A DNA stretch of 64,000 nucleotides, from contig JBKHIT010000002.1 in assembly GCA_046538485.1 (NCBI GenBank), positions 59,608 to 123,607 of the forward strand, given 5' to 3'. This document shows, piece by piece, positions 1 to 64,000 of the stretch; positions within the stretch are counted from its first letter, which is position 1, and each line of letters opens with the position of its first letter. The position numbers and the translations under genes were made by a program. This DNA comes from Candidatus Brocadiia bacterium (lineage in GTDB: Bacteria > Planctomycetota > Brocadiia > SM23-32). The notes below the pieces were generated by a model. The model was not told the origin of the DNA. It was given only the letters and a program-made list of their open reading frames with translations, and made no database searches.

Positions 1-813
<813 letters not shown>

Positions 814-1288
814 TTATTCAAGGCAAAATAGGCGCCGTTCGAGGGCGAAGGTCTATCAAAAGGACCCCAAAAAGTCAAATGATGTCCGCCCATTTGATGA
901 TTTGCCGCCGTACAGCTTGCAGAGCTTCCGCCCGTTTACAGACCCTCAGGCGGTTTTGCATAAATCTCCTGAGGTTTAGCAGAGAAGAGCAGCAGCGGCG
1001 TTTTTGTTGGTAGCGGCATTACTTCGCACGAAAACCAAAGTTGGATAGAGTCCAACTGTGGTTTGTATGGCTCAGGAATAGAAACGCTATTCTAAAGGCG
1101 AAAACGTTTGCGCACTTTTGCCGGATTGCATAACAGTGATTTTGAAGACCGTAACCCGTATAATGGCGGGCCGGGGAGAATTTCCGGCAATCACTTTTCA
1201 GAGACCTGAGATGTGTGGCACAAAGAGTGGTTCGAGGAGTTTGGGGGCGTTGATCATTTGACACCGGGTTTGTTAGAATTAAGTCATT

Positions 1289-1912
1289 ATGATGGTAAAA
1301 GTAAAAATCTGCGGGCTGACTAATGTGCGGGATGCGCGTTACGCGGTACGTAGAGGCGCCGACGCATTGGGTTTTAATTTTGTTCCCAGCAGTTCCCGTT
1401 TTGTCGAGCCATCGCGCGCGCAGGCGATCATATGCGAGTTGCCTCCCCTTGTTTCAAAAGTGGGAATATTTGTGGACGAAGATCCGGAGCGGATGAAAGA
1501 GATTGCGGAGAGCTGCGGACTGGATTACCTGCAATTGCACGGTCGAGAAAGCCCACGGGTTTGCAATAAACTGCGTGATTATAACGTGATCAAAGCACTC
1601 CGAATCCGCGATGAAGATGACGTTAAGAAGGCCGAACTTTATCGTGTAAGTGCATATTTGCTTGATGCCTACGTGGTAGGTCAGGAGGGTGGCACGGGGG
1701 AGACGTTCAACTGGGAACTTGCGCGCGCTGCGGCGCGGGGCGGCTACGTTATTTTAGCCGGGGGGCTCACGCCGCAAAATGTGCGAGCGGCCATCGAAGT
1801 GGCCCGACCATACGCTGTTGATGTGGCGAGTGGTGTGGAAGATGAATCCGGTGAAAAGTCGAAAGAATTGGTCGAAGCTTTCATTCGAAGGGCGAAAAGT
1901 ATCGATGTTTGA
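1289..1912 (+). CDS. trpF: N-(5'-phosphoribosyl)anthranilate isomerase
   Basis: 207 aa. KICGLT...GADALGFNFVPSSSRFV...YLQLHGRESP...LLDAYVVGQEGGTGETFNWELA...ILAGGLTPQNV is a typical PRAI (TrpF) TIM barrel. Confidence 0.85.
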   Translation: MMVKVKICGLTNVRDARYAVRRGADALGFNFVPSSSRFVEPSRAQAIICELPPLVSKVGIFVDEDPERMKEIAESCGLDYLQLHGRESPRVCNKLRDYNVIKALRIRDEDDVKKAELYRVSAYLLDAYVVGQEGGTGETFNWELARAAARGGYVILAGGLTPQNVRAAIEVARPYAVDVASGVEDESGEKSKELVEAFIRRAKSIDV

Positions 1913-3923
1913 AGCGAATCGTCTGAAAAAGAGCCCGACAGGTTTGTCGCCGAGAATAGCTCTTTTTGTCTTCAGTTTTCTGGTTTTTGGCTTGTTGTAT
2001 TTTGCAGAAGCTGGAGAACCGGATAATCTTCCCGGAATGGAGGCTACTGAGGAGCGGGGCAAAGATTCGCCAGAACTGGCGCGAAAAGTTAGGAGTTTGC
2101 AGAAGCGCCTGGAGCAAGTTGTTAAACAAAAAAGAAAATTATTGTTCCGGCATTCAGATTTGTATGCCCTGGCACGGTTGAAAGTAGAGAAGGCATCTAC
2201 CTTACTTGAACGATATTTGTCAGACACCTATCGGGACCGTTTAATCCAGGAAAACCTGGCTGCAGGGGAACAGATACTTGATGCGCTACTTAAAGGCAAA
2301 GCTCCGCCTCTTGAGAAACATGGGCGTCTGGAACGGGCATACCTGGCATTGAACGATATGTCGGCGCAACCGTATCAGCTGTACGTCCCGGAATCATACG
2401 ATGGGTCAAAACCGTATGGTCTGCTGATTTACCTGCATGGATATGCACGTGAACTGGGCAAAGAGAACTGGGTGCGTCTGATGTACGCGGATGTGATTGA
2501 CCAGTACGCGGAAAAAACGAATTGCATTATGCTGATGCCTTTTGCGCGAAGTAATACGGATTTTCAGGGGATCGGCGAAGACGATGTTTTGCGTGCGATA
2601 GACGAAGTAAAATCAGACTTCTCAATTGATGAGGACCGCGTCATTCTGGGGGGCTACTCGATGGGGGGGATGGGCGTTTGGACAATTGGAGGCCATTATC
2701 CCCACCTGTTCGCGGGGTTGTGGGCGATGAGTAGCCGGTCTGACTTTTATATGTGGAAAGATACCAAACCCGAGGAAATCGCCCCGTTCAAACGCAAACT
2801 GGCCGAGGGGGAATTCGGAGCGAATATGCTTGAAAATTACAGTAATCTGCCGATGCTTATGATGCATGGCAGCGAAGATTTCGGTATTCCCGTCGGGCAA
2901 TCCCGTACCATGTACAATCGTTTGAAACAGAAAGGAATGGACGTACAGTATACGGAGATAGAAGGTGAGGGGCATTACTTTTTTTATGATGAAACAAAAC
3001 CCCGGCCCCAGGCCGTGAAATGGCTCAAAAAAGTTGGTGGAAATGACCTGCCCAAAAAGTTTAGTTTTAAGACTTACAATTTAAAATACGACCTTGCGTA
3101 TTGGGCGAATTTGCTGGGTTTTGAAGATTGGAGCCGACCGGCCCGCGTTTCCTGCGAGCTGGAGACCGAAAATGCGCGCATCAGACTCAAGACCGAGAAC
3201 GTTATGGCGTTGCGTATCAGGCCGCCCGGCAGGTTGATTTCCCAAAAACAGGACCTGCAAATTGTCTGGAACGGGAAAAAATGCGATGTTGATCCGCAGG
3301 CGGATGGAAGTTTTGTGATCGGCTCTTACCCGGATGAGAAGGAAAGGGAAAAGAGCCTCTGGAAAACTCCCGATCTTTGTGGTCCGGTTCGTGAGGCGTT
3401 TACGGATCCCTTTATCATGGTCCACGCGGGACAGGAAACCCCGAGCTATCAGCTGGCGATAAGAACGGCCATCGACTGGATGCGTTTTGCAAAAGGTGTT
3501 CCCCAGGTGATACCGGCTTCCGAGGTGACTGAGAATTTGCTGAAGAGTCACAATCTATTTCTGTTTGGAACGCCCGCCGAGAACAAACTGACCAGGCAGA
3601 TAATGCCGGATTTGCCAATTACTATTGGTGAAAAAACGATTCAGGTGCGGGACCGGGAGTACGAAACCCAAAAATGCGGATTCTGGATGATTTATCCAAA
3701 CCCGTTATCCCCGGGTAATTACGTGGTTCTCAATGCGGGCATACCATGGGGCCAAAATCTTCCGTATAACCATAAATATGACTTAATACCCGATTTCATT
3801 GTGTATACCGATGAAGTAAGCGACGAAATTGAATGGTGCAATAAATATTTATGCGCCGGTTTTTTTGACCAGCGATGGCAGGTCAGCGAGAAGTCAATCT
3901 GGTTCTCTAAAGAACCCCGCTAA
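1905..3923 (+). CDS. Membrane-anchored or secreted alpha/beta-hydrolase (S9 peptidase / esterase-like) with a C-terminal extra domain
   Basis: A start at MFEANRL (ATG 1905, 8 bp overlap with trpF) is followed by a hydrophobic segment IALFVFSFLVFGLLYFA. The alpha/beta-hydrolase core shows YLHGYAREL, the nucleophile elbow GGYSMGG and MMHGSEDFGIPV. The ORF track start at 1779 lies inside trpF. Confidence 0.6.
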   Translation: MFEANRLKKSPTGLSPRIALFVFSFLVFGLLYFAEAGEPDNLPGMEATEERGKDSPELARKVRSLQKRLEQVVKQKRKLLFRHSDLYALARLKVEKASTLLERYLSDTYRDRLIQENLAAGEQILDALLKGKAPPLEKHGRLERAYLALNDMSAQPYQLYVPESYDGSKPYGLLIYLHGYARELGKENWVRLMYADVIDQYAEKTNCIMLMPFARSNTDFQGIGEDDVLRAIDEVKSDFSIDEDRVILGGYSMGGMGVWTIGGHYPHLFAGLWAMSSRSDFYMWKDTKPEEIAPFKRKLAEGEFGANMLENYSNLPMLMMHGSEDFGIPVGQSRTMYNRLKQKGMDVQYTEIEGEGHYFFYDETKPRPQAVKWLKKVGGNDLPKKFSFKTYNLKYDLAYWANLLGFEDWSRPARVSCELETENARIRLKTENVMALRIRPPGRLISQKQDLQIVWNGKKCDVDPQADGSFVIGSYPDEKEREKSLWKTPDLCGPVREAFTDPFIMVHAGQETPSYQLAIRTAIDWMRFAKGVPQVIPASEVTENLLKSHNLFLFGTPAENKLTRQIMPDLPITIGEKTIQVRDREYETQKCGFWMIYPNPLSPGNYVVLNAGIPWGQNLPYNHKYDLIPDFIVYTDEVSDEIEWCNKYLCAGFFDQRWQVSEKSIWFSKEPR

Positions 3924-3958
3924 AAGGGACCGAGGGACCAACGGATGAGAGGTCTGAG

Positions 3959-4966
3959 ATGATTGTTCGTAAAAATGGATGCGCAAGGGCCGGGTTGGTC
4001 GGCAACCCTTCAGATGGCTATAACGGCAAGACAATCGCTTTCACGTTCCGCAACTTTCAGGCGGAAGTTACGCTGTGGGAAAGTCCTGATCTCGAATTGC
4101 GACCGGCTCCTCAGGACCGCGCAGTTTTCGATAGCGTTGAGCATTTGACCGAAAGCGTCCAGCGCACGGGGTATTACGGTGGGGTTCGGCTGATGAAAGC
4201 TGCCGTAACAAAGTTTGCTGAATATTGTGAGCGTAAAGGCATCGAACTCCCCCGGCGCAATTTCACTATGCGGTACAGCACAAACATACCCCGCCAGGTG
4301 GGTCTTGGCGGATCCAGCGCAATCATTACAGCCGCTATGCAGGCATTGCTGGGATTCTACGGGGTCGATATCATGGATCACTGGTTGCCTAATGTGGTTC
4401 TCTCCGCGGAGACCGAAGAATTGGGTTTGACTGCGGGGCTTCAGGACCGGGTTGCGCAGGCCTATCAGGGCGTAGTTTATATGGATTTTGGCAAAGAATA
4501 TATGAAGCAACATGGTTACGGACTTTACGAAAGGTTATCGGCGGAGGCATTGCCGCCGCTCTATATTGCCTACCGTACGGATTTGAGTGAGGAAAGTGAC
4601 CAGGCTCATATACGTGTCCGGGAACGCTACGATATGGGCGAAGAAAAAGTCATTGAAACAATGGACAAGATCGCTTCACTGGCGGACGAAGCACGCGAGG
4701 CTTTGCAGGCAGGACGAACTGAAGATCTGCCTGAGATGATCGACCGCAATTTCGACCTGCGGAGCGAAATATACCCGATCAGCGAGGCGAACATGGAAAT
4801 GGTCCGAAGGGCAAGGGAGACGGGTGCATCGTGCAAGTTTTGCGGATCGGGCGGCGCGGTCGTCGGCACTTTCGACGGTCAAAAAAATGTTGAAGAATTG
4901 CGTCGAACGATGGAAGAAGGTGGCTACAGATTTGTCCTCCCGGAAATCGTCGGGCCCGGTGAGTGA
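3959..4966 (+). CDS. GHMP-family sugar kinase
   Basis: An N-terminal ARAGLVGNPSDGYNG motif and a GLGGSSAIITAAMQAL phosphate-binding motif are characteristic of GHMP kinases. Specific substrate is unknown. Confidence 0.6.
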   Translation: MIVRKNGCARAGLVGNPSDGYNGKTIAFTFRNFQAEVTLWESPDLELRPAPQDRAVFDSVEHLTESVQRTGYYGGVRLMKAAVTKFAEYCERKGIELPRRNFTMRYSTNIPRQVGLGGSSAIITAAMQALLGFYGVDIMDHWLPNVVLSAETEELGLTAGLQDRVAQAYQGVVYMDFGKEYMKQHGYGLYERLSAEALPPLYIAYRTDLSEESDQAHIRVRERYDMGEEKVIETMDKIASLADEAREALQAGRTEDLPEMIDRNFDLRSEIYPISEANMEMVRRARETGASCKFCGSGGAVVGTFDGQKNVEELRRTMEEGGYRFVLPEIVGPGE

Positions 4967-5025
4967 ACAGGCCAAACTTCTCGCGGAAACGCACGGCTGT
5001 TACTGAAATCAATTTTCAGGTATCA

Positions 5026-7503
5026 CTAGTTTTCTGCCAGCCACATTATAAGCAAACCAGCGCAGCCGTAGAGGACAGCTCCGAGTAACATCACGTTTGT
5101 CAGACCCGTCCCGGTGGCAAGCAATACCCCGATAGGCGGACCTGCAACCGAAGCAAATCCGTTGACTGCCCATGCCCACGGGATGTACTCCGGTCGTCTC
5201 GCACGCAGGCACGCTATTCCGCTCGGGAAAAAACATCCCATTAGCGTTGCCAGGGGAGCGATTAAGACGATTGCAGTGGTTAAGCGTGCGAGAACAGGCC
5301 ATCCGGCAGCAAAGGCAAAAATTGGCCCCAGGGTCAGTACGAGTCCTATGCTCATAAAAATGATTGCCGCGGAGGCTGACATGACCGTGTGAGGTGGGGC
5401 AAGCGGACTTCGCCCGCTCAGCCAGCTTCCCAAACCGGTAAAAAAAAGGAAAATACTCAAAACCAAACCGGCCGACAATATCGGGTCCCCGAGAAAATGC
5501 GTAAAGCGAATGATCAGGGTCATCTCAAGCACCATGAAGGTTATTCCAAGGGTCAGAAAATAGAGCAGCGTTGGAATCCGGAAACCGGAAGGAAATTTGA
5601 TCTGACGGGAAATAAGCAGCGGCAAAACAATCAATATCCCGCCGACCACGATGACTTCTATCAGAACTGCTACAACAGCGACGTAGCCAGGTTCGGAACG
5701 TCTGAACCAGCTTCGACTGTAAACCCGACGAAACTTCGAGATGCTCTCCCAGCGGAAGAAATTATGGAAATAGGGGCGGTCGTCGGTAGGGACTTCAACG
5801 TTATAAATGTAGTCGCTTAGAAATTGTGCCCGATCGGCCGAGAAAATCTTTCTGGCGGCGTGATGAAGATAGGAATAGGATTTGCCCGGGGGGCCGGGCA
5901 CCCGGGCGTATTGCTGGGCGGAGTCGCCCCCGTCGATCGGTAACCAGGGGGTGTCCAGCTGGAGTTCCGCAGCGGTTTGTTTCAGTCGGGCGTATCTATT
6001 GGCCCCAAAGGGTTTTCGTGAGACGAGGGTGCAAACGGCCAGATAGTTCCGGAGCTGGACGATATGTTGCGCGGGATGACTGCAGCCCCCGGCTTCCAGA
6101 GCCGAGACAAAGGTATTCAGAAGTTTGATGTTTCCACGCGGGGGAGATTGTTTTTGTCGTGTGACGGAAATAACCCCCTCGGGAGACAAATGTTTCAAAC
6201 AAAGTTGGAAACTTTCCCGGGTGAGCAAGAAATCTTCGTGAACGGACAAAAGCCCAGCTACACCTGCGGTCATCCCTTCAGCCCCCGCCAGCTGGATAAT
6301 ATCATAGGTCCGGTCTGTCTGCTCGAGAAAAAGCCGCGGATCGCGCGTAATGACCTCAACGTTTTGCTGCTGAAAGACATGGCCCATAGGTTCCGCAAGC
6401 GACCCATACCACATTTCTACCAGCTGCGGGTTGCGCTGGACCACGGTTATCCGAGAGGCGTCCCAGCGTTTTGCGAGCCACACATTTGTCCCGTCAGTTT
6501 CACCAAGTAACAGCACCCGGGGCTTCTCGATCAGGCGGTGCGCCACGCTCATCGGCGTGTGATCGAGTAACGGGGCCTGAGACGCTTTTCTAATCTTTAG
6601 AGAAACTCCCCATGGAGAAGCATCACGATACAATCGCAGTTGAGGCGTGTCTCGTTCCGGAGCGGGAGCTGTCCACCCGGCGAAAAGGGTAAAAGGCGAT
6701 GTCGTTGTTTCATAGATATCGATGCGTGCGCGTGGGCCAGGGCGGGTAGCGATGTGCTTCGCGTCGGACTGTTTCTCCCACCGACGCGCGGTTGCCAACC
6801 CTTTGTAAGTATCGATTCGCAAATTGAGCCTTTGGACGACCGGCATACACACGATTGCGGTCCCGGCAAGGAGAGGCCACAGAACCGGCCAGAGTGCGGA
6901 ATCGGTCTGTTTGAGGTCATGGAATCTCCACAGCACGGCAGCCAGAAGTGCCAGAAGAGAGACGACGTAGATGAGCTTGACTTCCGGCATCAGGAACATT
7001 ATGGGAAGAATCAAAAGCCCACCGGCGCCGCTCCCGAAGAGGTTGGCCGCATAAACGAGATGTACTTTCTCTTTGAGGTGGGTCAATGAAAGACCGATGA
7101 CTATGCCGCCGATGAAAAAGGGCAGACTGAGAGCAACGTGGTAGAGCATCAGAAATCCCGCCTGTTCCCAGCTGTAGAGGACATACCGGACATCAAGCGG
7201 CAGTGCCTGGATGGTGTGGAAAGAGAGTGGGACTGCAACGGCAAGAGCAGATGTCAATGCCGTACACCACGTGGCAAAACGGCGTTCAAGTCGGTGTCCG
7301 ATGAAGGTAAGCAGTGTTCCGCTGGCCCCGAAGCCGATGAGTGATGTGCTGATTACGAGGTAGGCAAAATGATGGAACGTTGCGACCGATAGACACCGCA
7401 TCAGGACCAATTCGAGGGCGATGACCGCGCTTGAGATGAGAAAAACAGCGGCAGCTGCCGGCAAAATCCCCGTTATTCCGCTCTCGGATATCTTTTTTTG
7501 CAC
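5026..7503 (-). CDS. Polytopic membrane protein with an embedded spermidine-synthase-like (class I methyltransferase fold) domain
   Basis: 825 aa. Many transmembrane helices at both ends flank a central VLLLGETDGTNVW...IIQLAGAEGMTAGVAGLLSVHEDFLLTRESFQLCLKHLSPEGVISV, which resembles the spermidine-synthase / PABS fold. Its start lies 4 bp from the pcm stop, so the two form an operon. Confidence 0.6.
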   Translation of the reverse strand: MQKKISESGITGILPAAAAVFLISSAVIALELVLMRCLSVATFHHFAYLVISTSLIGFGASGTLLTFIGHRLERRFATWCTALTSALAVAVPLSFHTIQALPLDVRYVLYSWEQAGFLMLYHVALSLPFFIGGIVIGLSLTHLKEKVHLVYAANLFGSGAGGLLILPIMFLMPEVKLIYVVSLLALLAAVLWRFHDLKQTDSALWPVLWPLLAGTAIVCMPVVQRLNLRIDTYKGLATARRWEKQSDAKHIATRPGPRARIDIYETTTSPFTLFAGWTAPAPERDTPQLRLYRDASPWGVSLKIRKASQAPLLDHTPMSVAHRLIEKPRVLLLGETDGTNVWLAKRWDASRITVVQRNPQLVEMWYGSLAEPMGHVFQQQNVEVITRDPRLFLEQTDRTYDIIQLAGAEGMTAGVAGLLSVHEDFLLTRESFQLCLKHLSPEGVISVTRQKQSPPRGNIKLLNTFVSALEAGGCSHPAQHIVQLRNYLAVCTLVSRKPFGANRYARLKQTAAELQLDTPWLPIDGGDSAQQYARVPGPPGKSYSYLHHAARKIFSADRAQFLSDYIYNVEVPTDDRPYFHNFFRWESISKFRRVYSRSWFRRSEPGYVAVVAVLIEVIVVGGILIVLPLLISRQIKFPSGFRIPTLLYFLTLGITFMVLEMTLIIRFTHFLGDPILSAGLVLSIFLFFTGLGSWLSGRSPLAPPHTVMSASAAIIFMSIGLVLTLGPIFAFAAGWPVLARLTTAIVLIAPLATLMGCFFPSGIACLRARRPEYIPWAWAVNGFASVAGPPIGVLLATGTGLTNVMLLGAVLYGCAGLLIMWLAEN

Positions 7504-7507
7504 GCGT

Positions 7508-8473
7508 TCACCGGCCTTCTTGTGCTCGACCCGTCATTGGCACGAAACGAACGGCCATCAATTCCTGCGACCGTATTCGCCCTTCGGCGTTCTTCCGAAC
7601 TTTTATGAGCGACTGAGTTTCATAGACGCTGCCAACCGGGATTACCATGTGTCCGCCGGGGGCGAGTTGTTTGAGCAACGGGGGAGGTATATGGCCAGCG
7701 CTGCACGTCACGATAATGGCATCAAACGGTGCATGTTCTTCCCAGGCAAAATACCCGTCTCCCTGTTTTGACTTCACATTTCGGTATCCCAAACGCTTGA
7801 GCCTTTTACTTGCTTGCACGGCCAGCTCTTTGATGATTTCGATGGTATAAACTTTAGACGTAATTTCGGCGAGAACAGCCGCTTGATATCCGCTTCCCGT
7901 CCCTATTTCGAGGACTTTTTCGCCAGGTTCAAGCTCAAGCTGCTCTGTCATGTAGGCGACGATATACGGCTGGGAGATGGTCTGGCCATGTCCTATCGGC
8001 AGGGGGCTATCGCCGTAGGCGTTGCCTGACATCCCCTCTGAAACAAAAGCATGCCGCGGGACTCGACGCATTGCCTGCAGCACTGTTTTGTCAGTAACCC
8101 CACGGCTTTCGATTTGCTCAGTGACCATGCGGCGGCGCTCGTCGGTGCGCTCGCTGAAGGCGGGGGGAGTTTCCGCGGATTTTTGATCGGTTTCCCTTTT
8201 TCCCTGCTGGGGACCGGGCTGGTCGAGGGGAGCCTCAGAAACCGGTGGTTGTTTGACGGGGCGGTTGCGGCTCTGTTCCGGGGGGTTGGGCGGTCGCCCG
8301 GAAGGTTGTCCCAGAGCTAACCAGAGAATGCCGACAATCAGAAAAGTCGCTACCACTGCAGCCACAGCTAACAGTAACAGTCTGGCCGGTTTGGTCGGAG
8401 TTTCGTTCACCGTTTGCGCTCCGTAATCCCGGTAAAAATGGGTTGCCCGTTCCGCGACCCGCCACATGTCCAT
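7508..8473 (-). CDS. pcm: Protein-L-isoaspartate O-methyltransferase with an N-terminal transmembrane anchor and a Pro-rich linker
   Basis: The C-terminal ~210 aa read VTDKTVLQAMRRVPRHAFV...GHGQTISQPYIVAYMTEQLELEPGEKVLEIGTGSGYQAAVLAEI...FDAIIVTCSAGHIPPPLLKQLAPGGHMVIPVG, a canonical PIMT. The N-terminus carries a transmembrane helix LLLLAVAAVVATFLIVGILWLAL and a P/Q-rich linker. The start is taken at MDMWRV (8473); the ORF could extend to 8608. Confidence 0.8.
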   Translation of the reverse strand: MDMWRVAERATHFYRDYGAQTVNETPTKPARLLLLAVAAVVATFLIVGILWLALGQPSGRPPNPPEQSRNRPVKQPPVSEAPLDQPGPQQGKRETDQKSAETPPAFSERTDERRRMVTEQIESRGVTDKTVLQAMRRVPRHAFVSEGMSGNAYGDSPLPIGHGQTISQPYIVAYMTEQLELEPGEKVLEIGTGSGYQAAVLAEITSKVYTIEIIKELAVQASKRLKRLGYRNVKSKQGDGYFAWEEHAPFDAIIVTCSAGHIPPPLLKQLAPGGHMVIPVGSVYETQSLIKVRKNAEGRIRSQELMAVRFVPMTGRAQEGR

Positions 8474-8930
8474 GATAAACGTGGGGAAAGAGGGTTGCAA
8501 GGTTGTCGTAATATAAACCTCATCTTTTGGTGTCAATGATTCTGTCGGCTTGCAACCCGGCTTTTCGCCCGCGCATCCTGCAGGCTCCAGTCCAGCTGAG
8601 CCCGCCACTCAGCGGGCGAAGCGTGACTTGAGGCGGACAAATGCCGGGAAATGGGCCACCAGGGGACGGGATAAAAGGGTATATAGGCGGCAGAAAAAGT
8701 TCTGGCCTCGGCCGCCCTGTGCTGGTGGGGGCAACGGAGGTGTGGCGGTTCGGCTGACAGACGCATGTAGCACAGGCTCTCCAGCGTGTGGACCGGGTCG
8801 TCAGACCCGGAGTCGTTGTCGTTTGTTACGGAACGGAATATTTGGCGTGGCGGACAATCGTATCAGCACCGGTTTGTGCATGAACCCCGCCGGCACATCC
8901 GGCTACGGAGTGCGGCGACCGCGAGTCGCG

Positions 8931-9168
8931 GTGGACTACCTGGAAAGGGGTATACCAATGCCAGTGATATTTAAAAATGGCAGGCACCTCTGCCCAACGA
9001 ATCCCCCACAGGGGGCGCCGCTGTGCCGTTGTCTTTCGTCGTTTTGTGGTGGACTACCTGGAAGCGGGATGCCAATCCAATGATATTTCAAAATGGCAGC
9101 CACGTCTGCCCCCAACGAATCCCCCCACAGGGGCCACCGCTTTGCCGTTTGTCTTCCGTCGTTTTGTG
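8931..9168. repeat. Tandem direct repeat, 2 copies of ~119 bp (8931-9048 and 9049-9168), roughly 85% identical
   Basis: Both units begin GTGGACTACCTGGAA[A/G]GGG...ATGCCA...TGATATTT[A/C]AAAATGGCAG[G/C]CAC[C/G]TCTGCCC...AACGAATCCCCC..ACAGGGG.C.CCGCT.TGCCGTT.GTCTT.CGTCGTTTTGTGG. They sit in a ~1.2 kb gene-free interval. Confidence 0.8.
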
Positions 9169-9407
9169 GCGGGCCTTCAGCCCACTTTTTTCCCAATGCA
9201 CACCTGTACCCCAGGGCTCCGAGGGCTTTCAGCCGTCTGCACCACGGGCTATTATATACTGCCCTTTCAGGGCATGAGACGGCAGGGCGCGCTCGGCGAT
9301 CACGCCCTGCATGTATGCGGCATCCCGGATACGTGAGGGCCCGGTGGGTTCTGGGAAATGTTCCGGGGCGGTGAACTGTTGCTATCCGGGAAAATGCTAA
9401 AGAACTG

Positions 9408-9452
9408 TAGGTCCGCATCGCCGAGGCGGAGCTGCCGTTGGTTGTTTTGCTA
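9408..9452. repeat. Copy A of a ~45 bp intergenic motif also present at 41308-41352
   Basis: Copy A is gtAGGTCCGCATCGcCGAGGCGGagctGCCGttGGTtGTtttGC and copy B is gcAGGTCCGCATCGaCGAGGCGGgcccGCCGgtGGTcGTgtGC. They share a 23-nt near-identical core followed by a similar GCCG..GGT.GT..GC tail. Confidence 0.6.
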
Positions 9453-9708
9453 TTTTGCTCCGAGACCTGCAGGTTTGTGCACCGCGTGCTGAACTCCAGC
9501 CTCCGGCTGAAGTCCAGTCCGCTCGCGGGTCCGGGCCCGCTTGCAAATCCGCCGGGGTTGTTTGGACGGAAAGCGCGAACCCCTTGTCCTTTCCGTCGCT
9601 TTGGTCCCTTACGTCCGTTTTTTTACGGGCTTCCCGGAAGCAAGGCACAGTTGAGTTATGGGAGAGATTTCCTATAATCATTTCAAACTGCTCAAAGGAG
9701 GTCTGAAG

Positions 9709-10902
9709 ATGCCAGTGCCAAAACCAACTGATATCTGCCTCAGCATTCGGAGTGTTCGCTTTAACGTTCCCGATTCGGACCCAAAATCGTGGGCTGCGGC
9801 GCGTGGCATCATCAAAAAAGTCTCTCCCACCCGAATCGAGTGGTCGTATGTCCGTGATCGGGACAAAATTGATTTTATGAAAGATCGGGCGAATGTATTT
9901 GTATCGTCACTCAATACCATTTCGCCGCCGGGACATGCATTGGATTTTGACGCGCAGCCCTGTATAGCCCCCTGGATGCGGAAATTCGGATCGCCGGGGG
10001 ATCGAAAACCATACATCTGCATGAACAATCCCACGGATTTAGAAAACCGATGTCGGCGCTCAGAAGAACTGATATCCGACGGGGTAACTGACACATTTCA
10101 ATTTGACGACTGGTACGGTAACGCGCAGATGTTCGGTTGGCCGCGGACCCCTTACACACCGACGGCATGTTTCTGCAGCCATTGCATGCGGGAATTCGGA
10201 CGCTACCTCGGACTCGATATAAACTATCGTGAATATCTTGTTGGTCGGGGCATCCGAAGCCGGAAACAGCTGTTTGCGATGGCTGAGCAAGGCGAGGTGC
10301 CCCTTTGGGATGATTTCAAACGGTTTGCCGAACAATCTGTCTACGACTACCTCCGGCGCCTGCGTCAGACGATGGCCCGTCATTTGGGGGAAGAACCGAC
10401 CCTGTCTGTCAACGCGACTGTGAATTTCGATCGGATTGATCTTATCAAAGGTCTGGTCGACTATTTGCACGGCGAGACGCGGAATTTCTCTCCTCAAAAT
10501 CTCTATCGCATGGCAGCGCTGAGTCGCGAGAAAAACCTTCCCCAGGTCGTTTCAATGTTTCCCGATGTGCCGGCCCGTGAATATCACAGCGACGAATTCG
10601 TGGCACGAATTCGCAGGGCGATCGCCGTCTGTTACGCGCTTGAAATGGTTCCGCTCTTCCCCTGGGACGTTTATGCGGGGGATCAGCCGCGCTGGTACGG
10701 ACGCTGGGAAGAATACCGTGACCCTTACCAGAAAGTGCGCGAATCCCCTCATTGGTTGAAAGACTACAGGTGGACCAGGTTAGAGCAGAAAGAGGGGAAA
10801 GTGATAATTTTTGCCGAGCTGACGGATAATTCGCCCATCGGCATTAAACACATAATAGAAGAAGATGGAACATGGGAGATCGAAGAAGTAATGTCGGACT
10901 GA
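9709..10902 (+). CDS. Hypothetical protein
   Basis: The start is placed at MPVPKPTD (ATG 9709), preceded by AAGGAGG 7 nt upstream. It has no recognisable family and contains a CFCSHC motif. Codon usage is consistent with its neighbours. Confidence 0.5.
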   Translation: MPVPKPTDICLSIRSVRFNVPDSDPKSWAAARGIIKKVSPTRIEWSYVRDRDKIDFMKDRANVFVSSLNTISPPGHALDFDAQPCIAPWMRKFGSPGDRKPYICMNNPTDLENRCRRSEELISDGVTDTFQFDDWYGNAQMFGWPRTPYTPTACFCSHCMREFGRYLGLDINYREYLVGRGIRSRKQLFAMAEQGEVPLWDDFKRFAEQSVYDYLRRLRQTMARHLGEEPTLSVNATVNFDRIDLIKGLVDYLHGETRNFSPQNLYRMAALSREKNLPQVVSMFPDVPAREYHSDEFVARIRRAIAVCYALEMVPLFPWDVYAGDQPRWYGRWEEYRDPYQKVRESPHWLKDYRWTRLEQKEGKVIIFAELTDNSPIGIKHIIEEDGTWEIEEVMSD

Positions 10903-10933
10903 CATCTTAGTTCCCTGCTTGAAAGGCCGAAAA

Positions 10934-11974
10934 ATGGAGCGTGAAGACTGGTTTAGAGTTGTTGAAATGAAAGGACCGGGCCCTATCCCGTGTCGACCGG
11001 TTCTGTCAGGTGCAACGTGGAATCAGCACAAAGAGGAACTTCAGAAAATTGTTGACAAATATCCCGACGTGTTTGGGGGCTCATCGCCCAGGGGAAAGTG
11101 GGAAAATTTCGACGACCGCCACAGCATCGAGACCACCATCGATAGCTGGGGTTGTCGATGGGACAATGCCCAGGCCGGTATCGTCGGACAGGTGACCGAA
11201 CACCCTCTGGAAGATTGGGATGATTTTAACGGTTTCGAACCGCCGGATCCGGAGTATAAGACCGACTTTGGGGATAAGGATTGGGACAGCGAACGCAAGA
11301 AGATTAAAGAGGCCAAAGAACAGGGGCAAATTACTGCAGGCGGAGTCAGTCACGGGTTTCTTTTCCAGCGTCTTTATTATCTGCGGGGCTTTGAAAACCT
11401 CATGATGGATATTGCCACCGGAGATCCCAGGCTCCTGAAGCTGATCGATATGGTGGTGGAATTCAACATGAAAATTGTCAAACGCTACCTGTCACTCGGT
11501 GTCGATCTGATGCAGTTCGGTGACGACCTGGGTATGCAGGAGCGGCTGACAGTTTCGCCCGAGCAATGGCGTCGTTATATCGGGCCGGCATACACAAAGC
11601 TGTTTCAGACATGCCGTAATGCGGGCGCTCACGTTCACCTCCATTCCGATGGTTACATCACCGACATTATGGAGGATTTGATCGAAGCAGGAGTGACGAT
11701 TCTTAACCCCCAGGATTTGATCCACGGCCTCGATGTGCTCAAGGGAAAGCTTAAAGGCAAAATTTGCATCGATCTCGACATTGACCGCCAGAAAATCATC
11801 CCGTGGGCAAGTCCGCAAGAGATCGATAATCACATCAAACGATGTATCAAAAAGCTGGGGTCTCGTCAGGGTGGCCTCATGATGGTGTGCGGAATTTATC
11901 CGCCGACCCCCATCGAGAATATTGAGGCGCTCATCAGGGCGATGAGCCGGTACAGAACAATGTACGCGGAATGA
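10934..11974 (+). CDS. Uroporphyrinogen-decarboxylase (URO-D) / MtaA-like family protein
   Basis: LLKLIDMVVEFNMKIVKRYLSLGVDLMQFGDDLGMQERLTVSPEQWRRY...GAHVHLHSDGYI...GVTILNPQ...GGLMMVCGIYPPTPIENIEALIRA matches the URO-D-like TIM-barrel family, which includes uroporphyrinogen decarboxylase and corrinoid methyltransferases. The ORF track start at 10919 is a TTG; the first ATG is at 10934. Confidence 0.55.
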   Translation: MEREDWFRVVEMKGPGPIPCRPVLSGATWNQHKEELQKIVDKYPDVFGGSSPRGKWENFDDRHSIETTIDSWGCRWDNAQAGIVGQVTEHPLEDWDDFNGFEPPDPEYKTDFGDKDWDSERKKIKEAKEQGQITAGGVSHGFLFQRLYYLRGFENLMMDIATGDPRLLKLIDMVVEFNMKIVKRYLSLGVDLMQFGDDLGMQERLTVSPEQWRRYIGPAYTKLFQTCRNAGAHVHLHSDGYITDIMEDLIEAGVTILNPQDLIHGLDVLKGKLKGKICIDLDIDRQKIIPWASPQEIDNHIKRCIKKLGSRQGGLMMVCGIYPPTPIENIEALIRAMSRYRTMYAE

Positions 11975-12071
11975 ACGTATAATCTCGACTCAGAGAAATT
12001 CAGTCAGAATGGACAGTCTCTCGGACTCAGATCCATATTTTTGATTGCTTTTCGAAGATAGGAGTCGATTT

Positions 12072-15000
12072 ATGAAAGTTCACTTTTACCTGTCTTTGCT
12101 GCTGATTTTTGCCCTCGCTGCGACCGCACCTCGGGCCGCTGAAAAAAATCCAGCAGCTCTAATATACGGAGGTATCCATGAAAAATACGTCGCCCGACCC
12201 CTCCACGCTCGGGATATTGAGTTTGATACCTGCACTAAAACGGAAAACCTTCAGGAGCGCTTGGAGAGTGGTAAATTTAATGTGCTTGTTGCCGTAAAGC
12301 TCCTCGGCCAAGAAGGAACGCAGGTGGCGCAGAAACATCTGGCTCGGGGAGGAGGTCTGCTCATCCTGGCGCCGAGCGGTAACCACCATCACACCGAAAA
12401 ATGGACCGCAATGAATCGATGGCTGACTGATATGGGAGCGCGCCCGCGGTGGGAAGTTCTTAAAGAAACGGACCCGGCAAATAGAGTCACCGATATGATG
12501 GGCGTGGGACACAGTTTCACGGATCGGCTGAAGCCGCCGGTCAGTAAGGGGGTGAAGGGCGTTCTTATCATGATGCTTGGCAATCCCGGGGCGGAACCGG
12601 TGATGCCATTCGAGTTTTCCGAAAAATGGGACGTCGTGGTCAGGGGCGCGAAATCCCTCAAAACCGTCATCACCGAGCATCACAGCAAAGGGGCTCACCT
12701 GCAGCCCTGGATACCGGAAAAACCGATCGACAGCGGGCCGGCGTTTATGGGGGGCCGTGATTTTGGCGGGGGGCGCATTGCCGTTACGTCTTTGCGACCG
12801 AAGTGGTCTTTCACGGCGCCCGGTCATTGCCCGACTGTCGAAGTGATGATGACAAAGGGCGAGGACGGCAAACCGAGCGACTGGGTCGGGGTCCTGGCCA
12901 ATACGATCCGTTGGCTTGCGAAACCCTCCCTGAAGAAAGGAATGGGCGGGGCAAAAACGCCGAAGAAACTTTTGCACCGGCCTCGAAAAAAAGTGAAAAA
13001 TCTGGGTCCGAAGAAATGGAAAGGAATCACGGTTCTGAAAAATCGGCCCCAGACGCCCGGCCTCATCGGAGCACGCACAAAACTGTCTTCCGGTTCAGGT
13101 ACGGTGTCGGATTACGTAGAAGAGGCCAAAAACGCGGGGCTGAAATACATCGTTTTCCTGGAAGACATGTTGCAACTTGAGAAAGGCGAATGGGATCAGC
13201 TCGTTGAAGAGTGCAAAAAATACTCGGGAGAAAATGTCCTTGCGCTCCCCGGTTTAACATACGAAGATGCGCAGGGCAATCACCTGTACGCTTTTGCGGA
13301 CAACGTTCAGTTTCCGCGAGAGGATATGGTTCTTGAAGACGGGCGGCTGGCGACGAACAAAAAAAATCGGACCGGCGCGCTTTTCGACTATGTTAATGAG
13401 CTGATGCGGCAGGATATCATCAGCGGATACTGGCGACACGATGAAAACTGGCTCCATTGGGCGGATTATAAGCTCTACAACTCTTTCCCGATCTACTCTT
13501 TCGTTGATGGCAAGCCGGTGGACGATGCGTTTGCACAATGGCGATACTGGATGGATACCGGCGGATGTCAGGCGGCCCTCGCTCTGGAGATTATGACCAA
13601 TCCGAAACAGGTGAAAAAGCGTGCTAAAGGGGGCTGGAAAGTGGTTGCGACGCGTCCGCTGAAAGAACTGGACGGGACATGGCACCACGGGGCCTGGCCG
13701 TTCAACGGACGTTTCTCGCAATACATCACGAATGGCCCGAAAATCCTGGATTGGCGGCGAATCCAGCACCCGAGTGTCCGGGGTGAATGGTGGAGACCGG
13801 ACTTCTGGCAGGTACGTATGGGTTTGCGAGTCAGCTCGGATGCAGGGCTGAAGTCCGTCACAATTTACCGCGGCAATCGTGACGTGGCCCGCCGCTGGAA
13901 GCTCGATGGGGCGCAGGAATTCGAGCATGTTTTCGTTACCACAAACGCGCAGCAACACGGTTTGTTTCTCGTGGTCGAAGATGTGAAAGGCAGACGTGCT
14001 ATCAGCATGGAATACTGGAACCGCAATTTCATCAACGAACAATTCATTTGCGGCGATCGATGCAATTTCCTGGGCAACGCGCGTTTTGTCAGCAAAGACG
14101 GTCGCTGGATCTGGTTACCATGCGGTTTCCAGGGCAATTTGGGTATTGCTCCGAGCAAAGGATCGATGAAAAAAGCGATGAGGTGGGAACCGGCCATTTC
14201 TCTCACTGCCAATGTCCCGACTCTACCAGTCGATGGCCGACCGGTGAGCTGGGATACACCATCCCTCAGTGCGCGCGTCCATGTGCCCGGTGAGTGCAAG
14301 GAATTGTTCACCTATCCCACTAATTACCTGTTCTCGCCGGAAATGATGATTGGACAGGGCAACTTTAAATTGGCTTACGATCCGGCCGAGTACGGCGCCA
14401 GAAAATCTCCCATAGGAATACCTTACGAGGAACCCGATAAACAGGCTCATATCGGGAAGAATGCCTGGACAAGCTGGTTCCATCTGGTGCCCACGAAGTT
14501 TTTGAGTGGTTGGTACCGGATCTGGGCAACACCTGTGCTGGGTACGACGCGGGAACGAGTTGCCCGTTTCGGCGGATTCCAGGCGTCTCCGGTGATGAAA
14601 CGGGATGTGACGCTCGAAGAAGGCGGTTCGGTTGTCCGACTCTGGGGCGGAAAGGGATGGGAAATTTACCGGGGCGATGAGCTGCTGGCCGGGAAGGGTA
14701 CTAAAAAAGCATCAGGAGATTTCGGACGTGGAGCGTTCGCCCTGAAATTCAGTCCCAAAGGTTCGGTCGCCCTCATCGGCAGCGATGCGCCCATGCGGTA
14801 CCGACTTAAAGGCGGGAGACTCAGTATCGTCAGCGTCCACAAACAGCGCAATCTTGAGAAAGGGGGGACGGTGGAATTTTTCATCCCCTGGGTCGGGTTT
14901 TCCGGCGCGGTTTCGCCCGAACGTGCGCGCAAATGTCTCAAGGCGTTCGGCATCCGAAGCCCCGGCAACACCGCTTACCGAGCGGAAGTCAGACGGGGAG

Positions 15001-15455
15001 AGGAAACGGATCGATACCTTTTCTGGCGCACAAAGGCGGAGAATGGGGCTTTTGAGGCCACCGTAAAACGGTGTAAGCTTCTCAATTTCATTCCGCTCAT
15101 AGTTGACGGTCTGCACGAACACTGGTCTGCGCACCTGCTTATTCGCAGCAAAAAGTGGCCCAATCATCGTGCAATACCGGTGCGAAAAGGTCGGGGCTAC
15201 GCACAGCTCGATCCCACCGAAGGCGATATCGATATCTTCGCCGGGCATCCAATCACTTGCGACGACCTCCGTGTACGGCTGACTGTTAATTGGAAAGAAA
15301 GACCCAAAATATGGTTTATCGAGGCCCACAATCCGACCGACGATAAATGCGCGGTCCATCTTCGAAGTTCCGCGGGCTGGGACGTGTTTGATTTTGATAA
15401 GCAGATTGAGCTCAAACCAGGCAGCAGTGAAGTCTGGGAGATCGAAGGGAAATAG
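12072..15455 (+). CDS. Large secreted hypothetical protein (~1127 aa)
   Basis: The start MKVHFYLSLLLIFALAATAPRAAEK has a signal peptide and AGGAG 9 nt upstream of the ATG at 12072. It is a long Trp/Gly-rich multidomain protein. No confident family assignment is possible; it may carry a GATase1 / ThuA-like N-terminal module. Confidence 0.55.
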   Translation: MKVHFYLSLLLIFALAATAPRAAEKNPAALIYGGIHEKYVARPLHARDIEFDTCTKTENLQERLESGKFNVLVAVKLLGQEGTQVAQKHLARGGGLLILAPSGNHHHTEKWTAMNRWLTDMGARPRWEVLKETDPANRVTDMMGVGHSFTDRLKPPVSKGVKGVLIMMLGNPGAEPVMPFEFSEKWDVVVRGAKSLKTVITEHHSKGAHLQPWIPEKPIDSGPAFMGGRDFGGGRIAVTSLRPKWSFTAPGHCPTVEVMMTKGEDGKPSDWVGVLANTIRWLAKPSLKKGMGGAKTPKKLLHRPRKKVKNLGPKKWKGITVLKNRPQTPGLIGARTKLSSGSGTVSDYVEEAKNAGLKYIVFLEDMLQLEKGEWDQLVEECKKYSGENVLALPGLTYEDAQGNHLYAFADNVQFPREDMVLEDGRLATNKKNRTGALFDYVNELMRQDIISGYWRHDENWLHWADYKLYNSFPIYSFVDGKPVDDAFAQWRYWMDTGGCQAALALEIMTNPKQVKKRAKGGWKVVATRPLKELDGTWHHGAWPFNGRFSQYITNGPKILDWRRIQHPSVRGEWWRPDFWQVRMGLRVSSDAGLKSVTIYRGNRDVARRWKLDGAQEFEHVFVTTNAQQHGLFLVVEDVKGRRAISMEYWNRNFINEQFICGDRCNFLGNARFVSKDGRWIWLPCGFQGNLGIAPSKGSMKKAMRWEPAISLTANVPTLPVDGRPVSWDTPSLSARVHVPGECKELFTYPTNYLFSPEMMIGQGNFKLAYDPAEYGARKSPIGIPYEEPDKQAHIGKNAWTSWFHLVPTKFLSGWYRIWATPVLGTTRERVARFGGFQASPVMKRDVTLEEGGSVVRLWGGKGWEIYRGDELLAGKGTKKASGDFGRGAFALKFSPKGSVALIGSDAPMRYRLKGGRLSIVSVHKQRNLEKGGTVEFFIPWVGFSGAVSPERARKCLKAFGIRSPGNTAYRAEVRRGEETDRYLFWRTKAENGAFEATVKRCKLLNFIPLIVDGLHEHWSAHLLIRSKKWPNHRAIPVRKGRGYAQLDPTEGDIDIFAGHPITCDDLRVRLTVNWKERPKIWFIEAHNPTDDKCAVHLRSSAGWDVFDFDKQIELKPGSSEVWEIEGK

Positions 15456-15471
15456 GGGCCAGTATGTCGAG

Positions 15472-17601
15472 TCAATCTGCGTTTCCAATCGGTCGCTCTT
15501 CACCGTCAACTTCAAAGTAGGTACCGTCTCCGATGGCGTAATCCAGGACATTGCCATTTTCCACATCCCGTCTCACAACGCACCAGCTACCGAGAGCTTT
15601 TACGCCGGCGGCCTGCAGAACGCCGTGTTCGTGCGTCCGGATCAATACGTCTTCGACCCCGTCGAAAGTTATCCGCACGGCAATCGACTGGGGAAGACTT
15701 TTGATTCGCTCAACTTCGGGTGGGGGTTCTTCTACCCGTCGCGGCAACAACAGGGACATGAGACGGCCGTTGTATCCGGCGATTCGGGCGACCAAACGCG
15801 GCCGACGAAACGCCGAGTAGTGAACCTGCTCGGCAGGACGGTCGAATTTCTCCATGTGAGATTCCACCGACCCCAGGTATTCGTAAGAGCTTGGTTCCGC
15901 CACGTCCTGAAACAGCTCTTCAAGCACATGATCGCGGGGATATTGTTCCGGGGCGGGCAACGCAAAACGAACATCGAGCGCTCCTTCGCCCCGCCAGCCG
16001 AAGACCGTTGCTCTGTCTTCGGCGATTTCAATCGTATTCTCCGGGCAGGCGTGAAACTGCCACCAGTACTCGGCCCATTGGTTATTTTTGTTGATGTCAT
16101 CCACGATCCAGATGTAAGGTCGAGCGGCCTGGCCTTTCACGAATCCAATCCGCCGCCGCGCCCGGTAACAATCGTGCTGCAGGGTGCTGTCGACAAGGGC
16201 CGTATCCACGAAGTTGCCGGGGGTGTATTCTTTCAGAGTCCCGGCATGGTCCATGAATTGCCAGGCCCCGTCGGTACTGCGGCCGCTTTTCCCATCGATC
16301 AAGACTACGTTATGACAGTTCTGCTCCATGTTGTAGCGGCCGGGGCCGATGGCGAAGTATTCTCCCAGTGCCGAAACCATGAAATGCCCGCAGCTCGCGT
16401 GTTCGTGTCCCATGGCAGCCGGGCTTCTCTGGGAGGAGTCAAATGCCAGGTAAGCATCGTCTGGTTCCCAGCCCGACCGGAACGATACCATGCCTCTGCG
16501 GGGGGCCAGAAACTGGGTGGGGACATCCGTTTCCGATGGGGGCTTTCCCCGGTCGAAACTGTCCGCGAGCAGGACGGAGTAGAAGGTATCTTCCACCTGC
16601 ATTCCGTTGCCCAGATCGATATCCCTCTTATCGGACAGATGAGTGAGCAACCAGATTAGTGTGGGGTCATGGGTCTCGTCGGCGAGCCGAGCGAGAACGA
16701 ACGTGCGCAGTCCGAAATCGTCTCCGTGATCGCCGGTGGTGGTCAGATGCGTACCCCAGGGCTGGAGCATGTGGAGCATGGCGCGCCCGAATTTGGCGTA
16801 GCGTGGGCACTTTTCATAAACATCGTAGATTCCGGCGCGTCTCAGGATTTCGACGGTGTGGGCGAGACGGGCGGTCATTAATGTGCCGTATCCCATGTCT
16901 TCTTCCGGATAACCGTTCGGACCGAGGCAGCCGTGGACGATGGCTTCGATCATGGGAATGACCTGCGGCCAGAGTTCTTCAGCGCCCTCGACGCAGGGCT
17001 CACCTTCAAGACAGAGCAAAGCCTGCACAGCATTCAGCACGCCGCTCATGGGAATATTGGCGCCCGGACCTTTGAAAATGCGGACCGAAAGGTCGTTCAG
17101 GTTCTCCTGGACCCCGTGTTCCCATGCCCAGGAGCAGATTTTTTCTTTTTCGTCATCCTCAAGGTCCTGGGCCACCATATCATAGGCCTGGCTTATGAGA
17201 CCGACGCCGTTGTAGGAGAGGGCAAGGCGTCCCTGTCCGGAACTGTCGAAATCGGGGATCACCCGAAACAGCCGTTTCACGGCTTTCAATGCTTTCTTAT
17301 CCCGGTCCAGCAGATAGATCAGGGCCATATCGACGATGCCGGTTGTGCGCCCTCCTTTCACGAGTTTCTGAGTTTTCGAACGCGGTTCACCGGTTGCCTC
17401 GCGGAGTTCCGCATCCGTGTCGAATTCGAGTACTCGTTCGACCTGCGAGTGGACTCGCTCGCGGAACGCTTCTACGATTGTCCGACCGTGACCGGAGGAC
17501 AATTTTTCCCGCAGCGCGGGCAGGTCATCGATTCCGAAATGTATTCTCGGCCGTGAGCGATTCGTGCGTAGCTCGTTGGCGGCTCCCCAATCGTAGTTCA
17601 T
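15472..17601 (-). CDS. Heparinase II/III-like (polysaccharide lyase, alpha/alpha-toroid plus beta-sandwich) family protein
   Basis: GHEHASCGHFMVSALGEYFAIGPGRYNMEQNCHNVVLIDGKSGR, followed by a C-terminal beta-rich region, resembles the heparinase II/III and alginate-lyase-like fold. The start is taken at MNYDWG (ATG 17601, GAAGGG upstream). No signal peptide is evident. Confidence 0.5.
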   Translation of the reverse strand: MNYDWGAANELRTNRSRPRIHFGIDDLPALREKLSSGHGRTIVEAFRERVHSQVERVLEFDTDAELREATGEPRSKTQKLVKGGRTTGIVDMALIYLLDRDKKALKAVKRLFRVIPDFDSSGQGRLALSYNGVGLISQAYDMVAQDLEDDEKEKICSWAWEHGVQENLNDLSVRIFKGPGANIPMSGVLNAVQALLCLEGEPCVEGAEELWPQVIPMIEAIVHGCLGPNGYPEEDMGYGTLMTARLAHTVEILRRAGIYDVYEKCPRYAKFGRAMLHMLQPWGTHLTTTGDHGDDFGLRTFVLARLADETHDPTLIWLLTHLSDKRDIDLGNGMQVEDTFYSVLLADSFDRGKPPSETDVPTQFLAPRRGMVSFRSGWEPDDAYLAFDSSQRSPAAMGHEHASCGHFMVSALGEYFAIGPGRYNMEQNCHNVVLIDGKSGRSTDGAWQFMDHAGTLKEYTPGNFVDTALVDSTLQHDCYRARRRIGFVKGQAARPYIWIVDDINKNNQWAEYWWQFHACPENTIEIAEDRATVFGWRGEGALDVRFALPAPEQYPRDHVLEELFQDVAEPSSYEYLGSVESHMEKFDRPAEQVHYSAFRRPRLVARIAGYNGRLMSLLLPRRVEEPPPEVERIKSLPQSIAVRITFDGVEDVLIRTHEHGVLQAAGVKALGSWCVVRRDVENGNVLDYAIGDGTYFEVDGEERPIGNAD

Positions 17602-17885
17602 CTTGTTGTTCCCTTCGGTTTTAGGCCCGCTGCGCTTGCGGAGCAATTTAAACTTCTCGTCTTTGGACAGTGGAATCTGTAAGAGACGGGCTCGAGATGG
17701 GCGGCGCCAAATTAATCTGTTATCGTATTATGCGCGTCTAAAATTTGTCAAGACTAATTATCCGAACGAGATCCCCAGTGATCTATGACAGTGGATTTTA
17801 TGGGTTCAGTGGGGCGATGGCAGGGAATATCTGGGTTGCTGGGAATTGAAGGGTACACGCCGAACGCAATTCATTGAGCGGCCGT

Positions 17886-18530
17886 TCACCCGGCATGAAA
17901 CGTATTGATCAGGCTCTGTCCCTTCAGCCGGTCGGAAAGGGCCTCAATGGACATTGGTTTTTGGGTTGAGATGTCTATTTTTGATGGGCGGCCCGGACGC
18001 AGGTGGATAAAATTGTCGCTGTAGCTGGCCCCTCGACCCGGCAGTTCCAGCCAGCTCCACAAAGCGGAGCGGGATGCACTCAAAGAGATGGTGAAAGAAG
18101 TCTCGCTGTTCTCACGGATTTCGGTAGAAATGTCCGGACGCTGGATGTCAATGTGTTTGGGGCGCGCAAACAGCACGAGATTCTCTGAAACGATTTCCCC
18201 CTTCACCTGCATCTCCAGGAACAACAGCAGATTGCGCAGTTCGGCGTCGCTGGCAAGTCCCCCAATGTCCAGAGTATCGACGTGCGTATCGGACAGGGGT
18301 TTTGCTTCCGCGTTCAGCGGTCCTTCCTTTATCTTGCGACCATCCGCGTGATAAAGATACCAGCCGATCTCGACCGGCATGTGTTCCCGGTGATCATTCG
18401 TTCCGTGGGGACAGATGAGGACGTCAAATTTTACTTCCGCGAAAGTCGCCCGCGATGATGCACGGGAAGGCGGCCAGCGGGACGAATCATGGACTACACT
18501 TGAAGAGTATATGGCGGAGCACGATGTCAT
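17886..18530 (-). pseudogene. Orphan C-terminal fragment resembling the terminal beta-sandwich domains of a GH2 beta-mannosidase-like glycosidase
   Basis: The 214-aa ORF ends ...LWSWLELPGRGASYSDNFIHLRPGRPSKIDIS, reminiscent of the GH2 beta-mannosidase C-terminal SDNYFDLLPGE region. No upstream ORF on this strand could supply the expected ~600-aa N-terminal catalytic portion. Confidence 0.3.
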
Positions 18531-18786
18531 GGCGATCCCGCATCACCGAAAGCGGTGGGGAATTTACCGTGACGAGTCCCGTGTGGGAGAGAAGGTAACG
18601 GACTGCGGTTCTGAGTAAGCTCATACAGCTATCAAACACCTAAGCGAGCCAGAGCATACACTGCTCGCGGGTTGCACGCGCTTGACGCGTGGGCCGCAAC
18701 GGGTAAAAATAAGAACGGTTTAAAGGTGTTTGCCAGACGGTTTTTGAAATCGAAAATCAATATGGGGAACGGGGGAGAGAGGAGAA

Positions 18787-19806
18787 ATGATGGGTGACGA
18801 AGCGGATGTGCAATTGGTTGAAAAGGCCCATGCGGCCCGCGACAAAATCCTTGGCGAAGTACAAAAAGTCATTATAGGGCAGGAACGACTGATAGAGGAG
18901 GTTCTGATCTCTCTATTTGCCGGTGGGCATGTACTTATGGTGGGTGTGCCGGGATTGGCAAAAACGCTCCTGGTTCGGACGCTGGCGAAAACTCTTTCTG
19001 TCGAGTTCAAGCGTATCCAGTTTACTCCGGATATGATGCCTTCAGATATTACCGGCACTGAAGTTCTCGAGGAAGATCATGCGACAGGGGGAAAGCAATT
19101 TGTTTTCGTCCAGGGGCCGGTTTTTACAAATCTCCTGCTGGCTGATGAGATAAACCGCACCCCACCGAAAACGCAGGCGGCTCTTCTGGAAGCTATGCAG
19201 GAGAAGGATGTTACGGTTGGCAAGCAGACGTATGGTCTGGATGAACCTTTCATGGTAATGGCCACGCAGAATCCAATTGAGCAAGAAGGCACATACCCGC
19301 TTCCAGAAGCACAGCTTGATCGGTTTATGTTCATGGTTATGGTCGATTATCCGGCGCAGGACGAGTTGAAAGAAATCATCCGCGAGACGACAGTTGGTCA
19401 CCTGCCCGAACCGGATTCGGTTCTGACTGGTGAAGATGTCGCAAAATTGCGAGAGACAGTATGGACGATTCCGATCAGCGACCATGTGCTTGATTATATT
19501 GTCCGAATCGTTCAGGCCACTCACCCGGATGAGGAGAACGCTGCGGAGATGGTGAAGAAGTATCTTTCGTGGGGAGCCGGGCCCCGCGCGGGCCAGTACC
19601 TCAGTTTGGGAGCTAAATCGCGTGCGCTGCTTCGCGGGAACCTCCAGGCGACCGCGGAAGATGTCCGCGCGGTTATTCACCCCGTCATGCGGCATAGAAT
19701 GGTCACGAATTACACCGCTCTTGCCGATGGGGTGGATACGGATGATGTGATCGATGATTTGCTGAAAGTTGTGCCGGAAGCGCCCAAGGAGAAAGTTGGC
19801 GCCTGA
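18787..19806 (+). CDS. MoxR-family AAA+ ATPase
   Basis: Walker A appears in LMVGVPGLAKT, Walker B in LLADEINRTPPKTQAALLEAMQE, and the sensor region in VMATQNPIEQEGTYPLPEAQLDRF. A GAGGAG ribosome-binding site precedes the ATG. Confidence 0.9.
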   Translation: MMGDEADVQLVEKAHAARDKILGEVQKVIIGQERLIEEVLISLFAGGHVLMVGVPGLAKTLLVRTLAKTLSVEFKRIQFTPDMMPSDITGTEVLEEDHATGGKQFVFVQGPVFTNLLLADEINRTPPKTQAALLEAMQEKDVTVGKQTYGLDEPFMVMATQNPIEQEGTYPLPEAQLDRFMFMVMVDYPAQDELKEIIRETTVGHLPEPDSVLTGEDVAKLRETVWTIPISDHVLDYIVRIVQATHPDEENAAEMVKKYLSWGAGPRAGQYLSLGAKSRALLRGNLQATAEDVRAVIHPVMRHRMVTNYTALADGVDTDDVIDDLLKVVPEAPKEKVGA

Positions 19807-19857
19807 CGGTTCTTTCACGGGGTTCCTCCTTTTCATTGGTTCTGAGCTGAAAGAAAT

Positions 19858-20760
19858 ATGCCCACCAGTCAATTTCTTGATCCAGAGGTCTTGCGCTCAC
19901 TCGCCAATATCGAATTGAGAGCGCGAGTGCTCGTGGAGGGAATGTACGCATCCCGTCATAGAAGCCCGTATTACGGTTACAGCCAGGAATTTGTCGATCA
20001 CCGGGAATACGCCCCGGGCGACGAACCGAAGATGATCGATTGGAAGATGGTAGCGCGGACTGAAAAATATTTCGTCAAACGGTTCGAGATGGAATCAAAT
20101 ATGAACGTCGTGGCGCTGCTGGATGTCAGCGGTTCGATGGGATATGAATCCAGTAACGAAGCGCGTCTGAGCAAACTGGAATACGGTTCTTTCCTGGCAG
20201 CTTCCCTTGCTTTTTTGGTCAATAAACAACAGGACTCTCCCGGGTTGGTAACGTTTGACGAAAACATCCGTGATCTTGTCCCCCCAAAACAGGGGGATCG
20301 CAATCTTCATACTATTCTTTCGAAATTGCAGGATACCGAACCGGGTGGGAGAACGGATGTGGGCGATGTGCTCAAAGCGATAAGTCAGCGGCTAAAAAAT
20401 AACGGGATAGTTCTAATTATCAGCGACTGTTACGGGGACCCAGAAAATGTAGCGGAAGGCGTTCGGCATCTGTTGGTGCGCGGTCAGGATGTCATCATAT
20501 TCCACCTGATGGATCATGATGAGGTGACGTTCCCGTTCAAGTCTCTGACAAGTTTTCGAGATATGGAGACGGGGCAGGAAGTTATGAGCGACCCTCTCCG
20601 CCAGAAACAGCGGTATCTGAACAAATTCGAGGCTTTTCGGGAAGCGTTGCGCTCCAGCATCACTTCTGCTGGTGCCGACTATCGTTTCGTCGATACGGTT
20701 GATCCGCTGGAAACAGTATTGCGGGATTATCTCCTTTATCGTGAGCAGACCATGAGATGA
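19858..20760 (+). CDS. DUF58 domain protein (MoxR partner, VWA-like)
   Basis: The canonical DUF58 core is present: SQEFVDHREYAPGDEPKMIDWKMVARTEKYFVKRFE...VVALLDVSGSMGY. Confidence 0.85.
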   Translation: MPTSQFLDPEVLRSLANIELRARVLVEGMYASRHRSPYYGYSQEFVDHREYAPGDEPKMIDWKMVARTEKYFVKRFEMESNMNVVALLDVSGSMGYESSNEARLSKLEYGSFLAASLAFLVNKQQDSPGLVTFDENIRDLVPPKQGDRNLHTILSKLQDTEPGGRTDVGDVLKAISQRLKNNGIVLIISDCYGDPENVAEGVRHLLVRGQDVIIFHLMDHDEVTFPFKSLTSFRDMETGQEVMSDPLRQKQRYLNKFEAFREALRSSITSAGADYRFVDTVDPLETVLRDYLLYREQTMR

Positions 20761-20838
20761 AAAGGATTGTTCTAAAGAGCTTTTCTAGTTTATTTCGTAT
20801 CGTCAGAGACGGGAACGAAATGGTTTGATGGAGGCGCG

Positions 20839-23400
20839 ATGAGTTTTCTTTATCCACTTATGCTGGCCGGAATCGCTGGGATTGCGGTGCCGGTGATCCT
20901 GCATCTCATAGCGCGGCACCGATTTCCTGTCCAGGATTTTCCGTCCATCCGCCTGCTTCAGGCTGAAAAACGTGCGAACGTTTTTGCGTTTAAGCTGGTT
21001 GATAAAGCTCAGCTGTTGCTCAGGGCGCTTTTGCTTCTCCTGCTGGCCCTTGCGATGGCTCGGCCATTTTTGAATACGGCGAAAGACGAACCACCTCCGT
21101 TCAACCGCGTTGTCGTGCTCGATTGCTCTTCCAGTATGAAGATGACTGCAGAAAATGCGAGTGGGGGAGCAGCGCGACCGGCAAGCCTGATGGAAGTGGC
21201 AAAGAACAGGGGGACGGAATTGCTAAGCGAAGTCGAAGAGCCTGGCCATTCGGCCTGCGTTCTGGCCGGCCGTGTGCTGGAGCAGGATGGAAATACAAGA
21301 AGCAAGGTGGGCTCACTGTTACCGGGACATGCCGAATCTGTGCCGATCGTGCAAATGGCGGAGGCAATTGATGGCGAAGGTGAAGGACTCGTGTCGGCTT
21401 TAGGGAGAGCATGCGGATTGCTCCAGGGGCGGCACGAAATACGATCGCAAATTGTGGTTCTATCCGATATGCGTCGTTCGGCTTTTGCCGCTCGTAATCA
21501 AGCCAATATTGAGAAAATAAGACGGGTCGAAAAAGAACTGGGCGATCGGCTGGATGTTGTTTTCGTTGATGTCCGCGCGGAACCACAGTCGAATTTCGGA
21601 CTCCTGGATGGTTACGTCCGGGGCGGAGCGGGCCAGGTGGGCGAAGATGCCCATATCGTTGCGCGAATTGAACATTTCACTGATCGTATAGAAGAGCCTG
21701 AAGAAAGGGGAGATTCTAATGCTGAGAGCAAGAAACCGGGTTCAGGGAAGACGATACACGCTCGGCTGCGAATCGGACAGCAGAAAGAACCGTTTGTCCG
21801 CGAAATAGCTCTCCAACCGGGATCACAGGCCGTTGTAGATATGACGACACGGGTAAACAAAGCGGTCGAAACCTTCGCTCAGGTCTATCTGCAGGACCCC
21901 GACGGAGTTGCAAGCCCCGACGCTATGTCGGAAGACGACCGGTTTGCTGTTCCCCTGGAGGTTGCGGATGTGCTGCGGGTGTTAATTATCGATGGAACGG
22001 CTGCCGAAAAGGATACCAAAAGCGAAGTAGAAAAAGCAGATGGCGGTGTAATGACTGGTGGGCTTGGAGGGGATATGCACGGTGCCCCGCATTCTGAAGA
22101 AGAGAGCGATGGGGAATCGATCAGTGGAGTGCGAATTTTGCAGTATGTTCTCAACCCCGCTCGCGAACTGGGGCGAAGGGGGGGAACAGGTATAAATGCC
22201 AGCGTGGTGACGCTGGACGGTTTAGCGAACCAGCCGCTGAGTAAATACCAAATTATTTGTCTTTATGATGTCAGTAGTCTTTCGGCACAGGCCTTATCGG
22301 ACTTGGAGACATTTACAAAACAGGGTGGGGCGTTGCTTCTGATCGTAGCGGAAAATTGCAACCCGATGAAGTTTAATCGGACTTTGGCGTCGGCGGGGGC
22401 CGCTAATGCTGAAGCCGATGGGCGAGGGATGATTGCGCCGGCTCGGGTTGGGAACGAGAGAACTCTTAAATCTCCCGTAGGTGTTGCGCTAGGTTCGGAA
22501 AGTATGACCGAGCTCCATCCCGTGTTGGCGCCATTCCGGGATCAACGTCGGGGCGATCTTTCTGTGGTGAGATTTTCGAAGTTGCGGAAGTTGCGTGGGC
22601 TTGCGCGCGGCGCGGAAGTGATTGTTCAAAGCGAACCGCTGGGAGAAGGAAAACGGGGCATTCCATTAGTCGTGGAGCGAGACATCGGTGACGGCCGGGT
22701 GGTACTGCTGACATTCGGTTTCGAACTCGACCGCGGCAACGTTGCGCGGACGCGTGTTTTCCCCGTCCTTATGTGGCGGATTGTGGATTATCTCACAAAA
22801 AACCTCGAGCGGAAACCGCCTGATATTCTCACCGCTATGAGGCCTGCTGTACTGGATGTTTCCGAGCCGCGGTTTGCGTTCGTTGATGAAGTGGAGCTGG
22901 TCCCAGTTAAAGTTGCCAGAGAAAAATCGGCGGAAAAGAACGGCGAAAATGGGGATGTGAATCTGTCCGTGCAAAAAGAACGCGAAACGTCTTTAGCTGA
23001 ACCGCTGATCTTGCCGATTGCGGAGGATCGGACGGTGTTAGTGCCGGCTATCCCGACGGGTTTGTATCGATTACAAAAAGTCCGAACGAACGGCGGAACT
23101 TCGATGTTCAGCGCCCGTTCTCGTTACGTCACCGTCAATCCCGACCCCGCTGAGAGCGATCTGGATCTGGTTTCCGGAGAAGATCTTAACGAGATCGCGG
23201 GGGAAAGTTGGTCCCGCCTGCAGGTAGGTGAAACACTGAGTTTTGCTCCGGAAGGATGGGAAGCCTGGAAATGGCTGGTGCTGGCGCTGGTGGTTCTTTA
23301 TGCTGGCGAAGGATTTGTCGGGTGGTGGCTGAGTGCCCGAAGAGAAAAAGAACGAGCCGATGAATTACCGTCTTTTAACGGAGAAGGAACGGAAGCATGA
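20839..23400 (+). CDS. BatA-type N-terminal double-transmembrane (TIGR02226 / PF07584-like) VWA-domain membrane protein
   Basis: The N-terminus reads MSFLYPLMLAGIAGIAVPVILHLIARHR...LLLALAMARP, with two transmembrane helices and the LHL motif. A VWA MIDAS motif VVVLDCSSSM follows. The protein is 853 aa with a C-terminal transmembrane helix (WKWLVLALVVLYAGEGFVGWWL). Confidence 0.75.
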   Translation: MSFLYPLMLAGIAGIAVPVILHLIARHRFPVQDFPSIRLLQAEKRANVFAFKLVDKAQLLLRALLLLLLALAMARPFLNTAKDEPPPFNRVVVLDCSSSMKMTAENASGGAARPASLMEVAKNRGTELLSEVEEPGHSACVLAGRVLEQDGNTRSKVGSLLPGHAESVPIVQMAEAIDGEGEGLVSALGRACGLLQGRHEIRSQIVVLSDMRRSAFAARNQANIEKIRRVEKELGDRLDVVFVDVRAEPQSNFGLLDGYVRGGAGQVGEDAHIVARIEHFTDRIEEPEERGDSNAESKKPGSGKTIHARLRIGQQKEPFVREIALQPGSQAVVDMTTRVNKAVETFAQVYLQDPDGVASPDAMSEDDRFAVPLEVADVLRVLIIDGTAAEKDTKSEVEKADGGVMTGGLGGDMHGAPHSEEESDGESISGVRILQYVLNPARELGRRGGTGINASVVTLDGLANQPLSKYQIICLYDVSSLSAQALSDLETFTKQGGALLLIVAENCNPMKFNRTLASAGAANAEADGRGMIAPARVGNERTLKSPVGVALGSESMTELHPVLAPFRDQRRGDLSVVRFSKLRKLRGLARGAEVIVQSEPLGEGKRGIPLVVERDIGDGRVVLLTFGFELDRGNVARTRVFPVLMWRIVDYLTKNLERKPPDILTAMRPAVLDVSEPRFAFVDEVELVPVKVAREKSAEKNGENGDVNLSVQKERETSLAEPLILPIAEDRTVLVPAIPTGLYRLQKVRTNGGTSMFSARSRYVTVNPDPAESDLDLVSGEDLNEIAGESWSRLQVGETLSFAPEGWEAWKWLVLALVVLYAGEGFVGWWLSARREKERADELPSFNGEGTEA

Positions 23401-25664
23401 ACGTTATCTACTGGCTACTGGGACTTCGCGATCCCGGCTCAGTTTTAAAGATAACTGAATGGGCCTGGTATGCGGCCAGTTCGCCCGCTCTCTTGCTTCT
23501 TGTTGTAATAACCATTGTGGCACTGGCCGTTGCCGCCCTTAATTTGCTGCCCCAAAATGTCATGCCGTGGACTACCCGTTTCTCATTAACGTTAATGCGT
23601 ATCGCGGGATTTGCGCTACTTGTGCTGATGCTGGCGCAGGTTGAACTCGGACTCACCGTTCACCGTGAAGCGCGCCCCCGGGTGGCAATGTTGACAGATA
23701 TTTCGGGGAGTATGTCGATTAAGGATGGAGGCGGCGAAGAATCGCGTCTGTGGGCGGCCAATGCTTTCGCAAATGAAAAGGTCTCCAGGCTTGCCGAACA
23801 AGCGGATGTTGCCCGTTACTCTTTCAACTGGCAGGTAACTTCAGACGAAGAAAACCAGGGGGAGGGTAATGGCACAACACACCTTATCGAGGCCATCGAA
23901 GAAGTGGCGAGGCGGGAGAAAAGCGTCGATGCGCTCATTTTGCTGACCGACGGACACGATACGGTGGGAAATACTGGCCGACGTCTGTCGCGTCTCCTGG
24001 CGGCCCGCGGGCTTCCCGTCTATCCGGTAATTTTCGGGAAATCGGAAAAACCTCGGATTGCGCGCGTGAGAGTGACGGAGGGCGCGAATTATGTGAGGCT
24101 GGGCGACGAAACCCGTTTGGCTGCGAGGGTCACCTCGGAAGGTGTTCGTGGGCAGACGGTGGCCGTGCACCTGTTCGAGGAGGGCAAAGAAAAACCAGTA
24201 GCCAGCCGCGAGAACGTGCGAATTGGAAAGGGACCCGTTGAGGTCAATTTTGTTGTCCAGCCAACTGAACCGGGTCCACGAACGTATCGCATCGTTTTGA
24301 AGGGCGTCCGCGAATCGGTGAGTGAACGGACGCTTGTCGCAACACATCGCTTGAACGTGATCGACAAAAAGATCCGTGTGCTGTATGTCGACATCCCACG
24401 GGATGAACGCAAAATTTTGGGACACTGGCTCACTCTTGATCCCGTAGTTGATTTTGCTGCGCTGACATTGATGCCGAAAGGGGGATGGTATGGGCAGGGA
24501 GCCCTTCAACACGAAGACGTGGGAGCCGGACTTCCGAACAAAGAAGCGGATTTGTATAAATACGATGTGATCCTTTTCGGCGATATCCCGCGCAGTTATT
24601 TTCGGCATGGGGGCGACGTAGCGGAGACCAAAATGCGCCGTCTGGTGGAATTTGTGAGCCGCCGGGGAGGTGGCATTGTGACTCTTGGCGGGCGCGATGT
24701 ATACGCGGCTGGCGGTTACGAGGATTCTCCGCTTGCGCGTATTTTGCCATTCCGCATTGAACCCACCAAAGAGCCCCAGATCAAAGGCGAATTTTCGGCA
24801 CAACCCACAGCGATCGGTTTCAGCCACCCAATAATGCAACTTGAATGGCATCCCCGAGAAAACCGGGATGTTTGGTACGGTCTGGCCCGGCTGAACGGCT
24901 GTAATCGGGTCGGGGAGTTGAAACCAAGTGCCACTTTGCTTGCAGAACGAAAACTAGAGAATGAGACATTTCCGGTCATTGCCATTCACAATGTGGGGAA
25001 GGGGAAAGTTCTTGGAATGACCTGCGATACGACCTGGAGGTGGGAGATGATGCGCCCCCCCGACAGCGAAGATTATTTTCGAAAGTTCTGGGGTAACGTG
25101 GTCCGATATCTCGCCCCCGATCCTCGCCTTTCACCTCACCGACCACAGATAATGCGATACCAATCGCGGGCAGCGGTGGGAGAACGAGTTACCCTTGCAA
25201 CGCGCCTTGTCAATGATGTTTATGAGCCGGTGCGCAACGCGGATCTGCTTGTGAAAGTGCGCCACCCATCGGGAAGCTTAACAAAGATATATCCGCGGGA
25301 TGGGCGGGATAGCCCGGGACTCTACGAATATGAAATTGATGTCGATGAACCCGGCATCTGGACGGTGGAAACTGTTTACAATGACGCAACGACAACCGAG
25401 AAAATCAGGGCCGGGGAGAGTACGGAAGAGATGGAGGACCCGACAGCGAAACCAGACGCCATGAATCAGTTTGCCCGCACTACCGGGGGAAAAGCGTTTA
25501 CTCCACAGGAAAGTGAGGATTTGCTGAATGCCCTGGATCTTGAGAGGCGAGAGTACGTTCAGCGACCTGTTGTTGCGGTCTGGAACCTCCCCATTGTGCT
25601 GCTGGCACTTCTGGGATTAGTGTGTATGGATTGTTTCATCCGGAAGCGACGGGGGATGGTGTAA
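23397..25664 (+). CDS. Second VWA-domain membrane protein (BatB-like) with a GATase1 / DUF1355-like domain
   Basis: The N-terminus has transmembrane helices. A MIDAS motif VAMLTDISGSMS is present, and a central DVILFGDIPRSYF...GGGIVTLGG region resembles a class-I glutamine-amidotransferase-like domain. A C-terminal transmembrane segment IVLLALLGLVCM follows. The start overlaps the upstream stop (ATGA). Confidence 0.7.
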   Translation: MNVIYWLLGLRDPGSVLKITEWAWYAASSPALLLLVVITIVALAVAALNLLPQNVMPWTTRFSLTLMRIAGFALLVLMLAQVELGLTVHREARPRVAMLTDISGSMSIKDGGGEESRLWAANAFANEKVSRLAEQADVARYSFNWQVTSDEENQGEGNGTTHLIEAIEEVARREKSVDALILLTDGHDTVGNTGRRLSRLLAARGLPVYPVIFGKSEKPRIARVRVTEGANYVRLGDETRLAARVTSEGVRGQTVAVHLFEEGKEKPVASRENVRIGKGPVEVNFVVQPTEPGPRTYRIVLKGVRESVSERTLVATHRLNVIDKKIRVLYVDIPRDERKILGHWLTLDPVVDFAALTLMPKGGWYGQGALQHEDVGAGLPNKEADLYKYDVILFGDIPRSYFRHGGDVAETKMRRLVEFVSRRGGGIVTLGGRDVYAAGGYEDSPLARILPFRIEPTKEPQIKGEFSAQPTAIGFSHPIMQLEWHPRENRDVWYGLARLNGCNRVGELKPSATLLAERKLENETFPVIAIHNVGKGKVLGMTCDTTWRWEMMRPPDSEDYFRKFWGNVVRYLAPDPRLSPHRPQIMRYQSRAAVGERVTLATRLVNDVYEPVRNADLLVKVRHPSGSLTKIYPRDGRDSPGLYEYEIDVDEPGIWTVETVYNDATTTEKIRAGESTEEMEDPTAKPDAMNQFARTTGGKAFTPQESEDLLNALDLERREYVQRPVVAVWNLPIVLLALLGLVCMDCFIRKRRGMV

Positions 25665-27506
25665 ATGGCCAAACGATCAGGACAGCAGGGAACGAAAGAA
25701 ACGCGGGAATCCCTGCGTTCCCTGATGGATGGGCTCCGGGGTTTCGGCCGGTTCCGCAAAAAATGGCGCATTTTGGAAGGCCTCGGACGGGCCCTGGTTG
25801 TGGGGCCTGCGCTCCTTTTCTTGTGGTTTATCGTCGATTGCATCTTTAGGCTGCCTGCGTGGCCTCTCTTCCTCCTATTTGTTCTGGTATGTCTTGGCTG
25901 GTTGCTCGGTATTATCCGGTGGTTTGTGTGGCCGCTTTTTGGCAAGATCGACCCGGAACGGGAAGCGTTACAGGTAGAAAAACTGCATGGCAATATGGAC
26001 AACCGTCTCATCGGCGCTCTCCAGCTTGGCGAAGAAGTCCAGGAGAGTGAACGAACCGGGCACCGGTTAGGCTATTCCAAAGGGCTTGCGCGGGCTTTTG
26101 TGCGTCGGATATCTCGAATGTGGCCAAAACTCGAAGCACGACAGTTCGTCGACCTGAGATCTGCCAAACGATGGTTCGGAGCGATATGGCTTGTTGTGCT
26201 GATCGCCGGAGGCTGTTTTTTCCTCGGGCGCGATGCCGTGACGAATCGAGTCAACAGGCTCCGACTGGCTTATGCGACGGTCCTCGACACGATTTTCCCT
26301 GTCAAACTCGTAGCACATCCGGGCAACATAAAGCTCGTTACAGGGGAATCGGTCGATTTGTCCGTCGAAGCTAAAGGTGCGCGACGGCCTGAAATCGAGT
26401 TGATCATGACTGATCAAAACGGGAAAAATCCCCGAAGCGAGATGCTCGAACTCAAGGAGCATAAAGCCCGGTTTAAAATCGAAAAGGCGGCGGAGTCTTT
26501 CAGATATACATTCCGCTACGGACGACAGGAAACCGAACAGTATACGGCACTCGTGGCGGATCTGCCCCGGCTGGAAGCTATTAATTACGAATTGATGTAT
26601 CCCGCTTATACCGGCCAGCCGCCTCGAACACTTGTGGGACGCGTGCCCCGATTGCGAGCCCTGGAGGGCACGCGTGTACTGGTAAGTTTCGCAACGACAT
26701 CTCCGCTGAATCGCGATCTTTCGCACGTGGAATGGCAAACGGGCGTTCGACAACCCATATCCATCCGGGGCCGGTTTGGCCATTTCTCATTTGTTCTAGA
26801 GCAGCCCGACCGTGCTAAGATCTATCTTTTCGGGATGCACGGGAAGAAATTCCGAATGGAAAAGACGCCGAGTTTTGAAATTGCGGTTCGACCTGATGAA
26901 AGCCCATCGGTCAGAGCCCTGCTGCGGAAGAAGAAACAGACGATGCTTGCTGAGCAGGCGACGGCTTTCGCGCTCGGTTATGCAGCAGAAGATGATTTTG
27001 GCGTCTCGGAAATAGTGTTGAGATATAAGATCGAGGGTATTGATGAGTTTTTGAATCGGCCGACGCGGGAAAATGAGGTTACGCGGAAAATCGATCCGCC
27101 CCGCGACAAGATCAGAGGAAGGTTTGCAAAAGTATTCGAAGCCGTGGAACCACCTCTTGCGCCCGGAGATCGCATTCGAATGACGATTCTGGCGCGGGAT
27201 AACAATACGGAAACAGGACCGGGGCTCGGTAAAAGTCAGCCCATTGAAATTGTTGTGGTTCGACCGGATCTGGCGAAGTTTACCGAAAAGGAATTCGCTT
27301 TTGGCGGACGAAGTTTGCTCGGCGAATTGCACAAAGTAAAACGCAGCACAAATTTGCTTGTCCAACCTGAACGGAGTGTGCGAAAAGAAAAGCAACACGA
27401 AGTTGAACCAAGGGAACTGGAAGCCAGACTGAATCCAGAATCGTGGCCCAGCGGGGCTGAAGATTCCGTAGGCGATTATTTCCGGCTTCTGTCGGAGGAG
27501 GAATAA
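25665..27506 (+). CDS. Hypothetical membrane protein of the MoxR/VWA operon
   Basis: 613 aa. The N-terminus has transmembrane hairpins LVVGPALLFLWFIVDCIF...LFLLFVLVCLGWLLGIIRWFVWPLF, followed by a large soluble domain. The start codon directly abuts the upstream stop (TAAATG). Confidence 0.55.
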   Translation: MAKRSGQQGTKETRESLRSLMDGLRGFGRFRKKWRILEGLGRALVVGPALLFLWFIVDCIFRLPAWPLFLLFVLVCLGWLLGIIRWFVWPLFGKIDPEREALQVEKLHGNMDNRLIGALQLGEEVQESERTGHRLGYSKGLARAFVRRISRMWPKLEARQFVDLRSAKRWFGAIWLVVLIAGGCFFLGRDAVTNRVNRLRLAYATVLDTIFPVKLVAHPGNIKLVTGESVDLSVEAKGARRPEIELIMTDQNGKNPRSEMLELKEHKARFKIEKAAESFRYTFRYGRQETEQYTALVADLPRLEAINYELMYPAYTGQPPRTLVGRVPRLRALEGTRVLVSFATTSPLNRDLSHVEWQTGVRQPISIRGRFGHFSFVLEQPDRAKIYLFGMHGKKFRMEKTPSFEIAVRPDESPSVRALLRKKKQTMLAEQATAFALGYAAEDDFGVSEIVLRYKIEGIDEFLNRPTRENEVTRKIDPPRDKIRGRFAKVFEAVEPPLAPGDRIRMTILARDNNTETGPGLGKSQPIEIVVVRPDLAKFTEKEFAFGGRSLLGELHKVKRSTNLLVQPERSVRKEKQHEVEPRELEARLNPESWPSGAEDSVGDYFRLLSEEE

Positions 27507-28340
27507 ATGCGAGGTAAAAATAGCCATTACTCTGTCTTTCTTCGGTTGCTGACAATGTTGGCTGTAATCAGTCTCGTGACGGTGTCACGTAGCTTACGTG
27601 CCTCCTGGGCGGAACGTGCCGGGAAAATGAATAGAACGAAGCTTTCGGAACAAGAGGCACGGGCGAAGAGCGAGAAGGGCCAGCAGGAACGCAGAAACAA
27701 GCTGGCTATGCGTCGGATCAACCCCTCAATGGAAGGTGTTGACTGGAATGCTGACCCTACCGCAATCCCTTATATGCTCTACCAGGTGAACAAACGAACC
27801 GATCTGCCTGTTTACGTCGATAATGACGGCCTCAAGGTGGCTACTGATGAGCTGTTCGAGTTTACCATCGTTTATCTTACCTCTCACACCCGCTGGTCGT
27901 TCAATGAAAAGGAAACGGCCAATATGCAACGGTTTTTGCGTCGTGGTGGGACATTGTTGCTGGATGATTGTTATAACCGGGGAAGTGCATTTACCGATAG
28001 CGTTCGGCCGGAGGTGGCAAAGATGATCCCCGGTGCGGAACCGACAATGCTTTTGAAAGACGATTCCCGCGTGGAAGATGTATTCCGGATGGTGTATGAA
28101 ACACCGTGGCCGGGGGAAGCAGGTCGGTTTCCCAACAAACCTTGGCAGTATTTTCTGCTGGACGGGCGTCCGGCGGTATTTTTCAGCCCCAATGACGATG
28201 GTTGCGGCTGGGAAGTTTCAACTCCCCCGACGGCTTCAAACCCTATCGGTGAGGGAATCGGGCATGGAGGAGATAACCGACAACGAGAACTTATGTATCA
28301 GTGGGCAACAAACTGGATGCTTTATGCTTACACACACTGA
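27507..28340 (+). CDS. DUF4159-like protein (typical terminal gene of planctomycete MoxR operons)
   Basis: It has an N-terminal signal or anchor LLTMLAVISLVTV. FTIVYLTSHTRWSFNEKETANMQRFLRRGGTLLLDDCYN suggests a GATase1-like fold. It directly abuts the upstream gene (TAAATG). The family assignment is from memory of the architecture, not from a search. Confidence 0.5.
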   Translation: MRGKNSHYSVFLRLLTMLAVISLVTVSRSLRASWAERAGKMNRTKLSEQEARAKSEKGQQERRNKLAMRRINPSMEGVDWNADPTAIPYMLYQVNKRTDLPVYVDNDGLKVATDELFEFTIVYLTSHTRWSFNEKETANMQRFLRRGGTLLLDDCYNRGSAFTDSVRPEVAKMIPGAEPTMLLKDDSRVEDVFRMVYETPWPGEAGRFPNKPWQYFLLDGRPAVFFSPNDDGCGWEVSTPPTASNPIGEGIGHGGDNRQRELMYQWATNWMLYAYTH

Positions 28341-28366
28341 TAATTGCCTTTGGCGGACGAACAATA

Positions 28367-31300
28367 ATGAAAACAGATAAATTATTTCTGCGGGGCCGCT
28401 GGGCTGCGATTTTGTTGTGCATTCTTTGCCTGGCTCTGGTGGGAGAAGTGTCTGCTGACGAAACCGTGGAGTTGCGGCTTGTGCCTTACGACCGGCCCGA
28501 TGTTACGGTGGATGAACTCGACGAAGAACGACCGATCGTTAATCCAGTGTCAACCGCTCAGGGCGTTGAGATGAGACAAGTTGGGGTAGCGGTTACCTGT
28601 TGGGCACGGAATGTGCGGCTCGATGGCCAATCTGTTTTTGAACGCTACCACGGTAGGAAGTACGTGGGACGAGTTCCGGTCGTCAAAAAGAAGCTCGAAC
28701 CCGGCAAACATACAATCTGGCCGGGCGAACATACCTTTACGGTAACGGATGAAGGCGAGCTTCAATCCGGGAGCCCCGCTCTGGAGATCGAGGAGAACGT
28801 TGTTCGGATCAAATGTTATCCGGTGACGATTGAAGCGTATCAGTCTTCGGGCCCAGGCTTATCGGGGACAATGCGACAGCAGGCACTGCCGGAGATGACG
28901 CTTCGTGAGGCAGAAGATGCCTGGAGCGCGGCAGAAGATAACAAAAAGAAACCCCGGGAGTTGTTGCCTGTTTTTGAGGATTTTGCACCGCTCCGAATCT
29001 GGCTGCCACCGAATACAGCGGGTGCTGGCTATTTGCTCCATCCGGTCGGGCTCACGTTTCAGCTGGATGCCGATGGGGTGAAGGTTGGATCGGGTGAGAA
29101 AGGGAGAAAAGTTGACGGTATTAAAACGGCGAAAAATAAAATTCGCGTACCGCTGAGAGTTCATCCAGTGCGTGGTGATCAGGGAAGTGCGCTCGTGGTT
29201 CTCGGTGTGCATAAAATGGAATGGGAACGGGAAAGTGGCCTCAAAGAGGCGCGATGGTATCCGCGGCACCAGCCATACGAGGTTCAAATTGCTGAAGAAG
29301 CGCCGACAATTGAAATTGAGGGACATTTGCAGACACTGCCAATAAAAATGATGAGAGTGCGAATTGTCGACCAGCTGAGCGGGGCCCAGCAGCTGCTTGT
29401 TGCGGAGATGGAGTCACCTCACCTGATCACTCAGCAGCAATTTGTAAGCCGTATCCGGGGTGTCGATGCTCGCGGGAGCAAGCTGGACGATAAGGTTGTT
29501 TTCGGGGAAGTGCGAAGGTATGGCGAAAATGAATGGAATAAGCTCGGATTGAAAGGCCATGGCCAGGGGGAGGCGAAATTTTTTGTGCCGGAACTTCCAA
29601 CGGGCCTTTACGAATTGCGGATCGGTTTCGAAGTGGCCGAAAACGACCGTTTCGGCGTAAAAAGATGGGTGACCATCGGGCCAGAGGAGCCACGTCCGGG
29701 AGTTGGCACGTTTACTCAAAAGGGGCGAAATGCTTTCTACCGAGGAGAAGAATTCTGGATTGGTCTTGGTGTAAGAACTCCCGGGGAGCAGATTCCCTCC
29801 GGCCAGCGCATCGAGTTGAAATTGGAGGACGAAAATGGGCGGGAACTCTCGGTCTATGTTGGGAAGACCAAGGCACCAATTGAAGAACGAAAAACCTATG
29901 TGGTTCGGGTTGGCGGGGAGATGAGTTTAAAACTGGCGCCGGGGAAATACCGACTCGCAGCCAAACTGGGATCTTACAGTTCCCCGGGGCGTGATATTTC
30001 GATTGTCGAACCTGATCCGCAGACGCATTTCACGACTATGCTCAATGGAAAATATAACGTCATCGGCAAACAGTATGAGAAAGTTCTCAAGACGTGTGAA
30101 GGCGCAGAGTTTCTGGCCCGGGAAATAAAGGAGGCCGGATATAACACGTTCATGGGAATGAGCTACAGCTTGCAGCGTCATAACCGTAAAAATACGGCAA
30201 TCGAGCAGCTTGTGCGTGAACGACCGTCTCTGGGCCCGTGGGAAAGTTATTATCAACCCAGCGGACGCGACCGGTTTATGAACGCGGCGGTTCGCAATAA
30301 CTTGAGATTTTACGAGAATATCTTCAGTCATCACGACAGCATGTTACCACGGCATAAGGCTTTTCTCGCGGCCGCCGAACGATATGCGAGCCTCGAATTA
30401 GAGTCTATGCGGCACAGCCCCGTTTTTCGGGGAGTCTGTTTGTATGATGAGTTTTATCATTCGGGGGGAGTTCATACGGCAGCGATAAAGGATATGTTTC
30501 TGAAAGCCCAGCAGATGGGTTTCAGGGAACGTTATGATGGTTTGACTGTGGCGGAAGCCAAGAAAGCGCTCGATCGGTTTGTCAGACGACCGCCTGGGCG
30601 TCGGCGGACGGAAGATGTGGAGAAGTACCGGCTCTGGAAAGAGCATGAGGACTGGCAATGGGAACGATTTTCCCGACGTATGAACGGAGCGATCAAAGAT
30701 GTGATGCCGTCCGCTCGGACCTTTGCTCTCCAGAGATTCGGGGGTAGTAACGGGTCAAATATCGCGCACAATGGCCCTTCGGAGAAGGTTTTTGGACCGC
30801 TGGATATCGCATCCTGTGTTATGTACAAGGACGGAGGGTTTGGGGACCGGCCGGTATTCGCCCCAATGCAGGCGGATGTACTCAGCATTCGTAAAAATAT
30901 CCCCGTCTGGACGCAACTTCATTGTTTTCACGGTCCCGGGATTTACGGGCGGCATCTTCTCCGGCAGGCGTTCTTTGCACTTTCGCAAAAAGTCGAAGGG
31001 TTCAGTTTCTTTACGATCGGGTTCGATCCAGAGAACCCCCGACAACTTGATAACAGGGATACGATTCGCACGATTGCCGCTGAACTTTGCAGGCCCTACG
31101 GTGATTTCTTCATGGCTTGCGAGAAGGGCTACAAAAAGGTTGGTATTTATTACTCGCGGACGGCGGCGCACCTGAGACAAAGAAAATCTCTAAAATTGAG
31201 TTACGCATGCGAAGGGCTCTGGGTTGGGTGTATGCGGGCTGGATATCCCGCCGACTTCCTCTACGATACCGATATAATTGAGGGCCGGGGAATGGAATAC

Positions 31301-34300
31301 GATGTGGTCTTCGCACCGGGATGGGAATTGGTGGGCGAATGTCCTCCCAGTATACAAAAAGCTCTTAAACGCCTTGTTAATGCCGGCAAAATCGTCGCGA
31401 CCGAGCGGTCGAGTAAACTTCCCGTAAAGGGGATTTCAAGGCTTCAATCATCGCTTGATGAATACGACGATAAGCTCGGTGGCGCTTTCCCGCGATATGT
31501 GGATTTTGAGACGGAGATGGTGTGGAACCGGAGTGAGAAAACGACGCAACTGGTGGGAGATTTCCTTTCAAAACACATCGAACCGGCGGGGTTGGTCCAA
31601 AAGGCTGAAGGGACCGAGGAACTCCCGGTCCACGTGGGGCCGGACTGGCTGAAATGCGGGCGGGGACAATACATGATTATACCCAATTTTGCTTATACGC
31701 GGTTTGATGGGCTTCATAAAACGCTCTATCAGGCGCCCGACCGGCCGACCGTGAAATTTCCCGAGAAGAATCCGAAATGCTACGATATGCTCGAGATGCG
31801 ATCTGTGGAAGTTGAAAGGAAAGATGACTGGATGATTGTCCGGCCGGACTTCCGGTACTACCCGGGGAAGATATACGCTTTCCTCCCGCGTGAAATCGGT
31901 GGCGTGAGTCTGAAGGCCAGTTCCGAGGTTAAGGCGGGAGAAACCATCCAATACCAGGCACGAGTGACGGACGACGCTGGCCACACAATCAATGCCGGTT
32001 TCCCTATTGAAATTAAGCTGGAGCACCCTCTTGGCAGGACGCTCTACGATGTTTACCGGGTAGCTAAACCTGTGTATTCCGGTGCTTATGCAATGCCGGT
32101 CAATATTACACCCGGCAACTGGACCCTGAGCGTTCGGGAATTAATCGGCGGCGCGATTGCGAAGACGAAAATCAAGGTGGGGCGAGGGGCGTTGCCCCTC
32201 GGCCAATACGATGGGACAACCGTGTTTGTGCATGATGTCGCCCAAATCCGCAGGTTTTTGAAAAATAACGAAAAAGTAATCATTGCGCGTTCGGAATCTC
32301 AGCAATGGTTAGTGCCGGCCGCTCGAGAACTATCCGCAGGACTGAAAAAGATGGGCATTGAGGCGGAGATCAAGAACATTGACGGGATCGTGCGCACTGC
32401 TGGAGACTGGAACCGCAAAAATCCAACAGCGGACGGGACAAGGATGTGGCGTGGAACAGTAGTCGCCCCTGGACTGTTTGTCGATGCTCCTGTGATCGTG
32501 CTGGGACGGCGTTACGAAAATCGGCTTGTGGAGGCTTTGATCGGTAGAGGAACAGTGCCGGAGCCTCTGACGGAAAACTTCCCGGGGCAAGGCCGTGCTG
32601 TCGTCGGACACGTGCGGCGGGCGTTTTCCAATGAGTACGACACCTTGTACATATTCTCACGAGACAAAACCGGAATAAAACGAGGAATCGAGAAATTGAT
32701 CTCGGCGGAAGCGGATGTGTCAGCGCCCGTGCATCCGGAACTTGTTGAACCGAAAGTTCGGTCCGATGCGAAACTCGCTGATCAAGCCAGACGGGACTGG
32801 GCACCTTCAAGTTACCGACAGAATATCTGGGGTGAAGATCTGATTCGAACGATAGATGTCGATCCGGTATCCGGTCGAATCCTGGTCGGGACATTTGGGT
32901 ACGGTTACAACCTGTTCTGCCTGTCGGAGAAGGGAGATCTGTTGTGGCGCAAATTTCTGCCTGAACATGATGTTTACTATGCCCGATGGTATGACCAGGG
33001 TATCAGGGAGATTGAGAAAGAAGAGGAAGAGGAGACGATAGGGGCGTGGGAAAATGCGAAAGAAATCAGGCCGGACGAAGGATACGAAGAAGAACCAGAA
33101 GAGGGTCAGGGGGAAGAAGTGAAAAAGGGCGCCCGGCGTGTCGTAGCGGCGACGGGCCGCGGTTTCCATGTCTTTTTGCTCAACGGTGAAAATGGTGACG
33201 TGATCAAAAAATTTGCATCGACCGAGTGGCCGAATTACCACAGTACTTACACCGAAGGAGCATTGAAGACTGAAGTGCCGATTAGAGTGAACACACCTCT
33301 GAAACAGATATTGGTATGCGGGAAGACGGCTATGGTAGCACTGGATTATGAAGGGAACAAAATATGGTCGCTCGATAGGGCGGATGCGATCACCGAATAC
33401 CCTGAGAAAGCTGAACAAACCGGAGCGGCCACTTTTCCACGGTCAGCGGTCATGCGAGGGTTTGCGATCAGCCCCGATGGATCGAAGATTATTCATAGCC
33501 AGTATCGGATCACCGGATCTACGGAGACAGCAAAAGAAATAGTCGATGTTTGGGGCCACCTGCCGCACGTAATCGATGCCAGAACGGGGAAAATTCTGGC
33601 GGTTAACCGGTCGAACCGGGGTGAAAGTACACGTGCTTGCGGATGGTCTGTAGGGTGGCCGGAAAATTCGAAACGGCCATGGGTGTATCGAAAAGGATTG
33701 GGAGCTCCTCTCCAAGAAGACGGAAGTTTTGGCGAATTTAAGCTGGTTCGTGGAAAAAGACTCGAAAATGGCGATTGGCTGCAGCATACAAATACGCGAC
33801 TGGCAAGAGTTGCTGCGAATGGGAATGTGGTGTGGGAGAAGGACTCGGAGGAAGTCTGGATTCGACAACTGGACCGGCTCAGTAAGGATCAGACGAAGAT
33901 TTATCGTTGCGATCCCGACGGGCTGATTAAATGCTATGATCTTGAAAACGGAGAAACTCTTTGGGAATACGGCGGCTTGGATTACAGCGCGGTTTTCCGG
34001 CCGACCCAAAAGAGTCTGCTGGCTGGGGCGGAAGACGGTGACCTGGTATTTCTGGATTCAGCGGGAAAGGCGAAGTGGGAAACAACAATTCGTGACGACA
34101 ACCGTGTTCCCGCTGGAGGATACCCCGGCGAAATTGAATATGCTGAACAGAGGGACCCCGATAGTACGGCTGAATTTTATCCGGTTGGTGAAGATAAACC
34201 GGGAGACTATAAGACCCTTCTTCGGAAAGGCCTGGAGCAAATCTCTGGGGGTGGTTTTGAAGCCGGTACCCATTGGGAAATTAAAGATGGCAAAATCGAA

Positions 34301-36394
34301 TCTGGTGGGGAGGCTCACCGAGGCAAGAAATGTTTGTCCCTTGAGCAAGGGGATCTTGTCAGCCAGGCTATCGAGCGAAAAGTGGTACCGTCGGCTACTT
34401 ACCTGCTGGAATTTTTCTACAAAATCAATAATTTAAAAGCGCGGCTGACGGCTGGCGTGATGCTTGAGGGCAAGGGCAAGATCAGCGATGAAGTCCTTAC
34501 TGCCTCGAAATTTGGGGCGGTGACGGGGGCGCGAGCCGGGCAGTGGAGCTTCGGGCGGCTCGCCGTGAAAAGCATGGCCGATACCGTGAAAATACGGGTC
34601 GGGTTTGAGGCGGAAGATGGAGTGGTTTTGGTCGATGATGTGAGTTTGAAACCGATTCGATTCCCGTCGGCCAATCTGGTGGCATGCGAAGAACTCCACG
34701 CGATTGAGCCCACGTATGTGGAAGATATTCGAGTCCAGTATGATCGCGTTTCAGGGGCACTCAAGAATAAGTTGCGCAATAAGAATCGGGTCGCTGCGTT
34801 TGCCCAATGTGATCCGAATGTGGCAATCATCTGGACGCAGGAAGAAAGCTATTTGCACAATGGTCGGCTGGACGACATCGGTCAGATATGGCGCTATCAA
34901 CCGGACAACGTGGGATTCAGCGTTATTTTTGCAGAACCTATGTACGTTTCCCATCTTGTGCTCTATCTGAACAATGCGACGCCTGGTAATGTTTATCAAA
35001 CCATCGGCGTGCTGGCGAACAATATAGAGACGAAAATGCCAGAAACGGTGGCACTTGTGCGAGGGAATCGTCGTCGGTTCGTAGTAGTTCATTTCGACGA
35101 ACCTGTCTACACCGATAATCTGAAAATATTGCCGGGACCGCACCGAGCTCATAAAGAGTGTATCACCGAAGTGGAAGTCTACGGTCCGCTCGGGGGCCCG
35201 GAAATGGCGGAGAAAAGCGATGGATTTTCGGAGGCAGCGCCGGCCCATTCGATGTTCATGGGATCGCCGGATCATGCTCCGAAACAACTTCCAGAACCCC
35301 TGACCGGCGAGTATAAAGAAGTAGCGAGATCGAGTCGCATTGGTACCCCGGCTTACCATTGTGGAGGCTCCGTTGCGAGCGGACTCTTTACGTTCGGTGT
35401 GGCAGATGGGAGGGTCCGCTCCGTGAAAATCAGTCGATCGGAGAGACGACATAACAGACCAGATTGGGGTCGGTCATGGTCTCTCAGCAGCGTGGCTCCA
35501 ACAACCGCACCCGCACGATATAGAGGACGCCTTCTGGTCGGATCGGCGGATTATAAACTGCATGCGGTCGCTGATAATGGCATGCATCTGTGGGGTTTTG
35601 AGACGGACGGGAGAGTGTACTCAGCTCCAACTCCGAACGGACATGAAGTATATTTTGGCTCGGATGATGGGAATCTGTACAAAGCGGATATCGATTCCGG
35701 GATGTTGATATGGCGGTTTGAAACCGGTGGAAAAGTGCGAAGCTCTCCTGCATTGTCCGACGGAAAACTTTATTTCGCTTCCTGGGATGGGAACCTTTAC
35801 GCTCTGGATGCGGCGAAAGGACGGAAGGTTTGGCAGGCTGCAATAGAGAAGTTCACACGTTGCAGTCCGGCGGTTCGAAGTGGAAAAGTTTACATTGGTG
35901 ATGAACGAGGTCATATGGTCTGCTACAGCGCTAAAAACGGCAAATTGTTGTGGAGAAAGCCGCTGGGAGACCATATTTCGAGGTGTCCGGTTGTGCTGGG
36001 AGATAGTGTGGTATATGCGAGCGAAGACGGCAAAATCGCGGCAATAATGCCGTCGGGATCCGTCCGTTGGAGGCGTGATCTGAAGACGCGTATCAGTGGC
36101 CAGCCCATTCCCACGCGGGAACAGCTTATCGTGCCCACTGACAATGGACTTTCTGTATTGAAATCGGACGATGGGAAGGACGATGAAAGGTTTGTCCCGC
36201 CTCGTAAGGCGGGTAAAATTCATACCGCCTTACCCTATAAAGGTTTCTTGTGTCTGCTGAGTGGTCGCCCATCCGTTTATAAGGCTGGCGGAAGGAACTT
36301 TGTGAATTATGGTGGCACTGTGGAGATCTGGGCTCCAAGAGAGGAACCTGAGACGTCGGAGACACCGGAAAAGGGCACGGGAGGTTCGAAATGA
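28367..36394 (+). CDS. Giant secreted multidomain protein (~2675 aa) with PQQ-like beta-propellers and CBM-like / discoidin-like (galactose-binding-like) modules
   Basis: The start MKTDKLFLRGRWAAILLCILCLALVGEVSA is a signal peptide with ATG at 28367. PQQ-type repeats occur near 32880-32960 (LVGTFGYGYNLFCLSEKGDLLWRKF) and 35500-36100 (GRLLVGSADYKLHAVADNGMHLWGFETDGRVYSAP... repeated about 6 times). A CBM-like module lies near 34200-34670 (FEAGTHWEIKDGK...VDDVSLKPI) and a discoidin-like module near 34880-35180. An acidic tract EKEEEEETIG...EEEPEEGQGEE lies near 33010-33120. One uninterrupted ORF. Confidence 0.7.
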   Translation: MKTDKLFLRGRWAAILLCILCLALVGEVSADETVELRLVPYDRPDVTVDELDEERPIVNPVSTAQGVEMRQVGVAVTCWARNVRLDGQSVFERYHGRKYVGRVPVVKKKLEPGKHTIWPGEHTFTVTDEGELQSGSPALEIEENVVRIKCYPVTIEAYQSSGPGLSGTMRQQALPEMTLREAEDAWSAAEDNKKKPRELLPVFEDFAPLRIWLPPNTAGAGYLLHPVGLTFQLDADGVKVGSGEKGRKVDGIKTAKNKIRVPLRVHPVRGDQGSALVVLGVHKMEWERESGLKEARWYPRHQPYEVQIAEEAPTIEIEGHLQTLPIKMMRVRIVDQLSGAQQLLVAEMESPHLITQQQFVSRIRGVDARGSKLDDKVVFGEVRRYGENEWNKLGLKGHGQGEAKFFVPELPTGLYELRIGFEVAENDRFGVKRWVTIGPEEPRPGVGTFTQKGRNAFYRGEEFWIGLGVRTPGEQIPSGQRIELKLEDENGRELSVYVGKTKAPIEERKTYVVRVGGEMSLKLAPGKYRLAAKLGSYSSPGRDISIVEPDPQTHFTTMLNGKYNVIGKQYEKVLKTCEGAEFLAREIKEAGYNTFMGMSYSLQRHNRKNTAIEQLVRERPSLGPWESYYQPSGRDRFMNAAVRNNLRFYENIFSHHDSMLPRHKAFLAAAERYASLELESMRHSPVFRGVCLYDEFYHSGGVHTAAIKDMFLKAQQMGFRERYDGLTVAEAKKALDRFVRRPPGRRRTEDVEKYRLWKEHEDWQWERFSRRMNGAIKDVMPSARTFALQRFGGSNGSNIAHNGPSEKVFGPLDIASCVMYKDGGFGDRPVFAPMQADVLSIRKNIPVWTQLHCFHGPGIYGRHLLRQAFFALSQKVEGFSFFTIGFDPENPRQLDNRDTIRTIAAELCRPYGDFFMACEKGYKKVGIYYSRTAAHLRQRKSLKLSYACEGLWVGCMRAGYPADFLYDTDIIEGRGMEYDVVFAPGWELVGECPPSIQKALKRLVNAGKIVATERSSKLPVKGISRLQSSLDEYDDKLGGAFPRYVDFETEMVWNRSEKTTQLVGDFLSKHIEPAGLVQKAEGTEELPVHVGPDWLKCGRGQYMIIPNFAYTRFDGLHKTLYQAPDRPTVKFPEKNPKCYDMLEMRSVEVERKDDWMIVRPDFRYYPGKIYAFLPREIGGVSLKASSEVKAGETIQYQARVTDDAGHTINAGFPIEIKLEHPLGRTLYDVYRVAKPVYSGAYAMPVNITPGNWTLSVRELIGGAIAKTKIKVGRGALPLGQYDGTTVFVHDVAQIRRFLKNNEKVIIARSESQQWLVPAARELSAGLKKMGIEAEIKNIDGIVRTAGDWNRKNPTADGTRMWRGTVVAPGLFVDAPVIVLGRRYENRLVEALIGRGTVPEPLTENFPGQGRAVVGHVRRAFSNEYDTLYIFSRDKTGIKRGIEKLISAEADVSAPVHPELVEPKVRSDAKLADQARRDWAPSSYRQNIWGEDLIRTIDVDPVSGRILVGTFGYGYNLFCLSEKGDLLWRKFLPEHDVYYARWYDQGIREIEKEEEEETIGAWENAKEIRPDEGYEEEPEEGQGEEVKKGARRVVAATGRGFHVFLLNGENGDVIKKFASTEWPNYHSTYTEGALKTEVPIRVNTPLKQILVCGKTAMVALDYEGNKIWSLDRADAITEYPEKAEQTGAATFPRSAVMRGFAISPDGSKIIHSQYRITGSTETAKEIVDVWGHLPHVIDARTGKILAVNRSNRGESTRACGWSVGWPENSKRPWVYRKGLGAPLQEDGSFGEFKLVRGKRLENGDWLQHTNTRLARVAANGNVVWEKDSEEVWIRQLDRLSKDQTKIYRCDPDGLIKCYDLENGETLWEYGGLDYSAVFRPTQKSLLAGAEDGDLVFLDSAGKAKWETTIRDDNRVPAGGYPGEIEYAEQRDPDSTAEFYPVGEDKPGDYKTLLRKGLEQISGGGFEAGTHWEIKDGKIESGGEAHRGKKCLSLEQGDLVSQAIERKVVPSATYLLEFFYKINNLKARLTAGVMLEGKGKISDEVLTASKFGAVTGARAGQWSFGRLAVKSMADTVKIRVGFEAEDGVVLVDDVSLKPIRFPSANLVACEELHAIEPTYVEDIRVQYDRVSGALKNKLRNKNRVAAFAQCDPNVAIIWTQEESYLHNGRLDDIGQIWRYQPDNVGFSVIFAEPMYVSHLVLYLNNATPGNVYQTIGVLANNIETKMPETVALVRGNRRRFVVVHFDEPVYTDNLKILPGPHRAHKECITEVEVYGPLGGPEMAEKSDGFSEAAPAHSMFMGSPDHAPKQLPEPLTGEYKEVARSSRIGTPAYHCGGSVASGLFTFGVADGRVRSVKISRSERRHNRPDWGRSWSLSSVAPTTAPARYRGRLLVGSADYKLHAVADNGMHLWGFETDGRVYSAPTPNGHEVYFGSDDGNLYKADIDSGMLIWRFETGGKVRSSPALSDGKLYFASWDGNLYALDAAKGRKVWQAAIEKFTRCSPAVRSGKVYIGDERGHMVCYSAKNGKLLWRKPLGDHISRCPVVLGDSVVYASEDGKIAAIMPSGSVRWRRDLKTRISGQPIPTREQLIVPTDNGLSVLKSDDGKDDERFVPPRKAGKIHTALPYKGFLCLLSGRPSVYKAGGRNFVNYGGTVEIWAPREEPETSETPEKGTGGSK

Positions 36395-39300
36395 AAAGAG
36401 TTTTAGGCACCACAATAACGCTGTGGATCGCGGCATTGGTGTTTTTGTCGTTGAACTGTGCCGTCGCGGCCCAGCCCCATAATATCGTTGAAAACTTCAC
36501 CGCGAGGCTCAATTCAAGCGACCAAATACACTCTTCGGTTGTGACCACGGATCCCTGGCGCGGGGTTGGCCATGCGCATTTGACCTACAAGGCCGAAGGG
36601 CGCCATCGAAGGGCCAGCTTGTTTTTACCGGATGAAAAATACCGAGTTCCAGGACCGGGAACCGTAAAAATGTGGGTTAAGGGAGATGGGTCAGGTAATA
36701 ATCTGCGAATCTGCGTGCGACATGCCAGAGTTCAACATGATCGGCATGGACGTCGTCGCCTGCAACACCATGAAGACATCTGGTCCAGGCAGGTCAAGCT
36801 CGATTTCGCAGGATGGAAACGCCTGAGTTTCGATATGAGCGAAATTCCCGATGACCGGTCGGCATGGTGGCGGTGCCTTGAGATCACAGTTCCGCGTGGG
36901 CAAGAAGCGAAAATGAGCGGTAAACTTGCTCTTGATGAATTTGTTCAGATTCCCAAAAAGTCGAGGCCAAAGGGGGCTGTGGCTGTAACACTGATCGGGC
37001 CGCGGATACGCAATTTCAGCCGCAAAATCGCTGTCTCACTGGATGTCAGGAATTTCACCCGGAAAAGCCAGGAAATCAAAGCTCGAGTGGTGGCCACTGA
37101 CCGAAATGAGAATCTGGTTCTGGATCGGGACTTTACTATCAAGGCCGAACCGTTCGCGAGAATAAGCGCCGATGAAAACAAGACTTCTGAACACCATCTT
37201 GAACTTGTGCCCGATCAAATCGCACGGTTTCTTCCACCTTTCAAAGTCCAGTGCGATGTCGGTTCCGAACTAACCGATCTTTCGGTCAGCCGTAGTTTCA
37301 AAGTGGTGATGGGCAATAGTATTTATCTGTTTGATGACCTTTCAGATGTTTACGGGCGCTGGTTTACCGCGGGCGGCGGGGATTTGAAAAGTATGCGGCA
37401 TTGGCCGAAATGGATAATGGGAGAGCAGCAGAGATATTCCCCGTTCTACCAGACGTCGGCCAGGCTGACACGTGTGCCGGTCGAGCACAAACCAACCGGC
37501 AAATTACTTGCCGAACGATACCTCGGAAAGTATGCCATGAAATTCGACTATCGGGGCAACGCGGCGGTTTATATGACCCGCCGGCGTTATCTGCCCGGGA
37601 ATGCCTACCGGATGGGGGTCTGGGTAAAAGGCGACGGCAACGGTGCTGAATTGTGGGCTCGTTTTCTCGATTACACAGACAATGCAGATTTTTGGCCCGG
37701 TGGGTGGCAACGAATTGGGCGCGGTGGGCGAGTGGTCTGTAAACTCGATTTTACCGATTGGAGATATTTCGAGTTAGAGTTGCCAGGTGGAGGTATCGGA
37801 CGCAACACGCCGCGTGGTTCAACGGATGCGCTGGATTTTCCCCTTGAACTGACCGCTTTCCGCATCGAACCGGGGAAAGAAAAGAGTTCCGGGTCCGTTC
37901 AAATTGGAGCCATTCACGTTCATACCCAGCAACCACAACGAAAAACTCTGGCCGTGCAAGTAGGGTATGAAGATGCGGAAAGACGTTGGTGGTCGGAAGG
38001 CGATGCATGGGCTGCAGTGCAAAACAGCTGGCCGGGAGGCGGGCGGAAGGTAAGAGTGACCTGGAACCTGCTGGACCGAAAAAATGAAGAAATTGCATCG
38101 GGACAAAAAGAGCTCGGACTTAATCCAGTAGCGACGGCAAATGTTGAGATACCTCTGTCAAAGTTCGCGGCGAAAATTGAGAAATGTCTCGCCCCTTTCC
38201 GCCTTCAAGTCGTTGCAACGGATACGGAAGACTTTTCTACTTCCACGACACGTGAATTGATTATCGCAAAACCGGATTCCTCGGCTTTAGTTGCCGATTT
38301 TGAGGCGGAACGGGGATACCTGGGAATGCTGCCGAGGGGCATGGAACGCAAGAAACCGGCCGGGGAATTCGTGGCCTGGACGAGCGCCAAAGTTTCGCAT
38401 GGGGGGCAAAGATCGCTGGCCATCAATTGGAAGAAAGAGGCCGGACTCCAGTTGCCTGTATCGGTCGATCCACCTTTGCCGGGCGTGCCCGTTGAGCTGA
38501 GTTTGTGGGTCCATGGGGATGGTAAAGGTGAGATAATGTATCCGTTGATCGGGGACAAACGCGGGGTCAGTCATGGCGCGCACGGTGGGCAATGGGATCT
38601 GTTTTTGCCACGCACAAGCGCGGGTAAATTTCAAAACGTGGTTAAGGTTGATTGGAAAGGATGGAAGAAGTTGACTTTCAATCTGCCGGTTATTCCCCCG
38701 ACATGGCAGGAAAAACTGCCGGTGCTGGGTTTTGAGGCCAGTTATCCGCTCGGTGTACATCTGATGGTGGACGGACGAGATGCATCGGCAGAAATGGGCA
38801 CGATATATGTCGATGATTTGCGTGCTGAAACACATCTCGCTCCTCAGCATCGAGTCAATATGCGGTTAAGGCCGATGGGGAGGACGAATGTCCTTCGTCC
38901 CGGCGAAGCGGCGCGCGTTTTGGTGACGAATCACGGGATGGCAGACGAGAGTAATGTAGAGATTGAAGGGGGTATTTATGATTGGCGGGGGCGAAAGCGG
39001 GTGGAAGTTGATGAAAAACGGGCTCTTAAACCGATGGCACATGTAGGGCTCGAATGCGGCGAAAAACTGCCGGTTGGTGCATACAAGATTGCACTGGATC
39101 TAAAACAAAATGCGAAGAAGTTGGAGCACCTCAGCAAGGATTTTCTGGTGGGGGATCTGTCAAAATATCTCGGTAGCGGTTGGGAAGAACAGATCGACGA
39201 TTCGCCGGCTTTGAAGCGGCCCCTGGGTGAAGATTTTGCCCGGATTGATGAAGACTGGGACTGGGTGGAACATTATCCCGGAAACGTGCAGCTGGATACG

Positions 39301-41277
39301 CTGAGATATCACATAGGGAGGGTCAGGGAAGACGGCGCGAAACCGTGGGCTTTGCTTGGATACAGCGCTTATTATGCCGCTGGAGTGGGTTTTGAGCAAA
39401 TGATGAGGGGAGCTTTTCAACGAAGAAAAAGGGATGCCGGGCACGCCGTGGATGTCTTCCTGGTTCCTGAACGAATGGATGATTGGGATCATTACACCTG
39501 CGAGGTCATGCGTGGGGTTGGCCAGGGCCTGGCCGGCTGGATCTTGTGGAACAATCCGGATGGGTCGGGCCCCCTGGCGGTGGAACCCAAAAAGTTTGCC
39601 TCCATGGCGAAAATAGCCGACCAATGGCGCCGACGTTACTGTCCGGAGAAACCTCTGTTGATCGGGGGAATGAGCTCCAATACGGCTATCCCATATCTGC
39701 GGAAGTTAGGCAAACAAAATGCTTTGGAACATGTCAGCGGAGTGAATGTTCGTATGGACGTCGGACGGCTTTCCCCGGAAGACGCTGAGATTGTCAATTA
39801 TATTGAGGAGCTTCGCTCAGAAATGCCTCAGGCTGAAGAACATCGTTACGTTCTTGTGACGGATCTCGACTGGGCCGTTGAGAAAGAAGGGAGCGGGCTC
39901 TGCGTGTTTGACCAGGCCGCGTTTTTGACGCGCTCATACATGATGTTAAACCGTTTCGGAATTCGGCCTGTTTTGCAAATTGCGAACGAAGATTATGATC
40001 GACTCGGGCTGGGTCTGGCGTATCGGGATCGCCTTTATGTACCGCCGATGCGGGCCCGACCGAGTGATTATCATTTTAAACCTTCCTGGTGGGCGATGGC
40101 CCGGGTGCGAGAACTGTTTGGCAATTTCCATTCGACGGGAAGCGTTGAAATCAGCGATATTATTCCCGGGCAAACCCGGTGCTTGCTTTTCGAAAAAAGC
40201 GGAGAGGATGTGACTGTCGTCGTATTATGGCGTTTGTATCGGCCGGGAGAAATCTCTTTTGAAAATACAGGTCTCGAAGTGACTGAATCATGGGACCTGT
40301 TTGGAACTCCCATTAAGCCGACTGAGAAATGGTTCTCCGTGGGGAAAATGCCCACTGCGTTCCGTATCCCCGTGAAACCGACTGTTGCGGAGCAAGCATT
40401 GAGACTTCTGCAGGTGAAAAGTCCAGATGGGCTGAGCTGGCCCCAGACGGTTATATCGGTAATAAAACCGGGAGGAAAAGATTATAAACAGACCGGCGGC
40501 CAAAAAGCGGTTTTCAAGGGCAAAACGGTGACTGCACGCAGCTGGGAAGGTAATGGTTTGCGGTTCAAAAAAGGTGGTTCGGAGGAATTTTCAGTGCCAG
40601 TGCCGAAAGATTACGGACTGGTTCTCAGGAAACGCTTCCTGCTGGAAGAGATCGGGCAAGACGCGGAGGTGGCGGTCAATGGGAAAAAAGTAGCGGAGTG
40701 GAATCTGCGGCGGCACAAAAAACAGTTGTCCGGTGGCGTGCGAGATAGCTCTTTTTTCATTGGAAGGAAGCATTTAAAAAATTCAGACGAGGCAAAAATA
40801 ACGGTCAAATACCCGGACGCAGCCAATACGATCGAGTGGCGGATTTTTGCGTATCGAGAAGGCGCCTTCCCACTCTCAGCTCTCGGCCCTCTGTATGCGG
40901 AACAGAATGTTGGGCACATAAGGTTTGGACGCAACAGTCTCGGGATGCCACTGAAAATTGCTGGCAAATCATTTAAAAACGGACTGGGGACATTTGCCCG
41001 TAGTCTGGTGGAATATCAAATCAACGGGCAATTTAAGAAGCTGAAGGCAGAAGTCGGTGTGGATGCCGTCACAGAAGGGAAAGGATCCGTTGTGTTCAAA
41101 GTGTTTGGTGACGGGGAAGAACTGTGGTCTTCACCTGTAATGTCGGGGTTGGATGAAGCCCGACCGGTGGAGATAGATGTGAGCAGTGTAGATCGGTTGC
41201 GTCTGGTGGTTGATAACGCTGGCGATGGCAACCGCTATGATGCTGCAAATTGGGGCAGAGCCCGCCTGCTGCGCTAA
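36391..41277 (+). CDS. Giant secreted protein (1628 aa) with three internal beta-sandwich repeats and a C-terminal NPCBM (NEW2-like) carbohydrate-binding domain
   Basis: The start overlaps the upstream stop (ATGA) and carries a signal peptide MKRVLGTTITLWIAALVFLSLNCAVAA. Three paralogous segments (WVKGDGSGNNLRI, WVKGDGNGAELWA, WVHGDGKGEIMY) are each followed by a W..L.F motif. The C-terminus GKSFKNGLGTFARSLVEYQINGQFKKLKAEVGVDAVTEGKGSVVFKVFGDGEELWSSPVMSG...LVVDNAGDGNRYDAANWGRARLL matches the NPCBM domain pattern. Confidence 0.7.
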   Translation: MKRVLGTTITLWIAALVFLSLNCAVAAQPHNIVENFTARLNSSDQIHSSVVTTDPWRGVGHAHLTYKAEGRHRRASLFLPDEKYRVPGPGTVKMWVKGDGSGNNLRICVRHARVQHDRHGRRRLQHHEDIWSRQVKLDFAGWKRLSFDMSEIPDDRSAWWRCLEITVPRGQEAKMSGKLALDEFVQIPKKSRPKGAVAVTLIGPRIRNFSRKIAVSLDVRNFTRKSQEIKARVVATDRNENLVLDRDFTIKAEPFARISADENKTSEHHLELVPDQIARFLPPFKVQCDVGSELTDLSVSRSFKVVMGNSIYLFDDLSDVYGRWFTAGGGDLKSMRHWPKWIMGEQQRYSPFYQTSARLTRVPVEHKPTGKLLAERYLGKYAMKFDYRGNAAVYMTRRRYLPGNAYRMGVWVKGDGNGAELWARFLDYTDNADFWPGGWQRIGRGGRVVCKLDFTDWRYFELELPGGGIGRNTPRGSTDALDFPLELTAFRIEPGKEKSSGSVQIGAIHVHTQQPQRKTLAVQVGYEDAERRWWSEGDAWAAVQNSWPGGGRKVRVTWNLLDRKNEEIASGQKELGLNPVATANVEIPLSKFAAKIEKCLAPFRLQVVATDTEDFSTSTTRELIIAKPDSSALVADFEAERGYLGMLPRGMERKKPAGEFVAWTSAKVSHGGQRSLAINWKKEAGLQLPVSVDPPLPGVPVELSLWVHGDGKGEIMYPLIGDKRGVSHGAHGGQWDLFLPRTSAGKFQNVVKVDWKGWKKLTFNLPVIPPTWQEKLPVLGFEASYPLGVHLMVDGRDASAEMGTIYVDDLRAETHLAPQHRVNMRLRPMGRTNVLRPGEAARVLVTNHGMADESNVEIEGGIYDWRGRKRVEVDEKRALKPMAHVGLECGEKLPVGAYKIALDLKQNAKKLEHLSKDFLVGDLSKYLGSGWEEQIDDSPALKRPLGEDFARIDEDWDWVEHYPGNVQLDTLRYHIGRVREDGAKPWALLGYSAYYAAGVGFEQMMRGAFQRRKRDAGHAVDVFLVPERMDDWDHYTCEVMRGVGQGLAGWILWNNPDGSGPLAVEPKKFASMAKIADQWRRRYCPEKPLLIGGMSSNTAIPYLRKLGKQNALEHVSGVNVRMDVGRLSPEDAEIVNYIEELRSEMPQAEEHRYVLVTDLDWAVEKEGSGLCVFDQAAFLTRSYMMLNRFGIRPVLQIANEDYDRLGLGLAYRDRLYVPPMRARPSDYHFKPSWWAMARVRELFGNFHSTGSVEISDIIPGQTRCLLFEKSGEDVTVVVLWRLYRPGEISFENTGLEVTESWDLFGTPIKPTEKWFSVGKMPTAFRIPVKPTVAEQALRLLQVKSPDGLSWPQTVISVIKPGGKDYKQTGGQKAVFKGKTVTARSWEGNGLRFKKGGSEEFSVPVPKDYGLVLRKRFLLEEIGQDAEVAVNGKKVAEWNLRRHKKQLSGGVRDSSFFIGRKHLKNSDEAKITVKYPDAANTIEWRIFAYREGAFPLSALGPLYAEQNVGHIRFGRNSLGMPLKIAGKSFKNGLGTFARSLVEYQINGQFKKLKAEVGVDAVTEGKGSVVFKVFGDGEELWSSPVMSGLDEARPVEIDVSSVDRLRLVVDNAGDGNRYDAANWGRARLLR

Positions 41278-41307
41278 CCCGCATATGGGTCGGAGAATTT
41301 CAGAGAG

Positions 41308-41352
41308 GTGCAGGTCCGCATCGACGAGGCGGGCCCGCCGGTGGTCGTGTGC
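41308..41352. repeat. Copy B of the ~45 bp intergenic motif (see 9408-9452)
   Basis: gcAGGTCCGCATCGaCGAGGCGGgcccGCCGgtGGTcGTgtGC lies in the 560-bp convergent intergenic region after giant protein 2. It contains the 10-nt palindrome GCGGGCCCGC. Confidence 0.6.
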
Positions 41353-41841
41353 AGTTTGCGGGGAGATCTGACGGCTTTGGAGCTGCTTTCTGAGAAAGTT
41401 ACAAATGTGAATAGGTTTTACGTGCCTTCTCAGCGCACCGGCGCTGGCTCTGGAATGGGGTGAAGAGTTGGGCCGTGCCAAACGGGACACCAGTTTTCTT
41501 TTTTCCCGAACCTTTCGGTAAATTGTTCAATAGGGCATGATGAGCCACTTTCTGGCCAACAGTCTTCTTCATCTGCCGGGCAAGCCGGCACGGGCCGTGT
41601 TTATTGGATGAGGGGATTTAGATTATGAAATGGGAATGCCCTATGCGCACCGTCGTTACGCAAAAATCGATGCCGGGTATTTACTTGAAACTTTGCGGGG
41701 ATAGTTTTTGAGAGGTCTGTGCCGAAGGGGTCGTTAAACTCTACTGTTTTTCGCGAAGCTGGCGGGACCAAAAATAATAGACCGCAAATATGCGACGACG
41801 TGCGCGGGGGAAAAAGAGGAATTGTCCTTCCGTTCAAATAT

Positions 41842-42864
41842 CTATTTTTCCTTTTTGATTTGCTGGATGATTTGTTTGATGTATTTGCCTTCACGTGAAT
41901 CGGGATTGAAGGAGATGGCTTTTTGAAGCGTTTTCAGGGCTTTTTCCCTTTTGCCTTGCTGGGCATACAGGATGCCGAGGAAGTAGTGATCTTTCTGAGG
42001 TTCTTTGAGTTTAACACCGGCTTCCGTAAGCTTCTCCATTTTATCAGTAGCTTCCACTACCTGTTTTTTCAATTGCGCCGGGGGAGTACTCCGGGCATTT
42101 TGCAACAGGCTCATCACGTAGGATGTTACGGCTTTTTCCCAGAAACCGTCTTTGTTTTTGGGGTCAAATGTCCGGACCTGATTGAGAGCCTCACTCAGCT
42201 CGTCCTTTTTCCCTGATTTTTGCAGAGTTTGGAAACGGATCATCGCTGCTTTTGCCCCATTTCCCCGTTTGTTATCGGGATCAAGCTCGAGAACTTTTTC
42301 GGCTGCATGAAGTGCCTTTTTGTGTTGCTGGACGCCCATGTAGATATTCATCGCCTGAACATTAAATTCGTAACTGTCTGTATCGGCTGTTTTGGTTTTT
42401 TTCTGGAATGTCTTGAAACTCTGCAATTTTTTCTGTCCGGTTTCCAGCTTTTTGACAAAAGGATCTACGGGAAGATACCCGGCCCAGGAATTGAAGACTA
42501 TCCCATCGGCAGTAACCTGCACCAGGAAAGGGTACCCTCCACCTCCCCATTTTTTCATTAATTTACGGTATTTCTTAGCGTTTTCGAGTTCTTTTCCCTT
42601 TCGGTTTCGCACCGTACAGTCGAGGCTTACAGGAACGAATGCTTTGAGCGCCTGTTTGCCTTTTTTGTTGTTGTAAACATCTTTTTCGATTCTCCGGCAC
42701 CAACCGCACGACTCGGTCGTGAAGTGCACATAAAGCGGTTTGCTTTCTTTGCGGGCCAGTTTCTTGGCTTTCTCCCAATCACTGAGAAAATAGTCAACGC
42801 CTGCAGCAGCATGAAGAAGCGGAGAGGCGAGGATTAAAAGACAGACGGCAAATAACTTTTTCAT
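41842..42864 (-). CDS. Secreted thioredoxin-fold (CxxC) protein with C-terminal TPR-like repeats
   Basis: It has a signal peptide MKKLFAVCLLILASPLLHAAAG and a thioredoxin-like CxxC in YVHFTTESCGWCRRIEKDV. The C-terminal half is Lys-rich and helical-repeat (TPR-like). Its GC content (~45%) is lower than its surroundings. Confidence 0.6.
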   Translation of the reverse strand: MKKLFAVCLLILASPLLHAAAGVDYFLSDWEKAKKLARKESKPLYVHFTTESCGWCRRIEKDVYNNKKGKQALKAFVPVSLDCTVRNRKGKELENAKKYRKLMKKWGGGGYPFLVQVTADGIVFNSWAGYLPVDPFVKKLETGQKKLQSFKTFQKKTKTADTDSYEFNVQAMNIYMGVQQHKKALHAAEKVLELDPDNKRGNGAKAAMIRFQTLQKSGKKDELSEALNQVRTFDPKNKDGFWEKAVTSYVMSLLQNARSTPPAQLKKQVVEATDKMEKLTEAGVKLKEPQKDHYFLGILYAQQGKREKALKTLQKAISFNPDSREGKYIKQIIQQIKKEK

Positions 42865-43228
42865 ATTTTTCCCTTTTGAGAAACGAGTGGATAGCCGAAA
42901 TCATAAAAACCCATTATATTGAGCATAGGTCATTTTGAGGTTTTATGTCAATGCATCAGAGCGCTCTTTAATTGCCTGATAGGTGAAACGGGAAGAACAC
43001 AAGAACAGTTGAGTCCTGTGTTCGATACAGATTCCGTGGGCAAACCTGCGTTTCGAGTGTATTGGTGGCTTATATCGAGCGGGAGGAATAGATTGGACCG
43101 CTTTTCCGCCTTTGCTCGGTTGAAAAAACAAGGGCTTGCGGTCATGCTGCACCCTGATCAATAGCAGTTTTATTTTTGTACGAGGCCAAACCGAAAAGCT
43201 CTTTTCATACGGAAGGCAGGTTATAGAA

Positions 43229-46200
43229 ATGTATGTGAGGGTGCAAAACATTCTTCTGTGGGTTTTGCAGATACTTCTCTCTGCAACGTTGCTGCCCGCG
43301 GTTGGCTTTGCGGCGGAGGCGGAGGTCTTACAGGCGAAGGAGATAGAATCAGAACTCGGGCGCGTAACCGACCTCCGAGTGGTTCACCGCGGTGCTATTG
43401 AGCACCTTCAGGATGCCCGTACGCTGACGGTTTATCTTGCTGGCTGGGGAGGGCCTGACCGGGACCCCGAGGTCGAAGACCTGATGGTCGAGGCGGAAGG
43501 ACTCTATGGCCTGATTCGGGGAGTCGATTACGGAGCGAGCGGTTTGCAGGCTCAATTTAATGTTGCCACCAGCAACAAGAAAGAGACGGTCAAGAGACCT
43601 GCGGTTGAATCTCTTGCGCTTCTCCAACGTGCGCGTCGTTCAGTGGCCGAGCAGGTAAATGATTTCTACCGACGATGCGTGGCGTTGAAAAAAGATCTTC
43701 GCAAGCGGGTACGAGAAACTGCGCGCCAGAAAATCCAATGGGAGATAACCGAAAAGGCGGCCGCCTGGGGGAGTCCTGTGCTTGAAAGAGGACGCCGTTC
43801 GGGTCTTCGCTTTGGGTGGAGGTTGCGTGAAAGGGACCGCAGAACGGATTTTTTTGATTACAGCGACGAGCGCAAGAACCACGTTCTCGCCACGGGCGCC
43901 CGGATGGGTATTTCATTCGTAAACGTCTATTACAACAAGGTTTGTAACTGGTCAGTTATCGAAAAAGAGAAGGGGGAGTATGATTTTGCCCCCCTTGATA
44001 ATATCGTCAAACGCGCCCACAAATACGGCATTCGTGTGACCCCAATGCTGGCCTGTTTGAACGGATCACCACCAGAATGGCATCTTGAGAAAGAGGGCAA
44101 GGACAGCCAGTTCACTGTCTTAAGACGAAGACGCCGCCGCGAACCAAAAAAGGAAGTTCAGACAGGAATCAATTTGTTCCATGAACCAACGCGCAAAGCC
44201 TTCACGCGTTTTTTGACGGCCTATGCGCGTCATATCCGGCAAAAATGGGCAGAACAAATTCCGGCCGTCTATGCACCGGGGACCCAGCGCGAACTCAGCG
44301 CACCCGCAGATCGGTCGGAGATTATGGATCAGTTCTGGCGACGCTGGGACCGAGCGCACGGGGGCGATGGGAAGAGCGAATGGGTGATACCGGAAGAAAT
44401 TGACCGTGAGAGAAAAGGCGGTGAACGCGCGTATGTCCGGGCCGAAATGTGCCGGGAGGACTGGCTTATTCAGTACGTGCGAACGGTTCATAAGGCGTTG
44501 AAACAAGGCCACGACGAGTTAATTGTTCAGATGCCGACCACAAGCGATGATTTCCACAGACTTTTCGCGGCTCGAACGGGTAATTCGCGCGATCTGAGCC
44601 GACTCTGTGAGTTGACGGATAACCCCGGGACTTCCACGGACAGCCCGGCTGGATTCGGAGTGCTGCGCAGCTTGGCGGACGGGGCGTGGCGATGGTCGCA
44701 GGACGTCCATTCAGGTTGCGGAATCATTGCTGCTGCGGCCACATCAAATGCGACGTTGCACGGTTGTGTGCGGATTGCTATCGGGGAACCTGCAAACAGT
44801 TTGCGGGCCTATTTCCCACGAAGCTGGTTCCGCTATTGTGACTGGCAGATCGGCGGGTTCGGTATTGGATCTTACTACCTTGCGCCGATGCGCTGTCAGG
44901 AACTTTCTGCGCTGATTCTCAACACCCGTCGGGCAGACGCGCCGATTGCTGTACTGTGGAGCCAGAGCAGTCTACGGCGCGACAAGAACAGTCGTTGGTT
45001 CAAAAGCGCGATGGCATGGGGCCATCTTCTCGCCAGGTCCTATTTTCAGTTCGATTATATTGCTGAGAACGGCCTCGCGGAAAATCTTAAAAATTACAGA
45101 ATTTTGATTCTACCGTCGACCCATACGTTGCCAGATGGGGTTAGCAAAACGATCCGGCAGTGGGTTCGAGGGGGCGGTATTCTTCTGGGATTTGGGGCGC
45201 CCGGTCTTTACGATGAATTTGGGGTTCGACGCAAAGGACTGCCTCTGGCGGACGTTTTTGGGGCGGAATTCGCCGGGTTCCGGGTTCCAGCGCCCATCCG
45301 ACCCGACAGACTGGTGACGACACACCCGGAAGGTTCGTATGTTTCGATCCCCCCGCACGATTACAAGTTCGAGGCGAGCACTTACGCGGTGCTTGAGCCA
45401 ACGGATGGCAAGGCCCGGGCATTTTATGCTTCGCGTCACGAGCAGGTAGCCATTGTGGAGCACAAGTTTGGTGAAGGTGAGGCTATGCTCAGTGGATACC
45501 CCGTGGGGTTTGAGTACTGGCAGGCTGCACCTTACGAAATGGGGCTCGGATTGACCCATCATCGCCAGCTCGATTACAATCCTGAAATTAAACGATACGA
45601 ACATTGGCTGGCAAAAGAACTCGAAAAACGGGGCGTAAAGCGAGAACTGGTGCCGGCATACGGTCGCATGCTGCGTTCCCAGCGCGGGGATGATCCCGAC
45701 TGGTTCCACATCTTCCGCAACAATCCCGAATATCGGGAGTACATGTTCGAAACTGATCGACCGGTCCGGGCGGTCTACGCCATCCCTCGTAAGAGAGAGG
45801 GGATTGACAACTTTTACGTGACTTTTACCAATACTCAGGCTAACTATTTATGGGAACGCGGATATTTCGTCAGCACACTGGCCGGGGGACGTGTCATGAT
45901 GGCGGTGCTGGCGGAGGATAGATGGGAAGAAACGCCTGTCGTTTTTGACGCGCGCCTCAGAGTTCCTGTTCCGGCCGAAATTAAGAAGGGTAGGATCAAG
46001 ATGCAGCTTGTTGATAGAGGATATACAGCTCGGGAGGCTAAGCCGGCTCATATGGACGGGCGGTACCTTCGTTTTGAAACCTGGCTGCCGGTTTCTCGCG
46101 CGGCAGGATATGCCATCGCGCCGCAGGGAAAAGTCCGTTTGTTTGGACAGACCGAACCTGACGGCGAGACTCCGGATGCGGTCTTTGAAAAAACTCAAGC

Positions 46201-46732
46201 CTGCGAAAAAGGTGAGAAACTTCGTGCGACTGAGATTCTTGCGCCGGCTGAAATCGGCGAGTTTTTGGAGAAACGGCGGGGCAAGGAACTTCTCATCGGG
46301 TGCGGGGATCGGCGTTACCGGCCGGTCGGCGAGGAATTGGCCACGTGGTTGAGGGAAAAATACAATATTGAGGCCAAAACGACGACAGCAGGTCCTCGCG
46401 CGACGACGAATTGCACATATATGTCAGGTTTTGGTTGGACCCGTTACGGTAAAAACCCGGTGGAGGCCGATATACTTGTGGGCAATGATCAGTCCAACGG
46501 TTTAATGTGGAAGTTCGCCGACAGCAAAGACTGGGTGCACTGGTTACCGGTGGAGGTCAATCAAGATTTCCCGGGTCTTGGGCATGCCATTGTAATGATG
46601 TCACTTCCGGTAAGGACCCGCGCGAACGGCCAGCCCGGCGGCAGAGGGGCCCCCAGTCACCTTATCATCGGCGCCAGCAATCCCTCGGATGCGCTTCGGG
46701 CGGTGAAGGAAATGAATGAGAGATTGAAGTAA
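43229..46732 (+). CDS. Large (~1167 aa) secreted GH42/GH35-like beta-galactosidase-family protein with extra domains
   Basis: The start MYVRVQNILLWVLQILLSATLLPAVGFA is a signal peptide. The TIM-barrel signature NWSVIEKEKGEYDFAPLDNIVKRAHKYGIRV matches the W..iEP.eG.YDF..LD pattern of GH42/GH35. ILILPSTHTLPDGVSKTIRQWVRGGGILLGFG resembles the GH42 trimerisation / GATase-like domain. Confidence 0.45.
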   Translation: MYVRVQNILLWVLQILLSATLLPAVGFAAEAEVLQAKEIESELGRVTDLRVVHRGAIEHLQDARTLTVYLAGWGGPDRDPEVEDLMVEAEGLYGLIRGVDYGASGLQAQFNVATSNKKETVKRPAVESLALLQRARRSVAEQVNDFYRRCVALKKDLRKRVRETARQKIQWEITEKAAAWGSPVLERGRRSGLRFGWRLRERDRRTDFFDYSDERKNHVLATGARMGISFVNVYYNKVCNWSVIEKEKGEYDFAPLDNIVKRAHKYGIRVTPMLACLNGSPPEWHLEKEGKDSQFTVLRRRRRREPKKEVQTGINLFHEPTRKAFTRFLTAYARHIRQKWAEQIPAVYAPGTQRELSAPADRSEIMDQFWRRWDRAHGGDGKSEWVIPEEIDRERKGGERAYVRAEMCREDWLIQYVRTVHKALKQGHDELIVQMPTTSDDFHRLFAARTGNSRDLSRLCELTDNPGTSTDSPAGFGVLRSLADGAWRWSQDVHSGCGIIAAAATSNATLHGCVRIAIGEPANSLRAYFPRSWFRYCDWQIGGFGIGSYYLAPMRCQELSALILNTRRADAPIAVLWSQSSLRRDKNSRWFKSAMAWGHLLARSYFQFDYIAENGLAENLKNYRILILPSTHTLPDGVSKTIRQWVRGGGILLGFGAPGLYDEFGVRRKGLPLADVFGAEFAGFRVPAPIRPDRLVTTHPEGSYVSIPPHDYKFEASTYAVLEPTDGKARAFYASRHEQVAIVEHKFGEGEAMLSGYPVGFEYWQAAPYEMGLGLTHHRQLDYNPEIKRYEHWLAKELEKRGVKRELVPAYGRMLRSQRGDDPDWFHIFRNNPEYREYMFETDRPVRAVYAIPRKREGIDNFYVTFTNTQANYLWERGYFVSTLAGGRVMMAVLAEDRWEETPVVFDARLRVPVPAEIKKGRIKMQLVDRGYTAREAKPAHMDGRYLRFETWLPVSRAAGYAIAPQGKVRLFGQTEPDGETPDAVFEKTQACEKGEKLRATEILAPAEIGEFLEKRRGKELLIGCGDRRYRPVGEELATWLREKYNIEAKTTTAGPRATTNCTYMSGFGWTRYGKNPVEADILVGNDQSNGLMWKFADSKDWVHWLPVEVNQDFPGLGHAIVMMSLPVRTRANGQPGGRGAPSHLIIGASNPSDALRAVKEMNERLK

Positions 46733-46740
46733 GATTCAGT

Positions 46741-48285
46741 TTAGCCCGGGAGTTTCCCTGCATCCTGACGATAAGTTTCTTCGCATTCCCGCCAGAATTC
46801 CTGCATTTCGCGGCACCGATCGGGCTTCTCTTTGGAAAGGTCATTCATTTCACTGCGGTCGGCCGACAGGTTATAAAGAGCCCAATCGTCGTCCATCGAG
46901 CCCACGGGGCCCGAATCCGATGCGCTGACGATTTTCCAATTGCCGATCCGGAGAGCACGGTTCCCTGAATGGTGGAAAAAGATATGCGAGTGCCCGATGC
47001 TATCGTCTTCACCGAAAGTGGGCGCCAGACTTCTACCGGGGAGTGGCGGGGCATCCGCCGGGAACGGGATGTCGCCAGGGCGTATGCCGGCAAGTTCGAG
47101 GATTGTGGGCAGGAAATCAATGCAATGGCCCATGTCGTGACGGAGCTCGCCCCGGGCGGCGATACCGCTGGGCCAGGAGGCAATCATCGGAGTGGCTACA
47201 CCGCCTTCATGAACCCAGATTTTGTGTCGTCTGAATGGCGAATTGCTGCAGTTGGACCAGCCCGGGCCAAGACACAGATGCGTTGTTTCGGAGCCCGGGG
47301 GAGCCATGGGATCGTGTCCGCCGGCTCGGATCATAATCTCCGCACTCGCCCCGTTGTCGGACAAAAACAGAACAAGTGTGTCATCGTAAACGTTCATTTC
47401 TCGGAGCTGATCGAGCAACCGTCCGATTTCGCGGTCGGTACGATCGACCATCCCGGCGTGTATGGCCATTTTGGTGGCCTGGAACTCTTTCTGTTCGTCT
47501 GTCAATGAATCCCATGGGACGGCATACTCGATTTCGCCCGGACCGTAACGTTCTCCGTATTCGTCTTTGTACCAGGGGGCTTTTACGTCCGACTCGCGTT
47601 CCGACAGCGGGCAATTCACAATGCCCATCTCACGAAGACGCTGCCAGCGGCGTTCGCGCATTATGTCCCAACCCTCGTCGTAACGCCGCCGGTATTTATC
47701 GATATCTTCCGGTTCGGCCTGAACGGGGAAGTGGGGTGCGGTATAGCATACATAGTGGAAAAAGGGTGTACCGCTGTGATTGTTTTCGTGATCACGCAGA
47801 CACTCAAGCGCATGATCGGTGATGGCGGTTGAGGAAAATTTCTTTTCGCCCTCTTCCCCGAAGAAGTGTTTCCCTTGTTCGATCTGTGTTCCCCAGCTTA
47901 TATCGAATTCTCCGAACTCTTCGGGTTTTTGCACGTTGCTTATGTGCCATTTGCCGGAGTGGTAGCTGCGATAGCCGACCTGATGCAGGTAATGGGGCAA
48001 CAACCTCTGCCAGGAGGGCCGGTAATGTGTTTCCGAATCGGGAGGATCCATGCAGACCTGCTGTGCGTAAAATCCCGTCATCATGCAGGACCGCGACGGC
48101 CAGCAGCGTCCGGTGTTATAGAATTGAGTAAATCGCAGTCCCTTCTTGGCCAACCCGTTGAGATTCGGGGTTTCGACTTCGCCCCCATAACATCCGGGGT
48201 CGGAAAACCCCATATCATCCATGACTATCAAAACGACGTTTGGCTTTTGCGGGTTGTTTTCCTGCGGATCGGCTACAGATGCCAT
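46741..48285 (-). CDS. Arylsulfatase-family sulfatase (formylglycine-dependent)
   Basis: NVVLIVMDDMGFSDPGCYGG...FYNTGRCWPSRSCMMTG carries the sulfatase C-x-P-x-R FGly motif. It is 514 aa, and no N-terminal signal peptide is apparent in the longest ORF. Confidence 0.9.
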   Translation of the reverse strand: MASVADPQENNPQKPNVVLIVMDDMGFSDPGCYGGEVETPNLNGLAKKGLRFTQFYNTGRCWPSRSCMMTGFYAQQVCMDPPDSETHYRPSWQRLLPHYLHQVGYRSYHSGKWHISNVQKPEEFGEFDISWGTQIEQGKHFFGEEGEKKFSSTAITDHALECLRDHENNHSGTPFFHYVCYTAPHFPVQAEPEDIDKYRRRYDEGWDIMRERRWQRLREMGIVNCPLSERESDVKAPWYKDEYGERYGPGEIEYAVPWDSLTDEQKEFQATKMAIHAGMVDRTDREIGRLLDQLREMNVYDDTLVLFLSDNGASAEIMIRAGGHDPMAPPGSETTHLCLGPGWSNCSNSPFRRHKIWVHEGGVATPMIASWPSGIAARGELRHDMGHCIDFLPTILELAGIRPGDIPFPADAPPLPGRSLAPTFGEDDSIGHSHIFFHHSGNRALRIGNWKIVSASDSGPVGSMDDDWALYNLSADRSEMNDLSKEKPDRCREMQEFWRECEETYRQDAGKLPG

Positions 48286-48451
48286 TTTTCTCTCCTGGTT
48301 GGTTTTAGTTGTTAGAAATGCTTTTTTTTGGCAGGTTTACGGGACAGGAGCAAAACTATGTGCCGCGAGTTTAGGGTCTTAAATCAGGCACGACAAGGGA
48401 AAAGTCAGATTTGAGAACCGTTCCAGCATGTGGGCCTGACCTCTGCAGCGT

Positions 48452-48907
48452 TTACTTTTGTGCGTTGAGACTATCGGCGATATCTCGGGCTTTTTCCTGG
48501 CTGAAACGACCGCTGATAACCGCCTGCGGGTCCGTTATCTTTTCCATTATGATCGGAGCAGAGACCAACGTGTCGTCGACAATAATTGCGATGGGTTTTC
48601 CAACAGATTCTGCCGTGGCCTCCGAAAATTTCCTTTTGCCTTCGCTGGTAAAGACTATTTGTAGTTGTGAGATATTTCCGGGTTTTCTTTTCAACGAAGC
48701 GGATTTGATGTCGCGCTCGGTCAGGAAGACTTTTTGCCCCACATAGACCGCAGTGTCGGTCCCTTCAACGACCATTTTTTTCAGTTGTGGTGCGGACAAT
48801 TTTTGAGCATTGCGGAACTCAACCCTGATTGGTGGGCCGTTGGTCCGGGCGGTCGTACATCCCGTCAGTAAAATTGCGATCGACAGTGAAAAGATTGTGG
48901 CCTTCAT
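48452..48907 (-). CDS. Small lipoprotein with a SecD-periplasmic-head-like segment
   Basis: It has a lipobox in MKATIFSLSIAILLTGC. GKPIAIIVDDTLVSAPIIMEKITDPQAVISGRFSQEKARDIADSLN resembles the SecD P1-head signature (LAIVLDG.V.SAP.I.E.I..G...I.G.F...EA..LA..L). Confidence 0.45.
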   Translation of the reverse strand: MKATIFSLSIAILLTGCTTARTNGPPIRVEFRNAQKLSAPQLKKMVVEGTDTAVYVGQKVFLTERDIKSASLKRKPGNISQLQIVFTSEGKRKFSEATAESVGKPIAIIVDDTLVSAPIIMEKITDPQAVISGRFSQEKARDIADSLNAQK

Positions 48908-49435
48908 GACTTTTCCTTTCGATATGTTGTTAATTCTATTCCATGTGTCTGGATATGTCGAACAACTACTTTTTCAGTTCGAGGCGAGGATATTAGGAGC
49001 CCAGCGGCCATCGAAAAAGTCAAAATGGACGCTGTGTTCCGAAGGCATTTCGACACGAATTTGATTTTCACTGTTTTCGACGGCTTTCACTGTAAAAGCC
49101 TTTCTCCCTCGGGGCATGAAAGCAATGTAAAGTCCAACGTTAACGCAAGGCTGCCGCCGGATGCAATAAAAGGGACGGGCATATATACCCTGTAACTAAT
49201 TGTCAGCCGTTGCGAATGCTCAACAAATTTGACAGATTGGGTTTTGGGTGGCTACCATGAGAGCAGTGCTGGAAGTGTTTTGCCCTTGTGCCGGCGCGGA
49301 TTTGGTGTGTCATATTGGTGTACTTCTTTCTGTTCAAGGGGCAATGATTTGGCACGTAATATTCCATGGGGCGACAAGCTTGCAAAGATACGGGGCTTAT
49401 TATCGTCTTCTCCGGTGCAATCTCAGATTTCTTCG

Positions 49436-50212
49436 TTGAAACGTGGTGTACTATCAAAGGCGGAGTGGGGCGGGTTCACACTTATTGAACTATTGGTTGT
49501 AATTGCAATTATTGCTATCCTTGCGGCTATGTTGATGCCGGCCCTTGAGAGCGCCCGGGAAGCGGCGCGGATCTGCGCCTGCCTGAATAATTTCCACCAA
49601 ACGGGTCTGGCCCAAACGATGTATGTGGGGGACTATCAGAATCATCTGCCTGCGAAATCGAGCAGCTGGGCAGACTGGCATGTAAACCACCTCTGGGGTT
49701 ATGGGATGCTCAGCGAGTATCTACGGCCGGGCATGACGGCAAAACAGTTCAAGGATATCCACGGGGGCCCATTGAGTTGCCCGTCCGTGCGTGCCGATGA
49801 AGATGGTTACTATATTAGTGATGGAAAATATTTCAGGATGTGTGGTCAATACCGCCTGGTGGGTCTTAACACCCGTATGCATTCCAGTTACGGGAACGCG
49901 TATCTGAACGGCCGTCCGCTGAATATTGTGAAAAACGCGTCGGGTTTGGTCACGTTCTACGAAGCACCTTATCTGAATTACGATGCGGCGGTAAAGAACT
50001 ATTTTTCGAAGCTTCCCCCCGGCTACAATTCCCTCTGGTCGGCGTTCAGCTACGGAGGGGCGCCCAGATGGTTTCATCGGACCGAAGAGCCGGAGAAAGG
50101 CAGTGCCAACCTGTTATTTTTAGATGCCCATGCGGCAACGATTTCCTATCAAGAGCACCATCAGGCGGTGTTGAAGGACAAAATTGTCTGGCGATGGAAC
50201 GACGGTTACTGA
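49436..50212 (+). CDS. DUF1559-type protein with a prepilin-type N-terminal cleavage/methylation leader and a C-terminal H-X9-DG-like domain
   Basis: [25 protein letters not shown] is a type IV pilin-like leader, and the C-terminus [18 protein letters not shown] is H-X9-DG-like. The likely start is the TTG at 49436, giving [18 protein letters not shown]. The ORF track start at 49229 is also a TTG and is too far upstream for a prepilin leader. Confidence 0.75.
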
Positions 50213-50266
50213 TTGGGCTTACGTGGGGGCAGTGCCGGACAGGCAGGTTTCCAGTCATATGTAGGA

Positions 50267-52060
50267 TCAACGAATTTCGTCGCATGGTCCCCACGGATAG
50301 GACAGCGTTGGGCGGCGGACGAAACGTTTCATCTGAACCCGTATCTTCGCTCCTGCGCCCGGTTGAAGTTTAACGACAAAGGCTCGGCCGTTGATTTTAC
50401 GGGACGGCCCATTTGTGACAGCAATCTCAGTTATTTGGTGTTCGGCGTAGGCTCCTCCCTGGACGACGACAGTACGGGGAGTTGTGGTAGAGAGGTTAAC
50501 GAGCGTCACGTGGACTTCCTCATCGCGGATCCTATCAACCAGTGCTCCGACATCGGGCGGGAGTCCGGGTCTTCCACGGTCGGGATCGAAGTAGCGCAGG
50601 CGGGCAAAGAGCAGGGAGCCACGCCAGCTCGGCTGTCGGCCACCGGTCGTCAACATCGTGAGGGCAGCCGTTGCAACGGGGTTTTTGCCGGTGAGGTTGC
50701 ATTCTCGTTCCCAATCGATGCTTTTGTCGGCACGGATTTTTCTCACGCGCCGATCGATGTGTTTGAGACTCTTTTTAAGAATTGATTCCGGGAAATTGGC
50801 ATTTTCCCCATCGAGCCACGCGATCCAGTCCAACGTATATCCCATCTCATAGTGCGGTTGGTCGTGTCCTTGGCCCGGCCCCCAGTACTGTCGGAAATAA
50901 TCTTCGTAGCGACCGGGGCGCAGAAGGTATAGATCCTCGGCAAACCACTGTTTCTGACCGCTTCCGTCGGTTGTAAGAGGTTTGCCGTTTGATTTTACGC
51001 CGATCTGCATGCCTTTTCGGAGGTGTTCGATCTGGCGTCGCCCCGCTTCGAGATACCTGTCATTGGCGGTTAGAAGAAACGCATTTTTCAGCCCCATCCG
51101 CACGCCCGACATGACCATATGGGGCCCACCCCAACCGGACCAGCCCATTACGCCTCCAGCCCAGGGGTAGACTTCTGAACCTTTCGGGACATACTCGGGA
51201 AACTGTTTTGCCGGGTGGGGCCAATCCTCCCCGGGTTTGCCATTGAGCCCGACATTTCCGGGGAATATTCCGTTGTTTGCACGAGCGCGTTCAACCCATG
51301 CGTCGCCATATTCTTTGACCCAATCGCGGTATTTCTTTTCGCCGCTGATAAGAAACGCGGTGGTGACGAGGGAGGTGGACTGCATATTCAGAGGAGTATC
51401 GCCTCGCACTTTTACGCCGGTCCAGTATTTAAAAAAATCCTGTCCACCCCAGTCTTCCAGGGTCGCGTTCATAATGGGGCCGGCACTTCCGTTCAGGACG
51501 CTGCGGATAAGCCTCTTATTCGGGTTGTAATTGGGCATGCCGAGATAAAAATCGGCAAAGCGGCAGACGCGCTCGCGATATTTCTCATTACAGGGATCGC
51601 ACAAACCCAGATCATAGAATGAGCGGTATTGTTCGCCGTTATGCTGCCAATCGAAAGAACGGATAAACTCTTCATGCAACCCACCAGCTTCGGTGTATTG
51701 TTGGTAATGTCCTTCCCAGGCTTTACGGAGGGTTTGCAGCACGTATTCATCGCCGCCGAGTGCATAGAGCAAGCCCCAATTATTGGTCGGTTCGGTGGAA
51801 TCATCGGCACCGGCTCCACCGCCCAATGTCGCATCGACCTTCAGATAGCCGCGTTCGTCATAGTATTTTTCGGCGAATATATGAAGCGCTTCAGTATTTT
51901 GCTCAAAGACTTTTCTTTCGAGAACGGCCCATGGAGGGGGAGACATGGGGGAGTTAATGTTCAGTCGAGGCATATCCGCAGTCCGGCCGCTGCCGGTGAT
52001 GGTACACCCAACGACTGATATGAAAAGAGCAAGACACACTGTTTTGAACACAGGCTTCAT
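50267..52060 (-). CDS. Secreted (lipoprotein-like) hypothetical protein, possibly an alpha/alpha-toroid glycosidase-like fold
   Basis: The start at MKPVFKTVCLALFISVVGC is a signal peptide plus Cys, with ATG at 52060. The ~597 aa protein is Trp/Gly-rich (WGLLYALGGDEYV, WAGGVMGWSGWGG). No family can be assigned from sequence alone. Confidence 0.5.
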   Translation of the reverse strand: MKPVFKTVCLALFISVVGCTITGSGRTADMPRLNINSPMSPPPWAVLERKVFEQNTEALHIFAEKYYDERGYLKVDATLGGGAGADDSTEPTNNWGLLYALGGDEYVLQTLRKAWEGHYQQYTEAGGLHEEFIRSFDWQHNGEQYRSFYDLGLCDPCNEKYRERVCRFADFYLGMPNYNPNKRLIRSVLNGSAGPIMNATLEDWGGQDFFKYWTGVKVRGDTPLNMQSTSLVTTAFLISGEKKYRDWVKEYGDAWVERARANNGIFPGNVGLNGKPGEDWPHPAKQFPEYVPKGSEVYPWAGGVMGWSGWGGPHMVMSGVRMGLKNAFLLTANDRYLEAGRRQIEHLRKGMQIGVKSNGKPLTTDGSGQKQWFAEDLYLLRPGRYEDYFRQYWGPGQGHDQPHYEMGYTLDWIAWLDGENANFPESILKKSLKHIDRRVRKIRADKSIDWERECNLTGKNPVATAALTMLTTGGRQPSWRGSLLFARLRYFDPDRGRPGLPPDVGALVDRIRDEEVHVTLVNLSTTTPRTVVVQGGAYAEHQITEIAVTNGPSRKINGRAFVVKLQPGAGAKIRVQMKRFVRRPTLSYPWGPCDEIR

Positions 52061-52109
52061 CTGAATAATATACATAATACTTGTTGGCAACAGAAGATTA
52101 ACGGACGCT

Positions 52110-52535
52110 CTATTTGACGTCGGTTCGGCTGCGATTTTCCGAGTTGCCTTCACTAAAGCCCGACCATCGTCGCGCGATATTGACATCTCCAAAAACAATG
52201 ACTACTTCAGGGGAATGGAGAACAACCATACCCTCGTAGAATTTCGCTATATCCCAGCCGCGATTATCCTCGTATGATACGACAATCCCGCAGCGCTGTC
52301 TCGTAGGTTCTTTTTGCAAAGTTTGCCTTCGTTCAAGGATTTTCGAGACATCCTTTTTGGTAATATGAGCAAGCGCCCCCGGTTCGATTTCCAGCAACTC
52401 TGAAACAGGTCGGTGTATACGGTCATCGATTGCGTGGTGAATTTCGTATTCGATGAAGTCTTCCCCTGTGACGGGAGACCGAGCGACCGCGTGAATCAGA
52501 TGCCCTGCGCCGAGCACTTCATATCCAATCGGCAT
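52110..52535 (-). CDS. Hypothetical cytoplasmic protein (~141 aa)
   Basis: The start MPIGYEVLGAGHL is preceded by AAGGAGG 6 nt upstream of the ATG at 52535. No recognisable family. It is divergent from the hydroxypyruvate-isomerase-like gene. Confidence 0.45.
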   Translation of the reverse strand: MPIGYEVLGAGHLIHAVARSPVTGEDFIEYEIHHAIDDRIHRPVSELLEIEPGALAHITKKDVSKILERRQTLQKEPTRQRCGIVVSYEDNRGWDIAKFYEGMVVLHSPEVVIVFGDVNIARRWSGFSEGNSENRSRTDVK

Positions 52536-52882
52536 ACCTTCCTCCTTTTTACCCCTATCCTGCATCTTACGGATGCAGGATATATAAAACGGCGCATGCC
52601 GTTCAGGCGTAAGAATTTACCTGTATGCTGCTACTGTGCGGATTTTAGTTTGCCTGTTGATGAGAATCAAGACTTTTTCCGTCAAAACGCTAATTTGTCC
52701 AACTGGGGCTGCAGGGAATTTGTGTAACAGAAAAAGACAGTTTTGCTTGCTATCGGTTAAAATTAGCGAGTCCTTAGTAACTTGCGTGTGCAAGCGAGGT
52801 GTGGTAGATTGCCGCGTCCCCGGTGTTTGGCCGGGGCGTTCTGAGCTACCCTTGATATCATTAAGCATTAAAGGAGTGTGAA

Positions 52883-53662
52883 ATGCGCATCAAGCAGTCG
52901 ATTTGTTATCCGTTGTTTATGCCGGACGAGATGGAGTTGGAACAGTTGTGCGAAATTGCGGCTGATATTGGCTACGATGCCATTGAACTGTGGGGCCGCG
53001 GGGACGATTTTGAAGAGATTGTTGAGACAGCCCATTCTTATGACCTTGTTGTTGCCAGTTTTATTGGTCACGATTCTCTTCCGGATGGTCTCAATAAGTA
53101 TGAAAACCACGATCGCATTGAGGCCGAATTGCGGGAATCTATCGACATCGCCGCGGCCAACGATGTGCCGGGTATGATTTGTTTCAGCGGAAACCGGAAT
53201 GAAGGGCAGAGCGATTACGAAGGGATGATTGCTTGTGCACGTTGCCTGCGAAAAGTCGCTCCTTATGCGGAGGAAAAAGGAGTGAATCTGAACGTCGAGC
53301 TTCTTAATTCGAAGGTCAACCACCCGGGTTATCAATGCGATCATACCGATTGGGGACTGGCGTTGTGTGAAATGGTTGACAGCCCGCGAGTTAATTTGCT
53401 TTTTGATATTTACCATATGCAAATTATGGAAGGTGACATTATTCGGAATATCAGGAAATCCATCGATCGTATTGGTCATTTCCACACAGCGGGGAATCCG
53501 GGTCGGAACGACATGGATGATACGCAGGAGATGAATTATCGCGGGATCTGCAGCGCCATCGCAGAGACCGGCTATGACCTCTATCTTGGCCACGAGTTCA
53601 AACCCAAAGGCGACCCGATTGAGGCTCTAAAAGATACCTTTGAGATTTGCGATCAGGGCTGA
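52883..53662 (+). CDS. Hydroxypyruvate isomerase-like / xylose-isomerase-like TIM-barrel sugar-phosphate isomerase/epimerase
   Basis: ICYPLFMP...GYDAIELWG...NLNVELLNSKVNHPGYQCDHT...LLFDIYHMQIMEGD...IGHFHTAGNPGRND is a typical Hyi / AP-endonuclease-2 TIM-barrel pattern. Confidence 0.75.
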   Translation: MRIKQSICYPLFMPDEMELEQLCEIAADIGYDAIELWGRGDDFEEIVETAHSYDLVVASFIGHDSLPDGLNKYENHDRIEAELRESIDIAAANDVPGMICFSGNRNEGQSDYEGMIACARCLRKVAPYAEEKGVNLNVELLNSKVNHPGYQCDHTDWGLALCEMVDSPRVNLLFDIYHMQIMEGDIIRNIRKSIDRIGHFHTAGNPGRNDMDDTQEMNYRGICSAIAETGYDLYLGHEFKPKGDPIEALKDTFEICDQG

Positions 53663-53736
53663 ATTTAATTGAACGGGCCGACCGCTGTGAAGTATGGTCG
53701 GCCCGTTCTATGTCGGGTCAGGCTGGTTGCGTATGG

Positions 53737-54882
53737 TTATTCTTCGATGGCAATCCCTTTTTCTTTTGCCTGTTTGCGGGCGCTATTGCGAATTGCAGCG
53801 TCAAAAGAATCCTCTTCGCCTTTTTCGCTGAGTTCTTTTTTGATGTAGGTCTGCCGTTTGGCCTGCAGTTTCGTGATTTCGGCTCGGAGTTGCTTTCGCT
53901 TCTTGACCTGTGCTTTCAAATAGGACTGGAGCTCTTCTTGGGGCATTTTGCGGAGTTTCTCGGGCAGATGCTCTTTATTGATTTTGTCGAGCTTAATTTT
54001 GCCGGCCGCGTAGTCGCTTATGAGTTCTGATCGCCCTGCAAACGCTTTGCCCCCGGCTTCTGTGGCAAGGAACGCCGCACGATCCGCGCTGGCTCCCGGT
54101 GCGGCCTTTTTCCGAATCTCATCGGCAACTTCTTCGCGTTCGGCGAGTTGCTTGCGTTTGGCAGCAGTGCCGTAATAGAGGCGTGTTCCTTCGAGCTTTG
54201 AGGACATCTTAGCCATTTTCCCATCATACGGGGTGCTGACGGTGACGGCGCCGCCTGCCTGAGCTACCTGAAAAAAAGCACCTTCAGCACGGTTCGCAAT
54301 GTCTTTCCATATGGCGGTCGTTTTGCCGTAATTTCCACATTGTATTGTATTAATAATGATCCCGCGGCGGGCAGCTTGTTTGCACGTAGTGGGATATTTT
54401 ACGTCCTGTTTGTAGTCCATATGGGGAGGATAATCTCCGACGAGATAGATGACGCGAAAGGTTTTTGCACCTTCGCTCCACTTTATTTTATTGACGGCTT
54501 CGTGCAGCGCTTGATTGACACTCTCAGGGCCATCGCCGCCGCCCTGGGCCTGGAATTTCATCAAATCACTGTAAACCGCATCAAGATCAGTGGTCAGTGG
54601 CGTTATTTTTGTGATGTAGGCATCGCCCCGGTCCCGGTATCCTACAAGTCCCATTTTGATTTCTGGTGTCGGTTTCCCGGTTGCAAGGGTGTTGGCAATC
54701 GACCATATCTTTTGTTTGGCTCCCTTTATTAGTCCGCCCATACTCCCTGTTGTGTCAAGGACAAAAACCACTTCGATTTGCGGTTGTGGTTCTTGAACCG
54801 GTTTTTCTTCTGCGCGCAGGGAAGCAATAGCGATTCCGAGACCCAGAACTGCCAGCAGAACTAAAACTAAGTTTTTCATCAC
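53737..54882 (-). CDS. Secreted VWA-domain protein with a C-terminal Lys/Glu-rich coiled coil
   Basis: It has a signal peptide MMKNLVLVLLAVLGLGIAIASLRA and a MIDAS motif EVVFVLDTTGSMGG. The C-terminal ~120 aa are highly charged and heptad-like. Confidence 0.7.
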   Translation of the reverse strand: MMKNLVLVLLAVLGLGIAIASLRAEEKPVQEPQPQIEVVFVLDTTGSMGGLIKGAKQKIWSIANTLATGKPTPEIKMGLVGYRDRGDAYITKITPLTTDLDAVYSDLMKFQAQGGGDGPESVNQALHEAVNKIKWSEGAKTFRVIYLVGDYPPHMDYKQDVKYPTTCKQAARRGIIINTIQCGNYGKTTAIWKDIANRAEGAFFQVAQAGGAVTVSTPYDGKMAKMSSKLEGTRLYYGTAAKRKQLAEREEVADEIRKKAAPGASADRAAFLATEAGGKAFAGRSELISDYAAGKIKLDKINKEHLPEKLRKMPQEELQSYLKAQVKKRKQLRAEITKLQAKRQTYIKKELSEKGEEDSFDAAIRNSARKQAKEKGIAIEE

Positions 54883-55131
54883 CGATCTCCTTTTGCGGAA
54901 TGGTTTCCAAATGTTTCACGTTGCTTCGACATTTATTTAGACGGGACAGGAGGGAATATGTTCCATTGAAATTTTTTAATAAGGGACGTCTGGCTTCCAT
55001 AAAATCACGGTATCGGCTGCGATTCGGGCCCATGCTCGATCTCAGGTCCCGCCCCCTATGATCTGGAAAACGGGACATCAACTGTGGAAGTGAGTGAAGA
55101 GAAGGCCAGAGTTTTGCCCCGGATTGGTTAC

Positions 55132-56157
55132 TTAATGGGAGGTCGACAGAAATCCTATTGGATGTTCACACAGCATCCTGCGCACGGTATGGTCGGTGGT
55201 TCCCTCTTTTGTGGGGCCGCCTGTGACGGTTGATGTGGTGCGTTTCTCAAGCAAGAGGTCGACGCTATTTTCCAGGTCGAAAATCCACGTTCCTCGCCCA
55301 TCCAGCTTAAGATTGCTTTGTGAATCGGACCTTTCGCCTTCGTAGGTGAAACGTATCTCGGCGCTTCTCCGCCCCCGGTGTCGGCTGATATCGACCACGG
55401 CGAAGTGAGACCGCATTTCGAAAACCGATTCTTCTTCGAGTTCTGGAATAGAACCGGCTTTAAAATTAACATCCCATTGACTATCGCCTTCGAGTTTTTT
55501 GTCCGGCAACCAGGGGAAATAGTAGCTATCATAAATGTGGGATACCGAGACGACGTTTTCTCCTACTCCGGCTGCCCCGACAAAACCCCTGGTGCCTTCG
55601 TGATCGTAAAAGCGCCCTTTTTTATCAATACGGATTGTTCGAATCGTTTCGCTCGTGCGTTCTACAGCAAGTTGCGTCTGTTCAATCTCAAGATACTTGT
55701 CGCGGTCAGCCTGCAGACGCAGGTTGTCGATTAGATACTGACGTAGTTCTTTTTCGCTTTCTTTTCGCTGTACTTTTTCAACCAGGTAAGACCAAATTCT
55801 GCCGGCACGATAAGCGTACCGCGGGCAGGCTTCGCCACTGGCTTTGCGGGAGACCGCGATTTCCATCAATTCTCCGCCATCGAGCCAGAGCCCATGACAT
55901 TTGGCGCACATATCTACCGTTACGTGAGTGGTTGGATACTGGAAGACGTACATCTCTATGTTACAGCGGGGACAAATACGCTCTCCCTTATTGGCTTCTG
56001 GTGACAATTCGAGTTCCCTTACCGGCACATCAAGAACCTGTTGAAGCTCGCCGCCATCAAACCAGAGGCCATCGCACGAAGGGCATCTGTCCAGTTCTAT
56101 CCCGCCGTGTTCGATCATGGGTTCGAGTTCCTGGCCTTCACAATGGGGACATTGCAT
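55132..56157 (-). CDS. Protein with two tandem zf-TFIIB-like zinc ribbons and a C-terminal domain of unknown function
   Basis: The first ribbon is MQCPHCEGQELEPMIEHGGIELDRCPSCDGLWFDGGELQQV. The second is ICPRCNIEMYVFQYPTTHVTVDMCAKCHGLWLDGGELMEI. Both fit the CPxC...C.xC.G.W.D.GEL zinc-ribbon pattern. A ~200 aa beta-rich tail follows. Confidence 0.55.
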   Translation of the reverse strand: MQCPHCEGQELEPMIEHGGIELDRCPSCDGLWFDGGELQQVLDVPVRELELSPEANKGERICPRCNIEMYVFQYPTTHVTVDMCAKCHGLWLDGGELMEIAVSRKASGEACPRYAYRAGRIWSYLVEKVQRKESEKELRQYLIDNLRLQADRDKYLEIEQTQLAVERTSETIRTIRIDKKGRFYDHEGTRGFVGAAGVGENVVSVSHIYDSYYFPWLPDKKLEGDSQWDVNFKAGSIPELEEESVFEMRSHFAVVDISRHRGRRSAEIRFTYEGERSDSQSNLKLDGRGTWIFDLENSVDLLLEKRTTSTVTGGPTKEGTTDHTVRRMLCEHPIGFLSTSH

Positions 56158-56347
56158 TTTCTTATATGACCTTAAATTGTTAGGGAAAAGCAGCTATCAG
56201 TAATTATTTGATTTTACCAAGCGGGCCGTTTTTGTCAATGTAGATATTTGGGCGAGGAAACCCCGAAAAGAAGTTAATCCGATTTGTCCGGCCAGGGAGT
56301 TGGGGTTAGAATGACATTTTTTGACCATTTTCCTGCAGAGGCGTGTA

Positions 56348-57361
56348 ATGCTTGTAATGGCATTTGAGACTTCCTGCGATGATACCTCGTGTGCCATTGT
56401 TGAAGATGGCAGGCAAGTGCTTTCTAATATCGTCAGTGATCAGGATGAGCTGCACGAACGTTTCGGGGGAATTGTGCCTGAGGTGGCGTGTCGCGCTCAT
56501 ATCGAAAATATCTTACCCGTGATGAGACAGGCAATCGACGCGGCCGAAATGAAGCTTAGCAGTGTCGATGCTGTCGCTGTTACCAACACTCCCGGCCTTA
56601 TCGGGTCTCTGTTAATTGGGCTGACTGCGGCGAAGGCTGTGAGTTGGGCTTTCGATCTGCCTCTGGCTACTGTCAACCATCTGGAAGCTCACAGCTATGC
56701 ACCATGGCTGAACGGCGAACCGCCTCCGTTACCGGCTATTGGGTTGGTGGTGAGCGGGGGCCATACCAATTTGTCTTGCATACGCGGTCCACTCGAACAT
56801 GAACTTTTGGGGGCGACAAGAGATGATGCCGCAGGAGAAGCTTTTGATAAGGTGGCGAATATACTAAAGCTCGGTTTCCCCGGAGGCCCGGTTATCGAGA
56901 AGACCGCCGAGAATGGAGATCCGGAAGCGGTCAACTTCCCGCGAGCCTGGTTGAATAAGGATACGCTTGATTTTAGTTTCAGCGGGGTAAAAACGGCTGT
57001 CCTTTACCACTGTCTCGGCCAGAATGCCTCCAAAGACGATATCGAAGACGCGGACTACGATCCGGATTTTGTTGCGAACGTTGCGGCAAGTTTCCAGAAA
57101 GCGGTTGTCGATGTTCTGATAGCGAAAACGAAACTGGCACTGGAAAAGACGGGTTTGCAGACACTGATAGTTGGCGGTGGGGTGGCGGCGAATAAGTTGT
57201 TGCGGCAAAAGCTCAAAGAATTGACCCATGACCTATCTGTTGATTTGTTTCTTGCACCTCTGAAATACTGCCGTGATAATGCTGCCATTGTCGGGGGACT
57301 TGCTTATCATCTCCTAAAAGCCAAAAATCTGGCTTCGCTGGACGCGGAAGCGCAGCCGTGA
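56348..57361 (+). CDS. tsaD: tRNA N6-adenosine threonylcarbamoyltransferase
   Basis: MLVMAFETSCDDTSCAIV...VAVTNTPGLIGSLLIGLTAAKA...HLEAHSYAPWL...GGGVAANKLLRQKL is a canonical Kae1/TsaD. The start is placed at MLVMAFE; the ORF track start is 27 nt upstream. Confidence 0.9.
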   Translation: MLVMAFETSCDDTSCAIVEDGRQVLSNIVSDQDELHERFGGIVPEVACRAHIENILPVMRQAIDAAEMKLSSVDAVAVTNTPGLIGSLLIGLTAAKAVSWAFDLPLATVNHLEAHSYAPWLNGEPPPLPAIGLVVSGGHTNLSCIRGPLEHELLGATRDDAAGEAFDKVANILKLGFPGGPVIEKTAENGDPEAVNFPRAWLNKDTLDFSFSGVKTAVLYHCLGQNASKDDIEDADYDPDFVANVAASFQKAVVDVLIAKTKLALEKTGLQTLIVGGGVAANKLLRQKLKELTHDLSVDLFLAPLKYCRDNAAIVGGLAYHLLKAKNLASLDAEAQP

Positions 57362-57388
57362 TTTCTTAACCAGGGAGTTACCTACACC

Positions 57389-58174
57389 ATGGATGAATTG
57401 TCTTTGCGCCAGTTGCTGGACAAAGTTGCCGCGGGGGAAGTGTCGATTGAAGATGCGCTGGGTGAATTGCGGCATCTTCCGTTTGAAGATATTGGATTTG
57501 CGAAGGTCGATCACCACAGATCGTTGCGTTGTGGCCGAGCCGAGGTAATTTTGTGCGAGGGCAAAACCCCGGACCAAGTCGGCAAGATCGCCGGCAAAAT
57601 TTTCGAACGAAGTGACCAGGTCCTGGCCACGCGCGCTACCCAGGAGCATTATGACGCTGTTGCCCGAATTGTTCCCGAGGCAAAATACCGGGAACAGGCG
57701 CGGTGCGTGGTTATTCAGGAGGAAAAACCCGTCCCGCGCGGTCAGGTTGTGGTTGTAACAGCCGGCACAAGCGATATCCCGGTGGCGGCTGAAGCGGTCG
57801 TTACGGCCGAGGTATATGGAGCGAACGTGGAGATGGTCAGCGATGTTGGGGTGGCCGGGATCCATCGTCTGCTGGGTTACGCCCGTCTGTTACAATCGGC
57901 CAAAGCTATTGTTGTGGTGGCAGGGATGGAGGGGGCGCTGGCGAGTGTGGTGGGAGGAATGGTGCAATGTCCCGTTATCGGTGTGCCGACAAGTGTTGGC
58001 TACGGAGCGAGTTTGCAGGGGATTGCCCCGCTGCTCACCATGCTGAATAGCTGCGCGTCGGGCGTGACGGTGGTCAATATCGATAATGGTTTCGGAGGCG
58101 GATATATGGCAGCTCTTATCAATGAAACCGCCCTGGATTTGGATACCGAAGACATGCAACCGGAAGGGAATTGA
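57389..58174 (+). CDS. larB: LarB-type (PurE-like) pyridinium-3,5-biscarboxylic acid mononucleotide synthase
   Basis: FAKVDHHRSLRCGRAEVILCEGKTPDQV...VVVVTAGTSDIPVAAEAVVTAEVYG...VGVAGIHRLL...AGMEGALASVVGGMVQCPVIGVPTSVGYGASLQGIAPLLTMLNSCASGVTVVNIDNGFG matches LarB closely along its whole length. Confidence 0.85.
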   Translation: MDELSLRQLLDKVAAGEVSIEDALGELRHLPFEDIGFAKVDHHRSLRCGRAEVILCEGKTPDQVGKIAGKIFERSDQVLATRATQEHYDAVARIVPEAKYREQARCVVIQEEKPVPRGQVVVVTAGTSDIPVAAEAVVTAEVYGANVEMVSDVGVAGIHRLLGYARLLQSAKAIVVVAGMEGALASVVGGMVQCPVIGVPTSVGYGASLQGIAPLLTMLNSCASGVTVVNIDNGFGGGYMAALINETALDLDTEDMQPEGN

Positions 58175-58177
58175 AGT

Positions 58178-59104
58178 ATGAATGATGGAACGAAATTGCC
58201 GCGGATACCCCCGCGATCGGCGGACGCGCATAAAGGTGATTTTGGCCACGTTCTGGTTGTAGGCGGAAGCCCCGGGATGACAGGGGCGCCCTGTATAGCA
58301 GCTCTTGCCGCGCAAAAATCGGGCGCAGGGTTGGTGACCGTGGGGATTCCTGAAACTTTGAATGTTGTAGTTGAAGCGCGGCTGCTGAGCGTTATGTCAT
58401 GGCCGCTGGAAGAATGCGGGGCGAAACGACTTGGTTCAGAGGCGGCAACGGAGATCCTTCAGGAGGCTGAAAAATTTGACATCTGCGCTCTTGGGCCAGG
58501 TTTGGGACGCGCTCCGGAAACGCAGGAAATGGTGCGATCTTTGGTAACCGACTCTGAGCTGCCCCTGATCATCGATGCCGATGGTTTGAATGCCCTGGCG
58601 ACGGATTTGAAACCGGTCCGGGATCGATCGTGTCCCACCGTGCTGACTCCGCATCCGGGCGAAATGAAACGGCTTGTCGGAGCCGAAGATGTGAGCTGCA
58701 TTCAACACGACCGGAGTGAAGTTGCGCGCAGACTGGCCCGAGAAGTTGGAGCGGTTGTCGTTCTAAAAGGCTCCGGCACGGTGGTAACGGATGGCGGTGA
58801 GATTTATGTTAACCTGACCGGCAATCCCGGTATGGCAACCGGAGGTATGGGAGACGTTCTCACGGGGGTGATTTCGGCCCTTGCTTGCCAGGGACTCGAT
58901 TCATTTGATGCCGCTCGCCTTGGTGTCTTTGTCCACGGATTGGCCGGCGACCTGGCGGCCCGAAAATATGGGGCAATTTCAGTGATGCCTGAAGACGTGC
59001 TGGATTTGCTCCCGGTTGCGTTTTTGGCGCTTGGAGAGGCCGGAGATAAAAATCTGGAAGAGACTTTCAATGCCGAGAGAGTTATCGAGGTGACTTTAAG
59101 TTAA
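58178..59104 (+). CDS. nnrD: ADP-dependent (S)-NAD(P)H-hydrate dehydratase (YjeF C-terminal domain family)
   Basis: HKGDFGHVLVVGGSPGMTGAPCIAALAAQKSGAGLVT...VLTPHPGEM...GNPGMATGGMGDVLTGVI is the carbohydrate-kinase-like Nnr2 / YjeF_C signature. It lies 3 bp after larB. Confidence 0.85.
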   Translation: MNDGTKLPRIPPRSADAHKGDFGHVLVVGGSPGMTGAPCIAALAAQKSGAGLVTVGIPETLNVVVEARLLSVMSWPLEECGAKRLGSEAATEILQEAEKFDICALGPGLGRAPETQEMVRSLVTDSELPLIIDADGLNALATDLKPVRDRSCPTVLTPHPGEMKRLVGAEDVSCIQHDRSEVARRLAREVGAVVVLKGSGTVVTDGGEIYVNLTGNPGMATGGMGDVLTGVISALACQGLDSFDAARLGVFVHGLAGDLAARKYGAISVMPEDVLDLLPVAFLALGEAGDKNLEETFNAERVIEVTLS

Positions 59105-59109
59105 CTGTC

Positions 59110-59421
59110 CTATGGCACAGTTTCTTCCAGGTCACCTTCTTTCGGCGGTTGTAGAAGCTGGTGAGGGTACTCGCGTTTTGTCAGTCTGCGGTCCCAGGAA
59201 TTGGTAATTTCTTGATAAAGCAGGTCTCTTTTAAACGGTGGCAATTCCACATTTGTGCCGTATGTTTCACTTTTCAGATAGCCGCTGAGTACCGTGGCAT
59301 TTCTGTAAACTGTCGCGGCGTAACTCTCCACTCGATTTCGGAAATAAACGGCGAGAAAAAAGGTCGCTATCAAAAGCAATATCAGGCTCCCCTGAACAAT
59401 TAGTCCGACGCGTTTTTTCAT
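59110..59421 (-). CDS. Small single-pass membrane protein (possible pilus-assembly accessory, PilP-like position)
   Basis: 103 aa with one transmembrane helix LIVQGSLILLLIATFFLAVYF. It lies 2 bp downstream of the PilO-like gene on the same strand. No family can be recognised. Confidence 0.4.
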   Translation of the reverse strand: MKKRVGLIVQGSLILLLIATFFLAVYFRNRVESYAATVYRNATVLSGYLKSETYGTNVELPPFKRDLLYQEITNSWDRRLTKREYPHQLLQPPKEGDLEETVP

Positions 59422-59423
59422 GA

Positions 59424-60284
59424 TTATCCTTCTGGCTCGCCGGGCCGATAAAAATCAAAGATATAGAGTCCCAGCTGAACTCGAACAATTCCGGGACGAA
59501 GTTCGTCGGGAGTTTCTAAGGCAACACTCCTGACGGAAATACAAGGTTCTTCGGTTGTTCTTGATACCCGGACGATTTGATCGAGCATTTCACCGAGGGT
59601 TTTGAATCGGGTGGTGAAAGTGATGTCGACGGGTAAGAGCCGATATCGCACCACTCTGAGCTCTCCCTCCGGGACAGGTGGTTGCTCCGGCATAATGGGC
59701 TCATGTATATGCATCAGTTCGATAACAGTACTGGGGTCATGGGTCAATTCGCCCGGAGGCTGGGGATCCGGATGCCCGATAAGGATACGCGCAAGTGCTG
59801 TGGCTTTCTCCAGCCTGTCGATTTGATCGGGTTCCGGCCGGCCTTTTGCCTCTTCTTCCCAATCGTCCAGTGGGCCTAACTCCAGAAAATTAAGATTTCC
59901 GGCACGATCGGACAATTTGTTTTTTTCGCTCCGGAATTCGTTTGCCACCTGATAGGCTTGAGAGCGAGGCCCTTTGAAAATTTCATCGTTGAGGTCGCCG
60001 CTATGCCGAATGTAATAGGAAGCGCATGTCTCGGCCTCTTTACGCATTTCTTTCTTGCGAGTCTCGTATTTCTCAATTAAACCCGCCGTGGGGAGATTTT
60101 CTTCTTCGGGGCTTTTGTCCTTCAAAGAGAGAATGGATTCCTGTTGTTTCGCCAGTGTTTGGTGAGTCTGTAATAGTGTTTGCCTCAAGGGGATGATCTT
60201 AAATGCCAAAAATGCAAACAGACTCAGCCATATTACACCCACCACAATTGTGGTTATGAGTCTTTTGGTGCTCGCATCCACCAT
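59424..60284 (-). CDS. PilO-like bitopic inner-membrane pilus-assembly protein
   Basis: The start is taken at MVDASTKRLITTIVVGVIWLSLFAFLAFKII (ATG 60284). The transmembrane anchor is followed by a coiled coil and a C-terminal beta-rich domain. It lies immediately downstream of the pilM/N fusion. Confidence 0.45.
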   Translation of the reverse strand: MVDASTKRLITTIVVGVIWLSLFAFLAFKIIPLRQTLLQTHQTLAKQQESILSLKDKSPEEENLPTAGLIEKYETRKKEMRKEAETCASYYIRHSGDLNDEIFKGPRSQAYQVANEFRSEKNKLSDRAGNLNFLELGPLDDWEEEAKGRPEPDQIDRLEKATALARILIGHPDPQPPGELTHDPSTVIELMHIHEPIMPEQPPVPEGELRVVRYRLLPVDITFTTRFKTLGEMLDQIVRVSRTTEEPCISVRSVALETPDELRPGIVRVQLGLYIFDFYRPGEPEG

Positions 60285-60300
60285 CTGTTTCTCCAGAAAA

Positions 60301-62259
60301 TCAGTCGTCTTTCTCTTTGAAGTTTGATTCGTAAATTCTAAGAACACCTGTGAATGGGAGAGCCGATGGCACCTCTGCCCGAATTGTGAACTCACCGGTG
60401 AGGTGATTCCACTCTGAGACGCCGATCCTGGCTGCAGAGAATTCACCTTTGATATCGCCGCCTTCGAATTCATTATTCAGCAAGAGCTTGTCGTCAGATT
60501 GGACCTTTGCGAGAGAATACCAGATACCGTCTTCGTGAGCCATAATTTCATCGCCTTCTTTCAGGGTTTCACTCCATCTGGTATTCGAACCCGTCACGAG
60601 TCGTTTGCCGGCTTCGAATGTTGCTTTGCCCTGTGAGCGGGTAAGTAGCAAAGAATTGCGCAGGTGGTTTTTGAGCCGACCGTTAAGTGATGCATAAGCT
60701 TCTTTATTTTCCATCCCCGGTGGTGTATGGATCTGCCCGACCACCGAAAGGACAGTTTCAGCGGTCGAGGCCAACTTTTTGGTTTTTCTCTCTTCCTCTT
60801 TTTTGTCGTCTTCAGGGGCTTTTTCGGAATTGTGTAATTTTGTGTGATAACATTCCATCGAGAAAAGCTGGAAATATACTGTACCGTGCCGGTTGGCTTC
60901 TTCAAAAACCCTCACAACTTCATCGAAAATCAGAGCAGTTTGCGCGCGCCCGTTACTGAGAGAAGGAAGGAAATCCATCTCCCGTTCGATGGCCTCCCAT
61001 TCCGTTGCGTCTCTAAGCGCGTTTTTGTTCTCCCGGTATGTGGCAAGAACGTCCTGAGCACGATCCTGAGCCTCTTTTAGATATTGCTTGACCCGAACGC
61101 CAAGCAGAAAGGCAATTACGACGATTCCCCACAGGACAATACCCGTAGAGAATAGGAACCTTTTGGCGGTAGACGCTTGAGTTTTTAGAGCGACATTTTC
61201 GGGGACGAAAGAGGCTCTGACAGGGGTTTTGTCGAGTGCTTTAATCCCGGTTCCAATTGCCACAGCGAGTCGATCGAAATTTTTCTGGATGATTCGTGCG
61301 TCGATATCCGGGGAGACGAAAATGTGTTCCAGCGATCTGATATCCAAGAGTTTCTTCTTGAGGCTTTGACGCACCTGCGCTTTAAGTCCTGTCAGGCGGG
61401 CTGCTCCGCCGATGGCGTAGACTCTGTCGTAGGAGACATCTTCGCCCTGTCGTCGAAGATAATCGAGTGTCGTTTTGAGCTCGGCAGCCAGTTCGTGCAG
61501 GCCGGGTTTGATAGCTTCCACCAGATTTTCGGCCATCTCGGACCGGGCGATTCGTTTTTTTGCCTGTTCAGCTTGATCGAAAGGGATGTCGAATTCATCT
61601 CGCAGCAACCAGGTAATTCTGTTACCGCCAATTCCAAGGTTTCGCATCCAGAAACGATTACCATCCATTGAGACCAGACATGTGTTTTCGGCTCCGACAT
61701 CGAATAAAAGCGCTGAACCCTGCTGTTCTGTTTCGAACTGAAGCAGACTGAGGTCTGCCAGGGGGGCAATCGTAATTTCGACGATACGTTCCGCATCCGC
61801 TTCTGCGAACGCCTGGAGGTAGGTATGGATGGACGTTTTTTTGACGGCGAAAATCATACCCCTTTTGGTCGCCTCTTCCCCTTTGGCGTCGAATAAGTGA
61901 TAATCCCAGAGGACTTCATCGAGAACAAAAGGGATGGCGTTGGAAGCTTCGAAATTAACGAGTTCTTCTACGTCGCGTTTACCGACGAGAGCGATCTCAA
62001 TTTCGCGAATGAGGGCATTCTGCGCGGGAACCGCAAAAGCGACAGGATATTTGTCGATACGATGGCGTTTGTCGAATTCTTCAAGAGCATCCCACAGTCT
62101 CGTATCTCGACTCGGTTCTTTGAGCGCTTCCGGCGGATCGCCTTTCAAAGATATGATGTCGGCGTCAAGAATTTCGACTCCGTCTCGCACGGGGGTAATT
62201 AATACCCCTTTCAGGGCACTTCGTCCGAGGTCAATAGCCCATATCTTTGGTGCGAACAT
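60301..62259 (-). CDS. pilM: PilM-PilN fusion (actin-like ATPase domain, transmembrane helix, periplasmic extension) for type IV pilus or T2SS-like assembly
   Basis: The N-terminus MFAPKIWAIDLGRSALKGVLIT...FDVGAENTCLVSMDG...YAIGGAARLTGL is a PilM / FtsA-like actin fold. It is followed by the transmembrane helix FLFSTGIVLWGIVVIAFLLGV and a ~280 aa C-terminal region. Confidence 0.65.
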   Translation of the reverse strand: MFAPKIWAIDLGRSALKGVLITPVRDGVEILDADIISLKGDPPEALKEPSRDTRLWDALEEFDKRHRIDKYPVAFAVPAQNALIREIEIALVGKRDVEELVNFEASNAIPFVLDEVLWDYHLFDAKGEEATKRGMIFAVKKTSIHTYLQAFAEADAERIVEITIAPLADLSLLQFETEQQGSALLFDVGAENTCLVSMDGNRFWMRNLGIGGNRITWLLRDEFDIPFDQAEQAKKRIARSEMAENLVEAIKPGLHELAAELKTTLDYLRRQGEDVSYDRVYAIGGAARLTGLKAQVRQSLKKKLLDIRSLEHIFVSPDIDARIIQKNFDRLAVAIGTGIKALDKTPVRASFVPENVALKTQASTAKRFLFSTGIVLWGIVVIAFLLGVRVKQYLKEAQDRAQDVLATYRENKNALRDATEWEAIEREMDFLPSLSNGRAQTALIFDEVVRVFEEANRHGTVYFQLFSMECYHTKLHNSEKAPEDDKKEEERKTKKLASTAETVLSVVGQIHTPPGMENKEAYASLNGRLKNHLRNSLLLTRSQGKATFEAGKRLVTGSNTRWSETLKEGDEIMAHEDGIWYSLAKVQSDDKLLLNNEFEGGDIKGEFSAARIGVSEWNHLTGEFTIRAEVPSALPFTGVLRIYESNFKEKDD

Positions 62260-62557
62260 AGTTCCTGGCCGTTCAGATCATCAGCGAGTTTATGAGATTT
62301 GCTTTTTCCGGGAGGCCCCACGGCCTCCTAAACCGTCCATAACTATGGACAAGTGCGGTTTTTTTTTCAAGCAGGATTCGGATTTTTTGAAGCTCCCTCT
62401 CCCGTTTGTTTGCAGAGAATTAAATATTTTTCCCCCACACATGGAGATATTATCCTATCGGTTTCGGAGCCATGGCGTCAATCGCTATCGCTGAAAACGC
62501 TGTTTTTTCTTCGTCAAAACTCAGCCAATAGGCTTTCGATGATAAGGTCGTGTGACT

Positions 62558-62586
62558 TGATTTTGGAGGGGTATCGCCTATAATGC
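62558..62586 (+). promoter_or_regulatory. Putative sigma70-like promoter (TTGATT-N16-TATAAT) upstream of the GH42 gene
   Basis: The sequence is gacTTGATTttggaggggtatcgccTATAATgcc, about 95 nt upstream of the ATG at 62682. A perfect 7-bp stem-loop GGAGGCCccacGGCCTCC lies further upstream at 62314-62331. Confidence 0.3.
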
Positions 62587-62681
62587 CTCGAAACCGCGCC
62601 GGCTTTCTGCCGGAGGCGAAAAGAGAGATAATCCATCACGAAAACATCGGCTCAGCCGCCTATCGACCCGCCGGAGGTTCA

Positions 62682-64000
62682 AATGAAATTGGGCGTTGCC
62701 TATTACCCCGAGCAGTGGCCTGAAAATCAGTGGGAAAAAGACCTTGATATGATGGCTGATATTGGGATGGAGGTCGTGCGACTGGGCGAATTTGCATGGT
62801 TCAGGTTGGAACCCCGCCGTGAGCGTTACGAGTTTGAATGGCTTGAGAATGTCATTGAACTTACAGGCGAACGCGGTTTTGAGATTGTGCTGGGAACTCC
62901 CACTGCAGCTCCGCCCCCGTGGTTATTTAATCGACACCCAAACATTATGCCACAAGATCGAGAGGGGAACGTCTGGTATATGGGGAGCCGACGTCACGTC
63001 TGTATCAACAATACAGCATATTTGAAATACGTTCGCCGGATTGTGAACGAATTGGCCAGACAATTCGGGAGAGATGAACGCATCAGTGCCTGGCAAATTG
63101 ATAATGAATTGGCACTGGGACCAACCGGGTTATGCTACTGTGAGGAGTGTGAGAAAGAGTTCACACGCTGGCTCAAAAGGCGTTACGGCACCATCGAACG
63201 GTTGAACCGAATGTGGGGGACAGCTGTCTGGAGCCAGGGATTCAGTGATTGGCACGAAATTCCTGCTCCCAAACGTACCACTTGCGGTCCTCACCCGTCA
63301 CTCGCTCTGGATTATAAACGATTTTTCTCCGCGCGGTGCCGCGCTTTTGTGGAGGAACAAAAGGAGATGATCAAGAGATATGCCGGCGAAGATGTAGTGG
63401 TTACTGTGAACGAACCGGAAGGCTTTGCCCTGCCGCATATCGATTTGTTCACCCTTTCGGAAGCGGAGACGGTCGCATCACTGGACAATTATCCCAGCGA
63501 TGCAGACCGAAGACACAACGCGGCCCTTGGCCTGGATTTGGCCCGGTCTTTGCATAAAAAACCCTTCTGGGTTCTGGAGCAACAGGCGGGCGCGCCGTTA
63601 ATTCGCGAACACGCTCAACAGCCCCGTCCCGGCCAGCTTCGGCTGTGGTCTTACCAGGCGGCTGCTCACGGAGCGGAGACAATTGTTTATTTCCGCTGGC
63701 GTACGGCGGCCGCCGGCCAGGAAATGCACTGGAACGGAATTATCGATTCCGACGGTATCCCAAGACGACGTTTCGACGAGTTGAAGGCAACGATATCCGA
63801 ATTAAAAGCGAAGGCGGAGGCCTGGGAAGGCCACCTGCCAGAGGCGCGTGTGGCCATTGCCCTCGACTACAATTCTGCCTGGGCGTTGGAAGCTACACCT
63901 TTGGCGATGCACCCGGACTACTTTGAGCAGGCGCGGATGTTCCACAGAATTCTGAGGGGTTTCGGGGTTGCGGTTGACTTTGCAGATGTTCAAAAGGATC
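62682..64000 (+). CDS. GH42 beta-galactosidase, N-terminal ~440 aa; 3' end runs past the window end
   Basis: MKLGVAYYPEQWPENQWEKDLDMMADIGMEVVRLGEFAWFRLEPRRERYEFEWLENVIEL...WQIDNELA...CYCEECEKEF is a classic GH42 TIM-barrel N-terminus, including the Cys-cluster zinc site. It has no stop inside the window. Confidence 0.85.

Follow-up and report, generated by a model that had tools for sequence, protein, structure and literature searches.

The region described here is part of a 64,000-nt stretch of DNA (hereafter the window) from a MAG of an uncultured member of the Planctomycetota that bears the NCBI label 'Candidatus Brocadiia bacterium'. It is bounded by two genes in divergent orientation, pcm on the minus strand and a gene for a 397/414-aa hypothetical protein on the plus strand. 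The protein encoded by the latter from ATG 9709 is 100% identical to MFP4026344.1, and the pcm protein that starts at GTG 8410 matches MFP4026343.1 in all but the initiator residue, the NCBI start of pcm (P0037) corresponding to V22 of a longer ORF. Protein accessions of the two genes are consecutive at NCBI both in this MAG and in that of a sister strain, and the direct succession of MFP4026343 and MFP4026344 implies that NCBI annotates nothing between them. Measured from these starts, the gap covers 8411-9708 (1298 nt) and represents the longest gene-free stretch of the window; the interval 8474-9657 lies within it.

Both edges of this spacer carry promoter-like sites. The site assigned to pcm matches a start at GTG 8410 better than one at ATG 8473, and that of the downstream gene stands about 30 nt 5' of ATG 9709, with a Shine-Dalgarno sequence (AAGGAGG) at 9694-9700. 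Given such sites at both edges, the central ~1.1 kb can be regarded as extra DNA. No regulator or transposase gene appears adjacent to the interval or nearby in the lists of neighbouring genes. The features located between the two genes are:

8472-8500, minus strand: promoter-like site for pcm, TTGCAA-17-TATCAT (consensus scan)
8931-9048, unstranded: tandem repeat unit 1, 118 nt (TRF, blastn, global alignment)
8979-8994, unstranded: GGCAG-N6-CTGCC inverted repeat of unit 1, about -8 kcal/mol, followed by AUUUUUAAAU on the minus strand
9049-9168, unstranded: tandem repeat unit 2, 120 nt, 86.1% identical to unit 1 (TRF, blastn, global alignment)
9095-9110, unstranded: GGCAG-N6-CTGCC inverted repeat of unit 2, followed by AUUUUGAAAU on the minus strand
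9171-9191, plus strand: hairpin GGGC-CUUCA-GCCC followed by T6 (9186-9191), -7.8 kcal/mol, resembling an intrinsic terminator
9210-9274, plus strand: Acido-Lenti-1-like element (RF01687), 26.4 bits, below the gathering score of 37
9282-9310, unstranded: inverted repeat CAGGGCG-N13-CGCCCTG (blastn self-match)
9389-9492, plus strand: dispersed repeat D1, with a second copy at 41292-41393
9526-9537, unstranded: 12-bp indel between strains that removes a 5-bp GC hairpin (strain alignment)
9651-9678, plus strand: promoter-like site for the downstream gene, TTGAGT-16-TATAAT, 10/12 (consensus scan)

The second copy of D1 lies 32 kb from the interval, 15 nt past the stop of a 1628-aa gene. The two copies are 69% identical over 104 nt (E 4e-9) and share an exact 21-mer core, and on the plus strand the copy in the interval contains a terminator-like hairpin and T-rich tail at 9425-9455. 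In metagenomes the core 21-mer gave at least 120 matches, all in unrelated GC-rich coding DNA (e.g., ...KVRIAEAA...) with dissimilar flanks, and a role of D1 as the N-terminus of a small protein was rejected, as Pfam gave no match and the 9.4-kb copy has a stop codon in frame. In the Logan data, short-read contigs of the window strain end at 8790 and resume at 9505, and no difference between the two MAGs matches these ends; a Logan contig of the sister strain starts at 9498, a position consistent with branching at the 12-bp indel for k=31. A 714-bp presence/absence variant behind the ends at 8790 and 9505 was also considered and discarded, the junction bases being off by one relative to a clean deletion.

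The tandem duplication and its hairpins

The first-pass annotation of this DNA had described two adjacent copies of about 119 bp and roughly 85% identity at 8931-9048 and 9049-9168, an observation that global alignment reproduces, with 105 of 122 columns identical, 11 substitutions and six gap columns distributed over five indels (+2, +1, +1, -1 and -1). TRF reports a single array at 8961-9172 (period 116, 1.8 copies, 86% matches), blastn aligns 8930-9052 with 9048-9172 at 85.8% identity (E 2e-28), and the local alignment score between the units is 150, compared with 15.1 +/- 2.3 in dinucleotide shuffles (about 59 standard deviations). Homology of the units extends to about 9172, where GTGGCGG is aligned with GTGGTGG. 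Degenerate extra copies are absent from the flanks, each of which scores z < 3 against the unit, and the array therefore consists of exactly two copies; the segment 3' of the array was also examined as a diverged third unit and rejected, having no similarity to the unit and hairpins that are out of register. All three array junctions read GG(T/C)GG. The repeat is thus an old, simple head-to-tail duplication at a short GGYGG microhomology, now 14% diverged, and the earlier suggestion of a remnant of repeat-mediated rearrangement is supported as regards its origin, which is neutral as to a function of the product.

The same two-unit arrangement, with zero differences, is present in the sister MAG GCA_018334735.1 (contig JAGXLK010000034.1). 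Since this MAG was assembled independently, the assembly artefact that had initially been named as a possible refutation is excluded. Copies elsewhere, which would have identified the unit as a dispersed repeat element, were found neither in the rest of the 64-kb window nor in genome, metagenome or viral collections, in which exact-pattern scans for the hairpin core of the unit returned 0 matches. The whole interval likewise gave 0 blastn matches in plasmids and phages, and 16-mer matches in viral contigs were dismissed for want of extended similarity.

Each unit contains the GGCAG-loop-CTGCC stem that had been read from the sequence at the outset, and the two instances differ at two positions, both in the loop. 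Conservation of all ten stem bases at 14% divergence would be expected about one time in five by our estimate. A second hairpin, CACAG-N9-CTGTG (9007-9025), occurs in copy 1 only, as originally stated, its middle pair being broken in copy 2 by the change G9023->T9142. The proposal that differences cluster in the loops can be retained in part: the two hairpin loops account for 4 of the 11 substitutions, with one in a stem and six outside the hairpins, where all five indels are also located.

Tests of RNA structure on the units were uniformly negative. No Rfam family matches them at the gathering level or even at E<=10, and neither strand folds with excess stability relative to shuffles (z -0.47 to +0.66). 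Sliding 120-nt windows over 8940-9219 gave no structure signal (z -0.15 to +1.4), RNAalifold on the two copies retained no pair through changes on both sides, and no tRNA or tmRNA was found. With folding equal to that of shuffled sequence and no compensatory change, a structured small RNA or a tandem riboswitch is not supported for the 119-nt units. The first-pass idea of one or two small RNAs accordingly loses its footing as regards the units themselves, while a non-coding RNA (ncRNA) locus as such stays plausible. The repeat is most likely a by-product of duplication, and a pair of separate structured RNA genes is improbable. Read from the minus strand, the GGCAG hairpin runs into AUUUUU or AUUUUG, and three inter-unit substitutions are G-U compatible on that strand only, a weak hint that minus-strand transcription is also conceivable.

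Tandemly duplicated small-RNA genes or modules form a general class, of which multi-copy sRNA arrays are an example. The duplication resembles such arrays in its head-to-tail modules of ~120 nt, its location in a divergent intergenic region, and the terminator-like hairpin that follows the array. Unlike them, its units have no plus-strand promoter or terminator of their own and no signal of structure or covariation.

An Acido-Lenti-1-like element 3' of the array

The Acido-Lenti-1-like element is a more informative feature than the tandem repeat. It begins 42 nt 3' of the array and is the top Rfam match in the whole window, with an E value of 0.0016 in a 1.5-kb search and 0.068 in a search of the entire window. 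The same element in the sister strain (L009) scores 35.7 bits (E 4.6e-6), its higher score resulting from A9244C, a change that puts a G-C pair in place of a mismatched G-A in the 5' stem. As the Rfam gathering score of 37 bits is reached in neither strain, the element is filed as a close variant of RF01687 and not as a member of the family.

Its architecture can be compared with that of the family part by part. By the RF01687 definition, the 5' hairpin has 7-8 bp, a short loop of 4-6 nt and a closing CC...GG. Here the 5' hairpin (9210-9248) has the stem CCCAGGG...CCACGGG, in which five of seven pairs form in the window strain and seven of the eight modelled pairs in the sister strain, and it contains an insertion of 22-25 nt, itself a small hairpin, that is absent from every seed. 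The subsequent linker, GGG-CUAUUAUAUACU at 9249-9260, is 12 nt long, lies in the exact register of the model, and has the AU-rich composition and CUA start of the family. A 3' hairpin then follows at 9261-9273 (GCCCU-UUC-AGGGC), with the 5-bp stem and UUC loop that define RF01687. Both hairpins are present in the MFE fold of 9210-9274, and the comparison of two strains supplies one informative stem change in the element, the mismatch that becomes G-C.

Acido-Lenti-1 was described from Acidobacteria and Lentisphaerae, in some cases close to group II introns (Weinberg et al. 2010, PMC2864571). Coordinates and flanks in the supplementary alignments of the same study show that many seeds are arrayed in tandem at periods of 69-74, 110-115 and 192-200 nt, and that several have a partial 'linker + 3' hairpin' unit 21-29 nt 5' of the 5' hairpin (PMC2864571). 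Two seeds derive from NC_005027 and about 55 from NZ_ABCK01 records (PMC2864571). A comparable partial unit exists at the present locus, where 9162-9183 matches model positions 24-45, i.e., the 3' hairpin, at 13.9 bits and lies 25 nt 5' of the full element, reproducing the neighbouring-unit trait that is frequent but not obligatory among the seeds. This partial match corresponds to the hairpin GGGC-CUUCA-GCCC with its T6. From the start of one 3' hairpin to that of the other is 90 nt, or 65-68 nt when the 22-25-nt insertion is left out of the count, so the spacing of the half unit and the full unit would appear close to the shortest published period.

The element thus shares with Acido-Lenti-1 the two hairpins, a 12-nt AU-rich linker starting (G)GCUA, the 5-bp 3' stem and the UUC loop, as well as an intergenic location on the plus strand with a partial unit 25 nt upstream, in a family prone to arrays. 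The seed record NC_005027, which we take to be that of the planctomycete Rhodopirellula baltica, places a planctomycete within the family. The present element differs from the family in its sub-threshold scores (26.4 and 35.7 against 37) and in its 5' hairpin, which has the 22-25-nt insertion and, in the window strain, two mismatched pairs; in contrast to the multi-copy Acido-Lenti-1 arrays, only one and a half units are present, and the adjacent 119-nt tandem units lack the motif altogether.

Strain divergence and alternative explanations

The sister MAG is 98.0% identical to the window over 10.6 kb. Within 8474-9657 the two strains differ by eight substitutions in 1184 nt (0.68%) and the single 12-bp indel, and the central 846 nt (8680-9525) contain one substitution, A9244C; the 238-nt repeat is identical in both. 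In seven flanking genes, synonymous sites diverge by 4.2% (range 2.1-6.6%; 2.1% for pcm and 4.5% for the downstream gene) and non-synonymous sites by 0.93%. At the synonymous rate, the repeat would be expected to show 5-10 differences and the centre 18-36 (Poisson estimate). The run 8680-9243 (564 nt) is the longest without differences in the 10.6-kb alignment, although clean stretches of 543 and 447 nt are present in flanking coding DNA as well and the whole block 6251-9750 is low in strain differences. In this sample of two near-identical strains, the near-invariant centre suggests constraint, and the low divergence may alternatively be a recombination mosaic. Relatives of this isolated lineage are distant: outside the species, proteins homologous to the downstream gene product reach at most 63% identity and are not syntenic, and those of pcm reach at most 70% and are taxonomically scattered.

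These data bear directly on the explanation that the interval is a neutral spacer, in which the repeat would be a functionless product of slippage or unequal exchange, the Acido-Lenti-1 match a chance hit or an inconsequential repeat, and the identity between strains a recent recombination tract or sweep. Such an explanation is possible but doubtful. It accommodates the 11 substitutions and five indels between the copies, whose lengths fit no frame or helix register, as well as units that lack a structure signal and have no homologue in the collections scanned, and divergence is patchy across the 10.6 kb, with long clean runs in coding DNA too. What argues against neutrality is the scarcity and placement of the strain differences, which are 6-fold below the synonymous level in the interval and ~30-fold below it in the central 846 nt. 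Seven of the eight substitutions are peripheral, within the outer 29% of the interval (p about 0.001, binomial), and the single central change, A9244C, restores a predicted base pair.

A second explanation treats the array as protein-binding DNA, with the two GGCAG-N6-CTGCC palindromes, 116 bp apart (~11 helical turns), serving as the operator or enhancer of a dimeric regulator for one or both divergent promoters. The perfect 5+5 palindrome has been kept in both units while its spacer changed, the pattern occurs three times in the window compared with 0.06 expected, and the location between divergent genes would suit such a role. We nevertheless regard it as improbable, given that the two promoter-like sites are some 480 and 540-650 bp away from the palindromes and that no regulator gene is adjacent. 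Nor is a sigma-54-type promoter found nearby: the window contains 22 matches compared with 29 expected, and the only one in the interval (9059-9074, minus strand, two mismatches) has CC in place of the conserved GC.

Equally, the interval might be a mosaic of repeat families, i.e., repeat or mobile debris of the REP, BOX or MITE kind, a composition that would account as well for the breaks of short-read contigs on either side. Its short hairpin-bearing modules in a long intergenic region and the dispersed D1, which recurs at 41292-41393, are reminiscent of REP/BOX elements; Acido-Lenti-1 itself is multi-copy and arrayed in other genomes, and the Logan contigs end at 8790 and resume at 9505 or 9498. 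However, the 119-nt unit exists only as two adjacent copies, unlike dispersed REP/BOX elements, and has no other copy in the 64-kb window or the collections scanned. Moreover, inspection by eye revealed no terminal inverted repeats or target-site duplications at 8790/9505, two MAG assemblies run continuously through the interval, and no transposase is encoded nearby. This debris explanation therefore seems a poor prospect.

An unannotated or decayed protein gene or small ORF is very improbable: ORFs of 160-177 aa do span the region and the 12-bp strain indel is a multiple of three, but the 10 interval ORFs of at least 62 aa have no Pfam domain, the long translations are Arg/Pro/Gly-rich and of low complexity, and the inter-unit indels of +2, +1, +1, -1 and -1 are incompatible with any reading frame. 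These ORFs are called by no gene caller on record, the two longest internal ones (160 and 119 aa) being on record in no assembly; no gene is called in the interval on the sister contig, and none of the small ORFs with a Shine-Dalgarno sequence is protein-like. The initial judgement that 8474-9657 contains no credible ORF is thereby upheld.

Several more specialized classes were also rejected. The changes between the units rule out a diversity-generating retroelement, whose repeats would be equal in length, since they comprise five indels and include G>C, C>G, G>T and T>C and are not confined to template adenines; no reverse-transcriptase domain occurs among the neighbouring genes listed with Pfam hits. 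A replication origin or iterons find no DnaA box at <=1 mismatch in the interval, with the window total at chance, and GC skew is positive across the whole window without a switch. A CRISPR reading fails its test. For the Rhodopirellula-1 motif (GGAUGAAC ... GUUAUCC base), which was described by Weinberg 2010 and is not in Rfam, a crude paired-word scan detected no such pair in 8474-9657.

A putative ncRNA locus

The explanation that we tentatively prefer, while judging it somewhat short of probable, is that the interval may be an independent ncRNA locus with an Acido-Lenti-1-type element and with the repeat as an old duplication inside it. Its plausibility derives from the near-threshold Acido-Lenti-1 match downstream of the repeat together with the near-invariant centre. 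In this scenario, the putative locus would occupy the centre of the interval and be read on the plus strand, and a transcript across both duplicated modules would end at the hairpin and T6 of 9171-9191. The Acido-Lenti-1-type element would then correspond to either a second small RNA or a 3' module, and the repeat would have arisen inside the locus by slippage or unequal exchange at GGYGG. As part of the same tentative account, the duplication would long predate the split of the two strains. Counted against an ncRNA locus are the sub-threshold RF01687 score, the 5' insertion that no seed contains, and the lack of a structure signal in the units; a consensus scan also found no convincing promoter 5' of the repeat.

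The alternative role put forward in the first-pass annotation, a cis-regulatory leader of the downstream gene pair, is unlikely in view of the promoter-like site that the downstream gene has of its own at 9651-9678 and of the terminator-like plus-strand hairpins (9171-9191 and 9425-9455) that intervene before that gene.

A bolder version of the ncRNA-locus reading, which we consider unlikely, is that the central ~850 nt (about 8680-9525) could constitute a lineage-specific, constrained multi-module ncRNA locus in which the ~119-nt modules are fused to an insertion-bearing Acido-Lenti-1-type element. If so, the Acido-Lenti-1 elements of Planctomycetota and Lentisphaerota would be pieces of longer modular RNAs or of tandemly growing arrays.

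Neither outcome would open a long-standing question, and the practical value of the locus lies in serving as a pointer for metatranscriptome mapping. Should the centre prove not to be transcribed, the array would be an ordinary intergenic duplication. If it is transcribed, it would provide a new, insertion-bearing representative of the orphan Acido-Lenti-1 class in an uncultured lineage of Planctomycetota, and would link Acido-Lenti-1 to an adjacent tandem duplication, which could help to explain how the arrays of this family form.

Contig ends and strain variation in the intergenic interval

The Logan short-read contigs end on either side of the central segment of the interval between pcm and the downstream hypothetical gene, with L002 (window strain) stopping at 8790, L001 (same strain) beginning at 9505 and L006 (sister strain) beginning at 9498. 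Between these breaks, the segment is continuous in the two MAG assemblies; the Logan contigs were assembled independently. The following features of the window are relevant here and below:

9526-9537: 12-bp indel, from comparison of the two strains
7508-8473, minus strand: protein-L-isoaspartate O-methyltransferase gene (pcm)
28301-41277, plus strand: two adjoining giant ORFs, one of 2697 aa and one of 1628 aa
52255-52287, minus strand: match, below threshold, to RF03139 (S4-Bacteroidia ribosomal-protein leader)

The 12-bp indel, which removes a 5-bp GC hairpin (GCGGG-TCCGGG-CCCGC), represents the sole length difference between the two strains inside the interval, and the start of L006 is consistent with a k-mer branch at this site. 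Possible causes of the ends at 8790 and 9505 are a structural variant, short k-mers that occur more than once, or a drop in coverage.

Repeats and RNA motifs

The dispersed repeat D1 occurs at 9389-9492 and 41292-41393 (104 nt aligned, 69% identity, E 4e-9). The two copies share an exact core of 21 nt, AGGTCCGCATCG[C/A]CGAGGCGG. The second copy starts 15 nt 3' of the stop codon that ends the 1628-aa gene; the two giant ORFs dominate the middle of the window. A Pfam search of ORFs spanning D1 gave no match, and metagenome matches to its core were rejected as further copies, being unrelated GC-rich coding DNA. The RF03139 match reached 25.6 bits (E 0.39 for the whole window), short of the family's gathering score of 34.7.

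For Acido-Lenti-1 (RF01687), which has a near-threshold match in the interval, array periods derived from seed coordinates in the supplementary alignments of PMC2864571 place many seeds in regular tandem arrays (69-74, 110-115 and 192-200 nt), and 21-29 nt upstream of several seeds lies a partial "linker + 3' hairpin". Neither arrangement is mentioned in the one-line published description (PMC2864571).

The methyltransferase and its start codon

The protein-L-isoaspartate O-methyltransferase carries an N-terminal extension of ~110 aa that contains a hydrophobic helix as well as a Pro-rich linker. Coverage of the protein by its homologues is ~64-77% in most cases and reaches 94% in a few. Its start is placed by gene callers at either ATG 8473 or GTG 8410, of which the latter is favoured by the promoter-like site at 8472-8500.

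Follow-up and report, generated by a model that had tools for sequence, protein, structure and literature searches.

A Bat/Cmd-type MoxR/VWA module with DUF4159-linked giant exported proteins in PVC-superphylum bacteria

Eight co-oriented plus-strand genes in a Candidatus Brocadiia MAG, filling ~22.5 kb of the 64,000-nucleotide stretch of DNA analyzed (the window), are on balance best read as a single operon-like cassette conserved in the PVC superphylum, in which a Bat/Cmd-type envelope module is combined with two giant exported proteins. The cassette would then encode a single envelope machine, in which membrane VWA proteins and a DUF4159 protein dock or assemble the giants in the periplasm and MoxR and DUF58 proteins act from the cytoplasm. 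Of the cassette genes, DUF4159 shows the tightest linkage to the giants.

The initial annotation had described six packed genes followed by giants of 2675 and 1628 aa; its coordinates hold for all eight ORFs, and its junctions can all be read in the sequence. Genes 3 and 4 overlap by ATGA (23,397-23,400), TAAATG junctions lie at 25,662-25,667 and 27,504-27,509, a 26-nt spacer (28,341-28,366) separates the DUF4159 gene from giant 1, and a second ATGA overlap (36,391-36,394) couples the giants. By coordinates, 4-nt overlaps between the giants occur also at loci L001, L002, L004, and L006, and the DUF4159–giant 1 gaps in relatives are 11, 19, 20, 22, and 101 nt. A terminator or promoter between 28,340 and 28,367 had been named as speaking against the linkage; a scan of the spacer found no terminator-like or promoter-like site. 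The probable cassette promoter region (18,531-18,786) is a 256-nt interval bounded by a divergent gene remnant and the start of MoxR, and holds two weak sigma-70-like matches (18,682-18,710 and 18,730-18,757) that are consensus matches only, in a region with fewer of them than shuffled sequence. The window is also rich in polysaccharide-degradation genes, among them a heparinase-like gene, a GH42-like gene, a sulfatase, and a mannosidase remnant.

Gene 1 (18,787-19,806; 339 aa) encodes a cytoplasmic MoxR-type AAA+ ATPase (Pfam AAA_3, 216.8 bits, 1e-64, plus AAA_lid_2) whose classical Walker A (GVPGLAKT) and Walker B (LLADEINR) motifs are intact and whose identity across syntenic loci is 67-78%. 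Gene 2 (19,858-20,760; 300 aa) encodes a DUF58 protein (152.7 bits, 1e-44) with a VWA-like domain (VWA_2, 1.2e-11) and the MIDAS-type motif LLDVSGSM; a scan for hydrophobic segments found no TM segment in it, and the MoxR and DUF58 proteins both lack TM segments and signal peptides. The gene 3 product (20,839-23,400; 853 aa) is a BatA-type membrane protein (N-terminal BatA domain, 1.5e-12; TIGR02226, 5.3e-16) built of an N-terminal double-TM hairpin (aa 7-25 and 59-77), a VWA domain with the MIDAS motif VLDCSSSM, and a C-terminal TM segment (aa 813-831), and its homologues show a VWA_2 match. Gene 4 (23,397-25,664; 755 aa) encodes a further double-TM protein (aa 32-50 and 62-80) with a C-terminal TM segment (aa 725-743), a GATase1_like match (1.4e-6; 28.5 bits vs a cut-off of 27), and a DxSxS MIDAS motif, LTDISGSM. 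Pfam thus returned the MoxR, DUF58, BatA, and DUF4159 domains proposed at the outset; the VWA domain proposed for gene 4 was not called in the Pfam search and is represented by the MIDAS motif. The products of genes 3 and 4 are predicted to be inner-membrane proteins whose MIDAS-bearing VWA and GATase1-like domains face the periplasm. The gene 5 product (25,665-27,506; 613 aa) has weak DUF4175 (4.2e-8) and TIGR02302 matches, three TM helices (aa 43-61, 66-84, and 170-188), and a C-terminal domain of ~420 aa; among related loci, 36 of 39 have a DUF4175-like gene 5' of DUF4159.

Gene 6 (27,507-28,340; 277 aa) encodes the exported DUF4159 protein (Pfam, 106.8 bits, 1.4e-30), which begins with a hydrophobic, signal-like segment (aa 9-27) and is 100% identical to a protein of a Candidatus Brocadiia MAG. 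H127, D153, D154, C155, C233, E236, H253, and H277 are invariant in all three paralogous cluster types found. This free DUF4159 protein belongs to a small subfamily, with 14 clusters at E ≤ 1e-30 vs 713 at E ≤ 1e-3; lengths of 500-900 aa predominate among DUF4159 relatives.

Synteny across PVC genomes had been proposed as the check on the association, and the result favors it. The survey covered MAG assemblies of the PVC superphylum and took in 63 genome loci, 48 of them close. In a genome scan whose queries were peptide patterns from giant-linked DUF4159 proteins, so that the frequency of giant-free DUF4159 operons cannot be read from it, giant 1 lies directly 3' of DUF4159 in 39 of the 40 loci long enough to show it, with giant 2 next in 29/30. 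MAGs from Planctomycetota, Verrucomicrobiota, Lentisphaeria, and related groups share the eight-gene order at protein identities of 40-55%; the order is identical in L001, L002, and L006 and near-identical in L004, and the flanking genes differ among these four loci. DUF4159 and giant 1 co-diverge (Pearson r = 0.93 over 52 loci).

The linkage of DUF4159 to the giants is retained in two more divergent paralogous cluster types with other gene orders: giant 1–giant 2–DUF4159 in type II, and MoxR followed further on by DUF4159–giant 2-like–giant 1-like in type III. In type I as in type III, the giants adjoin a MoxR/DUF58 pair of their own. The linkage is likewise kept at L037 and L038, where giant 2 has moved upstream; at L019 and L021, where tandem DUF4159 genes precede giant 1; and at L057 and L062, which belong to one genome with two DUF4159 genes, one adjoining a giant 1-like and the other a giant 2-like gene. 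These last four loci have no MoxR or VWA gene within the locus sequence examined, nor does L041, which carries a giant or DUF4159; the ATPase may not be needed there, or its gene may lie elsewhere. DUF4159 and giant 1 are 745 kb apart in a Kiritimatiellia genome (L003, L041). The suggestion that giants and module are dedicated partners, not chance neighbors, is therefore sustained by synteny, rearrangement, and co-divergence, with the amendment that the link surviving in rearranged and split loci is DUF4159–giant, not MoxR–giant.

Giant 1 (28,367-36,394) is 2675 aa long from its ATG, the mechanical ORF starting earlier at a GTG (28,301). Behind a hydrophobic, signal-like N-terminal segment of Sec type, of the kind the initial annotation had reported for both giants, come a beta-rich region, a GH42-like TIM barrel, a GATase1-like domain, a beta-sandwich, an alpha/beta domain, a first BamB/PQQ-like propeller, two further beta-rich regions, and a second propeller. 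The three-domain core (about aa 555-1280; 30,029-32,206) is seen in AlphaFold models with pLDDT of about 90, in which barrel, GATase1-like "trimerization" domain, and beta-sandwich follow the layout of GH42 beta-galactosidases/alpha-L-arabinopyranosidases and GH164. Its identity to those enzymes is 10-13%, and giant 1 has no Pfam GH42 match; GH42 enzymes are soluble, usually cytoplasmic trimers, whereas giant 1 is exported and its barrel belongs to a chain of 2675 aa. Propeller 1 (about aa 1490-1950; 32,834-34,216) has a PQQ_2 match at about aa 1814-1912 (1.2e-6; 28.8 bits vs a cut-off of 27.6), and propeller 2 (about aa 2380-2620; 35,504-36,226) matches PQQ_2 (7.4e-36) and Beta-prop_ACSF4 over aa 2380-2610, its phmmer matches in the PDB being designed propellers and BamB. 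Both PQQ-type propellers originally proposed are thus present, and they are BamB-like; a quinoprotein dehydrogenase assignment was rejected (TIGR03075, 38.7 bits vs a cut-off of 480). The acidic tract reported earlier is real (aa 1545-1588; 32,999-33,130), but it is an insertion within propeller 1 that most homologues lack, peculiar to the window's protein rather than a family feature.

Giant 2 (36,391-41,277; 1628 aa) has about 110 full-length homologues. From sequence and a shared WV[KH]GDG motif, its Sec-type hydrophobic signal-like segment appears to be followed by three jelly-roll-like modules with spacer regions, then a barrel with a beta-sandwich and a CBM51/NPCBM. The first module has a weak CBM_11 match (E 0.009), and some homologues have a precomputed one; aa 381-453 show a weak FlaA-like match. 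AlphaFold models (pLDDT about 90) show a GH39/PslG-like (beta/alpha)8 barrel (about aa 945-1300; 39,223-40,290) and the C-terminal CBM51 (aa 1495-1626; 40,873-41,268; NPCBM, 131.7 bits). Of the carbohydrate-binding modules ascribed to both giants, the NPCBM of giant 2 was recovered, and its first module gave the weak CBM_11 match; a Pfam search of giant 1 found no discoidin-like or CBM-like module. The closest barrels are those of PslG (GH39, Pseudomonas aeruginosa Psl exopolysaccharide system) and BcGH39 (5jvk), at 16-17% identity; that of giant 2 differs in being embedded in 1628 aa with N-terminal modules and CBM51.

Each barrel appears to lack one canonical catalytic Glu throughout its family, as judged from the strand register of the predicted models, without superposition. 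By that register, the NEP acid/base motif of PslG and BcGH39 would be replaced in 26/26 giant 2 family members. In giant 1 the D694-E695 pair at the end of beta4 is kept (26/27 and 27/27 sequences), and the end of beta7, where GH42 enzymes have their nucleophile Glu, would read VWTQLH, with Glu in 0/27 sequences; the D694-E695 pair would be compatible with substrate-assisted hydrolysis. With one canonical Glu apparently missing per barrel, the polysaccharide-processing role first suggested becomes doubtful, and ordinary hydrolases are a less likely identity for the giants than unusual enzymes or scaffolds that bind glycans. Overall, the giants look like mosaics in which beta-propellers and jelly-roll/CBM modules are combined with probably degenerate barrels of clan GH-A.

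The membrane module has its nearest relatives in the BatI (Bacteroides aerotolerance) operon of Bacteroides fragilis and its homologues in the spirochaetes Borrelia (bb0170-bb0176) and Leptospira, which, as outlined in PMC5700661, share with the cassette tight gene packing and a MoxR AAA+ gene followed by DUF58 and BatA-type proteins (double-TM hairpin, VWA/MIDAS, C-terminal TM). No TPR, SH3, or BatD-type components were detected in the cassette, which instead has GATase1_like, DUF4175-like, and DUF4159 proteins, and whose giants are without counterpart in Bat operons. The same four domain families occur in cmdA-cmdD (RL3499-RL3502) of Rhizobium leguminosarum and alphaproteobacterial MoxR-DUF58-BatA_N/DUF4159-DUF4175 (TIGR02302) modules, the cmd proteins comprising AAA_3, DUF58, BatA_N/TIGR02226 with GATase1-like/DUF4159, and DUF4175/TIGR02302. 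The cassette differs in spreading these domains over six genes, in its free exported DUF4159 protein from a small subfamily, and in the two attached giants. The R. leguminosarum operon influences envelope and cell morphology (PMC5700661), and cmd mutants have envelope and cell-morphology defects (PMC5700661; PMC5118466). RavA-ViaA, CbbQ-CbbO, NorQ-NorD, CoxD-CoxE, and midasin likewise place an AAA+ MoxR gene beside a MIDAS-bearing VWA cofactor, pairs presented in PMC7159879 and PMC3893208 as chaperone and co-chaperone for specific complexes and generally read there as ATP-driven remodeling. Their client and ATPase share a compartment, whereas the candidate partners in the cassette are exported and the VWA ectodomains predicted to be periplasmic.

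Because the giants are Sec-exported and MoxR is cytoplasmic, the two could touch directly only before export or through the membrane proteins. In the envelope machine we favor, DUF4159 would bind the giants once exported, possibly one DUF4159 per giant, and the membrane VWA proteins would use their MIDAS sites to capture them and keep them on the outer side of the cytoplasmic membrane, so that DUF4159, VWA proteins, and giants may form a very large glycan-binding envelope complex. MoxR and DUF58 would drive its assembly, release, or remodeling from the cytoplasmic side, energy reaching it through the short loops and tails that the membrane proteins have in the cytoplasm; to our knowledge, no mechanism for such coupling across the membrane is known in any Bat-like system. 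The complex might bind a polysaccharide, whether environmental or belonging to the cell's own envelope, and may even modify it non-canonically.

Alternatively, the giants could be ordinary secreted carbohydrate-active enzymes for feeding on external polysaccharide, encoded 3' of a housekeeping envelope-maintenance module with which they share only transcription. The GH42-like and GH39-like folds, the CBM51, and the abundance of polysaccharide-degradation genes in the window fit this, yet we consider it unlikely: a canonical Glu appears to be missing from each barrel in all members, no GH family reaches significance in a Pfam search of either giant, both giants are conserved as a pair over their whole length at 40-55% identity, and accidental co-transcription would not keep a DUF4159 linkage that outlasts rearrangement and changed flanks. 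Rather more doubtful is a strict version of the client idea put forward in the initial annotation, in which MoxR and DUF58 would hold the 2675-aa and 1628-aa precursors in the cytoplasm, or unfold them there, and deliver them to the translocon, the membrane proteins serving as docking platform and DUF4159 acting later in the periplasm. The giants are exceptionally long Sec substrates, MoxR and DUF58 are free of TM segments and signal peptides, the pairing of each MoxR/DUF58 with its own giants in types I and III would suit such a role, and M. tuberculosis MoxR1 reportedly aids RipA export. Set against this, DUF4159 and a giant occur without MoxR in the examined sequence of L019, L021, L057, and L062, Bat/Cmd modules are widespread without giant neighbors, and the size of most DUF4159 relatives means that the module is not a giant-specific export device in general.

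We regard as very improbable a MoxR-vWA-centered biological-conflict (defense) system of the type in Kaur et al. 2020, whose third component would be the giant that bears the propellers. Gene 1 does cross-match Pfam bpMoxR (51 bits), giant 1 has beta-propellers, and NPCBM domains are mentioned in connection with conflict systems in PMC8195603; however, AAA_3 (216.8 bits) is a far better model for gene 1, and its P-loop is the classical GVPGLAKT rather than the GxxxTAKS given among the defining features in PMC7159879. Moreover, the vWA proteins are propeller-free, BatA-type membrane proteins, the giants are exported, no effector, EAD, or variable N-terminal domain was found, and PADLOC gives one marginal match and otherwise none. 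Least credible of all is adjacency by phylogenetic inertia or chance: the carriers all come from one superphylum and are mostly MAGs of uncertain quality, but flanking genes differ among the loci examined, protein identities are only 30-55%, and the linkage is kept in rearranged and paralogous versions.

The initial annotation knew of no earlier description of the MoxR/VWA–DUF4159–giant association, and we found none in the searchable literature. PMC5700661 assigns no function to Bat-like operons. Through the cassette, which holds together across dozens of genomes (Planctomycete, Verrucomicrobial, and related), these long-unexplained "Bat-like" MoxR operons gain a specific pair of candidate partner proteins.

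The cassette occupies 18787-41277 on the forward strand and comprises eight genes, which encode in order MoxR, DUF58, a BatA-type protein, a GATase1_like protein, a DUF4175-like protein, DUF4159, and two giant proteins, giant 1 (28367-36394, 2675 aa) and giant 2 (36391-41277, 1628 aa). All eight open reading frames proposed in the initial annotation were found at exactly the same coordinates, and the tight junctions it described could be read from the sequence: genes 3 and 4 overlap by ATGA at 23397-23400, TAAATG abutments lie at 25662-25667 and 27504-27509, 26 nt (28341-28366) separate the DUF4159 stop codon from the giant 1 ATG, and the giants overlap by ATGA at 36391-36394. The gaps between genes 1 and 2 (51 nt) and genes 2 and 3 (78 nt) are wider. 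A simple scan of the spacer between DUF4159 and giant 1, where a terminator or promoter would have spoken against the proposed association, found no terminator-like or promoter-like site.

A 214-aa ORF on the reverse strand (17886-18530) matches just the two C-terminal Ig domains (Mannosidase_ig, Ig_mannosidase) of GH2 beta-mannosidase and has in-frame stop codons immediately upstream. It is a gene remnant ending at the cassette's upstream border, and may be the scar of an insertion or rearrangement. Its N-terminal half was sought beyond the cassette's far end, at 41278-41841, and was not found; these 564 nt after giant 2 contain no credible ORF. At the position after giant 2, three related loci in other genomes (L001, L002, and L006) have a ninth gene, encoding a CBM9_1-like protein of ~310 aa, and HEAT-repeat and ~190-aa accessory genes are present in four more (L027, L035, L043, and L047); no copy of these CBM9-like, HEAT-repeat, or ~190-aa genes was found in the window.

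Polysaccharide-degradation genes are abundant around the cassette (12045-17646 and 43136-48285), and include those for a heparinase II/III-like protein (15472-17646, reverse strand), a GH42-like protein of 1198 aa (43136-46732, forward strand), and a sulfatase (46741-48285, reverse strand). The same surroundings hold a 1136-aa ORF (12045-15455) with no Pfam match and the sole TPR protein gene nearby, convergent to the cassette (41842-42864). Further away, at 53737-56157 on the reverse strand, a separate stand-alone VWA protein (VWA_4/VWA_2, 381 aa) adjoins a double zinc-ribbon protein (341 aa).

Pfam and NCBIfam searches upheld the MoxR, VWA, DUF58, BatA, and DUF4159 assignments. Gene 1 is a MoxR by its AAA_3 (216.8 bits; cut-off 27) and AAA_lid_2 (53.2 bits) matches, and its translation has intact, classical motifs (Walker A GVPGLAKT, Walker B LLADEINR). 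A VWA/MIDAS cofactor, the DUF58/VWA_2 protein, is encoded 51 nt downstream; its DxSxS MIDAS motif is also present in gene 3, a BatA_N/TIGR02226 protein, and gene 4, a GATase1_like protein. Gene 5 encodes a membrane protein with a weak DUF4175/TIGR02302-like match, TIGR02302 falling far under its cut-off. Genes 3 and 4 each specify an N-terminal TM hairpin and a C-terminal TM helix, and gene 5 three TM helices. The signal-peptide-like N-termini noted earlier in both giants are indeed present, and DUF4159 has one too. Because of the positive-inside rule, the large domains of genes 3-5 would be placed in the periplasm, which agrees with the topology of BB0173 (PMC5700661) and with the TIGR02226 description. 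Six of the eight proteins are predicted to have their large domains, ~6,000 residues in total, outside the cytoplasmic membrane, with MoxR and DUF58 inside.

Both giant families are rare (~55 sequence clusters for giant 1 and ~110 for giant 2 in a 5.8-billion-protein database) and are conserved end to end; column identity averages 47% and 50%, respectively. The 55 full-length giant 1 homologues, at 30-55% identity, all come from Planctomycetota, Verrucomicrobiota, or Kiritimatiellia-type MAGs or metagenomes; giant 2 has ~110 full-length homologues. Gene order was compared around six diverse homologues of giant 1 (L001-L006). Three of these (L001, L002, and L006) have the identical order MoxR-DUF58-BatA-GATase1_like-(DUF4175-like)-DUF4159-giant 1-giant 2. 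In L004, DUF58 and MoxR are swapped and there are two extra genes, an unassigned one (204 aa) after MoxR and a PDDEXK gene before DUF4159. In L005, the giant 1 homologue (30% identity) is cut by the contig end, yet a DUF4159 gene (57% identity) lies ahead of it. In L003, from a Kiritimatiellia MAG, the module does not precede giant 1. The L003 giant 1 homologue (10001-17841) is called at 2151 aa, and similarity to giant 1 runs 1.4 kb further; the short call is a probable frameshift or long-read assembly error.

One genome per GTDB species was scanned with a DUF4159 alignment, which gave 63 loci, all from PVC-type MAGs, some under implausible names; the eight window proteins were then compared with these loci by tblastn. 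As the scan's peptide patterns were derived from giant-linked DUF4159 proteins, it is silent on other DUF4159 operons. Synteny was counted where DUF4159 matches the window protein at 50% identity or more (48 loci). Among these, giant 1 lies directly downstream of DUF4159 in 39 of the 40 with enough sequence, giant 2 is present in 29/30, and a DUF4175-like gene lies upstream in 36/39. The sole clear exception is a Kiritimatiellia genome in which DUF4159 (L041) and giant 1 (L003) are 745 kb apart on the same contig. The synteny check across PVC genomes proposed in the initial annotation thus gave a positive result: the giants directly follow the MoxR/DUF4159 operon in most of the loci counted. 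On the contigs compared above, the genes flanking the block are unrelated from locus to locus. The PVC-type cassette also occurs in MAG records titled 'uncultured Klebsiella sp.', 'Akkermansia sp.', 'Akkermansia muciniphila', or 'Rhodospirillaceae' (L011, L013, L015, L019, and L047); for these, mislabelled bins are a likelier explanation than horizontal transfer.

Divergent DUF4159 genes likewise adjoin giant homologues, in different orders. Besides the cassette-like arrangement (type I), there are paralogous clusters ordered giant 1-like-giant 2-like-DUF4159 (type II, DUF4159 ~40% identical) and MoxR-DUF58-...-DUF4159-giant 2-like-giant 1-like (type III, ~33% identical), and types I and III, or I and II, can co-occur in single genomes. 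In two loci (L037 and L038), giant 2 is relocated between the DUF4175-like gene and DUF4159, along with a CBM9+HEAT protein. One groundwater genome (MAG JACPCR01) has one DUF4159 beside a giant 2-like gene (L057) and a second beside a giant 1-like gene (L062), with no MoxR or VWA gene in the sequence of either locus. Relatedly, in L019 and L021 two DUF4159 genes stand in tandem ahead of giant 1, again with no MoxR or VWA gene in the available sequence. These split and tandem arrangements hint at a one-to-one relationship, with one DUF4159 adaptor per giant. Identity to the window protein tracks between families, with a Pearson coefficient of 0.93 for DUF4159 against giant 1 (52 loci) and a Spearman coefficient of 0.79 for DUF4159 against giant 2. 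The survival of the linkage in other gene orders, together with these tracking identities, indicates that the giants and DUF4159 have been inherited and have diversified as a unit. It also identifies DUF4159-giant as the most persistent link; the MoxR/VWA module is usually, not always, attached. The initial proposal that the giants are dedicated partners of the module is therefore supported by a linkage conserved through rearrangement and paralogy, but with DUF4159, not MoxR, as the most constant companion; the chaperone-client mechanism and polysaccharide processing that it also raised are conjectural.

The DUF4159 proteins of all three cluster types share the invariant residues H127, D153-D154-C155, C233, E236, H253, and a C-terminal H277, which could form a metal site, a catalytic site, or a disulfide. 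By an exhaustive phmmer search, this subfamily makes up a small part of the superfamily, 14 representative clusters being reached at E≤1e-30 and 713 at E≤1e-3. Elsewhere among bacteria, the DUF4159 domain lies near the C-terminus of proteins of 1.9-2.4 kaa (P0380, P0410, P0414, P0436, and P0442), which are laid out as signal peptide, VWA with MIDAS, Ig-like repeats, TM helix, very long low-complexity linker, DUF4159, and a beta-rich C-terminal domain. A Rosetta-stone comparison of these five with the modules of both giants (hmmsearch, hhalign) found no significant similarity, and so gave no fusion evidence for DUF4159-giant contact. In another locus (L070), the gene next after a divergent pair of giant 1-like and giant 2-like genes (28% identity) encodes a 508-aa Lactamase_B + ThuA protein (11738-13264); ThuA is a domain that we take to belong to the same GATase1-like fold group (Pfam clans) as DUF4159.

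PDB searches with the full giant sequences and family profiles recovered just the propellers and CBM51, and the giant 2 barrel profile alone found no PDB sequence; the glycoside hydrolase-like folds were seen solely via structure prediction. AlphaFold2 models built with family alignments covered giant 1 aa 440-1490 (pLDDT 90.1, pTM 0.92) and giant 2 aa 820-1628 (pLDDT 89.8, pTM 0.89). The giant 1 prediction, with a TIM barrel, a GATase1-like domain, and a beta-sandwich, fits GH42, and its sequence had no match to Pfam Glyco_hydro_42 or 42M at E≤0.01; that of giant 2, a barrel and a beta-sandwich, fits GH39. Profile and BLAST comparisons found no significant homology between the giants, or between giant 1 and the window's GH42-like protein (43136-46732).

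The catalytic positions of clan GH-A were located by strand order in the models (DSSP assignment, no superposition), and the residues there were counted in the family alignments. GH42 enzymes have an acid/base Glu at the beta4 end and a nucleophile Glu at the beta7 end, and GH39 enzymes likewise have a Glu nucleophile after beta7. In the register so obtained, giant 1 has D694 (26/27 sequences) and E695 (27/27) after beta4 and, after beta7, a T-Q-L-H motif with Glu in 0/27. In giant 2, by the same inferred register, beta4 is followed by W-[D/N]-[N/G/S/T/D]-P-D with Glu in 0/26, which differs from the N-E-P acid/base motif of GH39, and beta7 ends in T-[D/E/N] (D in 20, E in 5, and N in 1 of 26). 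These counts suggest that both barrels depart from the canonical retaining hydrolases. The barrels may be glycan-binding 'pseudo-enzymes'; a more speculative alternative is that they use unusual chemistry, the D-E pair of giant 1, lacking a nucleophile, recalling by analogy the substrate-assisted HexNAc hydrolases.

The other modules ascribed to the giants fared variously. The NPCBM at the C-terminus of giant 2 is above the Pfam cut-off and has a CBM51 fold in the model, and giant 1 has two PQQ_2/BamB-type propellers by Pfam, whereas its supposed discoidin-like and CBM-like modules had no Pfam support. The Glu-rich acidic tract (aa 1545-1588, 32999-33130, inside propeller 1) is real, but it is peculiar to this protein rather than a family feature, the insertion being absent from most of 26 aligned giant 1 homologues. 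A PQQ-dependent dehydrogenase, with its full 8-bladed quinoprotein domain, was considered and rejected: TIGR03075 scored 38.7 bits against 480 and Pfam PQQ 22.9 against 26.7, and the best matches were BamB and designed propellers. The 'PQQ' label thus denotes a propeller fold, not a quinoprotein dehydrogenase. The CBM51 and CBM11/FlaA-like modules and the hydrolase-like barrels point to a complex glycan as ligand.

Among known systems, the module is Bat-like in its MoxR, DUF58, and BatA-type VWA membrane proteins, with MoxR, DUF58, and BatA-type (BatA_N + VWA + TM) genes in one operon. Unlike a Bat operon, which has the TPR proteins BatB/BatC/BatE and BatD, the cassette has no TPR, SH3, or BatD Pfam match in its eight proteins. 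It shares, co-oriented, all four domain families of the alphaproteobacterial cmd-type module: AAA_3, DUF58, BatA/TIGR02226 + DUF4159, and, weakly, DUF4175. In the Cmd-type module, BatA_N and DUF4159 are in a single polypeptide of a four-gene operon; in the cassette, DUF4159 is a separate exported protein of 277 aa and the module is split over six genes. Envelope defects are described for cmd-type mutants (PMC5700661, PMC5118466). The cassette thus combines a MoxR-VWA module of Bat/Cmd type with a presumed DUF4159 adaptor and two giant exported proteins as dedicated partners, a set conserved among PVC phyla. In the open-access literature searched, no account was found of giant PQQ-propeller/NPCBM proteins linked to a MoxR/DUF4159 module, in line with the initial impression of novelty, and DUF4159 was named solely in a paper on the Pfam database.

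The evidence best supports a model in which the cassette encodes one envelope machine. DUF4159 would bind the giants as their adaptor, the ectodomains of genes 3 and 4 would keep the complex at the membrane through their MIDAS-bearing domains, and MoxR/DUF58 would power assembly or remodelling from the cytoplasmic side. We weighed it against four other explanations. A strict pre-export chaperone role would suit the predicted cytoplasmic location of MoxR and DUF58, but several loci keep DUF4159 and a giant with no MoxR in the available sequence. That the giants are ordinary feeding enzymes sharing a transcript has the hydrolase-like folds and the polysaccharide-degradation genes nearby on its side, and the residues at the catalytic positions against it. 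Chance adjacency, in whose favour all carriers belong to one superphylum and most are MAGs of uncertain quality, sits poorly with a linkage that survives rearrangement and paralogy.

The fourth explanation was a conflict system of the MoxR-vWA-beta-propeller ternary kind described by Kaur et al. 2020. As defined in section 22 of that article (PMC7159879), these have a vWA fused to a C-terminal propeller of about four blades, a MoxR P-loop GxxxTAKS, and a third protein whose N-terminus varies and which bears TPR and a propeller. In contrast, the three VWA-bearing proteins of the cassette have no propeller match, its MoxR P-loop is GVPGLAKT, and giant 1 is conserved over its full length and has no TPR. 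PADLOC gave no match save a marginal one on MoxR, and the conflict reading was rejected.

The envelope-machine model can be taken further, to a PVC-specific apparatus in which a MoxR-energised inner-membrane VWA/MIDAS platform assembles and operates a periplasmic or surface complex of >0.5 MDa, made of two giant pseudo-glycosidase/lectin proteins and the DUF4159 adaptor, that captures whole polysaccharide chains. We regard this full version as improbable. If true, the complex would be a candidate apparatus for 'selfish' uptake, in which Planctomycetes and Verrucomicrobia are reported to take in polysaccharides intact, or else for remodelling the glycan of the cell's own envelope. Bat/Cmd-type MoxR operons in general would then use ATP to act on exported client proteins from across the membrane.

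Operons of the Bat/Cmd-type MoxR-VWA kind occur widely, and since 1999 they have been tied to aerotolerance, virulence, and the integrity of the envelope, with client and mechanism lacking (PMC5700661; PMC3557215). The PVC cassette supplies specific, linked exported proteins, the two giants, and a small adaptor-like DUF4159 as testable candidate partners, and so gives a concrete handle on what Bat-like MoxR operons act on. The two rare giant families, with their degenerate GH42-like or GH39-like barrels (by the inferred register), also bear on how carbohydrate-active enzymes evolve and on the cell biology of those Planctomycetes and Verrucomicrobia that degrade polysaccharides.
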